A DNA stretch of 64,000 nt, taken from positions 5,796,600 through 5,860,599 of the forward strand of contig NC_134036.1 of assembly GCF_964204645.1 (NCBI RefSeq). Reading direction: 5' to 3'. A program made the translations under genes and the position numbers. The stretch is from Tubulanus polymorphus. Taxonomy: Eukaryota > Animalia > Nemertea. The notes under the pieces were generated by a model. That model was not told the origin of the DNA, did not search any database, and saw only the letters and a program-made list of their open reading frames with translations. Shown piece by piece: positions 1 to 64,000 of the stretch (position 1 is the stretch's first letter; each line of letters starts with the position of its first letter).

Positions 1-3000
1 ATAATGGCCATTTTGCAGATGTTGTAATAGACAGTAGTGTTATGATTATGGATAATCAGATTTATCACGAGTCCCCGGATATCCTAATAATGAAGGTAGT
101 TAAAGTGAAATTTGCTCATTGAACCTTTAAAGTACTAATTGTATCGTTATATTTTGGAATTGAAATTTATTTTCATTGAAATGTTGCATTATCGGACGAT
201 ATAACAAATACAGGCAAACGAAGAAAAATGTAACAGGATATAGGGGCTATTTGTTCTACACCAGGTTAACGCGGCTGCTCTACGAATCTTCTCAATATCG
301 CGTTTAGTCGTATTGCTTTTATCCGTATTGGTCATATTTTCTAAGAATGAAGTTGCCTTGTTTGTCTTTACCTGTGTATCATTCATTACTGAGGGTAATA
401 AGTAGGCCTACGTATATAAAGAGTGGTGGCTCAATTTAGAAAACGATTACATAGCATTCTAGTTTGCTGTAATGTATGAATTTAAATGTATATATTATAG
501 TTTGGGGGTAATTCGGCAGTCGATTGAAACTACGTCCGAGTTTCAGTCGCTCTGTTCGTTATCCTCCGACTGTTGATTATTTCACCGACGCGCGTTCATT
601 TGACTCTCTTTCTCGGGGCGACGGCCGCGACTGCTTCGGGGATATTTCGTCGTCGCTGTACCGAATTTCGGTCGCAAAACTTCATCCATCCGACCAGCGT
701 CGATGGCACCATTTCGCGCCGACCACTGGAAGCTCGTTACTACCCGGAGCAGTTGTCTGACGCAAGGCTAATCGTCGCGATGCGCGATCAACTGCTGGGT
801 GTCGATAGTCGACCGCGAACATCAACTAAATAACCAGTCCCAAATAATCGAGCTACGTCATCGGCCGGCTCAAGAACTAATGATCGAACGCGCTTTAGTT
901 CGGTCGTAACGCAGTTCGCGGTGTCGGCCATCTTGGAACTAGGCCCGAACCACGGCGACCGCGCTCTATCCCGTGGTCGGCCATTTCCGGGCCATAGTTC
1001 CGACTAATATTGACAATCGGTTTCGTTCGGTTCGACTGTAGTCGACTAACTCCAATAACCGAAGTTCGCGCTTGCGTAACACCAGGTTACCGACAGTCGG
1101 TTCGCTCGCTGCGCGCGTTTGAAGTGCGCACTTCGGCGATCTGTTTAAGCGGCGATGTAACGTTAGCACTGCTATACGTCGTGTTAAAGCCGTGCCTCGT
1201 TACAAAATCTAATCGTCACGTCAGAATGCAAATCTTCATAGATACCTAGTCGTCGCGGTTACTTCGCTGGAGCATCTCGAAATGTCGATACGTGTGTCAA
1301 TAAGAACGACTGTCTAGTTCTTTCCTGCCCCCTGTCCACCCCTTGATAAGACACATAAGACACCGTTCCGCGAGTTAATCTAATTGAGACAACAATCATA
1401 ATTTTGAGATGCTCCCTCAACATTTCACCGCGTCGTGCCGAGTCGTTTGCTGTTTTGTAACAAATTTCAATCGTTACAGTTCTCGTCCTCGCTTGCCAGG
1501 GTTTGGTTGCCAGCCCGGCCGCAGAATTTTACGCCGCCGCGATTTTTTTTTTCACAAGAGAGTTTCCGCCATCTTGTTAGCAGTGCGCATGCTCCCCATT
1601 CTATTTGTAAACACGATCCACACGTGTGCACAGTGCGTTCGCGGCTATTTACCTACAACCAAAACCGCGTCAAATACCCGCAAACCCGGGCACCTTTTCT
1701 ACGATTTTACATGATGAAGTAAATTTTTGAAGTTGACTCTTTTTGTCACGACGGGGTTTGCGTTGGCGAGGGCTTCAACAGTAAGCAATCGAACCCTGGC
1801 AAGCGGGGAAGACCTATTCTGCGCGTCGTCTATGCATCGTCTTTTGGGCGGGATTCGTTCTCGAGACCCGTGTCGGATAGAACCTCGTTTAGTGGTTATC
1901 GCAGTTTCCTCGAGTTTATTTCGGTGGTGGGCGAATTGCAGATGTGGTTGTCCGGCGGCGAAATGACTCCTTACATCCGACCCTATATGAACTCAATTAT
2001 TTCCGATATTTTAATATTTATGTGAAATTTGTAATATTTTCTATTCGTTTAGTTCATTAGTTCATCTGGTCGTCTTTCTTGATTCGATTTTCGGGGTGAA
2101 ACTATTTACTCACGTTGAAGGTATCAGAAAAATGATCGTTATATTCCTTCAATTGATAAGTTAGCAATAGCTATATAGGTTATTTAGAATAGTTTTACGG
2201 TTCCTGGTATCACTACTGAATTATGGTTGAACTGTGTACTGTGCTCGCATCCGTCATCGGATGCATTTGAACTGCGGACAGAATCATTACTATTTCGAAA
2301 TAGAAAAACACCTTTTGACTTTTTGGGGTCACTAATTTCATGAACCAATATTCTTTTTCCGGATACCAGCGGAGGCTTTTATCGCTTTCTTTAATTCGCG
2401 AAGAAAACGGCAGTTCATCAAAGTTTCACGGTTAGCATTTAGCGGTGCCACTTGGGTTTAGTCGCCGCTCTCCTCGAGCGAGGGACTTCGTGGCAAAGGG
2501 ATTCGCCATAATCTTGGCCCACAACGATGCGGGGTACAACCTCGTAGGTAACCCAGGTCAACGAAAAACAGAATCTCTCTTATCGACGACTACCATTCCC
2601 GATTCTAATTCATCCTCGATTAGAGTAGATATAGTCGTGCTGTATATCTGATATATCGTGTATTTCTCGTTCGTTTTCAATTATATATTATGTCCCAGCG
2701 AGGCTTCGATCCGAAATAAAAAAAAAACTGCCGAGAAAATGTCAACCTAAACGAACTAACCACTTTTTCAGTGATCGAACCTGAATTTTATTGGCATATA
2801 CAGTACGAAAACTACCAGAACCAAACGCTTCCACCAGAATGGTACGACGATACAATTTCATTCTATAATCAGCTATAATATCAGATATCGCGCAATCGAG
2901 CTACATTCCGTGAATTTGCATTCCTTTTCCCGGAGATTTACACGTATTTGGTATCATTTTTTTTTCGGACGTCGTGTATCTATAAACAGATGACGGTGTT

Positions 3001-3048
3001 TAAACTGTATGTGAATGTAGATCTCGACTGGTTCGCGTTCTGTCTGGT

Positions 3049-6000
3049 TTAGTCGCATTGACAAGTGAACGACAGCGCCTCTGGCGGTCCTGCCAGCAAG
3101 CTCGTTCCTTTGAATTGAAGGAACATGACGTCACCCTCGGCTTCGACTCCCGGGATTGGTGGGGCCTGTTGGCCGCATTCCCACTGGCTCCAGTCGGCCG
3201 GGTCATTGGTTTCTTTCACTTTATGTCGGAAACCCTCTTCACAGTCTCCATTAGCGTCTTCAGCGTTAGCATTGATGGCTGTAAACTCGGCCTTTACCTT
3301 CTGCAAGAAAATAGAATCAGTGGACGGGCGATGAGTTAGAGATACTTAATGTCAGAGGTTCAGAGAACCCTATGTGTCTGTTCTGCTCGCTGTTCTCCCG
3401 CTACAGCTGTGAGGAGAGAGGGTTCACCGAGAACCTATTACGTCTGTTCTACTCGCTGCTCTCCCGCTACAGCTGTGAGGAGAGAGGGTTCACCGAGAAC
3501 CTATTGCGACTGTTCTACTCGCTGCTCTCCCGCTACAGCTGTAAGGAGAGAGGGTTCACCGAGGACCTATTGTGTTAATTCTTTCTGCTATTCAGTTACT
3601 CCTCGCATGAGATGACAAACTTCTTTTCTATGGATACATATGAATTCAAGACGGTATAAACCTTACCTGGTCTTCTTTGGGACAAACCAATGTGAATGTC
3701 GTGGTTTTACCCACGGCGGCGGTCCACAATAGAGGGTTGGCACCTGACATGGTTCCTTCTGGACATTCTAACACTAGTCCCGGTAGTGGGTGCGCTGCAT
3801 AAGATAGAATATACAGATATTTGTTCCGGTAATACCCACGCGGAATTATTTGGGGAATATAAAATCACCGCGTAAATTCGAACTGATCTGGGTATACTGT
3901 ATCCTTCAGACAGCCTTTATCGGCAAGGCGCTCAGCAATGCTACGATCGTCGATGCCTCAATGGGGGTCTGATTTTACTTTTTACTGTATTTCATGACCG
4001 TTACACACAATGTTTTTAAGTTGTGAAAAAAAAATGAATTGGTTACCGTTAATATCGACGAGGTATCTTGGTCGACTCTATTAGACGAAACGTGTTTATA
4101 TATTCTACTTACGGCAGTGCGCGTGCGGCGGTTCACATCCCGGGGTTTTCGGATACTTTTTGCAAACGTACGGCGACGGTTTGTACGGGCGTGGCGGGTA
4201 CGGTCCCGGCATCGGTCCCGGCATCGGTCCCGGTCCCGGAGGGTAGTTCGGTCCTGGTGGATAGTTCGGTTTCTATAATACAATCGAATCGTGAGTGAGC
4301 TCAATGTCTATGCGTGTATAAGATTTCGAGCTCGACCCGCACGATTGTGATTATACTAATTATTGTTATTTGTATTATTATGATCATTTTCAATAATTTT
4401 ATCCGGCGAGATAGTGAAATCCGACAGATTTTGGCGTAGTCACCTAACGACCTAATTGTACACTAGATGGCGAACTAATCGAAAGGTCGACACTCAAGCA
4501 GCACGTGCTTTTGGTCTGTCTAACAGTCGTTGAGATGCTCAAACACTGACAGATTGCGATACCTATAGAAATTTTTTTGGAAAAATTGCAAAAAATCCCC
4601 AGATCTAAATACCACGAAGGGGTTTTAACGTAACGTAAGAATTAGAATCGTGATTGAATCACGTAGTATACGAAATAAGCCTAATCAGCGCAAAACCAGT
4701 GATAAATGCGTGGTTTCCAAAAAAAGATGAATCGTCATCTTGTCAGCGAGTGATCTACCTCGATTAAGCGTCGATTAGTACGGACAGCATTACAGCAGTA
4801 AAGAAAAGTAGAGCAACGCCACGGCGCTTACGAATACCAGTCTGACTGTATCGCATTGCTCACAACCACGATACCATTATCTAGTAAGCGCTTATATCGT
4901 GTTACTGTCTTTGTTTGCTAAAAATGAGTATGAAATGCATTTTAGGTATTTTCTGGCGAAATCTATTGTTTGCGTAATATTTAAGAGGGTCTAATCATCA
5001 ATGAGTGAACAGATTGATAGGTGGTCGAGTTCTCCTTAAATCATCTTGGATCCGCCCCAGGTTGTGTGGATATACAGAGAGATTGTGGGGTGTGGTTTTC
5101 GAAGATGAATACGCCTTATTAATTTCTGGGGGTCGGTTCCTCAGTTGAGACTTTAAGTCCAAAAATGGTCTTAAATTTTAAGACTGGTCTTAAGTTGTTA
5201 GATTGTTTATAGAACTAACATGGTCTTAAATTGGTCTTAAGTCTAAGCCATGACTATTAAACCGGCCCCTGAGGGTTAAAGAATTGCCTTCTGGGCGCTA
5301 ATTCGATTATTACGGGGTTCCAAACCGAGGGGAATATAAGCGCAATCATTGCGTCGGTATAAAGCGAGAACAGTGTATGGAATGAGTGGTTGCGAGTGAT
5401 ACGATACAGTCAAACCCTGGAAATTCGTTCTTGAGAAAAAACAGTCATACTTACCGTGTGCCACGGGAAGTAGCCGTGGCCCGGTGCTGCATGACCCGCT
5501 GAAATAAAAAAAGAACAAAATCGTTATTACATTTTTATGATAAGGCTATTATCATTCAGTTTTCCGCGAGTTGGTACGTGTATTGTCGTGCAGTGGAAAT
5601 CCTATCTGCAGCCAGGACTGACTACCCACAATATGAAAAGTTTTCGCCGTAGCCTGTGTTCAGTTCTTTGTCCGTGATATTTTCAGTCGACATTGTCAAC
5701 TTCAAACCCCACAAATGAGTCATCTACTCAGTTGCCAAGAATCAAAACTACAGGTGAGGTCGTCATTGAAGTCCTGGGTACAGATGTTGAAACCTGCATA
5801 TGTAGATGTATACAGCCAATCGGCCATATATGCAACAAATTATAACCTCGTCTAAAGTGACTGCAGTGGCTTGATACCGTTCGTAAATTGCTTCGCGCGT
5901 CGTGTCGATTTCTATCGCGTCGGTAAAGCGCGTTTTGCATCGATTTAAGCGCGATGTAGAATGCATTTTATTTACTAACAAAAAAAAACTTACGATTCGC

Positions 6001-6844
6001 CGGTGCCGGTGCAGGTGCCGCTCCGTACGACGGATTGTACGGTGCTCCGAACTGTTGGTGCATCGGACCCATCATTCCCCACGCTGGAAAAATCGAAAGG
6101 AAATCTTTCAATACAAAATCGTCGAAATAAAACAGGCTAAGCCGACGGGAAGTAGCGCGATAGCAATTGAATGAGATGTCGATCGAATTTTCCTCGGCTT
6201 TAAACGAATTCATGATAAGTAAATGGATTTGGATTGTGATAAATTGTTAACCGAATGAAAGCACTCCGCGCGCTAAATTCAAGATATACTAATAAATATC
6301 TCCGTTTCTCAAATTTTGGCATCGATATCTATTCGTCAATCTTGCAGCTTGAACATTACGGACTTAACGAGTCGGCTTGAATTTCATAGAAGTATCGTAG
6401 TCGAGTGCTTTTTCAATTTGTCGAAGCGTTTATAGTACAGCACTTCAGTTCTATAAGCCTAATTTCGTTTCAATCTTTTATCAATTATATCGACTGGAAT
6501 CTTTGACAAACTACCCCTCAGCGCTTCGTTCGAGAATACGAATTACTGTTCGAAAATGTTCCGAGGGATTCGTTCTTGGTGTATACTTACGACTTCCACC
6601 CATGAAATCTGAAGAAAAAAACAAATAAGGAAATTATTTCTATTTCTCTAGTAAAGGCTGCGTCCTTTCCGCGGTATTTGAAGTATTGTGCGAATTACGC
6701 TCAAATCTAAATACAACAGCATCGGCTTTTTCCGATAATGATATGCAAATTGTATGCAAATTCTTCACGCTTTAGAAAAGAAAAACAGTACTCACACGCT
6801 TGAGCGCTTGCCAGTGCTAGGATTACAGCTATGACGACCTTCAT
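3049..6844 (-). CDS. Secreted Pro/Gly/Tyr-rich protein with C-terminal divergent CUB-like domain, paralogue 1 (7 coding exons, 246 aa)
   Basis: Hand-spliced, all introns GT-AG and phase-consistent: 6844-6796 (MKVVIAVILALASAQA, signal peptide), 6608-6591 (YFMGGS), 6083-5994 (PWGMMGPMHQQF...PAN), 5498-5455 (PGHAAPGHGYFPWHT), 4272-4113 (KPNYPPGP...YVCKKYPKTPGCEPPHAHC), 3794-3667, 3300-3049 (KVKAEF...ECGQQAP...SFTCQCD*). Total 741 nt. AATAAA at 2787-2792 (minus). Putative 5'UTR exon ends at 7305. The CUB assignment is by eye. Confidence 0.85.
3355..3575 (+). repeat. 66-bp minisatellite, about 3 copies, in the last intron of paralogue 1
   Basis: Unit ttctactcgctgctctcccgctacagctgtgaggagagagggttcaccgagaacctattgcg...; same family as 13605-14205 and 20475-20800. 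Confidence 0.9.
5129..5268. mobile_element. Short MITE, PIF/Harbinger-like
   Basis: TIR ggg(g/t)cggtt...aaccggccc flanked by CTG. The related copy at about 17164-17292 is flanked by CAG; CWG target duplications are known for animal Harbingers. Confidence 0.55.
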
Positions 6845-7004
6845 CTGTGGTCATCGTGGCGATTTAGAAGGAGATTAGAGAAAAAAGAGACATGACAACA
6901 TGTTTCAATTACGAGCAATTATTTCCAGATGAAGGAGGTGAATGAATTGCTCCTAATCATCAGTAGAAGCTATGCAAGTGTGATACCATTTACACTCTAA
7001 TGCT

Positions 7005-7127
7005 ACTATTAGCTATTATCACTATAACTATTACTTCTACTATCATTATTTTGATTATCATTATTACCATTATCATTATTATTTTTATGCATTATTATTA
7101 TTATTAATATTATTATTATCATTATAA

Positions 7128-7183
<56 letters not shown>

Positions 7184-7238
7184 GTTATTATTATTATTAT
7201 TATTATTATCATTATTATTATTATTATCATTATTATTG

Positions 7239-7269
<31 letters not shown>

Positions 7270-7298
7270 CATTATTATTATTATAATCATTGATTATC
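7005..7298. repeat. (ATT)n microsatellite
   Basis: Long ATT/ATC triplet run. Similar runs at about 10900-11030 and 14660-14725. Confidence 0.95.
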
Positions 7299-7377
7299 AC
7301 TCACCTCGAGATGATTTTCTTGCCCGAATCTAGATCAAACGGTTCTATCTCTCCGGTTCGGCGAGATATTAATCCTT

Positions 7378-7414
7378 AGTGACGGTGCCAGGTCTGGCGC
7401 GATGGGGTTTTATC
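7378..7414 (-). promoter_or_regulatory. Putative core promoter of paralogue 1 (GATAAAA plus TCACT initiator)
   Basis: GATAAAA at 7414-7408 and Inr-like TCACT with the A at 7380, spaced as in paralogues 2 and 3; downstream donor ctcgag|gtgag at 7305. Confidence 0.45.
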
Positions 7415-7759
7415 CTGTGCGGATCTGTTCGCCAGGTGGCACATATTTTCATCGCTGACACGTCCGAAGCGAAATGAATCGTCGGTTTATCGGCGATTAA
7501 AACCGTCTCGGCCACCCGCTACCCATCGTGCTCACGCACACAAGCTCCGATGACTTATGACCCAGGCGCTCTGGTTACGAACAGAACTAGAAAAGATGAT
7601 CTAACGATTTGTTTTTCTATTGTAAAGGACATAAAAATCGGCCGCAGCACCAGCTGTGGCTGTTGTTAAAATCGCTGCAAAGTTTCATTTCAATGAAATA
7701 TGCACATAAATCTGTGGTTGAATTACGTTCATGAAACTCGAAATAGTTCAATACGTAAA

Positions 7760-8570
7760 GTCAGTTACTGAGGGACTGTGTAATGTAAACCAGTGTTTAA
7801 ATACCACGGCACAGGGGTCAGTTACTGAAAGGTTGTTTAATGTAAACCAGTGTTGAAATACCGCGGTGCAGGGGTCAGTTACTATGAGGTTGTTTAATGT
7901 AAACCTGTGTTCAAATACCGCGGTACAGGGGTCAGTTATTGAAAGGTTGTTTAATGTAAACCAGTGTTTAGATACCGCGTTACAGGGGTCAGTTACTGAA
8001 AGGTTGTTTGATAAAAACCAGTGTTTAAATACCGCGGTACATGGGTCAGTTACTGAAAGGTTGCTTAATGTGAACCAGTGTTTAAATACCACGGTACCGG
8101 GGTCAGTTACTGAAAGGTTGTTTAATGTAAACCAGTGTTTAAATACCGCGGTACAAGGGTCAGTTACAGAAAGGTTGTTTAATGTAAACCAGTGTTTAAA
8201 TACCGCGGTACAGGGGTCAGTTACAGAAAGGTTGTTTAATGTAAACCAGTGTTTAAATACCGCGGTACAGGGGTCAGTTACTGAAAGATTGTTTAATGTA
8301 AACCAGTGTTTAAATACCGCGGTACAGGGGTCAGTTACAGAAAGGTTGTTTAATGTAAACCAGTGTTTAAATACCGCGGTACAGAGGTCAGTTACTGAAA
8401 GATTGTTTAATGTAAACCAGTGTTTAAATACCACGGTACAGGGGTCAGTTACTGAAAGATTGTTTAATGTAAACCAGTGTTTGATACCGCGGTACAGGGG
8501 TCAGTTACTGAAAGATTGTTTAATGTAAACCAGTGTTTAAATACTGCGGTATAGGGGTCAGTTACTGAAA
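7760..8570. repeat. 57-bp minisatellite, about 14 copies
   Basis: Unit ggggtcagttactgaaaggttgtttaatgtaaaccagtgtttaaataccgcggtaca; produces 19-aa periodic ORFs on both strands. Confidence 0.95.
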
Positions 8571-9399
8571 AATTTCTTCATACTTTTCAACGGCCGAACG
8601 TCGGCCACGTAAATAAAATGAATCATTTCAAAACGATAGTAAAGCACCTACAGCTATTCATGTACCGGTTAAAGCGTTTCGGTAATCGCAAAACCGTCCA
8701 TTACGTGCGCGGTTATGTGGTCTTACGTCGGCACATTGCAACACGCCAGGTGTCCGTAATGGCCGATGATAAAGTATATCTATTCAAATACGGTTGACGT
8801 CCGGCCCCTCACGCGCAGCCGGTCACGCTGCCTGTATAAATCACGAAAAGGCAAGCATATCCGGGAAACGGCACCGTTGCAGTCCTACGTCGTGTTATAT
8901 AGCGGCGTGGTTGCGTAGGCGTTTGGCGATGGCTTCCATCTCGGCCAGTCGTGTAACATTCGACGAGTAGCTCAGCGGTACACTGTTGCATCGTGGCTGA
9001 GTGACAAGCAGGTTTCTAGCGGTACCTCGAAAACCGTGCTCCCGTCGTTTATAGTTTCGATGACCGATCCGAATAGATTAGATAGCGTTGATTTTTAACT
9101 AAGATACCAAGATCCGAACGGCGTAAACCGCTAGCCCACCAAAAGAGTAGGAAAAGGGTAACGATTTTCGGCTTCGATTAGGGTTCAGGTTGTGGGCTGT
9201 AGGTAAAACCTATTGGCTCTAGGTATCTGAGTCCAGCAGCACAGGGTTCGTCCATAAGGGCAAAATAACGTTTACACGAATAACGTCTGCCACATATCCA
9301 ATTCCTTTTAAATGACTCAGTTTTTGTCATGTTACGCTACCACTGGAAATGTTCGGATGAATTTCGATCGAATTGTCGAATTAATCCGGGGGCGTCGTC

Positions 9400-9608
9400 G
9401 TTTGTTTGTTGGTTTGTTTGTTTTTTTGTTGGCTTTACGTCACTTGGTTGGTTTCCCGAGACTAACCCGATTGGATTGTTTATTTAACGACGGGACGGCC
9501 TTACACGCGTTGCCCGTACACTGTAAGCAGTCAGCAGGACTCGAACCCACTTGTCATTCAGCACTGCTAGTGGATGTTGCAGCATCACGCCTTATCCACT
9601 GAGCTAAC
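9400..9608 (-). mobile_element. tRNA-derived SINE
   Basis: Minus-strand head tagctcagtgg (A box) ... ggttcgagtcc (B box), body shared with 38550-38810, (AAAC)n-like tail. Confidence 0.65.
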
Positions 9609-10255
9609 GAGGCCGCTGTAAAGCACACTAGCGACACCTGGCGGATCATGTTCGCTTGCCGTAAGCGGAACCCTCGATTGCCACAGTCGAACGTGACGAG
9701 TCGACGAAACAGCGTTTAAAAAACCTGACGTTTCTTGCGTTATCAAAGTTTTGGTAGACGAATATTCGAAAAAACTGATCGATAATTCGTCTTTGAAAAT
9801 AGTGCATACACAATCGAGTAAAATCGAAAGTTCACTCGGAACTCTATGTAGAAATGTATATAGGAAGTATAGGGCCATCGATACTGGAATCGTAGGTTCC
9901 TGAAATATTTAGATCGCGTTTCGAGTACTCACTTGTGTCTCAGCGACGCGCTCTCCGAAGCTCAGGTCCTGGAACACGACCTACGCACAATCATCTCGAG
10001 ATGATTGCCCGCAGACACGACGCACGGGGACGAAAACCAAAATCATATACAAACAAACGAATATCGTCTACGGCGAATAAACGACCTTTATTTCACAAAT
10101 GATTATGCGCTTTTCTTTTCCAAGCGATACGACTTTTTAAACTATCTAATTATATTCAAATATGTAAATAGCAAACGGGGTTTTCGCGGGTCGGGCGGGC
10201 GTTCGATGTGCGTCGGAATGGTCGCCCGACCGCTTATGGCTCCGCTGTTCGGCAT

Positions 10256-13200
10256 CTAGACGCATTCGACTTTGTATTTAAGAGCTTCGGGCGGTCCGCT
10301 CGGCGCGGTGGTACCGGTGACTCGAACCTGCAACAGTTCGCCCTCGGACGTGAACGTGTCCTTGTCTCCCGGTGTGCCACACACCAAAGCGCTGTAGTCG
10401 GCGTCCTCGTTGTTGCCCTTGATGTTGATTTGGAAGCCGTCAGCGCACGAGCTGTCCGTGTTGAAGAAATAATCGTCGATCGTGATTTTCACTTTCTGCA
10501 ATATCGAATAACGAAACGAGCGATGCATTGGGATAAAGCGCATAGGGAGGTCGGTTATACGGAAATAGTGTCTATCCGGCCTTCGTCGAAATAGAAATGG
10601 GATCAGGTTATCATTTTTGTATCAGTTCTGTCCCGCGATGCCGTCAGGTTCGAATCCCTCGCGGCGCCATCGGGTTCAAGCCCCGGTCGCGGCGGTGTTT
10701 CTGTTCGACGACGCGGTCAACCTACCTTACCAGCCTCGCACGAGTAATAAGTGGTGGTGTCGACTTTGTTTTCGATGTCGCCGTAGATGACGGCTACGTC
10801 GGTGGCCGCTGTGGTCGCGTATTTGATGGTACCTTCAGGTAATCTTGCTGAATGCGAAATAGAAGAAAATAAGTCTACATTTGTTCTATATCAATGGTTA
10901 TGATAATAATAATAATTTATAACAATAATAACAATAATAATATAATAACAATTATTATTATTATTATTATTCTTATCATAATAACAATAATAATAATAAT
11001 AACAACGATATTGATAATTATCACGATAATGCGATTTTAATAGCGCTCAATCCAGCCAGAATGCTCAGAGCGCTTTACATGTCAATAAATAACACCTCAA
11101 AAAGATAGCATTTCACCCGCTTCAGTGCGTCTACACTGCAGTGGGGTATATAAATCGGTGAAGGACCGCGCTAGTGCGCCGCATTGCAGTGTATCCATGT
11201 TATTCGTGATAAGTTTTTAAGTCTATTTAAAACATGGCAGCTTCTGCCGGTCGTAGTGAAATACTAGCAACTAACGATACACCGCACCGCGGCGTAGACG
11301 CACTACAGCAGTATTCCCGTTACACAACTAAATGGGGAAAAATCTTTTTAACCCTCTAGTGCTTCAGCCCTTATGTATAATATTTCCTATGTTTTCTGCA
11401 TACTCTCGCCGCATAAATACAACAGAATTCAGTAGCAGTTTCGAAAAATTTGAGAAAAAAATTTTCTTCATATTTCAATGAACGTAATGTGGACATCAGG
11501 CTATAGAGCCTGGTTCTAAAGTTTCAATTCATGACCACAATACCTGGACGCCATCTATCATGAAAACTATGTACTAAGTGTCAACTTCTGTGGGCATCAG
11601 GCTTTCCGGGCAATTTTTTAGATTCCTTATATAACTTGCAAGTCAGCTATGATTGGATTAAGTTTGTCCGCGTGCGTTTCCAGCACTTTTGGGTATCGGT
11701 TAGTCAGCACTGATGGAACTGATTGCTAACGAAGGCTGACAAAGCTTGTCCGACAATTTTTGGGCACTATTGGAAAATTCGCGGCCACTATGAGTAATAT
11801 TATAAAGGAGCAACTAATGAAACTTGATGAGCTGTTTGAAGTGCGTGAGGTGGACAGTTGAGTGTTGACGAGTTCGATAAATATGCGAAGGTGATTAATT
11901 GTTAAATGATAGACATTAATAGACTATAGACGAATGTATGAATACGCCCACGCTTGGAGTGGGAGCTTTCACCAGGTTCATCAGGTGAATGAGTGATGAA
12001 AATAATATAAATGCGGGTACTTGAAGTAAGCTAGTTTATCCACGAAGCACAATCCGCCTAGTTTTGATAGTAATATTCCGCTTAGACTGTTACCGGTATC
12101 AACTTAACCGCAGTAAGAGACAGTGCCTACTGTATTTCACAAACTCTTACTCAGTATTTGATACCAACTCGGGGTAGAATTTTACCGGTATCAACTTTAC
12201 CGCAGTGAGAGACAGAGTCTACCGTATTTCACAAACTCTCACTCAGTATTTGACACCAACTCGGGGTAGAATTTTACCGGTATCAACTTTACCGCAGTAA
12301 GAGACAGAGCCTACTGTATTTCACAAACTCTTACTCAGTATTTGACAGCAACTCGGGGTATAATTTTACCGGTATCAACTTTACCGCAGTTTAAGACAGA
12401 GTCTACTGTATTTCACAAACTCTTACTCAGTATTTGACACCAACTTTTGGGTAGAATTTTACCGATCTGACTTTTGACCGCAGCAAAAGATGCAGACAAG
12501 GTCTATTTCCATTGCTCGGATTGCTCGCCATACTTACGGCATTTCTTCTCCGGTTCCGGTTTCGGGCAGTTCGGATGGTTAGGGTACCGTTGACAGACCC
12601 ACGGAGCGACCGGGTACGTACTCGGCGGATATGGGTGAGGTTGGTAGGGTTGCTGCTGCTGCGGGTACTGGTAGAACTGCGATGGCGGCTGCGGCTGCGG
12701 CTGCGGCTGTTGTCCGTAGGGTGGCCACATTTGTTGATACGGCATTTGAGACTGAAAATACACACAGAATCGATACGCTATTCGTCTATACTTGTTCGAA
12801 GACGCTAAATCCAATATAGCACTATTATGAGGGGATTACGAACGAAATTATATTTTTCACAACTTTTTCGAAAACCGGGCTTTTGCTCGGTGAAGGGGAC
12901 ATTTTTGGACTCGATTTTATTACTTAGTACTTACTCCCGGGTATGCTGGATGCGTGTGAGCTGGATCTGTTGACTGTATAATGAGAAAAGTATTTGATAG
13001 CCATCACAATGTTTGGTTATATTAACGACCCAACTTAGGTGTTTCAGCAAAATTATGATTAGTTACTAATGACGGTTAGTTCATTCTCAATAACTTCAAC
13101 GATTTAGCATAATTATGATTAGTCATAATGACGACCTTTTTGATCTCAATAACTTCAATGTTTCAGTAAAATTATGATTAGTTACTAATGACGACCTTCA

Positions 13201-14658
13201 CATTCTCGATAATTTCGACGATTCAGTAAAATTATGATTCGTTAATAAATACGACCTTCTCATCTTCAATAACTTTAAACGATTCAATCAATTTATGATC
13301 GGTTACTTATGACGACCTACTCATTCCCTATGACTTAAAAGTTTGATCAGTTTTTCTATTACTCTAAAAAGAGTAAAGAAACTCAGTCCCTAGTAATCAG
13401 ACTGATTGCACTAAGCTCTGATTCACCTAGTAGTCGCTATGATGTATCGTACTTACATCATGTTGGTGCATGTATGGTTGTGTCATTGGCCATTGCCCCG
13501 GGTGTTGGTGTTGATTGGCGTGTGCGTGGTTCGGATCGGTGTTCTGTAATTTCGAATCAAAATTCAGCGTTAGACAATATTATTTTCTTGATATCGTCAC
13601 ATAGCTGCGAGTAGAACAGCCGCAATGGGTTCTCGGTGAACCCCCTCTCCTCACAGCTGTAGCGGGAGAGCTGCGAGTAGAACAGTCGCAATAGGTTCAC
13701 GGTGAACCCCCTCTCCTCACAGCTGTAGCGGGAGAGCAGCGAATGGAACAAACGCAATAGGTTCTCGGTGAACCCGCTCTCCTCACAGCTGTAGCGGGAG
13801 AGCTGCGAGTAGAACAGTCGCAATAGGTTCACGGTGAACCCCCTCTCCTCACAGCTGTAGCGGGAGAGCAGCGAATGGAACAAACGCAATAGGTTCTCGG
13901 TGAACCCGCTCTCCTCACAGCTGTAGCGGGAGAGCTGCGAGTAGAACAGTCGCAATAGGTTCACGGTGAACCCCCTCTCCTCACAGCTGTAGCGGGAGAG
14001 CTGCGAGTAGAACAGTCGCAATAGGTTCACGGTGAACCCCCTCTCCTCACAGCTGTAGCGGGAGAGCTGCGAGTAGAACAGACGCAATAGGTTCTCGGTG
14101 AACCCTCTCTCCTCACAGCTGTAGCAGGAAAGCAGCGAATGGAACAAACGCAATAGGTTCTCGGTGAACCCGCTATCCTCACAGCTGTAGTGGGAGATCA
14201 GCGAGTTAAACAGGCCATTTTGGGTTCTTGTTGAACCCTCGTTCGGCTAGTCAAGCATCTTCGTTGCCGATAATCTTTAAGCTGTAGGGTTAATGATAAA
14301 CCTATCGTTTGAGTTAGTCTTACCGCGTGGCTATGAACGTAACCGATGTACGGTGGCTGTCCCTGGTGCGAGTGCTGATTCGGGTCCGCTGAAATAGCAA
14401 ACAACATATTCCGATGAATTCATGTGTTACGAAACATCGTTTAGAAAGTAAGTGTACGGCTTAAGTTATTTAATTTCGACTTTCATTGTTTACGGTCAGT
14501 CTGTTTTACTACTTATAAGAGGATGTTTTGTATCGGTACGTACGCTGTTGGTATCCCCAATCTGAAAGAGATCGAATATCATCACCATTACTACTGTAAT
14601 TATCAATATTAATATGATTATTATTGCAGCTATTGTATTTCGATGATGCAGCAATGGG

Positions 14659-14708
<50 letters not shown>

Positions 14709-15437
14709 CATTATTATTATTATTATTTTGCTATGTTTCATGTAAAACTTTAGAATATATAAATTTAAATAGTTACATAATAGAAATGACGAACTACGTA
14801 ATCGATATGATTATATCGATATACGTTTTTACGATATAACAGTAGGTTAGATATATAGGAAGCAATATTTGTATCAGACGTTACCCTAACAAAACGATAA
14901 AGAAAAAACAAACCGGAAAGAGAATAGAAAAACTGAACAAAACTCTAAATAATAATGAATTAAACACATCTGAGATATAGATATTTTGATCAAGGCTATT
15001 GGCAAATAATTCTTTTAACTGTAATTTGACATAAGTTTGATTTTCAAGCTATATTTGAAGCCGTTAATAGAGGGTGCATTGTTTAGGATTAAATCTAAAC
15101 TGTTCCCAAATTTTTTGAACATCTGCTTTTATTGAAAAGCGTTTCAAGACTAGGGCAAGATAAGCGTTGCACTCTTGTAGCGATGGAGAGCTGGGGAAAA
15201 TAATTCATCTGATTTCCTTAGCGTCTTAAGTGTTTTAAGAAGCTTATCTTATCCTATCATATTTTTTCCTATAATGTTTTCATCGAGATTTTTGTTTTTT
15301 GAAAAACTTCACGGGAACGGACGGTCGACGGAAATGACGTCACGTATTTATGCAAATCGTGCGTCACGACGACGGGTATCATACTTACACGCTTGAGCGC
15401 CAACTACCGCTAAAAGTATCAAACACGCTGCCTTCAT
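10256..15437 (-). CDS. Secreted His/Gln/Pro/Tyr-rich protein with C-terminal divergent CUB-like domain, paralogue 2 (8 coding exons, 277 aa)
   Basis: Exons 15437-15389 (MKAACLILLAVVGAQA), 14561-14544 (YWGYQQ), 14388-14324, 13543-13457, 12973-12935, 12751-12538, 10847-10726, 10495-10256. Total 834 nt, open frame, GT-AG junctions, same structure as paralogue 3. AATAAA at 10087-10092 (minus). Confidence 0.88.
12090..12490 (-). repeat. 90-bp dispersed satellite array
   Basis: Unit ctgcggtaaagttgagactggtaaaattctaccccgagttggtgtcaaatactgagtaagagtttgtgaaatacagtagactctgtctctta. Other arrays at about 18780-18960, 27630-27785, 28240-28700, 30975-31260, 33200-33460, 35325-35730 and 56860-57125. Confidence 0.9.
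13020..13340 (+). repeat. Degenerate 60-bp tandem repeat
   Basis: Unit aattatgattagttactaatgacgaccttctcattctcgataacttcaacgattcagtaa. Also at 19560-19965 (interrupted by a TIR element at about 19770-19881) and inverted at 36540-36780. Confidence 0.8.
13605..14205 (-). repeat. 66-bp minisatellite, about 9 copies
   Basis: Direct tandem repeats; explains the spurious 198-aa ORF with 22-aa periodicity. Confidence 0.92.
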
Positions 15438-16440
15438 CTAGGAAAAATAAGAACGTCTCTGATGATAACATTATGAGTCAGATGATCGTAGCCAGGTCGT
15501 AGGTTCGAATTCCGCACATTACCAGAAGATTGTCCCCACAGGACACTTACTTCAATAACGACAATAATACATTTTTAAAGATATCTCCGAAATGCAAGCC
15601 CGTGTCGGGGTTCGGGGACCGGGCGTAACGGACGAACGCCCGACAATTTTTCAAAGTGTCTTTCAAAGAATTCAGTGTAAAAAATTTTGGTTGAAGTTTT
15701 TTTTGCAAAAATTGGATATACAATGTTTTTTGTTTTTCAAATGAAAAGTCATCGATGCTCAAATGATGTATTCCGGTACACGGGCACTTCGTGTTAACCG
15801 TCCTTTTTCGAAAGGAAACCGCCCCATCTATCTTGGAATAGAATTGACCCCTCAAAAAGCACGGCACGGGCCTGAAATGCGTATATATTTGTTTCTGTAT
15901 GGACGGTTTTGGAATAAAATTGCTTGAAATTATCAGTTCATCGAAATCGTTACCAAGCTTATTTCATACGAATCTATCCGAGCAGAAATGAATTAAAAGA
16001 ATCTATAATAATATAAGGAAACTTAGAATAAATGAAACGAAATGAATTCGCGTTTATCGAAATACGTCCGAAATGACCCTCAGAGCAATTAGAATTTAAC
16101 CAACTTTAGAGCAAGTAGTCCCCCCCCCCCCGGGGCCATTTTTGCTGAAAAAGTTAGTTAAAGATGACCGGCGAATAGATATCACGGTCAAAACGGACTT
16201 CTGATTGTCAGTACGTCAACTATCCACTGGTTGACTTTCGAGCAACTGCACTGCAGTTTTTGAATTTCAGAAAATACGTCATTTCGAAAGAAATTGTCTC
16301 GATGTCATCATTTTTGCGAGTCTTCCCCCGCTCCGCTCGCGTCTTTTTCCCACCTACCTTTTTGCCGTGTGTTCAGAGCTTTTTCGTCGATTTCAGAGAA
16401 GATCGCGTTAATAATTCGATGAACTGGTTAAAATCCTCGA

Positions 16441-16770
16441 TGTGACCGAGTCGTCTCGACGCGTCGGGTTTTTATGCGCGCCCGTTCGATTTGTCACACC
16501 ACGCCCCGCGGCGGCGCGTGGTTTTTGCCGAGACACCCACCTGCGACGAGCGGCTGGCGCCCGAACATTCCATCCATCCTTGCCACACCGTAGAACACAC
16601 CTCGCCGTGAGTAAGACGCGGCGGCGACAGGTGTGCGCTCGGTGATCTACACCGAATCGCGGCCGTAATGGATTTCTCGTAGCTGGTGCGCATTGTTTTC
16701 GGCGTTATGGGTCAATTGCGCGCTGCGCAACGTGCGAAGACGCAACGCCGGCGATTTATGCGTTCTTTCT
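16441..16770 (-). promoter_or_regulatory. Conserved promoter-proximal block of paralogue 2
   Basis: About 330 bp highly similar to 24053-24378; CATAAAAA at 16476-16469, Inr-like TCACA at 16443, 5'UTR exon donor at 16358. Confidence 0.6.
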
Positions 16771-18040
16771 TTTCGCGTGAAGCCGGCCTCCCAGCTGCGG
16801 CGGCCTCCAGCGGCGAAAAGTGTCGGACTGTGAGTCCACGGTTTTCGACCTAAAAACTAAAAACTAAAAGCCGGCGGTCGTCGTCGGGCGCATTTTCGGA
16901 GCTCCGTCGTCTGAGAAACGAAATCGATTTAATCAAATCCTTTTACTTGTTTGATGTTAAATACTGCGATTAACATCAGTGGTCCATTCGCAGTTTTTTG
17001 TTTCGATTTTTTATTTTCGATATTTACAGACTTAAAACATTAGAATAATGAACTGATTCGTATTCTTAAGTCAATCTCAAGAGGAACTGGGTCCAAAACG
17101 ATTACCCCGAGTCCCAGTTCTGGTGATCATAATTCACAGCTTCTTCGGGACCGCGTGTAGCCAGGGGCCGGTTGCAGAGTCATGGCTTAGCCTTAAGACC
17201 AGTCTAAGACCAATTTAGTTCTATAGCCAATCTAACAACTTTAAGATTTAGGACCATTTTTGGATATAAAGCATGACTGGGCAACGGGCCCCAGGAAAGT
17301 AAGCAAGATTCGAAGCCATCCGTGGTTTGATATTGTCACTCCCCGTTTGACGACATCATCGAATGGGTTTTAATTAATTAGATGAATTCAATTTAATTCC
17401 CAACACTCGGACAACCTTCAATTTCGAAACTATCCCCTTCGGGCCGTTATTTGGGCCAGGATTTTCGAACTAACCGATGCCATAGGACAGAAAAACGTTA
17501 CAAATTTCGCCAATGGCGCCCGGGTAACGTGCAGCTGCAACAACGCTACTGCGGCAAGCGAGGATTCCGCGTATGGCAAGCAGAGATCCACCAGGTGTCG
17601 CTAGTAGTTACTTGGTCTTCCGCGTGAATTCATACAACATTTCAACTTGAAATCGGATGAACTTTTCTGTGAAACTGATAATATCTAATGATATCGAATG
17701 AAAACTTTCGGAAAATTAAAGCGTACTAAGTTGGCCGTACGATAATGCACGGACTAAAGAGCCTAACTAATTCAACGGAGGACCTACTATACTCGTCGCG
17801 CCATCTGGTGGCGTAGCTTGTGTAAGCAGCTCCCCGATTAACGATCCCGACATTGTACAACGTAACAAACCAGGCTAGAGTAATCTATACGCTAAACAAA
17901 TGACCTTTATTTTTCTTTTTTTTCAAAACGAAAAAGCTTCTCTTCGATAAGTTATATGCGGATGTTTTCGCGGTTCGGGCGGGCGTTCGATGTGCGACGG
18001 AATGATCGCCCGATCGCTAGTAGCCTCCGGTGTTCGGCGT

Positions 18041-21000
18041 TTAGACGCATTCGACGTTGTATTTGAGAGCCTCAGGCGGTCCGCTGGGCGCGGTGGTACC
18101 GGTGACTTTCACCTGCAACAGTTCGCCCTCGGACGTGAACGTGTCCATGGCTCCCGGTGCGCCGCACACCAAAGCGGTGTAGTCGGCGTCCTCGTTGTTG
18201 CCCTTGATGTTGATTTGGAAGCCGTCAGCGCACGGGCTGGCCGTGTTGAACGCGTACGTGACGATTGAGACTTTCACTTTCTGCAATGTCGAAAATAAGA
18301 AACGACGTTAGATAAATATAGCATCGCGATTTTCTAATAAATAGTAACGGTTTATTCATCGTTTCGAATCGCTTTTCATAATCAAATCGAGTAAACGATT
18401 TCGTTGGGTTTCGCTACGTCGTCGGATTCGAATTGCGGCTGGTTGGGGTCTGGCGTGGCAAGCAGGTTCGAATCCAGACTTTGTGTGAAACCTGGCAGAG
18501 CCTCGCGGCGTCATCGGGTTCGAATCCCGGTCACGGCGGTATTTCTGTTCGACGACGCGGGCAACCTACCTTATCATCGGCGCACGAGTAATAAGTGGTG
18601 GTGTCGACTTTGTTTTCGATGTCGCCGTAGATGACGGAAATTTCAGTGGCCGGCGTGGTCGCGTATTTGACTGTGCCTTCGGGTAATCTTGCTGAATTTG
18701 GAAAAAGAACGAGTAAACGGTGTGAATTATCATAGATGAGACACGGTAAAGCGTAGGATTAGTTTGGCCATGGTTCTTTACCGAGTGAAGAGACAGTGGT
18801 CTATTGTAAGCAGTGAAAGACGGAGTCTAATGTATTTCACAAACTCTTACTCAGTATTTGACACCAACTCGTGGTAGAATTTTACCGGTCTCAACTTTAC
18901 CGCAGTAAGAGACAGAGTCTACTGTATTTCACAAACTCTTACTCGGTCTTTGGCACCAGTCCAAATTTTATAGAGTGTTCTGCATTTCATAAACTATTGA
19001 TCAATATTTGGTTCGAAAGACTATATACTGTAAATGCTCGTCGTACTTACTGCATTTCGGTGCTGCCACTGGTTTCGGGCAGCCCGGGTGGTTAGGGTAT
19101 CGTTGGCAAACCCACGGGGCGACCGGGAACGGGTGCTGCGGTTGCGGTTGCGGCTGCGGCTGCGGGTACTGGTAGTAAGGCGGGAACTGCGGCTGTGGCT
19201 GCGGTTGCGGTTGCGGTTGCGGTTGAGGCTGCGGTTGCTGTTGTCCGTATGGTGGCCACATCGGTTGATATGGCATTTGACCCTGGAAATAGAGAATCGA
19301 AACTCGATCAATGGATGCTTTATAGGCACGCGGCTAATTGAATATTTCTCTAAGCAAAAAAATAAGGAATTAGTAGTAAGCGGGATGTTATTCACGAATT
19401 GGGGATAGTGCCCAGTGTACCGGGATAACAGTGACATTGCTCGAAGTCGAATTTGTTATGTATGTGGTGGTGAACTTACTCCAGGGTACGCTGGATGCGT
19501 GTGAGCTGGATCTGTCGACTGTATAATGAGAAAAGTATTTGATAGGCATCACGATGTTTGGTTATAGTAACAACCCAACTTCGGTGTTTCAGCAAAATTA
19601 TGATTAGTTACTTATGACGATTAGTTCATTCTCAATGACTTCAACGATTCAGCATAATTATGATTAGTCATTATGACGACCATCTCAATCTCAATAACTT
19701 CAACGATTCAGTAAAATTGTGATTAGTTACTAATGACGACCTTCTCATTCTCGATAACTTTATCGATTCCGGATCCAGTTTCACAGTCAGGAGTTAAGAT
19801 TTGACCCCCTGAGTTAACTCATTGAAAATGAACTAACTTTAACTCAGAGTTCACTCTAACTCACAACTGTGGAACTGGATACAGGACAATGCTTAATCGT
19901 TGTCACTTATAAACGACCTTCTCATTCTCAATTACAAGATTCAGTTAGATTATGATTAGTTATTATGTTACTCTGATTCACCTAGTAGTCGCTATTATGT
20001 ATTTTACTTACATCATGTTGGTGCATGTATGGTTGTGTCATTGGCCATTGCCCCGGGTGTTGGTGTTGATTGGCGTGTGCGTGGTTTGGATCGGTGTGCT
20101 GTAATCAATCAAAACAGCAGAATTAGTTGATATGTATTATATCTATCGGTATTTTTGACGCTATTGAAACCAATTCACTAACGATGTTAGATATTGAAAT
20201 TGACTTTAAACGACTGTTTGTGCACTACGTCATCAATATTGGCGTTCCAAAACATAGCTTCTGGTTGAGTTTATTGGCGTTTAATTTGAAATTGATTATA
20301 TGTCATGACTTCTATTTTTATTTTCGGTGAAATTCCATGTATTTCAAATAATGAATTCTAATGGCAGGGATGATATAGTGTAGGTGGGTGCGGACTACGT
20401 CATCGAAATTAGGGCTAGACGGTTTGCAGGTCAATACAATTCAATTGTCATTTATTGGAACAGGCACAATGGGATCTCGGTGATACCCTCTCCTCATAGC
20501 TGTAGCGGGAGAGCAGCGAATAGAACAGACGCAATAAGTTTTCAGTGAACCCCCCTCCTCACAGCTGTATAGCAGGAGAGCAAAGAAGTAGATCAGACGC
20601 AATAGGTTCTCGGTGAACCCGCTCTCCTCACAGCTGTAGCAGGAGAGCAGCGAGTAGAACAGACGCAATAGGTTCTCAGTGAACCCCCTCTCCCCACAGC
20701 TGTATAGTGGCAGAGCGGCGAGTAGATCAGACGCAATAGGTTCTCGGTGAACCCACTCTCCTCACAGCTGTAGCCGGAGAGCAGCGAGTAGAACAGAGGA
20801 TATTACCCACTGTAGCTTTCCGATGGCAATTCTTTCACCAAGGGTGAGATCAAAGCTGTATCTTGTAAATAAATCTTACCTGGTGGTTATGAACATAACC
20901 GATGTACGGAGGCTGCCCCTGGTGAGAGTGCTGATTTGGATTCTCTGAAAAAAAACAATCAAGGTTTGATCAGCATACGATAGTTTAGGCTATAAGGATT

Positions 21001-22536
21001 TGGAATTCGGGAAAACAAAACGTGCACGCAATTAAAATTAGTCGATTCAAAAGTATAGAAAAATAATGGTTATAATCACACTCACGTTGTTGGTATCCTC
21101 CCCAATCTGAAAGTAAAACATACGAAAATTAACAACGTTTTCTAGTTAGGTTCGACACGGCAGAGTGTGGCTAGCGCGTTTCCGCTAGATGGCGTGAGTG
21201 AATGTCAGTTGATTTTTAGATATTGTTTAAACGTATTTTATAGCCTCTCTCTGTATATACCATGCTTACGGTTGGGGTTTGAATGTTGATTCCTAAATTT
21301 TTCGCGCTTGTACTATTCGTTCATTTTCAAACAACGAGGACTCCGTGTCGCCAGCTTTCCCGGTAGATGGCGTGCGTATCAGTGCGACGACCCGGTCGAT
21401 ATTTAGTTCATTTTGATTTTTAGCCTCCCTCATCAGAAATTAGGCAAATAACTCCTCTGGAGTAACTCGGATGATCTTTTGGTTCGTATATAGGGTGAAT
21501 TTTACTAATCACCATTCAAAGAATTTGAGAAATGATGGATAGATTTCGATCGAATCTGAGAAGAAATCCGGGAGTTGTCGTCTGAATGCACTCTAGCGAC
21601 ACCAGGTGGATCCTCACTTGCCACACGTAAAGTCCTCATTCTGAACCGCTGTTACGAATGCAAACATAACAGTACAAATGCGCGAAAGGACACTGTTGGC
21701 CGTCGACATTTTTGTGAAATTTAATGCTAAGAATAGATAGTAAGGACATTTTCTTTAATCATCGCTTATGTTGATCGGTATAGAGTTCCGTCCTCTGGCG
21801 GAAAACCCTTAACGAATCGATAACCCGATAGATGGCGCACGGGTTGTGTATTTTGATATTTTTAACGCTTGTCACCGTTTACAGATTGCCGCTTCGATAT
21901 AAACACCGATATCAGCCGATTCGCGACCCTAAGTTGCGAAAAGTTGCGGTCGAGCAGATAGTTTGCGAAAGGATGAATTTGCAAAAATAGTTTTTTTGAA
22001 ACCATAAAAACCGTTACAATTATGTTAACATACATTGATAACTACTATGCGTTATTTTTTCGGGGTTCTGTGCGAGTCGATGTGCACTACGTCAAAAAAT
22101 ATTGCTGTTTCAAAACAACCATTGTGATTGTGAATTTGGCCTTCATTTTGTAATCAAACATCTAATCCACGGATCTAATTTCAAATTTGATGAGCTATAT
22201 TGATTTTTCGATAGGATGTGCACTACGTCATCAATATATCGGGGATAGACTGGTTGCCGGTCAATTCAATTCAATCATTGGAATATTCAAATCCAAATTA
22301 ACTGTATGCAATGGAGTGTTTTCCGTTCCGTGTCGCACGTGGTCTCGTGGTTTTTTTTTGCCGTCAATGTTTGGAGACATGCCGTATATACATAACAGCA
22401 AAACAAAATCGTATCATATTCAAATTGCGTGTCATGGCGTCACGTTTTTATGCAAATTAGGCACCATGACGTCATGCGCATACTTACACGCTTGAGCGCC
22501 TACAACGGCTAAAAGTATCAGACACGCTGCCTTCAT
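18041..22536 (-). CDS. Secreted His/Gln/Pro/Tyr-rich protein with C-terminal divergent CUB-like domain, paralogue 3 (8 coding exons, 284 aa)
   Basis: Exons 22536-22488, 21106-21086 (YWGGYQQ), 20944-20880, 20098-20012, 19518-19480, 19282-19051, 18691-18570, 18280-18041. Total 855 nt, open frame, exon phases identical to paralogue 2. AATAAA at 17906-17911 (minus). Confidence 0.88.
20475..20800 (-). repeat. 66-bp minisatellite, about 5 degenerate copies
   Basis: Same unit, same intron and same orientation as the array in paralogue 2. Confidence 0.88.
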
Positions 22537-22579
22537 CTGCAAAATAGAAATCAGAATATTTCAGTTGTCATTGACTCGT

Positions 22580-22916
22580 AATTCCTCCGCAAGGTTCGAA
22601 CCCGATGGCATCGAGAATTGCCACGGTACGAAACCCTGCCACATTAGACCGAGTGCGCAGCTACACGCGCCGCTTAGATGATGTCATTAATAGCCTATCA
22701 GATATCCTGTTTTATTTTAGCCCGGGTTTTCCCATTAATGATTCTTCCGCGAAATTTGCGTCAGCGATTTTAAAACGAGCAATCTGATTAGTGCCGCAAG
22801 TTTCCGCGCGGTTAATCTTCGCATGTACCTGCGCGCTCGGTCTAGTGCGGCAGGGGTTCGTACCGTGGCTGAGTTTAGCCATGCCATCAGATTCGGATCC
22901 CTGCCGAGGAAGGATG
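22580..22916. mobile_element. MITE, same family as 26108-26445
   Basis: Long imperfect TIRs (ggttcgaacccgatggcatc...gccatcagattcggatccctgccgaggaaggatg) in the 5'UTR intron of paralogue 3. Partial copy at about 52610-52860. Confidence 0.7.
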
Positions 22917-24052
22917 CCGTTGATTCGGTTGTTTTCACTATCGTTATCGGGCCCGAAGATCTAAAAATCACTTGCGCGCATCGTCTTTTTTGTCTTTATA
23001 AATTTATAACATCATTCAGTTTTTTTTGGATAAAATATTACAATTAAAAAAATCGAAATATTAAAAAGCGATTTTCTGTTTATGTCCTCGAAATAGAATT
23101 GCCGCTCAAAAAGCTCGGAATGCGCCTGGCCTGAGTGTACGGCCTGTTCTACCACATATTATTTATGAAATTATTTTCATCTTTTTAACTTATTACACCG
23201 AATCAATAAATATCTCGAGATGATTTATTTTTCGAACGTAAATACTTTGATTTCGGCCGATCTATATTTTCGCATACGAATAAGAGACGTACTGCGAGTA
23301 TAGATTCGAGATAAGATTCAGCTAGAATTTAAAAAATGAGTTTGTCAAAATTGCAAAATTGAAACGCATTTTGTATTCATTACTAAATTTCCTAATTTTT
23401 CGTTTTTTTTCTTGAATATATTTTTCAACCGTTATTTCGTTAGTGATGAAAACCTAAACGAATTCAACGTCCATTTCAAAAAGTTCGCGGTGCATAAGTT
23501 CGCCTGTCGGATCAAACCATCTGAAACGAACTCATTTCGACCTAAACTAAACCTAGAAAACGAATCCTGAGATATTCATATGTAACATTAACTGAAAAAA
23601 ATAAGTATTTTCTATGAAAAAATTGACAAGAAAATCTAAATAAAAGAAAGATGAAGAAAAAGAAAAATATTTTTAAAAACCAGGACATTCATGACCGCCA
23701 GAGACTGATTACAATCTCGATATTTCAGAGTCGATAAGCAAAATCGACAGTTCGTGATATAACAGTATATTAGAACAGTTCTTCGGTATTAACTTAACTC
23801 CATCATCAGGGAAACGAAGAAAAAAAAAAATGGTTTCCCCGAGTTAGAAATAAAATCATGAATTATTTACAAATGAAAGCCTCAGCTGCATAACTATAAT
23901 TTTTTTTTTCCTAGAAAAAAAAAAATATTTATATAAAGACCGTATATCTTTCTTTCTTCCATTTTTTCGAACGAATCATTTTTACGTACCATTTTTGCGA
24001 ATATTAAATCGATCGACGATCGTATTTGTTTTCGGAACGAATTAATCCTCAC

Positions 24053-24378
24053 AGTGATCGAGTCGTCCGGACGCGTCGACTTTTTATACGCGCCCGTTCC
24101 GATTTGTCACACCACGCCCCGCCCGGTGCGATCGGTTGCGGGACTCCTACGCGCCAGCGGCTGGCGCCCGAACGTTCCATCCATCCTTGCCACACCGTAG
24201 AACACACCTCGCCGTGATTAAGACGCAGCGGCGACAGGTGTGCGCGCGGTGATCTACACCGAATCGCGGCCGTAATGGATTTCTCGTAGCTGGTGCGCAT
24301 TGTTACCGGTGACACGGGTTAACTGCGCGCTGCGCTTCGTGCGAAGACGCAGCGCCGGCGATTTATGCGTTTTTCTCG
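24053..24378 (-). promoter_or_regulatory. Conserved promoter-proximal block of paralogue 3 with TATA box
   Basis: TATAAAAA at 24088-24081, TCACT Inr 33 nt downstream (24055), 5'UTR exon donor at 23990; near-identical to 16441-16770. Confidence 0.65.
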
Positions 24379-25683
24379 TATTCTGTTTATGGTTATTACT
24401 CATTGGCCTCGAAGACGCGTCGAGCGTTTTTGGCCCTTGCCAAATCGGTCCCGACTGCGGGCTCGAGCCCCTCGTAACCGGGCCGAGTTCGACCGAGCTC
24501 GAGCGGATTTTCGTGAATTGCTATTGGTTCCAGTGGTGGCTCACTTCGCTCGGTTCCGAATTAGTGGTTTACGTGTGGGCACACGCTCTTTATGAGGCGC
24601 GGGTCAAATACAGCCGTGACTAACGCGGGCGTTTTTATTTGGCCCGACCACAAATGCGGGACCAGGCCCGAGCCAAATTTTAGCACGGGACAAATGGTTG
24701 CGTTTGATTTCGTAACTCGTACCGAAAATGACCCGCTTCGCATTGTTCAAGCATTAATAGTATCGAGTGAGTGGTTTACGTGTGAGCGCGCTCTCTAATC
24801 AGGGGCGGGCCAAATTCGACTCGGGTCCGATCCGTGCCAATGCGGCCCGTGCCGAATCGTGTCCTGCGATCGCTTATGAACTGGTTTCGCAGGCGATGAA
24901 CTCTCGTGTGGCTTTCGTCGGGTATCCAGCGGCGCGTGTTTCGCAGAGGTCGAGTGTTATCCTCGGAATGGAATGTATAACCATTAAATACGCCATATTC
25001 GGGACGATATTTTAGCCAGGAAATATAATACGAAAATTCTAAACCATCCATAGTAAAATAATTCAACACCCTTTAGATCGTATTTATAAACATTTATTAC
25101 AACATCTTCGGGGACGTTATAATATAACCAGAATTATCAATGGGAAACCGGCACAACAGCTATCCCGTCAGATGGCGCCACTGAGATATCAGACGCACTC
25201 GACCAAAACTAGTTCATTTTCAAGTAACTTTGATCCCAATTTTCGGTCTCCCAATCCAAAGAGTTGGGCAAATCACGCTTCGAAATAAACTCTCATTAGT
25301 CTTTAGAGTTCATACGTGCCACGATTTTCATATATCATGCTTAGAATTTGAGAAATTATCGTTAGATTTTAATTGAGTTTGAGAAGAAATCCAGTGTCGA
25401 TGTCGTATCGTACACTAGCGAACCTGGCGGATTGTGGTGGAATTCCGCTTGCCACAGTAGCGTTGCCGGTACCCCATTGCAACATATGGAAGAAATACAT
25501 TTTGAAAATGAAACGTCGAGCCACCCGTCGTTAAAGTTTTACGTTCGAATTTTTATCACGGGAAGCGCGCGGGAGGCTTTATACGGAGATCATCGACAAA
25601 GAGAGAGAGAGAAACAAACAAACAAACGACAATAAAATTTACAATTGTTCAACGAGAAAAATACGATTCTAAAAGGGAGGAAG

Positions 25684-25938
25684 ATTCAGATTCAGATTTA
25701 ATCTTTTGCTCCAGAAAATATACAATTTTTTCGAGCATAGGATACAATAAAATAAACGATTTACAGTTATACAATTACAGTTACTCCAATTACATTTATA
25801 ATATACAGTAATAGTTTCTTCTTCTGTACATATCATTATACACTCAATTAAAACGTGTGCGCACAGCGATGGCTAGATGAGGCTATGTGCCTTTTCTATA
25901 AATACTGCTAACTTCCTCAAGATGTTTGGGTCTTGTGA
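25684..25938 (-). mobile_element. 3' end remnant of a second LINE
   Basis: Minus-strand frame ending ILRKLAVFIEKAHSLI*, followed by a (CTGAAT)n-type tail at 25684-25700. Confidence 0.45.
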
Positions 25939-25939
25939 T

Positions 25940-27350
25940 AATAATAATAATAATGTTTTATTTACGAATTAAATTACAATATAAAGTAGTAGGAATTAGT
26001 ACAAAATATTGTAAAAAAAGGACGTTGGACGACAGGTGACGTTAAAATAAACTTATTACATGAGAGGCCCAGTCGCCCACACACTCACATTCACGCCCCA
26101 TTCATACCATCCTCCCTCTGCAGGGACTCGAACCTGATGGCATCGCTACACTCAGCCACGGCACGAACCCCTGCATCAGTAGACCGGGTGCGCAGGTACA
26201 TGCGCAGCTTTCCGAACGAAAACTTGCGGCACCAATCAGATTGCTCGTTGTATAATCGTTGAGGCAAATTTCAAGGAAGAACTATAAATGGGAAAACCCG
26301 GGCTAAAATAAAACGGGATTTCTGATTGGCTAAAAATCACATCATCTGAACTGCGCATGTATCTCCGCACACGGTCGATTATGGCAGGGTTTCGTGCCGT
26401 GGCAATCTCGATGCCATCAGGTTCGAATCCCTGCCGGGGAGGATGCATTCATACATACAAGTTACATGACAAAAACATTCAACATAGAAAATATGATAAT
26501 TGCAGGATATTCAGTATATTAGATTGATCAATTAGAAGTACATAATTTCATCTAAACATATTGGGAAATGAGATAATTGTTTACAGTATTTTGAAACGAC
26601 GAGATAGAATGACATAATTTCAGATTTTTCTGCACAGAGATCCAGAGTTTTGGGCCTTTATGGATTATTGTAAATTGCCTATAATTATGCTTTGTGAAAG
26701 TTACATCTAATTCCTTATGTCGACGTGTATTGTGGTCGTACTTCGTTTGTAAATAAATTATTGTATCGCTTAGGAAGTAGGTCATTTATAGATTTAAACA
26801 TGAAGTGTAGAACTTGTTTCATTATTGATATCGAATATTGTGAGTTGTTTCGTAGATTTGAATAATTGTCCTGAATGTTCTAGGTAATGTTCCTTATTTA
26901 TTATGCGCATAGCTTTTTTCAGTAGGATATAGAGATTATTTAGTCTTGAGGGGTAGTTGTTAGCCCAGACGATATTACAGTATTGTATGTGAGGTAATGC
27001 TAATGATTGATATATTGTTTTTAAGGTGTAATTAGGAAGTTTATGTTTTAGTTTGCTAAGGATAAAAGGTATTCTGCGAAATTTAATTTCAACTTGATGT
27101 ATGTGGTGTTCCCAGGTGATTTTGTCGTCAATTATAACGCCTACAAATTTGGCAGCTGTCACCTTTTTTATTTCTTCATCATCAATGCATAGTTTAATGG
27201 TCTTCGTTATTTTAAATCTTCCCGAGAATAATAAGAGGTTGGTCTTATCGATATTCAAAGATAGTTTATTTGCGGAAAGCCACTTGCTTACTAATTTTAA
27301 TTCATAGTTCATTTCGGTTTCGATGGTTTTAGGACATCTATGATGTAAAA
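25940..27350 (-). mobile_element. 5'-truncated non-LTR retrotransposon (CR1/L2-like ORF2 RT C-terminus), degenerate
   Basis: ORF 26794-27312 has WLSANKLSLNIDKT and KFVGVIIDDKITWEHHI. It continues after a frameshift in 26552-26785 (HNTR...GPKLW...SSFQ). AATAAA plus (ATT)n tail near 25940-25965. Confidence 0.85.
26108..26445. mobile_element. Mutator-like MITE with 9-bp target-site duplication
   Basis: TIRs catcctccc...gggaggatg; CATTCATAC duplicated at 26099-26107 and 26446-26454; inserted in a LINE 3' region. Confidence 0.85.
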
Positions 27351-29201
27351 TGATTTACAAATTTTCTTAAGTTAGGGATATTTACTAATTGTTGCATTCA
27401 TTATTGTTTGTTATTAATCTATTCCATACCGTCAAACGACCGACTGGCTGGCTTGCTGGTTGACCGACTAACTGACTGGCCGGCTGAGGGACTGACCGAC
27501 TGCAATTTCTTGCAATTCATTGAAAATTGCTTTAATTTTATAATTTGCGAATTCGTTCTGCGGCGTTTAAACGAGCGGGCTGAAATTTTTTCAGACACAA
27601 AATCACATCGACTCTCATGTCTCATACTGCGGATAAGTTGAGACCGGTAAAATTCTACCCCGAGTTGGTGTCTAATACTGAGTAAGAATTTGCGAAAAGA
27701 TTATGCCTCTTAAAGCGGTTAAGTTGAGACTGGTAAAATTCAACCCTGAGTTGGTGTCAAATACTGAGTAAGAGTTTGTGAAATAACGTTATACGTAGAT
27801 AGCACTCGCGTCAATCACCTAATTTCAAGTCGATTGAACACAATTTCTGTATATCAACATCAAGCTTCGTTGAATAAAAATAATAGCGCCTTTTTAATAA
27901 CTTGGAGAATGGATTTTTCAACAACAACAAAAAATTTTCGGGAGGGAGAATTAATGGAAAAATAAAAAGACGGTAATCAAAACTTGAATTTTTTGCCTTT
28001 TTAGAGGGGTATATGAAAAAATAAATCGGATACAGTTTCGTTGATTCGAGAATTTTCTAGATAAAATCTTCAAGTTAAAGAAGAGTGAAAATTGAGATGA
28101 ATTGAATTCGAATTATGGACGAAATGAAGAAAGCTAAGTTTTTGGCGAATCATTAGATCAAAAACAACGACGGAAATGAAAATTTCTGGATTTTTTTAAT
28201 TCAAAACGCAACAAAGGACTAGAGAAATAGAGTAAACTCTATTACTGCGGTAAAGTAGAGACTGGAAAATCTAACCCTAAGTTGAAGACAAATACTAAGT
28301 AAGAGTTTGTGTAATACAGTAGACTCTGTCTTACCGCGGTAAAGTTGAGACTGATAAAATTCTACCCCGAGTTGGTGTCAAATACAGAGTAAGAGTTTGT
28401 GAAATACAGTAGACTCTGTCTCTTACCGCGGTAAAGTTGAGACTGGTAAATTCTACCCCGAGTTGGTGTCAAATACTGAGTAAGAGTTTGTGAAATACAG
28501 TAGACTCTGTCTCTTACTGCGGTAAAGCTGAGACCATTGAAATTCTACTCCGAGGTGGTGTCAGAAACAGATAAAGAATTTGCTAAATACGATGGACTCG
28601 GTCCCTCGCCAGCTTAAGTAATGATTGTTAGAATTCTGCCTCAAGTCGGTTTCAGATACACGGTTTACGGATTAAAGGTTTGTGAAATACAGCAGACTTT
28701 GTCTTTGACTTGGTTCAAATGGGGACACAATGCCCAACCGCGTCAAGGCAGAACATATATACTACACATTAGAAGTTGAAACCAACTTTGTGAATTTACT
28801 AGCATGTTTTACTTTATATTTCGCAGATATATAATTCTACAGCAAGATATATGCGCGTGATTTTTTTCACTGTCGATTCAGATCTAGCTATATTCAATAT
28901 TGGAATGTAGTATATGGGTAGAGGTTCGCTACACTGAAATTGCAGGTTTATTTTGCTTCGCTGTCGGGTGTCAAATCGAGAACTGCTTATTTCGACTTCT
29001 AAAGTCTCTCAGCGTCAGCGCGCATTTGACTCTGTTCAGTTTGTTGGTTTTACCTCCGTTAAAATCTACGCAGGTTTTGCAAATGGGAAATCGCTTATAA
29101 CTTGTGATGTCGTTGGTACTTTGTACAACGATAGATTTGGAAGATTAAACCGATTGTTTCTCTTTTAACAATCACTGATTGTGTGTTGTGTACAGTCTAA
29201 A

Positions 29202-30329
29202 ATGATGACTCCAGAAAATATATCGGTTGGCGCTCAGTTTCTCGACCTCAACGGATCGGACCTGACAACCAGCACTGAGAAGGCAGGGTTTAAACCTCAT
29301 CCGCGGTGTAAATACATCCATCACGCCGATTACAAACCGTTTCACGTGAATCTCTATCTACAGATTACAACGCACGTCGTTTTTAGCATCGCCATCTTCG
29401 GTTTCGGCTCCAATTTACTGTCTTTTATCATTCTCAGTAAAGAACGTTCTAACAACACCAGTATATTCTATTTGAGGTGTTTGGCTGTTTCTGACACGTT
29501 CACTTGTTTGTCTTATATCGTATTTGACTTTCAGTATCGGCTCTACAGTCATACAATGTTACTGGACATGACTGCTGAAATAAACCACGTTATGAAGCGC
29601 ATGTATTCATACACTCAATTCATTCGACTTTTGTTTTCAGATATCAGTGATCTGATAACATTGTTAATAGCTATAGACAGATATATCGTTGTTTGTTTGC
29701 CTTTAAAAACTGTTAGAATTATAAGTATGAAAAGAAGTTGTATCTACATCACGTTTGTACTGGTCATTTCAGTTTGTAATCAGTCAAGGAATTATGTCAA
29801 ATATTATACACGTCGGTCTATTAATCCGTGCACTGGACACGAGAGATGGACTCAGAAGTTGACTCCATTTGCTAAAAACATTTATTTGAGATATTATGAA
29901 GTTTTTGTTCGCGCTCCTATATTCACTATACTCCCGACAGTGATAGTGGTTCTAATAACTATCCGATTGATTTTCACGTTGAGACGCGCAGGAGCAGCAA
30001 GAAAAACCATGTCTACAAATAATCAAACTTCTAACAGCAGCAGCAGCAGCAGCAGCAGTGACCGTAGTTTAACTCTGACGTTAATTCTCATTTCATGTTT
30101 CTATTTACTGAAAAAGGCTTTTGATCTCAGAGCATCGATCCACAATCTAATTCTTACTCTCAACGGAAAACTCGGTAAAGGCTCTTCAGGCGCAATGTTC
30201 AACCAAATTAAAAATATAGTCAGAATGATCGTAGCGTCTTGTAATTTCGTCATTTATTGCGCTTCGAGGCGTCGCTTTCGAAATCAACTGAAAGCGATGT
30301 TTTCGATTGCGAAGAAAAACAACGATTGA
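29202..30329 (+). CDS. Intronless class A GPCR, FMRFamide-receptor-like / Srw-type, copy 1 (375 aa)
   Basis: Seven hydrophobic segments, YLRCLAVSD in TM2, AIDRYIVVCLP, TM7 SCNFVIYC plus RRRFR helix 8; first ATG at 29202. Confidence 0.92.
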   Translation: MMTPENISVGAQFLDLNGSDLTTSTEKAGFKPHPRCKYIHHADYKPFHVNLYLQITTHVVFSIAIFGFGSNLLSFIILSKERSNNTSIFYLRCLAVSDTFTCLSYIVFDFQYRLYSHTMLLDMTAEINHVMKRMYSYTQFIRLLFSDISDLITLLIAIDRYIVVCLPLKTVRIISMKRSCIYITFVLVISVCNQSRNYVKYYTRRSINPCTGHERWTQKLTPFAKNIYLRYYEVFVRAPIFTILPTVIVVLITIRLIFTLRRAGAARKTMSTNNQTSNSSSSSSSSDRSLTLTLILISCFYLLKKAFDLRASIHNLILTLNGKLGKGSSGAMFNQIKNIVRMIVASCNFVIYCASRRRFRNQLKAMFSIAKKNND

Positions 30330-31753
30330 TTGAACAAAACGACAGTTAACGACACGAAATACCGTTTTTTATACAGCACTCGCGTCAATCACCTAATTTC
30401 AAGTCGTTTGAACATAATTTCTATATATCAACATCAAGCTTCGTTGAATAAAAATAACCGCGCCTTTTTAATAACTTGGAGTACGGATTTTTCAACCAAA
30501 AAAAAAATATTCGGGAGGGAGAATTAAAGGAAAAATAAAAAGAAGGTAATTAAAACTTGAATTATAGGCGTTTTTTGAGGGGTATCGGAAAAAAATAAAT
30601 CGAATACAGTTTCGTTGTAGGATTCGAGAATTTTCTAGATAAAATCTTCAAGTTAAAGAAGAGTGAAAAATTGCGATGAATTGAGAAACTAAGTATTTGG
30701 CGAATCATAAGATCAAAAATAACGACGGAAATGAAAATTTCTGGATTTTTTAAATTCACGATCCAAACGCAACAAAGGACTATGAAGAAATTTATTCTTT
30801 TCATAAATTGGATTTTTGTTTTATTTTGATGGAATTCTGCAGGGCAGGATCCGGCCTCGATTTGGATCAGTGATATTCACAGCTTCAGAAACGGTAACCT
30901 AACCCTAATTTAACAATAATGTTTATTCACGTTTCATTTTTTTCATAAATTGCAGGAAATAGAGTAAACTCTATTACTGCAGTAAAGTAGAGACTGGAGA
31001 AATAAAACCCTAAGTTGAAGACAAATACTAAGTAAGAGTTTGTGAAATACAGTAGATTCTGTCTCTTACTGCGGTAAAGCTGAGACCATTGAAATTCTAC
31101 CCCGAGTTGGTGTCAGAAACAGATAAAGAATTTGCTAAACACGATGGACTCGGTCCCTCGCCAGCTTAAGTTATGATTGTTAGAATTCTGCCTCAAGTCG
31201 GTTTCAGATACACGGTTTACAGATTAAAGGTTTGTGAAATACAGCAGACTTTGTCTTTGACTTGGTTCAAATGGGGACACAATGTCCCATCGGGTCAAGG
31301 CAGAACATATATACTACACATTAGAAGTTGAAACCAACTTTGTGAATTTACTAGCATGTTTTACTTTATATTTCGCAGATACATAATTCTACAGCAAGAT
31401 ATATGCGCGTGATTTTTTTTCACTGTCGATTCAGATGTAGCTATATCCGATATCCGAATGTAATATATGGGTAAAAGTTCGCTATACTGAAATTGCAGGT
31501 TAATTTTCCTCGCTGTCGGGCGTCAACTCGGGAACTGCTTATTTCGACTTCTAAAGTCTCTCAGCGTCAACGCGCACTTGACTCTGGTCACTTCGTTGGT
31601 TTTACCTCCTATAATATCTACGCAGATTTTGCAAATGGGAAATCGCTAATAACTTGAGATGTCGTTGGTACTTTGTACAACGATGGATTTGGAAGATTAA
31701 ACCGATTGTTTCTCTATTGACAATCAGTGATTGTGTGTTGTGTTCAGTCTGAA

Positions 31754-32884
31754 ATGATGACTCAAGAAAATATATCGGTTGGCGCTCAGTTTCTCGACCT
31801 CAACGGATCTGACCTGACAACAACCAGCACTGAGAAGGCAGGGTTTAAACCTCATCCGCGGTGTAAATTCATTCATCATTCTGATTACAAACCGTTTCAC
31901 GTGAATCTGTATCTACAGATTACAACGCACGTCGTTTTTAGCATTGCCATCTTCGGTTTCGGTACAAATTTACTGTCTTTTATCATTCTCAGTAAAGAAC
32001 GTTCAATCAACACCAGTATATTCTATTTGAGGTGTTTGGCTATTTCGGATATGTTTATTTGTTTGTCTTATATCGTATTTGACTTTCATTATCGGCTCTA
32101 CAGTCACACGCTGTTACTGGACATGGCTGCTGAAATAAACCACGTTATGAAGCGCATTTATTCATACACTCAATTCATTCGACTTATTTCTTCAAATATC
32201 AGTGATATGATAACATTGTTAATAGCTATAGACAGATATATCGTTGTTTGTTGGCCTTTAAAAACTGTTAGAATTATAAGTATGAAAAGAAGTTGTATCT
32301 ACATCACGTTTGTACTGGTCATTTCGGTTTGTGATCAGTCAAGGAATTATTTCAAATATTATACACGTCGGTCTATTAATCCGTGCACTGGACACGAGAG
32401 ATGGACTCAGAAGTTGACTCCATTTGCTAAAAACATTTATTTGAGATATTATGAAGTTTTTGTTCGCGCTCCTATATTCACTATACTCCCGACAGTGATA
32501 GTGGTTCTAATAACTATCCGATTGATTTTCACGTTGAGACGCGCAGGAGCAGCGAGAAAAACCATGTCTACAAATAATCAAACTTCTAACAGCAGCAGCA
32601 GCAGCAGCAACAGTGACAGTAGTTTAACTCTGACGTTAGTTCTCATTTCGTGTTTCTATTTACTGAAAAAAGCTTTTGATCTCAGAGCATCGTTCCAAAA
32701 TCTAATTCTCACTCTCAACGGAAAACTTGGTAAAGGCTCATTATTTACAATTATGAACCAAATTCAAAATATAGTCAGAATGATCGTAGCGTCTTGTAAT
32801 TTCGTCATTTATTGCGCTTCGAGGCGTCGCTTTCGAAATCGACTGAAAGCGATGTTTTCGATTGCGAAGAAAAACAACGATTGA
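31754..32884 (+). CDS. Intronless class A GPCR, FMRFamide-receptor-like / Srw-type, copy 2 (376 aa)
   Basis: Near-identical tandem paralogue of 29202-30329 with the same motifs. Confidence 0.92.
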   Translation: MMTQENISVGAQFLDLNGSDLTTTSTEKAGFKPHPRCKFIHHSDYKPFHVNLYLQITTHVVFSIAIFGFGTNLLSFIILSKERSINTSIFYLRCLAISDMFICLSYIVFDFHYRLYSHTLLLDMAAEINHVMKRIYSYTQFIRLISSNISDMITLLIAIDRYIVVCWPLKTVRIISMKRSCIYITFVLVISVCDQSRNYFKYYTRRSINPCTGHERWTQKLTPFAKNIYLRYYEVFVRAPIFTILPTVIVVLITIRLIFTLRRAGAARKTMSTNNQTSNSSSSSSNSDSSLTLTLVLISCFYLLKKAFDLRASFQNLILTLNGKLGKGSLFTIMNQIQNIVRMIVASCNFVIYCASRRRFRNRLKAMFSIAKKNND

Positions 32885-34080
32885 TTGAACAAAACGACAG
32901 TTAACGACACGACCTCGAATTGTTGATACAGAACCAAACTTTCCTAAATGGCCATATAACAGGCCCGTACCCACGGGGTGCCTTGGATGTGAACGCATCT
33001 CCCCAGAAGTTCCAAAGTTCCACTATATTTCGTCACAAAGAGCATTTATTGAACTACCCATTAGTGTTTGTTCAACTGACTTCGTTATATGAAATATTCA
33101 CTAACATTGGCTGGAAATGTCTCCAAAATTCCCGACGTCAAATAAGTTTCAATTCGCGTCCGGCCAAAGTACAGTCATTAAGTCATGCCTTAACTTTTTC
33201 TCTTACTGCGATGAAGTTGAGACTGGTAAAATTCTACCCCGAGTTGGTGTCAAATACTGAGTAACAGTTTGTGAAATACAGTAGACTCTGTCTCTTACTG
33301 CGGTATAGTTGAGACCAGTAAAATTCTACCCCGAGTCGGTGTCAAATACCGAGTAAGAGTTTGTAAAATACAGTAGACTCTGTCTCTTACTGCAGTAAAG
33401 TTGAGACCAGTAAAATTCTACCCCGAGTTGGTGTCAAATACTGAGTAAGTTTTCGTGAAATACCGTTTTTTATACAGCACTCGCGTCAATCACCTAATTT
33501 CAAGTCGTTTGAACATAATTTCTATATATCAACATCAAGCTTCGTTGAATAAAAATAACCGCGCCTTTTTAATAACTTGGAGTACGGATTTTTCAACCAA
33601 AAAAAAAATATTCGGGAGGGAGAATTAAAGGAAAAATAAAAAGAAGGTAATTAAAACTTGAATTATAGGCGTTTTTTGAGGGGTATCGGAAAAAAATAAA
33701 TCGAATACAGTTTCGTTGTAGTATTCGAGAATTTTCTAGATAAAATCTTCAAGTTAAAGAAGAGTGAAAAATTGCGATGAATTGAGAAACTAAGTATTTG
33801 GCGAATCATAAGATCAAAAATAACGACGGAAATGAAAATTTCTGGATTTTTTAAATTCACGATCCAAACGCAACAAAGGACTATGAAGAAATTTATTCTT
33901 TTCATAAATTGGATTTTTGTTTTATTTTGATGGAATTCCGCAGGGCAGGATCCGGACTCGATTTGGATCAGTGATATTCACAGCTTCAGAAACGGTAACC
34001 TAACCCTAATTTAACAATAATGTTTATTCACATTTCATTTTTTTTCATAAATTGCAAGAAAAAGAGTAAACTCATGTAAA

Positions 34081-34548
34081 GACATGACTCTTGAAATGAA
34101 CCACGTTATGAAGCGCATTTATTCATACACTCAATTCATTCGACTTATTTCTTCAAATATCAGTGATCTGATAACATTGTTAATAGCTATAGACAGATAT
34201 ATCGTTGTTTGTTTGCCTTTAAAAACTGTTTGAATAATAAGTATGAAAAGAAGTTGTATCTACATCACGTTTGTACTGGTCATTTCAGTTTGTGATCAGA
34301 CTAGGAATTTTTTCAAATATAATACAAGTTGGTCTATTAATCCGTGCACTGGATACGAGAGATGGAATCAGAGGTTGACTCCATTTGCAAAAAACATTTA
34401 TTTGAAATATTATGAAGTTTTTGTTCGCGCTCCTATATTTGCTATACTACCGACGGTGATAGTGGTTCTAATAACTATTCGATTGATTTTCACGTTGAGA
34501 CGCGCAGGTGCAGCGAGAAAAACCATGTCTACAAATAATCAAACTCCT

Positions 34549-34617
<69 letters not shown>

Positions 34618-34878
34618 GACCGTAGTTTAACTCTGACGTTAATTCTCATTTCATGTTTCTATTTACTGAAAAAAGCTTTTGTTCTCAGAGCATCGATCCA
34701 AAATCTAATTCTTACTCTCAACGGAAAACTCGGTAAAGGCGCAATGTTGAACCAAATTCAAAATATAGTCAGAGTGATCGTCGCGTCTTGTAATTTCGTC
34801 ATTTATTGCGCTTCGAGGCGTCGCTTTCGAAATCAACTGAAAGCGACGTTTTCGATTACGAAGAAAAACAACGATTGA
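34081..34878 (+). pseudogene. Truncated third GPCR copy
   Basis: Homology starts abruptly in ECL1 (DMTLEMNHVMKR), so the N-terminus, TM1 and TM2 are missing; AGA>TGA at 34231-34233; ICL3 poly-Ser expanded to 22. Confidence 0.88.
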
Positions 34879-35324
34879 TTGTACAAAACGACAGTTAACG
34901 ACACGACCTCGAATAAAGAAGTTTCCAGTTTCTAGGCGCCATTATGTGGCGGTCCCTCGAGGTGCCCATTGTTGCGATAATTTGCGCTCATTTTTAAAAC
35001 ATAAGTTTAGATCGAATATCATATAGTTCTGCAGTCCTTTGCTCGACGAAATTAATTTATACACCATTTTAAAGGAAATGAAATGCAGATATTTGCTGGC
35101 GTTTTTTTGAATTTTTGAACGCAACAATTGAGAACAGTGACGATGTGAAACCAAGGACCGCATATCTTAACCCTGCGTAAAACAAGTCGCAACATTTATA
35201 AATTTTGAGATATCCTAGTATCTCTTGAAGCTATATTTCCTTTTTTCACAGAGGTTAAAGAGGGTAATTTGCAGTTTAAGCCTGAGTTTAAGTCTTTTGG
35301 ATATCTCTCCTGTAGACTGATCTG

Positions 35325-35730
35325 TACCCGCGATGAAGTTGAGACTGGTAAAATTCTACCCCAAGTTGGTGTCAAATACTGAGTAAGAGCTCGTGAAATT
35401 TCAGTAGACTCTGTCTCTTACTGTGGTAAAGTTGAGACTGGCAAAACTCTACCCCGAATTGGTGTCAAATACTAAGTAAGAGTTTGTGAAATACAGTAGA
35501 CTCTGTCTCCTTGTGCGGTAAAGTTGCGACTGGTAAAACTCTACCCCGAGTCGGTGTCAAATACTGAGTAAGAGATTGTGAAATACAGTAGACTCTGTCT
35601 CTTACTGCGGTAAAGTTGAGACTGGTAAAATTCTACCTCAAGTTGGTGTCAAATACTGAGTAACAGTTTGTGAAATACAGTAGACTCTGTCGCTTACTGT
35701 GGTAAGGTAAGAGTTTGTGAAATACAGTAA
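35325..35730 (+). repeat. 90-bp dispersed satellite array, about 4.5 copies
   Basis: Same unit as 12090-12490. Confidence 0.9.
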
Positions 35731-36266
35731 CGTAGATAGCTAGGGCTGTCGCCATAGACCTAGTCACACCGGGAACAGTTATAACTGTCATTTTCAAATA
35801 AACACCGAAGATCGATGGAATGATTCCGCTTAAAACGTTAGAAAATAAACGATTATAACTGCAGTTGTTCGAATTTATATGACGTGTGGGTTTCTGTCGA
35901 TTAAGGTCCTCGCGGTGAGTAACGTTACCTCGCGCTCGCACGTGCTACGTGTCTAATTAAACGCGTAAGATCGATGGCCCGCACACCTGTAGCGCGACAC
36001 GCGGTCACATTTTAATTCCCCGGTGATTGTTGCCGGTGCGTACGTGTCCTTTGTCTCGTTCGTAATGGGCGCGCATCATTTTTCCGAAGCGTTGGATTTT
36101 TATGCGGCCTCGAGCCCATCTGCGCGCACCGCACGGGTTGAATCATCGCGTGTACGTGGGAACACAACCGATTAAAAACTCGTGCTGTTTATTAACGCGT
36201 TTATATATAGGTGTTCACACGTGTGTATATAAAGGAATTCGAAGATCGGACTCGGGACTTCATTTG

Positions 36267-36490
36267 CTATAGGTTTTGAGGCGAAGGGGAGATGAGTTGA
36301 GAGTCTACATGTTTATATTTCTAGTCTTTGGACGTCATTTTCTATAGCCTTTGAGGCGAAGGGGAGATGAGTTGAGAGACTACATGTTTATATTTCTAGT
36401 CTTTGGACGTCATTTTCTATAGCTTTTGAGAGGAAGGGGAGATGAGTTGAGAGTCTACAAGTTTATATTTCCAGACTTCAGAATTTCATT
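36267..36490. repeat. 75-bp tandem repeat, 3 copies
   Basis: ctatag at 36267, 36342 and 36417 with the unit ...gaggcgaagggggagatgagttgagag... Confidence 0.9.
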
Positions 36491-36859
36491 GAGCGAACTC
36501 ACAATATACATCATAATTAATGCATCATAACTATACACCATAACTAATCATAATTTCACTGCATCGTTGAAGTTATCGAGAATGAGAAGGTCGTCATTAG
36601 TAACTAATCATAATTCTACTGAATCGTCGAAGTTATCGAGAATGAGAAGGTCGTAATTAGGAACTTATCGCAATTTTACTGAATCGTTGAAGTTTTGGTT
36701 GATGTTATTGAGAATTAGCAAGTCGTCAAAATAGTAACCGATCATAATTTTGCTGAATTTCTGACGCAATTGAGAATGAGATGGTCCTCTTTATTACTAT
36801 ACTGAATCGTATAAGTAATTGACATTGAGAACGTTCAGGCACTCAAAGATTATGTGGAA

Positions 36860-37420
36860 TAGCGAATCTTGTCTTTACAACCAATCACCAATTTGACTTT
36901 CAGAATTCGAAACTTATTTATCCTTCCTTGTAAAGATATTCATAAGAGACACATAGTGGAATCAGCCCTTATATGTAAACTTTCGAAATCCAATTTATCT
37001 ACTAATTTAAATACTGGTTTTTCTCCACATAACCAATTATTATCCAGACACATAAACTCTTTATTAGATTTGGGTTGATGTCACTATGTGTCACTCTGTT
37101 ATCGCCACCCTCTTCAGTCCACTTCACATAGTTACATAATTTGTTTTTACTCTGAACTGTTTAGAATTGCTGTGGTTTCCACGGTACCCCTTGGTGTTTT
37201 ATTGCTTGTTCTGTTTATCTTTAGTTTTGACACACTGCTTCTATTTTAGATCCTGCGAGTTTATATGCTTTGTTACTTGTTTTTCTGGTCGTTCCACCTG
37301 ATGATGGCTGTTAGTCAACAACCGAAACGTTGTGGTTTCGTAATAATAAATTTGATAGTATAATTTCAAATTCGAAGTGTGGGATTTCTTCATTTATCTA
37401 CAGTTTACACGGATTATAGT
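36860..37420 (+). mobile_element. Penelope-like element 3' remnant
   Basis: KRHIVESALI...NLNTG resembles the C-terminus of the PLE GIY-YIG endonuclease; it is followed by a minimal hammerhead motif and AATAAA, as in PLE terminal repeats. Confidence 0.65.
37294..37335 (+). ncRNA. Minimal type I hammerhead ribozyme motif
   Basis: ccac-CTGATGA-t-ggctgtt(agtc)aacaacc-GAAAC-GTT-gtgg: stem I ccac/gtgg, stem II with one mismatch, palindromic minimal stem III. Confidence 0.7.
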
Positions 37421-38549
37421 GTTTATTCGGCAAATAACTACGAAAGAAATGAATATAAGGGGTCACTCTCTACGACCTAGATATAGGGGGTCTATAGGTG
37501 CTTGATATTTAGATTTTGATTCATATTCTAATGCGTTTTCCTGGCAATTGAGCAACTTTGAAGAAAATGCTAAACTCTTAGTGTAAACTAAGCATATCGA
37601 ATCAAAATTACAAAACTAAATCGTCGCACTACGGATATCATAACCTGTAGGGCACGGCGGGTATTTTTGTGTGAACAATATTGTCGAGGGCACTTAAATG
37701 GCGAAGACTATCGCACGTGCTGTACATGTGCGACAGTCTGAATACGCCCCTGGGGGTCGTCGCTTAACTAATCACTTTTTCACTGAACGTTTAAATTTGA
37801 AGTCAGGAGTCAGTGAAAATCAGAGTCATCAGACGGTCGTTATTAGTAAGTATCGTGATTTTTTGTTACTAAATCCATCCAGTAAGACAAATGAGCTGGC
37901 CATCACTAGCGACTAATCATAATTTTAGTGTTAATTGTTTGAACTCACCAAGAATGAGAACCAGAAGATTGACTTGAAAGTCTGTTGACGCCTAGTTTAT
38001 CGATGTATAATAAACATTATTGTAACGGTTTTTACGACGTCAAAAATTCGTTATGAAGATCGCATCACGATCAAAACAATCTCGTTTTATTTAACGGGGG
38101 ATCGTCATTGTAGATATTGGACAGATTATCATCGTAATGTGTATACCGCGTTTAATCGGGATTCGACACCGCACACGGTATATTCTAGATCTGCGACGCG
38201 CGCGGTGATGACGATGGATATATCAGCCGCAGAGCGTCGTTCCATCGATTCAGCTGGTGCGGTTATCATCCTTTGTCTCGCTCGCTGGCTACCCACGCAG
38301 ACTGGCGGCGTACAGAACCCTTCGCGTCTCGGCGCGCACTCGCTTCAGAGATGCTGCGTTGTCACAGCAAAGCCGAGCTGTCAAAAATGGGTCCGCGATC
38401 TAAATCAGCGCGTCTTACCGTGCTACGCGATAGGTACCGTATACGAATTTGACGGCGTTTCGATGTTTATATCGCGACTGTATCGGCGACTAGTATGATC
38501 TGAACGGTTTGATCGTATTCGAAACTCTAAATCAAGCGTAGGTTTTCAG

Positions 38550-38810
38550 TGTTTGTTGATGTTGTTTTTTCGTTTGTCTCTTGCTTCAGTTCGCGTCGTT
38601 CGGATCTGGGCTTCCCCGTGGTTTTGTCTTGTTCCCCGAAGACTAACCCTATTGGATGGTTCGTCTAGGCTCAAGACGGGAGCGCGGAGTTTGTAGTGCT
38701 GCACGCGCGCTGTAAGCAGCAGCAAGCGGGACTCGAACCCGCTTGCGCTTACCACTCGGCGAGCCATCTGATATTGAATGCAACAGCATCACACGCCTTA
38801 TAGTACAACA
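38550..38810 (-). mobile_element. tRNA-derived SINE, second copy
   Basis: B box ggttcgagtccc; shares gactaaccc.attgga and ctgtaagcag blocks with 9400-9608. Confidence 0.55.
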
Positions 38811-41007
38811 TCGATACAACGGAGTGAACAGCGCTAAAACTAACATATTCAATGCCGTGAATGGATAGAGAATGCGATAAAAGCTTCTAAAAGGGTGGCT
38901 TGCTTCTCGATGAACGCAGTTGTTATCCCCCAGAGTATTGAAGTAGGCCTATACGTTTCATTCATGAATAAAGAAGTTTCCAGTTTCTAGGCGCCGTTTT
39001 GCGCTCATTTTTGAAACATGAGTTTAGATTGAATATCACATAGTTCTGCAGTCCCTCGTTCGATGAACTCAATTTATACACCATTTCAATGGAAATGAAA
39101 TGCAGATATTTTTTGGCGATTCTGGGAATTTTTGAATGCAAAAATTGAGAATTATTACCCGTCTTATTAATTTATTACCCGTCCCGAACATATAGTCTAA
39201 GGAAGGTGGATCGCTCTGTCAGTCAAAGCTATGCTTCAGTGGCGGGTTCAGGGTACCTCAAATACCTCACGTGAGACACTAAAATCAGAAATGCCCTAAC
39301 CGGAAAGGCTGAAAGAATCGAAATTAATTTGAAAACCTGTCAATTGTTTTATCAGACAAAACGAGGGTGTGCCCGAAACGATTAGTTTCCTCAGGGTGTT
39401 TCGAATATTCAATCTCGCATTGGGATCGATTCTAATAAAGCGCCCCTTTTGAAAGGCGTGTCCTTTTCGTCTTCGGTCTTCGGCGAGGCCGTCGAAATAG
39501 GACACTGTGTCCGTTCCCGCAATGTTTTCGTAAACGTGCACGTATCATCTTAGTTTGATGACTCGATCATTGACGCCTGCGTGGTTGGAAGCTCGGTTGT
39601 ATTCACGCATATGCGTACATTGTACGTGCATTACGCGATACTTAATTTGCGAGTAATATTTTACCGGTTATGTCTCATTAAATCAACTGCCGCTCAATCA
39701 ACGCTAATTAGCATTAGTAGTTGAACCCATCGCCGATAGGTAGCGAGCGGTTATGCGATGAAGATGCTAGTCGTCTAGTTTCGGTTGCTATACTTTTGCT
39801 GGCGCTCCGGGTATTTACCACACTCGTGGAAGATTACCATCGCGCAGCCACGGGCACTGTCGTGACCGAAAACAAATTATCTCATCGAGTATATTACGTA
39901 TGCACATACTTCAGGACCTGGAGCCGGTGGCGAATCTTCGGACTGTTGTTAACTAAATATTAGCCTTGACCTCGCAATATTAGCCCCTGTCGTCTCGGAT
40001 CAAGTACGTAGAACCGAATTGGGCTAATTAGACGACATGTTTTGGTTTTTTCGGTTGTCCTCCCGAAGCCATTGCTTCTATAACTACCTTTAAGTAGGTA
40101 CTATTTTAGCGCAGATCCCGTTCAGGCGTTCGCCATCGACGTGTGAAAGTTTATGTATCCCGTCCGTTTGAAAAACTAGTTACTATTTAAGTGCGGAACC
40201 CTCTCAGGTGAAATATCCTATGCCTCGTGTTTGGGTTTCTGTTCGTTTTTAGTTTAACAGACGAAGGGCTGAGCGAGGACGGCCAGTTTTCGAAAGTTTG
40301 CTGATGAGTGTGTTGCTGTCTAATATCTGGTATTTGTAATAGTTTATTTCCGAGAAAGCATGTCATCGGAGTAATCATTCAAGGCATATCTCAAGTGCTG
40401 AACACGTCGTGTAAAGCGTGAACGGCCGGTTTTAGAAAGTTTTCCAAAGATAAAGGTTAAGTCCTAAAATCTGGATGATCGCTGATTTGAGAGTGTACAC
40501 CGATGAATGGTTAATTTCTGGTGTTTGTAGTTCATTTTCACTTCACGAGTCTCAGGTGAAGTCCCGAACGCGTGTGAATTGACAACGATCAGTTTTTGAA
40601 AGTGTGCTGATGGAATATCTTAAAAGTCTAGATGTCTCTTGTTTGTAGTTCATGTTCCCTTAGAATTGTATCTGGTGAAGTCCTGAACGCACATGAAAAG
40701 TGGATTTTCGGGTTTTTTAAAGTGCGCTGATAGAATATCCAATTTCAGGAGTTTTGATAGTTCGCAGTCCCAAGGGGAACCCTGACCGCTTGTGAAGTGT
40801 TGAAGATCCGTTTTTGAAAATGTGCTCGTGTCTCATTTCTGGCCGGTTCATTTTCGATTGAAAAAATGTCGGACATTTTCGATCGAAAACCTCTCGGGTG
40901 CGGTCCGATCCGAAGACGCGTGATGCCTGAAGAATTTGACTGTTGTAAAATATCTATCGTCTAGGGAGGGTCTTTAAAAAGGCATAATTAGAGCTTCGTT
41001 TTGTAGA

Positions 41008-43044
41008 ATGACGAATGAAACGTTAGATTCGGCCTCGTCACTGCTGTACTCGCCTGTCCGCAGCGGCATCAAAATCGAGATCACATCGCCCGACCTGCAC
41101 AAGTATCTGATCGGCGCCGACGAGAACGGCGCGCCGAGACTGGTCGCCGCTCCGCCGGAACACGCGTGTCGTCACTGCGGCTGCGCGTTCGTCGATCATT
41201 CTTCGCTCGTGCGCCATCTGGTGGCGCATAAAGTGGCGCGGAACATCGGCGACCAGGCGGCAACGTCCGCGTCGTCGGTCGCGCGCTCGAGAAATGGACT
41301 GGTCGCAGCGACGCCGTCTAAGGATTCGGAACGCCCAACGGACAGCGATGCTACGTCGAACGGCGGGGGCGAACTTTTCGCGGAATCGGATTCGGACGAT
41401 GATTCGGACTGTTCGGAAGAGAACGATTATCGTTTAGTACCGAATTTCGCCACCGGGCGGCGGAAGAGCGGTGTCGGCTGCAGTTCGGCGACGAATCCGA
41501 AACAATCTAGGAATTGCCTACGTTCGCCACCCGACCAACAGGTGGCTTTGGATTCTAGGGTTAATATCGAGGACAACCAACAGGTGTCACCAAATGTGAC
41601 GTTATATCGCGAAAAATCGAGAAACGTTTTCTTGGACGAGCAGTCGGTCGATTTGTCTGAAAAATGTGACGAAATTGGGCGGCTCCAAAATGGTATCGAC
41701 GGAAATGCGCTAACTATTACATCATCTCCGCCCGACGCCGTAACGCGCGAACCGGATACAAGCGATCGTAGCGCGATGCCGCGTACGACGAAAACCACGC
41801 CGCTGAATCGACGACGTTGCCGTCTAGGTGGCGGCGTTTATTCGAAATCATTCTCGGCGGCCGGCGGATTAAACTACAGAAAGACTGTCATCAATGTCGC
41901 GAAAAATCACGACACGCGGTCCGGAAATAACTGTCGCCATTTTCCGATTGGAAGGAAGCGTCTTCTACTCGCTCGCAAAACCGGCCGGAAAACGCACCTG
42001 CGGAAGGGTTACGGATCGGATAGCGCGCTGAAGATCGCGAGGATGAACTTGGTAAACGCTATCGACGATGATCCGGCTAGTTCTACGAATTGTCGTCGGG
42101 AGGGCGAGAAATGCGACGGCGCGGGTCGATCTCGCGAGAACTCACCCGATCAACGTGAAATAGCGTCTAATTATACGAAAGCGTCGGACAAATTACGTGT
42201 GACCGGCGTAAATGGTCGAACGAACATTATTTCGGTTCATTCGGCGATCGATTGCCGCCGTAAAATGGGCCGAACTTCGGTCGTTGCCGCGATGAAACGA
42301 ACGAAACCGACGGCGCTCGATTCGGCAATAGATCGAAGGGTTGATGATAGCGGAATAAAGCGACCTGCGGTTAGTTCCGTGTATATCAGTTCGAAGATAA
42401 GTTCGGTTCGTTCCGTAGAGGAAGAGGCGAAAGCGATATCGGCTGATTCCGTAATAAGCCGAACAGTCGGTAGCGAAACAAATGCATCTTCGGCAGATTC
42501 CGTAATAAACCGAACAGTCAGTTGCGAAACGAATGCATCTTCGGCTGATTCCGTAGTAAGCCGAACGGTCAGTAGCGAAATCAAAGAATCTTCGGCAGAT
42601 TCCGTAATAAACCGAACAGTCAGTTGCGAAACGAATGCGTCTTTGGCTGATTCCGTAGTAAGCCGAACGGTCAGTAGCGAAATCAAAGAATCATCGGCCG
42701 ATTCCGTAATAAACCGAACAACCAATTATAGTAAAGGGAATGAGTCTTCGGTTAGTTCCGTAGGCTATTTGGCAACTTCGGTTGGTTCCGTAGATTTAAC
42801 GTCGGCTGATTCCGTTATAAATCGACGAATGAATAGTAAAACCACGGAGCCTTCGGCTGTCACCGTAAAAAGCCTTAAATCGAAGACCACTTCGGTCGAT
42901 TCCGTCGTAGGCCCACGGCGCTGGAACGTGGGCGGTGCATTTTACGCGTGCGAATTTTGCGCGGCGAAATTCCGTTTTCGCAGCTTGCTGACCGTTCACC
43001 GCAATTGCAAACATCGATGGGGTCGACAACGTTACTACCGATGA
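41008..43044 (+). CDS. C2H2 zinc-finger protein with two widely separated fingers (678-aa ORF, possibly the terminal exon of a spliced gene)
   Basis: HACRHCGCAFVDHSSLVRHLVAH near the N-terminus and YACEFCAAKFRFRSLLTVHRNCKH at the C-terminus; acceptor ttttgtag immediately before the ATG; 17-aa repeats at 42439-42720. Confidence 0.78.
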   Translation: MTNETLDSASSLLYSPVRSGIKIEITSPDLHKYLIGADENGAPRLVAAPPEHACRHCGCAFVDHSSLVRHLVAHKVARNIGDQAATSASSVARSRNGLVAATPSKDSERPTDSDATSNGGGELFAESDSDDDSDCSEENDYRLVPNFATGRRKSGVGCSSATNPKQSRNCLRSPPDQQVALDSRVNIEDNQQVSPNVTLYREKSRNVFLDEQSVDLSEKCDEIGRLQNGIDGNALTITSSPPDAVTREPDTSDRSAMPRTTKTTPLNRRRCRLGGGVYSKSFSAAGGLNYRKTVINVAKNHDTRSGNNCRHFPIGRKRLLLARKTGRKTHLRKGYGSDSALKIARMNLVNAIDDDPASSTNCRREGEKCDGAGRSRENSPDQREIASNYTKASDKLRVTGVNGRTNIISVHSAIDCRRKMGRTSVVAAMKRTKPTALDSAIDRRVDDSGIKRPAVSSVYISSKISSVRSVEEEAKAISADSVISRTVGSETNASSADSVINRTVSCETNASSADSVVSRTVSSEIKESSADSVINRTVSCETNASLADSVVSRTVSSEIKESSADSVINRTTNYSKGNESSVSSVGYLATSVGSVDLTSADSVINRRMNSKTTEPSAVTVKSLKSKTTSVDSVVGPRRWNVGGAFYACEFCAAKFRFRSLLTVHRNCKHRWGRQRYYR

Positions 43045-45418
43045 AACGACCGCCTTCAAGCGCAGCAACGCGACGATGGCTACGTGGCGAAATGCCCGGC
43101 CACGAAATGTGCCCACACACAACATAAAAGAACGTTATGATTCTCGTATGCATTTAACGGTTTTCCTGCTTCAATATGATAATTTCTATGTAAACAAGTT
43201 GAAGTTATGCACCGTGTTATTTAAGTCGCGTTCTCGAGTTAAATGGCGCATATTACATAGATGACATATAAATGAAGGTTCAAATAACAAAAATACAGAA
43301 ATATATCATGTAATAGCGTTTTGGGGTACAGCGTTTTAATTAGTCAGCGAACTTCACGGGACCAGCAAATATTTTCTATTACCGATAGGACGTTATACCA
43401 GGTATGACATTAGTCAGAGTTTCCTACTTTGGATGAAATTCTATATTTGTTATATAAACATGCACATATATTATAATGAAAAGAAAACAACTGACAATTC
43501 GACGTTTCCAACGCCCAATTCTATGGGGTCATTCACAGAAACCAACTTCATTTTCCATAGAATTGGCTGGAAATTCTCAAATACGTGTAGTATTTTCAGT
43601 ACAATGTATAGGTTTTTACCTAATCGGTATCCAGACAGTCACCTGTTTATGAAGAGCAACGAAGTCTTATGATAACTAGAGTGTTTAAAGCTAATTATTC
43701 AATGGATCAAGAAGATAAGCCGTTTTGAAAGAGTTGTTTAGTTAATAGCGTTTTATATGTTTTATATATTGATGTTCGTTTTTACTGTATATATCCAAGT
43801 TGAATATTCCGTTTTATCAGTGTTAGTTATTCTACACCGGTTTTCTGTTTGTTAATGAATTTTTTTGTAATCAATAATGTTGAGCAGGGGCGCCCCCATC
43901 CTCGCTCGCCATGGTTTGATTGCCCCCCCCCCCTAAGGACTTCGTGCCACCAGCTATTCCGCTAGATGGCGTGCGGTAACAGTGCGTCAACCCCGTCAAA
44001 ATCAAGTTCATCTTCAATTAATTTTCATCTAGATGTTTAGCCTCCCTCATCAGAAATTAGGCAAATCACTGCTCTTGATAGATAAACTCAGATAATCTTA
44101 AGGTTCATATTTAAGGTGGTTTTTACTGATCACCAATCAAAGAATTTAAGAAATTATGGATAGACTTTAATTGAATGTTAGAAGAAATTCGGCAGTTGTT
44201 GTCTGAGTGACCAATAGCGACACCTGGTAAATCCTCGGTTGCCTTAAGTGGAATCCTCGATTGCCACAGTGGAACACAGTCCTCATTAAGCCAATCGGAT
44301 GCGTTATTTTTTCACCGGCGGATTTGCATTATCAAAACAACGCGTCCGATTGGCTAGATGTATAGACTGGTGGGCGCTGTCGAACTCGCCGAAGTCGCTG
44401 TTACTGCAAATCTGTACTCACAAATAGATAGGACTTCGGTAATGCGACAACTTTATCCAAGGCTAAAAAGATTGCTACCTCTCGTTTCTACGCTCTGTTG
44501 TTCGAACCCCTGCCGAGGGAGGATGGCACTAATCCCAGGCAATCGACTCCGCCGTGGCACGCGCCTGATAAATGTACGAAATTTCCTTCGAAAATGTTGT
44601 GCACCCGTGTCGTGAAACAGATTATAGTCGAATCCGTAAAATTTCAGCTATATGAAAATAACGACGATTTTTATTTGAATGTTACCAAACCCTATGTGTA
44701 CTATTTACATATATATTTGTACTCGATCCTATCAAATAAAAAGAATCAATGTTGCTTTTTTCGATGGAACCTTTTGAATTGAATTTGATTTCGCACAGTG
44801 AGTTTCGAGTGTCCGATCTGGCCGGGCACCCCTAATATGTTGAGGTCCGTTGAAATTCCATCTTCAAATATTCCGGGGCGGTGGATATATTACGAAGACA
44901 GATCAAACCTACAAGGTAGAACAAGTGAAGAAATTTTAAAATTCTGTTGTTGCAAATTGCCACCCACATTGCCACCGCGACGTGCCTTGTTTTTTACTAA
45001 TTTTAGAAGATTTAAAATCGTGTCCGGCATGTACAACGCAATTGCGGCGAAGCTTAGAAAAAAGCCCTAAATTTCATAAATGGACACTCCCTTCCCTTGA
45101 CCCTAGGTACGCCCATGAGGGGTGCTGATTCTTAACTTGAGCCAAAGCCGTCTAATGAATTGTAGCCGAAACCCAGGCGCTCGGAGCCGGAGCGTGCGGA
45201 TGCGTTCAATAAAATTTAATTTGTGCGTGAATTTAGCGCTAGACGTCGCGCGTCGAGAAACGACCCGCGCCGACTTACGTCGAGCGGCCGCCTCGACGTT
45301 TTACTTCCGGGTTCGCGATTTTTCAGATTTCGACGATTTTTTCGGTAATTTTCGGAGATTTTCGGGCGAATCAACGAATTTGCGAATCGAACCGGCTGCG
45401 TTCGGCATCAACGGGAGA

Positions 45419-48400
45419 ATGATTAAGGCGATTCTTGTGTTCAACAATCACGGCAAACCGCGACTATCGAAATTCTACCATCATTACGTGAGTAGTATAC
45501 AGTTAATTAATTCTCCCTACCCAAGGACAAAACGCCAACAATATTACTCCTCCAGCGCACAGGGGCTCGTATTTGAAGTTTGGGGGTGAACTGTAGCTTA
45601 GATCATCCAATATTCAAGGTACTATGTTTATAAAAAGAAAAGGGTGGAAACTCGTATGACAGACACTTCGATTTAAAATCGCTATTACTCAACTAATAAA
45701 ATATCCTAAGGATTTCTGTGAAATCCGTTTTAAATTGTTCAAAACATTATCCTATATTTTCTGAATGTGTCTACTTGAAGGCCATTTGATAACGTTTCAC
45801 CTCTCGAAATCATGATTAAACGTGTCGGTGACCCCCAAAATATCCCGTATGGCAATTGCTGTGGCAGCAAAATCCACTACCTATGCGTACTATTCGCTGA
45901 TAAATTGATTTTAACGAAAGTATGGACCAAAACGTCGCACGTAGAGACGGTGTGGCCGACATAAGTGTAAGGGTTTTACTAAAGCCTCAAATTTGCTTAA
46001 GCCCGGCGCACACGAGGCAATTTTTAGTTGCCGGTTGCTGCGACCGATTTCTAAGCAACCGATGAGCATTTTTCCGTCGCCTAATATCAAACATGTTTGA
46101 TATTGGGCGACACAGAGCAATTCATTTCGACAACGAGCAATCGCTGTCGCCCCTTGCCGCAGACGAGCGATTTTTTCGTTCGAAGCCGAGCAATTCGGAC
46201 GGTTGCTCGAGAATTGCTCGAAACTGGCCCGTGTGCGCCAGGCTTTACAAAACCACTGAATTAAAGTTTTACCGAGATAAACAGTTCCAATTTAGGAGAC
46301 ATGTGTAAATTGGATGGATATGTCAGTGATTTGCAGATGCTTCCTTGAAATTTGAAATTTTTTTCCTTTAAACATCCTTATATCCTGGAATGACAAATGT
46401 GTGGGGACCGAAGTTCACGGATCCTGTTAGCCTAGATCTTTGGCAGTAAGCCTCAACTCGATAGACCTAAACAATGACAATTCCACCCTAGTGTGTTGAA
46501 TAACGGGAGTAGCTACCACTATAGCGCGTCTACACCGCGGTGCGGTGTACCATTAGTTACTGATATTTCACTATATTTGACGGGTGCTGCCATCTTTCAA
46601 TAGAGATAAAGACTAATTACATTAGTACACCGCAGTGCCGCGTACTAGCAAAATTCATCACCGATTTAATGTATAAATCATACACCGTACTGCGGTGTAG
46701 ACGCACTGACAGGGTTAACCGAAGATCAATACATTCTGATAGGCCTATCCGTACGATAGATGCGGACTGCTCGAGCTTTGACGCATAAATCTATTCATTG
46801 TCATTTTATTTTCTAGTCCGAAGACACGCAACAACAGATCATACGAGAAACGTTTCAACTCGTCTCGAAACGAGATGACAATGTTTGCAATTTCCTCGAG
46901 GGTGGCACGTAAGTGATGATCTACCCTTTCCTTTCAACCGCTGGGACCCGCTTAACCTCAACTGCCGTAGCGAAGAAACGCTCACCCCTTACCCAGCGTT
47001 GGAACGGCTGAGTTTGTAGCGTCATCTCCAGTCCTCGCTTGCCAGGGTTGGACTGAATTACGCAGAATTTATGCGTTAGGAGTTCGCGGGGCTGTTGAAA
47101 CAGTGGCGGGACAAACGTATGTTTGAACACTTCGCGCAATAATCGCTTGCCAGGGTTTGATCGCCTCCCGCTGTTGCGCAAAGAGTTAGTCATATTTCTC
47201 ACTGGCCACATTAACTTTCACGGTTGTTTATACATTTCTCTACGAACTTATGTTCCCGCCGGCTGATAAAGAGTTTTTACATAGAAATTCGACCCGCGGG
47301 ACCACGTTTTGGTCTGGAATTAAGTTAGAATACGGATAGGGATCCCCCCCAAAAAAAAAAATCCCCTAAAATTCTGGAAAGACCAATCTGTAGGAACCAT
47401 TTAGGCCTGTACAGCTTTAATGGTAAGTGGATTAACCAAGGTTGACTTTATGAAGATTATTTCATTAATATTTTGTTCACTCGACAAAATGCGGAGTGTC
47501 TCATAACTAAACTGAAGGCTGAGTGTTTAAAATGTATTTAGTTACGAATTCTTATTTGATTCGACCTGATTTCTGAAACTTCATGGGATCGGCGTGCAGC
47601 ATAGATATTTATGTATTCTGTTTATTTACCATATTCGTTGCCTTATTCCAATAAAATACCGCTCATAAGCCACGTGCATGCGTGCCTAGAACCATAAGTT
47701 AAAAAAAAATCCAAAGATCGGATTTTTCGATCTTAAACGGTTAGCAATTTTCGATGTGGAACGACCTCGAGGATCGGTTCTCGAACCACACTCGAACGTG
47801 GTGAACAGATGATAAGATAAAAACCCACTATTTAAAAATAAAAAGAAATCTAAAATCGAGAATTTATTTATTGAAACAATCCAAAATATAAGAACACGAC
47901 GTTTCGATCTCGCACTACAGAACATCGTCAGGTTCTTTTAATTTTTGAATAGTGGGTTTTTATCTAACAGCCTCTAGGATCCTCGAATCACGGTCGTGGT
48001 CGTTGAACGGTGTCTCCCTTACCACGTGAATACTTTTCCCGGCTTTCGGTCGTGTATAATCAATTGTATCGGCCTACATTGCGCTATCAGATGTGGTCAT
48101 TTTAGTCTAGTTACTAGTCTAAAATGACCAGTACACTAGCCCGGTAAGAATGACACTCGGTAGTGGGGAACAGGCGTTCGTTTTAACCCTTTCAGTGCTG
48201 ACTAGTGGATACCCTAAAGTGCTGGAGATTATTTGAAAATTTTTAAAAATTCCACCCTAATGTGTTGATTAACGGGAATACCACTATATTGCGTCTACAG
48301 CACGGCGCGGTGCGCGCGCGGTGCGCGCGCGGTGTATGGTTGGTTACTAGTATTTAACTGTTTGACAGGTGCTGCCATCTTTCAATAGAGATAAAAACTA

Positions 48401-51400
48401 ATAACTAATTACATCAATACACCACAGTGCGGTGTACTAGCAAAATACAGTGCGGTGTAGACGCACTGAAAGGGTTTAAGCGACCATTTTAGTTCAGTCG
48501 AGGACGTGTCCTGGGACCTGATTGACGGACAGTGTCTATTAACGGTTGGTACAATTCGAATCGGGACACGGAATCGGGGGGGGGATGTGCGAAAGGAGAT
48601 TATGAACCCCGGACGTTGAATATTCGATCACGCCGATAGTTTATTTTCCTGACAATTTCGAAGCTTTAACTATGCCCCATCACCAGAGGAACAAAAACAA
48701 ATTTACAGACCTTTTACAGACCTAACTGTGGGTTTTTATTTGTTAACTCTACACCGAGATAGATATCGGTTAATCGCAGTCACTGCGGTATTATCTTTAA
48801 CCCGGGGGTTAACTCGAAAGGAGATAATGAACCCCGGACGTTGAATATACGATCAGGCCGCGTTTCGTCGATCACACCGACGCCGCATAACTCTCAGAGC
48901 CGTCTTTCTGAACGCGCTATTCACGATGCAGTACAAGAAAAAATTCGACGTCGAATTCGACATCGGGAACAACGCGCTGAACGTCGGATTGGCGTACGCG
49001 TGCCACACTAACGGTAAACCGGGCAAATTCTTGAAATGTGTCGCCATTTGACGATGTACCGACGAAATCGAGCCGGGCGTTTCGAAAACCAGAAAAACCA
49101 GAACGATCGATATCGCCATTTTCGTCGCTTTGACGTCGATGTTTCGGTTCTTGTCTTCGCCGCCGTGCGTCGTGAGATCTTCTTTGCGTTTATTCCGAAT
49201 TCGTCGCAGTTGTATTACCATGATCGTGTTGAAAATGATCAGTAATATAGTCGGTAGATATTCTTTCGCGATCGGCCCGTAGATGGAAAAAATCGCCTCG
49301 AAAAGCGCTTTCAAGCGCTGACTCTTTTTTTTTACGGAGATCCATTTGCGGACGATTCGTGCAGACGTCCCAGAAGTAAACAATTTCGACGGTGTCGAGA
49401 TAAGGGCTGTACATCGCTGCGGAGAATAGGAAAACGAAAACGATCGCGACGTTGATTCGAAATTTCGTGATATGTCGTTTGGCGAAAAACGGAAACAAAA
49501 TCGACAGAGTCCGTTGCGCGACGACGCCGACGGTTAACCAGTTGCGCGTCAACTGCGATCCGTATCGCGGCACGTGGGCTATGACGTAAAGCCACGGCAT
49601 GTAACTCGAATGCCACGGTACTTCGAATATGAACCGCCCTTGTATCAGCCACGCCAGTAGATAGCGCACGGGTCCTTGTACGCCGCGCCAAATCAGAAAC
49701 ATGATGTCCCAAAAAGCCAAACAGCGCAGGAGATAAAACGACACGTGCGTTGAACTCTGTACTCGTAACGTAACGATAATCACAACGTTCAACGCGATGC
49801 CCAGTGTCATGATCGGGAAGCCTCCGAAAATGTTTACGTATATGCCGTAAGTCGCGCGCGGCGATATCACGCCGCAGTAACCGCGATAGCTACGTTCGTA
49901 GCCGAACGAGTCATCGTCGAGCGGCGCCGACGCGGTAGTCGTTGAGGTTAAGTTTGCGCGCGCGTTCATAGTTAGGACGATAACGCGGTCCCGTCTACGC
50001 TCTCCGTCGACCAAACCCTAATTAGCGCGCCGTATCACTATCCGCGTCTGTGTATCGCGAAGTCGTTAGAAAACGAATTCACTCGGCGATCCAATTAAAA
50101 CTTTTTTTAAAATACAGCAGAGCTGTTAAATATTCAGACTAATATATAAACATATATCATTAATTAATGATGTACGCGCACAAGTCCCCGTGGTAAACCG
50201 ACGGTTAAACTGCATTCCTCGACATAAAGGATGTAATCAGCCATCATCGTTTAGAACTGTCTTCTGTTAACAGTGACCTCGGAATTTCCCTAGCAATGGA
50301 CCGGGCTAGGCCGGACACCGGTGCACTTTAAGCGGATAGAGTCTCCACTGATCACTTGTGTCACCACACTTACAAACTTCGTAAGTCACCCTAACTCTAT
50401 GGTCCAGTGGTAGACTGGCTTTGCTTGTCAGAGGCTTGGGTTTGGCTAGCTGGCCTATATTATAGGTCTATTTATTGACCTGCATTTTGGTGCCAAAACT
50501 CTGGCTTTGTATGTCAGAGGCTAGCTGAAGGGTAGCAAGGGTAGCTGACCTATATTAGGCTATAGGTATTGACCTACATTTCGGCACCAAAACTGGTTTG
50601 GCTTGCCAGAGGCTGAGGTTAGGCTAGCCGACCTATAATTCTACTAATTCTACTAATTGACCTACATTTTAGTGCCAAAAGACCTGAACTTGAGGCTGCA
50701 TTCAATATCCTGTTTTCGATTCCATTTTGGTTAGAAAAACTTTTATTGTTTAGAATTAACAACAAACATTCATCGAAAGCTAAGAATCCGTGGTTTGATC
50801 ATCGGGGGGGGGGGGGGCTGGGGGGTTAGTGGTAGGTCTAAAGGCATTGGTCATTTTGTATGATTACGTTTGCTACATCTAGCTGGAAGCTGGGGCTGAT
50901 TCTCGATAGAATCATCGACTGTGGTGTAGATGTTTTTCGACGATCTTAATTCACCCTTTAGATTTAAGATATTTATAGCGAAATTCCATTTTAGATTTAG
51001 CGATCGCATATGGCGTCTGGTGGCAAAAAAATCGTAACAATCTCGAGACGTAAAACGATTTTTTAAGATATCATTAAAGAAAAAAACCACTGCATGGGAT
51101 TCCTGTGATGATATTCTCAGAAACCCAGGTGCCGGTTTAATAGACTGTGGTATTATCTAATAAACCCTCAGGTCTGTAAAACAGTTTATTTTCCTGAGAG
51201 TTTCGAAGCTTTAAGCCCCGTCATCAGAGGAACAAAAACAACTTTACAGACCTTTTACAGACCTAACTGTGGGTTTTTATTTGTTAACTCTACACCGAGA
51301 TAGATATCAGTATATTGCAGTCACTGCGGTATTATCTTTAACCCCGGGGGTTAACTCGATTAATTTTCAATTGAGTTAACCCCCGCGCTAAAGCTAATAC

Positions 51401-54400
51401 CAGTCTAAAAAAACTGGCCATGATTTTTAATACGGTAGATCACACCACTTATGAAAATCGCTCATCGGCGCCGCGTTGATCCCGAATTGTTTTCGTTCGT
51501 TTCAATCCGCTAGATCGACCTCGCGAATTCTCATTATAGGCTAATATTTAAGTTCGTTTCCGTTACAGGCTGATAGGTGGCTCTGATTACAAGCTAATCT
51601 ACCGTCATTACGCGACGTTGTATTTCGTTTTCTGCGTCGACTCGTCGGAAAGCGAACTCGGTATTCTCGATCTGATTCAGGTGAGTAATGATACCTCGCC
51701 CAAAACCTCACCCTGCTACCCATCCCCGATTCCGCCCCTCAGCCCCCTCCTACGGCCAGTCTCGGAGTAATCAATCTGATTACTCCAAGGGCCAATAGAC
51801 AGAGCTCTCGTGGGTATTATTTTTAACTTTTTTATTTCTAAAGTTTTGAATAATGCGATTTTAAAGTTAAACTGCCGACTAAAATCTCTGATTTGACTGT
51901 ATAGGGGGCCTATACGGCATATTGTTTATTGTTTGGCCGAAAATAAGGTGATATGGTACCGATTATGAAGTACTGTTTGCCCGCTTTGTCTTGAGTACAT
52001 TCCTTCAAGAAAAAACGATTAAGAAATTTTTAGGTAGCTGAGCCCGCGAGGGGTCACAACACCTGAAACCCCCAATCCGGATCCGCACCATAGTCAATCC
52101 CCTAGTACTACTATCTTGCTATTTATTCTAAATCCGGTTAACCCTTTCAGTGCTGACTAATCAATACCCTATAGTGCTGGAGATAATTTGAAAATTCTAA
52201 AAAATTCCACCCTAGTGTGTTGAATAACGGTTAATACCACTATAGTGCGTCTACACCGCGGCGCGGTGTATCGTTAGTTACTTACATTTCCCTATGTTTG
52301 ACAGGTGCTGCCATTTTTCAAGAGAGATAATTACTAATTACATCAATGCACCATAGTGCGGTGTACTAATAGCATTCATTAGCAAAATCCATCATTGTTG
52401 ACGCACTGAAAGGGTTAACACGGCTACTCTGCGAATCTTCTAGTACATATGTACTAACGGAACGTGGTCTGTTTTTTTTTTACAGGTGTTCGTCGAAACG
52501 TTGGACAAATGCTTCGAAAACGTCTGCGAGTTGGACCTGATCTTCCACGTCGATAAGGTACGTTCATTCGCGCGCCGGTACCGCCGGTTCGACGGTTCGT
52601 TGTCACCAGCTGCCATGGCGCGAAACCCGGCCACTCTAGATCAAGACTGACGCGGGAAAACTTGTAACACCGATCCCGTTGCTCGTCGTATAATCGCTGA
52701 GGCGAATTTCGCGGAAAAACTATCGACGGAAAAACCCGGGCTAAAATAAAACGGGATTCCGATCGCCTAATGATGACATCATCTAAGCTCGGCATGTAGC
52801 TGCGCACTCGGTCTGGCGTGGCAGGGATTCGCACCGTGGCGAGTCTTGGTGCCAAAAGGTTGAATTTTTCAAAAAAGTGCAAATCATTTACTGCATAACA
52901 CTTAACCCTTTCAGTGCTGACTAATTGATACCCTATGGTGCTGAAGATAATTTGAAAAAATTTTAAATTCCACCCTAGTGTGCTGAATAATTGGAATACC
53001 ACTATAATGTGTCTAGACCGCGGTGCGGTGTATCATTAGTTACTTTTTTGGACTTAAGACTCGACTATGGAACCGGCCCCAGAGTCTGTAGATTTAAGAC
53101 ATTGAAAAATTGAACCAATCTGAATGCAGAATTTATCTCGGAACTCGCAATTGTGAAACAGGTCTTTCATTATCGCGAGTTTTTGTGTTTATAGTAACAG
53201 TTTTTTTGTGTGTATAGTATTTTTTTGTGCCTACAGTAAAATGTAACGTGTGAAAAACTAGATAAATGTAAGTTCTATGACTAATGGGGTAAAAGATAAA
53301 ATCCAATCCTGAATTGCAATAGATAGCGACTGATTTTCATTTTTCGATTCTATGTGATTAGTTTTTTCGTCGATTAATCTCTGTTTTTCGTGTAGGTACA
53401 CTATATTCTGGGCGAGTTGTGTATGGGCGGCATGGTGCTCGAGACGAACATGACCGAAATACTCACGCGATACGACGAGCAAATCAAACTCGAAAAACAA
53501 GAGGTACGTACGCGATGCCGCCGCCGCGAAGACATTCGTTTATCTCGACTGTGTTTCGAGAGCACGTTGGGTAGTCTAGCTCGGTTAGTTTTTGGTAGAA
53601 CATCATACCTGATATAGTTCTACAAAGGACCATAATCGACGCGCAGTTGAACGAAATCATCAGGATTATTAACCATTTTTATACCGTTTTTTGAAGCATT
53701 GCTGAAAATTCTTCGTTGAATGAAGTCGACTCGTCATAGAAACGAGACACTATTTTTCTTAATTATATCAAGTTTAACGATATGATTTGAAATTGATACT
53801 GTTGAACATTCGAATCATGGAGTCACTTTTATCTTTGCAACCCCGTTCAAAGAACACTTTTTTTACAATGCTTCGATATATGGTAAAAATCGATGTTGTA
53901 GTAAAATTGCCCATCCGGGCCGAGCGTATTAAGACCTATGTCAGGTAGGGTATGTGCTACGCCAAAACTGACAATGAGCTAGGCCACCCAACATTCTCTC
54001 GAGCGAAGTTCGAATAGACATCAAAGTCGGCAGACCTGACTGTGAGTAGTATTTGCAGTCTTGTAGCATCACTGACTTAACGGGCGGGGGGGGGTGTGGA
54101 GAGGTTTCTTACAATTCACCCTATTTGGGGGGAGGTTTCCTCACAATTCACCCTATGGGGGGGGGGCAGACTTAGATCATCCAGTATGCGAAGCACTTCC
54201 TAGTACCTGCAACAATACTGGATTATCTAAGCTTCCCCCCCAAACTTCAGACACGAGTTCCCGCAGGGGGTACACAGTTTTCGAAAAAAAATTTCGCCTA
54301 CTTGTTGACTTGACCCGTTCGTTGTCCCTCCGCGCGAAGCGGGCCTCTCGCACTTCCACTACCTCAAACCTCTAGCGCCGTGCCAGATTCCTCTACTTCC

Positions 54401-54448
54401 TTACATCTGTATCCACTGTGTGCGTGTGAATCGAACCGCTTGTTTCTC

Positions 54449-54518
<70 letters not shown>

Positions 54519-57500
54519 GTATTATGTACAGTACCTACACAGTTCGTTATGTATACATATTACATATATATTGTTTTCTTTCTCTTTTTTTTCTTCATTT
54601 TTTGCAGCGCAACTTTTTAGCTAACGCACCGGCAAGTCTTAATACGTCGACTTTGGATTACCGTATCGAAAGCCGCGATTACGCGACGGTGTTTTTGGCC
54701 CCGATTAGGCCCGAGCCCGATTATCCAAATTTTAACACGGGTCAAATTGTCGCAGATGAGATGTCGCAGAATCGGGCAGATGACCCGTCTGGCTTCGTCG
54801 CAGCATTGTTTCGTACGGAGTGTGTGGTTTACGCGCGAACGCGCTCTCTAATTCGGCACGAGCTGAATTAGACTCGGGCTTGATCTGGGCCAATTCGTCC
54901 TCACCTGCCAGGGTTTCATTGCCTCCTGCTGATTATTCACGCCAACAAGAAACCCTGACCGCAAACCCTTCATTGGTCTTTTGCCATTGTCCAAGATTTC
55001 TTGGCGGACAGTTTGCCGCTCAGCGGCCACTAGTCTATATATCTAGCCTATATAGTCTATATATCTAGGGGTATCTAGACTAGTCTATATATCTAGCCTA
55101 TATAGTCTATATATCTATGGGTATCTAGACTAGTCTATATATCAAGACTATATAGTCTATATATCTAGGGGTATCTAGACTAGTCTATATATCTAGACTA
55201 TATAGTCTATATATTTAGGGGTATCTAGACTAGTCTATATATCTAGCCTTTATAGTCTATATATCTAGGGGTATCTAGACTAGTCTATATATCTAGACTA
55301 TATAGTCTATATATCTAGGGGTATCTAGACTAGTCTATATATCTAGACTATATAGTCTATATATCTAGGGGTGGGGTATGTAGACTAGTCTATATATCTA
55401 GTCTATATATCTAGACTATATAGTCTATATATCTAGGGGTATCTAGACTAGTCTATATATCTAGACTATATATTCTATATATCTAGGGGTATCTAGACTA
55501 GTCTATATATCTAGACTATATAGTCTATATATCTAGGGGTGGGGTATGTAGACTAGTCTATATATCTAGTCTATATATCTAGACTATATAGTCTATATAT
55601 CTAGGGGTATCTAGACTAGTCTATATATCTAGACTATATAGTCTATATATCTAGGGGTATCTAGACTAGTCTATATATCTAGACTATATAGTCTATATAT
55701 CTAGGGGTGGGGTATGTAGACTAGTCTATATATCTAGTCTATATATCTAGACTATATAGTCTATATATCTAGGGGTATCTAGACTAGTCTATATATCTAG
55801 CCTATATAGTCTATATATCTAGGGGTATCTAGACTAGTCTATAATATATCTAGGGGTTCGCCCTATGGTAACGGCACGTCTGATTGGCTAGATATATAAA
55901 CTGGTGGCCCACAAGCGGCAACCAGTCCGCCAACAAAAATCTTTGACAATGCGATAAACCAATGAAGGGCTCACGGCCAGCCGGGGTTTGTGTTGGCGTG
56001 AGCTTCCGCGGCAGGCGATCGTACTCCGGCAAGCGAGGTTGGGCCAATTTGACGTCTCCGTGTGATCGCGGCTTGTATCATACTTACCTTCTCTCTATCT
56101 AACTCATACATCTAGCACGACTACGTCGTCAATGCGTCGCTTGCCGAGGCCGGTTCGGTATATAGTAGTAGCAGCATGGGTTTCTTTTTTTTTAACGTCG
56201 TCTGGACTGGCTTCGGCGAGCGACCGAATTCGATCTGACGGTTTTTCGTCGTCGTATATTATCTTTACGGCGAAAAATACGATAGACCCAGGTAATGAGC
56301 TGGCCTTCTGAAATCCCTCCTAGTCGCAACCCCCGTATATGACTAGTAAGCCTAATGCACATTTGTAGCGCAGCTTAGAATTTAGACCAGTCTACCTTTC
56401 ATGGTTCCCACAGAACAGGGTTTTTAAGAAAAACCTCGGAATTTTGAAATGATATTGCCCAGTTTGGGAATATTTGGGAATTCGAGAATTTTTCCTCAAA
56501 CCAGAGAAATATTTGGAAAACTCATTTGGAACTTTTGGAACTCGAGTGCAACTTTCTTCCGCGATTTCCCTTAAAAATGACCATCATCGACCAGTCACCA
56601 TTAAAACGTTGACGGTAGTGAGATGATATCTGTTCAGTTTTACGAGGTCCCCGTTTGCCATTTGGATAAATTGGAAAAAATCACCTATGAAATACTTGGG
56701 AAAAACCTGGTAATTTTTATTTAACATAGCTGTGGGGACCATGCTTATGCCTAAGGCAATTTTAGTTTTATTTAGACTATCTGATAACTTTAGACCGGTG
56801 TCATACCGGTGCTTTTGGGCTAATAGTCCAACTGGGCCCTATAGGTAAACTCTATGTGCCACTGCGGTAAAGTTGTGACTGGTAAAATTCTACCCCGAGT
56901 TGGTGTCAAATACTAAGTAAGAGCTTGTGAAATATAGTAGACTCTGTCTCTTACTGCGGTAAAGTTGAGACTGGTAAACTCTACCCCAAGTTGGTGTCAA
57001 ATACTGAATAAGAGTTTGTAAAAATACAGTAGACTCTGTCTCTTACTGCGGTAATGTTGAAATTGGTCAAATACTACCCCGAGTTGGTGTCAAATACCGA
57101 GTAAGAGTTTGTGAGATACAGCAGCATCTGTCACCGTTTTGTCTTCGCGATCGCCGGGTCTATCGTATATCGAACCGATACAATCAAAAATGAACCATAT
57201 CAAAATCAGCCACATATGCTATACTCATATCATCGGTGACCAATCGTTTATTAATCAATCAGTAATTTTAGTTGATTTGTTACAAAAAAAATCATCGCAT
57301 GTTTTGATTATTTTCCTCCACTATTATTACTACTACTACTACTACTACTATTTAGGTGATATTTTTTCGCATCTCACGAGTAATATGTTTTTCTTCCCTA
57401 TTGGCTTTTCATGTGTCGTGTCGTGTTCCGTGTATAAAAAAGCATGTCGAAATCGAACCCGGCGGGTGGGCTGCGTTTGTACTTACGTGGACGCGCCTAA

Positions 57501-59982
57501 TCGAAGTAAATCTACCGATCAAAAATGGTAGACATACATTTTGAGATCGAACGCATGCCCGATTTCTGTAATCATGCCCCCCCCCCTTGTATCGTTCCCG
57601 GTAGGTGTGGTGTAGATTTTTGAGGGACACTAGGCCCTATATCATCGCAAATGTACCGATGAAATAAATAAAGAGGCGCGACTATCCGTAAATTTTCGAA
57701 TGAAAAGCATGCTCGATTCCTGAAATCGAAATCGGGGCCCCTGTTTCGTTCCCGGCAGGTGCGCTGGGTTCGTAATGGACCCCGAATCAAATCAAATTTG
57801 CCAATTAAATAGATATGAGGGATAACTATCTCTATATTTCAAGATCCAAAGCATGCACGGTTTTTGAAATCAAAATCGAAATCAGACCCTTCTGTTTCGT
57901 TGCCGGCAGGTGTGCTGGATTTGTAAGGGGCACACAATCAATTTAGATCTACCAATGCGATAACAGGGTCAACACTGTCATCTGTATATTTTAAGATTAA
58001 AAGCATGCCCGATTTCTGAAATCGAACCCTTCTCTTTCGCTCCCGGCAGGTGTGCTGGGTTTGTTGTAAGGGATTTAAAATCAAATTGAATTTACCGATG
58101 AAATTGATAAGGGGGATCAACAATCCCTATATTTTACGATCAGAACCCTGCCCGATTTCTGAAATCGAGTTGCTGGGTTTGTTTAGGGGCACCCAAAGCA
58201 AATCTACCGTAATTGTGGGTTTTTGTTTCAAAGCCAGATCTTGCCTATTATCAAGTCGCTTTGCTAACTGAATCGGTCTGGCCGCACTTATGCCCGTCAC
58301 TTATCTTTGCACTTTTTCTATGCGGTTTCATTATCGGTCACCGAGTCTAGGCATCAGTATTATACTCCTCCGTGGTCTAGGTGACGTTGAGATACGATTC
58401 AGGTGTCGGTTTACCCTACGAGCAATTATCTAAAGAGAAAAGTGACTGCATGATTTGAATGTTCAACAATATCAATTTCAAATCATATCGTTAAATTAAG
58501 AAAAATAGTGTCTCGTTTCTATGTTAGATAATTGCTCGTAGGAATACCGGTAGTCCATTTCGACATTTTGAATAATTCGTAATAAGGGCCACTTGAAACC
58601 GCTGGCTTGTTCCTGGCAGGTGTGGTGGGTTTGTATCGAAAAGGGACCCGCAAAAGCATCGAATCGAATCGAGGAACGATCGGCAGCATTTCAAGATCTT
58701 TAAAAAGCGATCCGGCTAGGGGCACGTGTGGCAAATTCGGTGAGAGTAATCGCTAAAGGGTTCTATGTGACAAGGGACAAAAAGAAACAGGGAGGCCACT
58801 TACCTGGAAGTCTGCGAAAAGTCCGGGAATTGTCGCGGATTTTTAGAGAAAAAAGAAATAGGACGGATCTAATCCGTTTTTAAACGTATGAATTTTGCCT
58901 ATTGGCTTTGCCGTTTTTAAACTTATAAATTTTGCCTATTGGTTATTTGGAGTTAAAATGTTTTTGAACGTGTCTAAATTAGGAATGGTTTCGCGTAGTT
59001 CAATGAGAAATAGGGGGTGCAATCAAAAAGGATATGTGATTCATCCCCCTAAAAACAATCGGCACCGCCTGATGATACTTCAAGGAGCGGAACGGAATTT
59101 TCATGCTACGCCATCTAAAATGAATTTTTTACATCATGTGGCGGCGCAAATTTGTTCTGGAAGTTTAAACTGCGACTTTCAAAAAGCTGAACATACCAGC
59201 CACGCCGGTAGTAACCACTTGGAATGTCTTTTATAACTTGAGAAGATAATATTTCTCATAATTGAATGTAGGTAAAAATGTCCCCGGTAACCCCCGGTAA
59301 CCCCCCGTAAATATTCCCCAGTAAAAATCCCACACGGAAAAAAATTAAAAATCCCCCTCGGTAAAAATCCCCCCATTTTAGTTTTCTATCAAATTTAAGT
59401 AAAAAACCGAAATGAAAACAGATAATACTTTTTACAATAATGCTTAGTGCATAGTTTCACAGATATTTTGCTATGACTTTTAAACTAGATTTCTCCATAG
59501 AAATTTTCGGAAATACGATAGTATCATTTTTTCATGTATGTTACTAGCTAAAAGTCGCAGCATAATGTCATTTTAATGCGCGTAGCTTGGTCAAAGTCAT
59601 TGATTATCCAAGGTGAATATCGTAAAAAACATCACGGAAAATCTAAAATTTTTGACAACTTCTATATAAGTATTTCAACATAAGAATATTGAAGTATTTT
59701 GTTAAATATTGCTGTGAAATCACATTTGGGGGATTTTTAACTGTTACCTTTCTCATACATTTGCGGCGCGGGTCATTCGTAGAAGTATCATAAGCCTGGA
59801 CATACCCATTCATTTCCGGGTAGATAGCGGTCAGAAAACTGAATATAACTTCTGTTTATTTTCGGTTGCAGGCTGGCCTAGCGGCGGCGCCCGCTCGCGC
59901 CGTGTCGGCCGTCAAAGAGATGAACATTCCGCAGAAGATCAAGGACATCAAACTGCCCGATTTGCCGTCGATCAAACTGTGA
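45419..59982 (+). CDS. AP3S1: AP-3 complex subunit sigma (6 exons, 187 aa)
   Basis: Exons 45419-45487 (MIKAILVFNNHGKPRLSKFYHHY), 46817-46908 (SEDTQQQIIRETFQLVSKRDDNVCNFLEGG), 51569-51680 (YKLIYRHYATLYFVFCVDSSESELGILDLIQ), 52486-52557 (VFVETLDKCFENVCELDLIFHVDK), 53396-53503, 59872-59982 (AGLAAAPARAVSAVK...). All GT-AG. Likely co-orthologue of vertebrate AP3S1/AP3S2. Confidence 0.97.
47892..47935 (-). ncRNA. Minimal type I hammerhead ribozyme motif
   Basis: gaac-CTGACGA-t-gttct...agatc-GAAAC-GTC-gtgttc, followed by AATAAA. Confidence 0.6.
48187..48474. mobile_element. piggyBac-like MITE
   Basis: TIR CCCTTTCAGTGC...GCACTGAAAGGG; left flank TTAA, right flank TTTAA. Confidence 0.8.
48853..49969 (-). 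CDS. Nested intronless class A GPCR (FMRFamide-receptor-like) with a 1-nt frameshift; pseudogene or assembly error
   Basis: TM1-4 in ORF 49190-50014 (YLLRCLAFWD, VAQRTLSILFP) and TM5-7 in ORF 48853-49383 (VFETPG, NSTSNFFLYC). Removing one base from the 9-nt run at 49325-49333 gives a continuous 371-aa protein. Confidence 0.85.
52142..52414. mobile_element. piggyBac-like MITE with TTAA target duplication
   Basis: TTAA|CCCTTTCAGTGC ... GCACTGAAAGGG|TTAA. Partial copies at about 46480-46714, 52906-53043 and 11118-11320. Confidence 0.88.
54452..54516. repeat. (TA)n microsatellite
   Basis: Pure TA run. Confidence 0.97.
54896..56039. mobile_element. Foldback/Mutator-like element enclosing a 50-bp palindromic satellite
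   Basis: Imperfect inverted arms at about 54899-55048 and 55886-56038; internal tandem 50-mer at 55030-55850; TGGGCCAATT at 54886-54895 and 56040-56049. Confidence 0.7.
56860..57125 (+). repeat. 90-bp dispersed satellite array, about 3 copies
   Basis: Same unit as 12090-12490. Confidence 0.9.
57540..58200. repeat. Degenerate long-unit tandem repeat, about 4 copies
   Basis: Recurring gcatgcccgatttctgaaatcgaa and cgttcccggcaggtgtgctgg blocks. Confidence 0.7.
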
Positions 59983-61277
59983 GATGAGGCGGCGCCGCGA
60001 AATCGTGTCGGTTAAACGACGATGGATGGATGTGGTGTTGACCCGCAGTGTGGACTGCGTTGTGAATCACAGTGACATTTTGTCGTATATTTCAAACAGT
60101 TCAATCAGTCTCGCCGTCAAATCGATCGATTGTGTATGTTTTTGTGTACATGTAAATTTATATATTCAATACCGGTCATTAAATTAAATGTAAACTATAA
60201 TTGTCTTGAGTTACGGGGGAATGCGCTAGTCGAAATTCCGTCGACGAGAGTTATCGTACCCCGTGTGTAAATATATATATGATGATAAAAAAAATTTACG
60301 AAAAAAACTAGTCATTAGAATAAAAATATTTACTGAATAATTGTTTCGTGTTTTGAGTTTACTTGACTTTTTTCTTAGCGATTGCTTTGAATTAAATTTT
60401 CAAGTACAAAAAGGGAATGCATGGTGACAACAACAAGCAGAACAGACGTAGATTCAAGTCATTTATATTGTCACTGTTGGTACCGATGAAAGTGTTTTGA
60501 AATTTTAAGTAAGCGATTGTTTTTGCGATGTGTTTGAGTTTAGTGACGATAGACCGGTATATAGCGGTGTTACACTATCAAAGATTGCAATTAAACAGTC
60601 AAAAACGTCTGGTAAATTCACAAGAAAGATTTATCAATCATTAGGCATATCATCTAGTGGACAGGCGGTTGATGCAGTTTTTTTAATTTCTCAAATGTGT
60701 GGTAGCTTGATTTTTATCTCTTGTTCTGCTTGAATTTAATTGTGCCTCACTTGTCAGACTCTGGTAACCGTAGTAATATTACAGGCACAAAATAACGCGC
60801 AGAAAAAAATCGAAAATAATGGGATTCGACCCTGGTCGACTCGGAAGTCGAAGCATCTGATACTCGAAAAGAAATCCCCATGACGTCAGATTATCGGGAT
60901 TCCGTTTCTACTTTCAGAGGAAATTCCCCGTTTATGGTTTTTTTAAATGAATTTGAGATTTTTAATTCATCAACAGCACATATACCGACGTTAAACATAA
61001 GAATATCGGTTTTAGGATTGAATATTCGCCAAACGCGTTTCAATAAATTCGGCCGCCACACCTGCAGAAAGCATGACGTCGGTATCGGGGATTCCGTTTC
61101 TAAGGGCATCCCCGGACTTGGCCGTAAGCCAGAAACGAAGCTTGTTTACAGCGCGCGTGTACGTACATTATTATTAGGTCTACGTCGTAATTTACGATCT
61201 TCTTGTTTAGCTAAATACGACGCAATTTCGCCGCGTTTCCTCTCGAATATTCGTCGAATCGACCTGCAGGACGCGAT

Positions 61278-62737
61278 ATGGACCGGTTTACCGACCCGAC
61301 GACCATCGAACCGCCCGGTAATCTGGACGAACTGATCGCCAGATTGAAACAGGTTTTCGCCGAGGATAAAATCAACGTGGAATACGTCCAGGCTCTGATG
61401 ACGAGCTACAAGTCGAACCCGAAGGACTGGAAGAAATTCGCGATTTTCGACCCGTACAGGTAGGGAGCACGATAGCCACCGCCACATAGCCTATTTGTTG
61501 TTGTCACAGCCTAAAAGTAAGGTACCTAATCGTTGGTGGTTCACTCTTTAATCGGATGGGCTTTATTTTGTGAAAATATCCGATAGTGAAACTAAACCAC
61601 AGACAGGTTACTGACTAGTCACAGCCCACAGGGACTCGTCACGACTTGATAGCTGGGATTGAGAGTCCAAGATCAAAGATTTGAACCCAGCCTATCCTAG
61701 GTAGGCCTACCACCTATAAAAAAAGAACTAGAGGATACTGGGTCAAATCTTTGATTTTGGACTCCCAGTCCCAGCTATCCAGTCGTGACGAGCCCCTGTA
61801 GCTGTATCACAGCCACAGAGGTCAGTAACCTATCTGTTGTACGCGATCGGGTATTTTCATCAGCCTATCTAGCACTAAGGTCTGTTACGCTAGGTAACTA
61901 ACTAAGGGGCCCGTATCAGGGTTTGTAGTAGGCCTAGGCCTTAGTGTAAAAACGATTAGGCCTAGGCCCTTACCTGGTAATCCACAGTGTATAGGCCTAT
62001 ATATTACCTGTGTAAACACCAGTTTAACAGATTATCGTTTTTACACTTAAGTCTATTTCAACTTGACTTGAGAGCATTTCACTATCAGATGGCCTAGGTT
62101 AGTCAGTATTGGTAGTAAGTACCTAATAAAAGTCTTATTAGGACCATTAAACGAGTGGTAGGTTTGACCTGAATAAAATATTGTTGTTTTTTAATCCATT
62201 CTTCTTCATTGTATTGAAGGATATCCAAAAAGTCCATATCTAAATTAGACATTAGGCCTATCCATGGACGTATAAACTAGATTATACGTCCATGGCCTAG
62301 GCCTATGTAATCTACAACTCTGGTCAACGAGTGCCTGTGGTCGTAGTGAAGGACCTTGAGAAATTTGCTAAACGAGTGACTGGATTGAATCGATGACTGG
62401 CTAGCCTACTTCACAATCAGATATCTTAGCCATTTACGTTGATGAATTCGTGTCCCCTCTTTTTCCCGCAGATACGCCCGAAACCTGGTCGACGAGGGCA
62501 ACGGCAAGTTCAACTTGATCGCGTTGTGCTGGGGCGAGTCGAACGGCTCGAGCATCCACTCGCACGCCAACTCGCACTGCTTCATGAAGGTGCTCGACGG
62601 CGAGCTGAAGGAGACGATGTACGCGTGGCCGGCCGGGCACGAGGGCCGCGTGATCGAGGACGCCGAGCGCGACGGCTTCGTCATGCAGCCCGTCGGCGAG
62701 AACAGCTACAAACGCAACCAGTGCGCTTACATCAACG
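61278..62737 (+). CDS. CDO1: Cysteine dioxygenase type 1, first two coding exons (gene continues beyond the window)
   Basis: Exon 61278-61459 (...YKSNPKDWKKFAIFDPYR) and exon 62472-62737 (YARNLVDEGNGKFNLIALCWGESNGSSIHSHANSHCFMKVLDG...NQCAYIN). The Tyr/Arg substrate residues, HxH iron ligands and cross-link Cys are present. No further exon was recognised in the window. Confidence 0.96.
61599..61837. mobile_element. Hairpin MITE in CDO intron 1
   Basis: Long inverted repeat acagacaggttactgac...gtcagtaacctatctgt with internal arms ctcgtcacgact/agtcgtgacgag and caaagatttga/tcaaatctttg. Confidence 0.7.
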
Positions 62738-64000
62738 GTAAGTGTGTAACAACTAGCATTTTCAGTCCACTCGGGAACTAGCTCGTCAAAATAAATCCAA
62801 AGTCATCAATTCCATCTTGAACAAATATCTTTTATTCAAATGCTTGGTCGGCTTCCGACCGCAACAACTGCTCAGTACAAACTGCCCGCTAAAAGTGTGT
62901 GTCGCGTCTCCAATTCTATCCCAACTGACTCTTATATCTATATTCGTGCTTAGTAACAAAAACTTAGGTATGAAAAACAAAGGTGAGCAGAAAATTTGAG
63001 CAACAACATGCCATAAGAATATATGACTAATTACTTTACAAACACGACTAACAAATACATTTCTACACAAAACAACAAGTTGCTATAAGACTTATAGCAA
63101 CTTATTAAGTGTTAGGCCTACACAAACTGATAATGACTTTATTATCCAATGGGGACTGTAGGTCCGCGTAGTGCGGGGGTTTAGAGGGTTCGAACACCCC
63201 GCTGTCTCGGAGTTCTCTATAGGGTTTTCGAGTTTTCAAAGAGTACAATTTCTCTATAGAATATAGGCTATTTCTCTTCACCATAGAGTTTTAAAAATGG
63301 GGCTGCATTCTTCATGGCTAATATTGTATTATATCCTGGCTGCTGAAGTAGCAAGGCTTTCGATCTACCGCCCGAAGAAGATATCGAAGATTTTTTTTAT
63401 TCGATTTGAACACTTTATTTTTCAAATATAATTTACAGCATAGTGTACAAAGCATAATACCAAATACAGTAAATTAATGCTGGAGGGGCCTGTAGAAACT
63501 AAGGAATAGTTTGCATAAAACAGGTCCCTCAACAGAGAAAAGAAAAAAAGAGAAATGCAATAAAGCAAAAAAATATGCTCACAGTCAACCCTTAACACAC
63601 AAAATGCAAACAAAGTAAACTATGATTACAGCTTGATTAAGATGTTATCATTTAATAAGCCAGTTGTTCTCTGTACTATTTCAAAAACAATAATTTTAGT
63701 TCGAATAACTGTATGATAAAATCAAGTACAAAGTTGCTTTCTATAATTTCTTCGGAAGATTTAAGCATACTTTCGGTGTAATCTTCTATTTTCCACATTA
63801 GCTCGATGTATTTCGAAGCAATGTTAGAATATTGACATCTAGAGGTGTAGAAGATAATTCGTAAGTTGTGTCTGAAAGAAGTGGCCACCCCTCGAAAACA
63901 TGTCGCGGAGTTCACGGCAGGGTCACGTCATTTTCGCTTGTTTATTCCAGGGAGAATGGGCCTCTAGACCCCTGTTCAGTTCTAACTGAGATTAGAAACG

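What the first reader, a model, noticed from the sequence alone, without database searches (positions are those of the whole stretch)
3049..24090. Hidden three-gene family of secreted low-complexity proteins with a divergent CUB-like domain, built from micro-exons
Seen: three tandem minus-strand genes splice by hand into open 246, 277 and 284-aa products. Each has a 49-nt signal-peptide exon whose ATG directly follows the acceptor AG, 18-90-nt exons encoding aromatic/Pro/Gln/His/Gly-rich segments, a Cys linker, and a two-exon beta-rich domain ending GPPEALxF/YxxxC. The ORF track shows only fragments. Known: the pattern KVKxxF/I ... C.DGF.I ... CG..P....SEG..L.V follows CUB domain strand order, although the usual YP, CxW and SD/GF motifs are absent. 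Inference: a lineage-specific extracellular material (tube, mucus, adhesive, egg case or cuticle) in which a disordered N-terminus drives assembly and the folded C-terminus mediates oligomerisation. I do not recognise this architecture as a named family.
Basis: partly seen in the sequence, partly recalled or inferred. Interest (0 to 1): 0.88.

Follow-up and report, generated by a model that had tools for sequence, protein, structure and literature searches.

The report
Ribbon-worm secreted low-complexity CUB proteins
Three neighbouring ribbon-worm genes, part of a species-restricted family of eight, encode secreted proteins with a sticky disordered tail joined to a very divergent CUB binding domain; they are real and poorly annotated, and probably form some extracellular material, though which one is untested.

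Summary
On the minus strand I rebuilt three GT-AG gene models. The third gives 237 aa, not 246. Each has a 49-nt signal-peptide exon with its ATG directly after an acceptor AG, an 18-21-nt micro-exon, short Pro/Gln/His/Tyr/Gly-rich exons, a Cys-loop linker exon and a two-exon C-terminal domain.

The comparative evidence is strong: paralogues keep the same exons, all exon length differences are multiples of three, exons are 74-98% identical against 48-78% for introns, and dN/dS is 0.25-0.46.

The organism is Tubulanus polymorphus. The family is larger than stated: eight intact genes plus one fragment, all on one contig. RefSeq has unnamed models for four of them; its model of gene 2 is truncated.

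The C-terminal domain has a CUB fold in two subfamilies (VIA Z 8.2-10.9; Foldseek lists almost all CUB; phmmer 1.2e-10 to a 3xCUB protein). Pfam's CUB model does not match it.

The function is inferred: a secreted self-assembling or cross-linked matrix, adhesive or tube protein. I found no relatives outside this species. It is a new variant of a known kind, of moderate interest.

The parts
3049..6844 (-). Gene 1 (subfamily B), coding exons 6844-6796, 6608-6591, 6083-5994, 5498-5455, 4272-4113, 3767-3667, 3300-3049; 237 aa
   Evidence: Open spliced frame and GT-AG sites. All seven exons are conserved in paralogues B2 and B3.
10256..15437 (-). Gene 2 (subfamily A), coding exons 15437-15389, 14561-14544, 14388-14324, 13543-13457, 12973-12935, 12751-12538, 10847-10726, 10495-10256; 277 aa
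   Evidence: The junction of the last two exons is identical in RefSeq model LOC141914224 (P0001).
18041..22536 (-). Gene 3 (subfamily A), coding exons 22536-22488, 21106-21086, 20944-20880, 20098-20012, 19518-19480, 19282-19051, 18691-18570, 18280-18041; 284 aa
   Evidence: It is a tandem duplicate of gene 2.
6796..6844 (-). 49-nt signal-peptide exon of gene 1 (16 codons ending AQA, plus 1 nt); ATG directly after CAG
15389..15437 (-). 49-nt signal-peptide exon of gene 2; ATG directly after TAG
22488..22536 (-). 49-nt signal-peptide exon of gene 3; ATG directly after CAG
6591..6608 (-). 18-nt phase 1-1 micro-exon of gene 1 (YFMGGS)
   Evidence: It is conserved with its splice sites in B2 (18 nt) and B3 (21 nt).
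14544..14561 (-). 18-nt phase 1-1 micro-exon of gene 2 (YWGYQQ)
21086..21106 (-). 21-nt phase 1-1 micro-exon of gene 3 (YWGGYQQ); skipping it gives an in-frame TAG
12935..14388 (-). Three His-rich module exons of gene 2 (65, 87 and 39 nt), each opening with a DPx(x)HxH-type motif
   Evidence: Six HxH motifs were counted.
12538..12751 (-). Gln/Pro/Tyr-rich plus Cys-loop linker exon of gene 2 (214 nt, ends in phase 1 just after a Cys codon)
   Evidence: The C-x8-C loop with YP is conserved in all subfamilies.
19051..19282 (-). Same linker exon in gene 3 (232 nt)
4113..4272 (-). Pro/Gly/Tyr-rich plus Cys-loop linker exon of gene 1 (160 nt)
10726..10847 (-). First CUB exon of gene 2 (122 nt, phase 1 in, phase 0 out)
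   Evidence: It is joined to the next exon in P0001.
10256..10495 (-). Second CUB exon of gene 2, with stop codon
18570..18691 (-). First CUB exon of gene 3
18041..18280 (-). Second CUB exon of gene 3, with stop codon
3667..3767 (-). First CUB exon of gene 1 (101 nt)
3049..3300 (-). Second CUB exon of gene 1, with stop codon
16358..16767 (-). Candidate promoter of gene 2: block 16767-16549 is 93% identical to the block upstream of gene 3, TATA-like CATAAAAAC at 16476-16468, and a possible non-coding first exon ending at a GTAGGT donor after 16358. Predicted only.
   Evidence: The block occurs only at these two genes in the genome.
23990..24374 (-). Candidate promoter of gene 3: conserved block 24374-24156, TATAAAAAG at 24088-24080, and a possible non-coding first exon ending at a GTACGT donor after 23990. 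Predicted only.

Best explanation
The three genes belong to a family of eight genes found only in Tubulanus polymorphus. All eight encode small secreted proteins with four parts. First, a cleavable signal peptide carried on its own exon. Second, a 100-150 aa disordered, almost uncharged tail: Pro/Gln/His/Tyr-rich in genes 2 and 3, Pro/Gly/Tyr-rich in gene 1. Third, a conserved small Cys loop. Fourth, one very divergent, acidic CUB domain. This much is shown by the sequence. Most likely (inferred) they are building blocks of an extracellular material such as tube lining, hardened mucus, adhesive, egg-case or secretory-granule matrix. In this reading the aromatic/Pro tail self-associates. In subfamily A the tail loses its charge as its 14-15 histidines deprotonate, going from +9/+11 at pH 5.5 to about -1/-3 at pH 8.1 (seawater-like). 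It could then condense, bind metal ions or be cross-linked through Tyr. The CUB domain (-6 to -9, genes 2 and 3) would dock onto another matrix component or onto the cationic tail. The odd cysteine count (7 or 9 in the mature protein) would allow covalent dimers.
For: Real coding genes: open GT-AG models; the same exon plan in five paralogues; exon length differences all multiples of 3; exons conserved over introns and dN/dS 0.25-0.46; the micro-exon is needed for an open frame in gene 3. RefSeq models of subfamily C join signal, low-complexity, linker and CUB exons at the same intron positions and phases. Secretion: MK + hydrophobic core + AQA in all five, read with the -3/-1 rule (established knowledge); there is no transmembrane stretch or other retention motif that I could see. 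CUB. Material-like tail: Pro 22-37%, Tyr 8-11% and His 10% in subfamily A, with very few charged residues; the pH charge switch and the acidic CUB; odd Cys counts. Tandem expansion with repeat-length changes in the tail is typical of structural secretory proteins (my knowledge).
Against: There are no expression, tissue or proteomic data, because the RNA tools could not be used. The only public model of gene 2 does not include the tail exons. No relative with a known role was found. A low-complexity tail is also compatible with a mere spacer. CUB domains are general binding modules and do not point to a material. No mucus or proboscis proteome paper that I opened mentions such proteins (another genus).
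Confidence: 0.5

Rival explanations
1. They are soluble recognition or binding proteins rather than a material: single-CUB secreted ligand binders used in immunity or in reproduction (sperm or egg coat). The low-complexity tail is then only a flexible spacer or multimerising tag.
For: Single-CUB secreted proteins such as the spermadhesins are among the best structural matches. The genes form a tandem, species-restricted, fairly fast-evolving family; dN/dS of the CUB exons is 0.33-0.46. Small single-CUB proteins of spiralians are the nearest Atlas feature hits, which is a lead only.
Against: The tail is under at least as strong constraint as the CUB in the gene 2/3 and gene 1/B2 pairs (dN/dS 0.17-0.23 against 0.44-0.46), which a spacer would not need. 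Its composition is sticker-rich, not Ser/Thr/Gly linker-like. No dN/dS above 1 was seen.
Confidence: 0.27
2. They are components of the toxic mucus or proboscis secretion, either as toxin carriers or as precursors of bioactive His/Pro-rich peptides.
For: Knottin-type secreted peptide genes were noted 22 kb upstream by another reader (untested). Nemertean mucus and proboscis secretions hold many unannotated secreted proteins.
Against: The tail has no dibasic processing sites and almost no Lys/Arg in subfamily A. There is no similarity to any toxin family. The conserved folded part is a CUB, not a toxin fold.
Confidence: 0.08
3. The tail exons and the CUB exons are not one gene. In that case the real product of gene 2 is the short RefSeq-type protein that starts inside my intron 6, and the upstream exons are separate or non-functional.
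For: RefSeq LOC141914224 (147 aa) starts in the intron upstream of the first CUB exon and lacks a signal peptide and tail.
Against: The first CUB exon starts in phase 1 and needs an upstream coding exon. The linker exon ends in phase 1 in all eight genes and supplies a Cys at the position of the first Cys of the canonical CUB pattern. RefSeq itself joins tail and CUB in three paralogues. The tail exons are under purifying selection. The N-terminus of the 147-aa model lies in sequence that is not conserved in gene 3 (intron 6 is 1690 nt against 359 nt).
Confidence: 0.05

Closest known systems
CUB domain (Pfam PF00431), e.g. MASP-1 CUB2, C1r/C1s, neuropilin a1, TSG-6, PCPE-1
   Same: Same beta-sandwich fold over about 110 residues, with the same strand order. 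The Cys pair flanking the central strands (C-x-[DE]-G ... C-G) is conserved. These are extracellular binding modules.
   Different: Pfam's model gives no hit even at E 10. The YP and CxW motifs are missing or displaced. The residues aligned to the Ca2+-binding Glu/Asp/Asp of Ca-binding CUBs are Asn, Gly (with Asp/Glu one position earlier) and Thr in the hhalign register. There are extra C-terminal Cys (ECV or CQC).
Spermadhesins (PDB 1spp, 1sfp): secreted proteins consisting of one CUB domain
   Same: Small secreted proteins with a single CUB, in a clustered gene family. They are among the top structural matches.
   Different: Spermadhesins have no low-complexity tail and no Cys-loop linker. 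They are mammalian seminal-plasma proteins. Sequence identity is 8-13% in the structural alignments.
Histidine- and aromatic-rich structural proteins of marine invertebrates (squid beak HBPs, Nereis jaw Nvjp-1, mussel foot proteins such as mfp-1 with its Tyr-Pro-Pro decapeptide) and vertebrate amelogenin (comparison from my knowledge)
   Same: Secreted, disordered and nearly uncharged tails rich in Pro, Tyr and His or Gln. Gene 1 type has YPPGP and KPSPY-like motifs reminiscent of mfp-1. Gene 2/3 type has a Pro/Gln/His/Met/Trp mix reminiscent of amelogenin. Both show the pH-switchable charge expected of His-rich coacervating proteins.
   Different: No sequence homology was shown or sought. None of those families carries a CUB domain. 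No DOPA, metal or phase-separation data exist for these proteins.
CUB-containing skeletal or shell matrix proteins of corals and molluscs (e.g. Acropora skeletal proteome, PMC3748352)
   Same: CUB domains occur in secreted extracellular matrices together with low-complexity proteins.
   Different: Those are larger multidomain proteins (CUB with peptidase or other modules) in mineralised tissue. Palaeonemerteans such as Tubulanus have no mineralised skeleton (my knowledge). No homology beyond the generic CUB fold.
C. elegans CUB-like (PF02408) secreted proteins
   Same: Tandemly expanded, small, secreted single-domain proteins restricted to a lineage.
   Different: PF02408 does not match. Those proteins have no low-complexity tail.

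Membership tests
CUB domain superfamily | Beta-sandwich fold of about 110 residues with CUB topology | tested here: met
   AF2 model of gene 2's domain (pLDDT 66): Foldseek top 50 are almost all CUB, best E 8e-5, TM 0.5-0.67. AF2 model of paralogue C3 (domain blocks pLDDT 62-87): VIA-align top 22 are all CUB, Z 8.2-10.9, rmsd about 3 A, 100-125 residues aligned (rmsd up to 5.2 A in two rows), and the next fold scores Z 6.8. Foldseek agrees. The models are of moderate confidence only.
CUB domain superfamily | Significant sequence similarity to bona fide CUB domains | tested here: met
   phmmer of gene 2's last exon against 1.84 billion representatives: a 3xCUB protein (Pfam CUB 2e-101) at E 1.2e-10, summed over 3 repeats. 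hhalign of the family against that protein's repeats: E 9.1e-5, probability 59%, in the canonical register. The PDB sequence profile gives only a weak neuropilin-2 CUB hit (E 1.3-1.6).
CUB domain (Pfam PF00431 as curated) | Score above Pfam's gathering threshold | tested here: not met
   No CUB, CUB_2 or related model at E up to 10 for the exons, for P0001 or for P0009-P0011.
CUB domain superfamily | Four conserved Cys forming two disulfides (C1-C2 and C3-C4) | tested here: inconclusive
   The C3 and C4 positions are invariant in all eight genes. A Cys at the end of the linker exon and one near the end of the first CUB exon could be C1-C2, but the second is displaced in subfamilies B and C. 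Disulfide geometry could not be read from the models.
Ca2+-binding CUB subset | Glu/Asp/Asp Ca2+ ligands | tested here: inconclusive
   In the hhalign register the three positions are Asn, Gly (with Asp/Glu one position earlier) and Thr. The alignment is too weak to exclude a shifted site.
Secreted protein (classical signal peptide) | N-terminal n-h-c region with small residues at -3 and -1 | tested here: met
   MK + 11-12 hydrophobic residues + AQA in five genes, encoded by a dedicated exon. No predictor was available; judged by the von Heijne rule.

The most novel reading that the evidence does not exclude
The family supplies the unknown structural matrix of a nemertean-specific secretion, either the parchment-like tube or the pseudocnidae/rhabdoid granules of the proboscis, whose structural compounds 'have not been characterized' (PMC7897414). 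It would work as a pH-switched histidine/aromatic coacervate anchored and dimerised through a degenerate CUB domain. That would be a new design for a marine biomaterial protein.
Probability: 0.15. Interest if true: 0.7.

Novelty: new variant of a known kind. Interest (0 to 1): 0.4.

Why it matters
If the inference is right, these genes would be the first molecular handle on a ribbon-worm secreted material. They would also add a natural design to the small set of histidine/aromatic self-assembling proteins studied as biomaterials: a pH-switchable disordered tail fused to a folded CUB anchor. On a smaller scale, the case shows that CUB domains can drift below Pfam's detection while keeping fold and intron positions. 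It also shows that micro-exon, low-complexity genes are under-annotated: gene 2 is truncated in RefSeq, and no protein model was found for genes 1 and 3 within the limits of the searches.

Tried and rejected
2. The look-up of encoding contigs for P0001 found nothing on record.
3. Pfam on all exon pieces and on the public models gave no family.
4. Profile searches against PDB sequences gave only E of about 1.
5. A first protein alignment misplaced the subfamily B first-CUB exons. It was rebuilt.
6. The last word-indexed search was saturated by low-complexity words and missed even known members. It therefore says nothing about longer RefSeq models for genes 1 and 3.
8. Rfam found no family in the window.
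9. Looked for a shared promoter between gene 1 and genes 2/3. None was found; only a minisatellite is shared with B2.
10. Rejected readings: a collagen-like tail (Gly is not at every third position), a neuropeptide or toxin precursor (no dibasic sites), and pseudogenes (open frames and purifying selection).
11. Joined spliced models were built only inside local scripts, to check frame, composition and dN/dS. They were not sent to any search, fold or database tool. Those searches used single exons by reference or public protein ids.


Full report
OBSERVATION. The ORF list shows only fragments on the minus strand: three C-terminal pieces ending in GPPEAL plus a Cys, three Pro/Gln/Tyr-rich pieces and a signal-like start. 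Reading the minus strand, I joined these with canonical splice sites. Every acceptor is CAG or TAG, most behind a pyrimidine tract (weak in gene 1's exons 1 and 6). Every donor is GTAAGT-like. In all three genes the ATG of a 49-nt exon directly follows an acceptor AG, and that exon ends one base after the AQA of a typical signal peptide.

A scan of the introns for phase-compatible exons found the 18-21-nt micro-exons: YWGYQQ in gene 2, YWGGYQQ in gene 3 and YFMGGS in gene 1. With its micro-exon, gene 1 gives 237 aa.

ARE THE EXONS REAL? The evidence is therefore comparative.

- Without its micro-exon, gene 3 reads T+AG = TAG.
- Two further paralogues upstream of the window (B2, B3) keep all seven exons of gene 1, including the micro-exon and its splice sites. 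They give open 254- and 245-aa products.
- Exon lengths differ among the five models only by multiples of three: 18/21, 18/18/21, 90/87/84, 160/214/187 and 214/232.
- Exons are 74-98% identical between duplicates, against 48-78% for introns.
- dN/dS is 0.25 (genes 2/3) to 0.46. It is below 1 for the low-complexity part as well (0.17-0.60), with Fisher p from 6.6e-12 to 8e-5 for the whole genes.
- AATAAA signals lie 130-257 nt after the stops.

ORGANISM, FAMILY SIZE AND PUBLIC ANNOTATION. The window is contig C12:5796600-5860599 of a 268-Mb assembly. The proteins that match carry NCBI names from Tubulanus polymorphus, as earlier notes of this scan said.

Six-frame searches of the whole genome with the last exon of each type find nine copies, all on C12:
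- seven in one minus-strand array from 5.772 to 5.815 Mb (last exons; the array reaches about 5.82 Mb), made of one truncated fragment, C1, B3, B2, gene 1, gene 2 and gene 3;
- two on the plus strand at 6.048 and 6.053 Mb (C2, C3).

Last-exon identities are 84% within subfamily A, 76-84% within B, 49-56% between B and C, and 30-32% between A and B.

RefSeq has 'uncharacterized protein' models for four members.
- P0001 (LOC141914224, 147 aa) is gene 2 truncated. It uses my last junction but starts in intron 6 and has no signal peptide.
- P0009, P0010 and P0011 are the C genes.
- P0009 (240 aa) has the whole plan: an ATG directly after AG, a signal exon ending in phase 1, a 29-nt micro-exon, a linker exon ending in phase 1 after a Cys, a first CUB exon of 41 whole codons plus a split codon, and a last exon opening with KVK.

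Intron positions and phases of the folded part are thus shared by all three subfamilies. No protein model for genes 1 or 3 turned up, but the length window of the word-indexed search and a saturated last search leave that open. No relative outside this species appeared.

THE C-TERMINAL DOMAIN. Pfam gives nothing at E up to 10. However, phmmer of gene 2's last exon against 1.84 billion representatives hits a 3xCUB protein at 1.2e-10. hhalign of the family against that protein's repeats gives E 9e-5 in the canonical register: the K-T-T-T strand on the CxW strand, KVK on the next strand, C-x-[DE]-G on C-x-Y-D, and CG on CG.

An AlphaFold model of P0001:28-147 (pLDDT 66) retrieves almost only CUB domains with Foldseek. 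A model of P0009:90-240 (domain blocks pLDDT 62-87) gives 22 CUB chains at Z 8.2-10.9 with VIA-align before the first other fold at Z 6.8. The Atlas look-up agrees, as a lead only.

The residues aligned to the Ca2+ ligands of Ca-binding CUBs are not acidic, but the alignment is too weak to be sure of this.

THE REST OF THE PROTEIN. The mature N-part is 104-148 aa.
- In genes 2 and 3 it is Pro 23-25%, Gln 18-22%, His 10% and Tyr 8-10%, with 6-7 HxH motifs and only 3-4 Lys+Arg.
- In gene 1 it is Pro 30%, Gly 14% and Tyr 10%, with YPPGP-type repeats.

Its computed charge falls from +9/+11 at pH 5.5 to -1/-3 at pH 8.1 in genes 2 and 3. The CUB domain is acidic (-6 to -9 in genes 2 and 3, -8 to -11.5 in gene 1). 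A C-x8-C loop with a YP inside is kept in all subfamilies. It sits in a low-confidence part of the model. Mature proteins have 7 or 9 Cys, so at least one cannot pair within the chain.

HOW IT PROBABLY WORKS. Shown: these are secreted, modular proteins under purifying selection, and the family grew by tandem duplication with repeat-length changes in the tail.

Inferred: the tail is a sticker-rich self-associating region, and in subfamily A it is a histidine pH or metal switch. The CUB is a docking module. The odd Cys gives covalent dimers. Together they would build or coat an extracellular material. That reading gets about 0.5.

The main rival is a soluble recognition protein of the spermadhesin kind (about 0.27). 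The tail is at least as constrained as the CUB in two of the four pairs compared, which argues against a mere spacer. The toxin-related reading and the two-genes reading are weaker. Details are in the Rival explanations section.

COMPARISON AND NOVELTY. The fold is known. The combination of signal peptide, low-complexity tail, Cys loop and a single degenerate CUB matched no named family in any search, and I found no paper on it. I class it as a new variant of a known kind. Interest is moderate, because lineage-specific secreted low-complexity proteins are common in marine invertebrates and nothing yet ties these to a material.

CANDIDATE PROMOTERS. A 219-nt block that is 93% identical and found only upstream of genes 2 and 3 is followed by a TATA-like box, about 110 (gene 2) or 90 (gene 3) nt of sequence and a good donor. 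This fits a non-coding first exon spliced to the ATG exon. It is a prediction only.

LIMITS. There is no RNA evidence. The structure models are of moderate confidence. Joined spliced models were used only in local scripts and were not searched or folded. All external searches used single exons by reference or public protein ids.

Noticed in passing
window 3357-3582 (intron 6 of gene 1), 13471-14344 (intron 3 of gene 2), 20453-20838 (intron 3 of gene 3): The same 66-nt minisatellite sits in introns of all three genes. It lies in a different intron in gene 1, and apparently in the opposite orientation, since the same long repeat ORF reads on the + strand in gene 1 and on the - strand in gene 2.
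   Followed up: partly
window 7646-8572: A 57-nt tandem repeat (12 or more copies, 83-91% alike) lies between gene 1 and gene 2. The same array lies upstream of paralogue B2.
   Followed up: partly
window 6737-6783: A short block in intron 1 of gene 1 is conserved at 82-87% in B2 and B3 and holds two ATTTGCAT octamer-like motifs. It could be an intronic regulatory element.
   Followed up: no
window 11100-11216 (minus strand): The RefSeq model LOC141914224 starts here, inside my intron 6 of gene 2, with 27 residues that lack a signal peptide. It is probably an ab initio 5' extension, or else an alternative start.
   Followed up: partly
all family members, e.g. window 15437, 22536, 6844; C12:6050117: In every member examined, including a RefSeq model, the start ATG directly follows an acceptor AG. 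The whole 5' UTR must therefore lie on an upstream exon or come from a spliced leader.
   Followed up: partly
window 29181-30329, 31727-32884, 34243-34878 (+) and 48853-50014 (-): Intron-poor rhodopsin-type/Srw-like GPCR genes, three in tandem and nearly identical (the third is truncated as an ORF), plus a fourth on the other strand split between two frames (Pfam 7TM_GPCR_Srw 4e-12 to 1e-11).
   Followed up: partly
window 41008-43044 (+): A 678-aa ORF with C2H2-like motifs at both ends and a Ser-rich internal repeat (ADSVI/VxRTVS...). It has no Pfam match.
   Followed up: partly
C12:5772098-5772232 (about 24 kb before the window): A truncated copy of the last CUB exon (44 of about 90 residues, then out of frame). 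It is probably a dead family member at the end of the array.
   Followed up: partly
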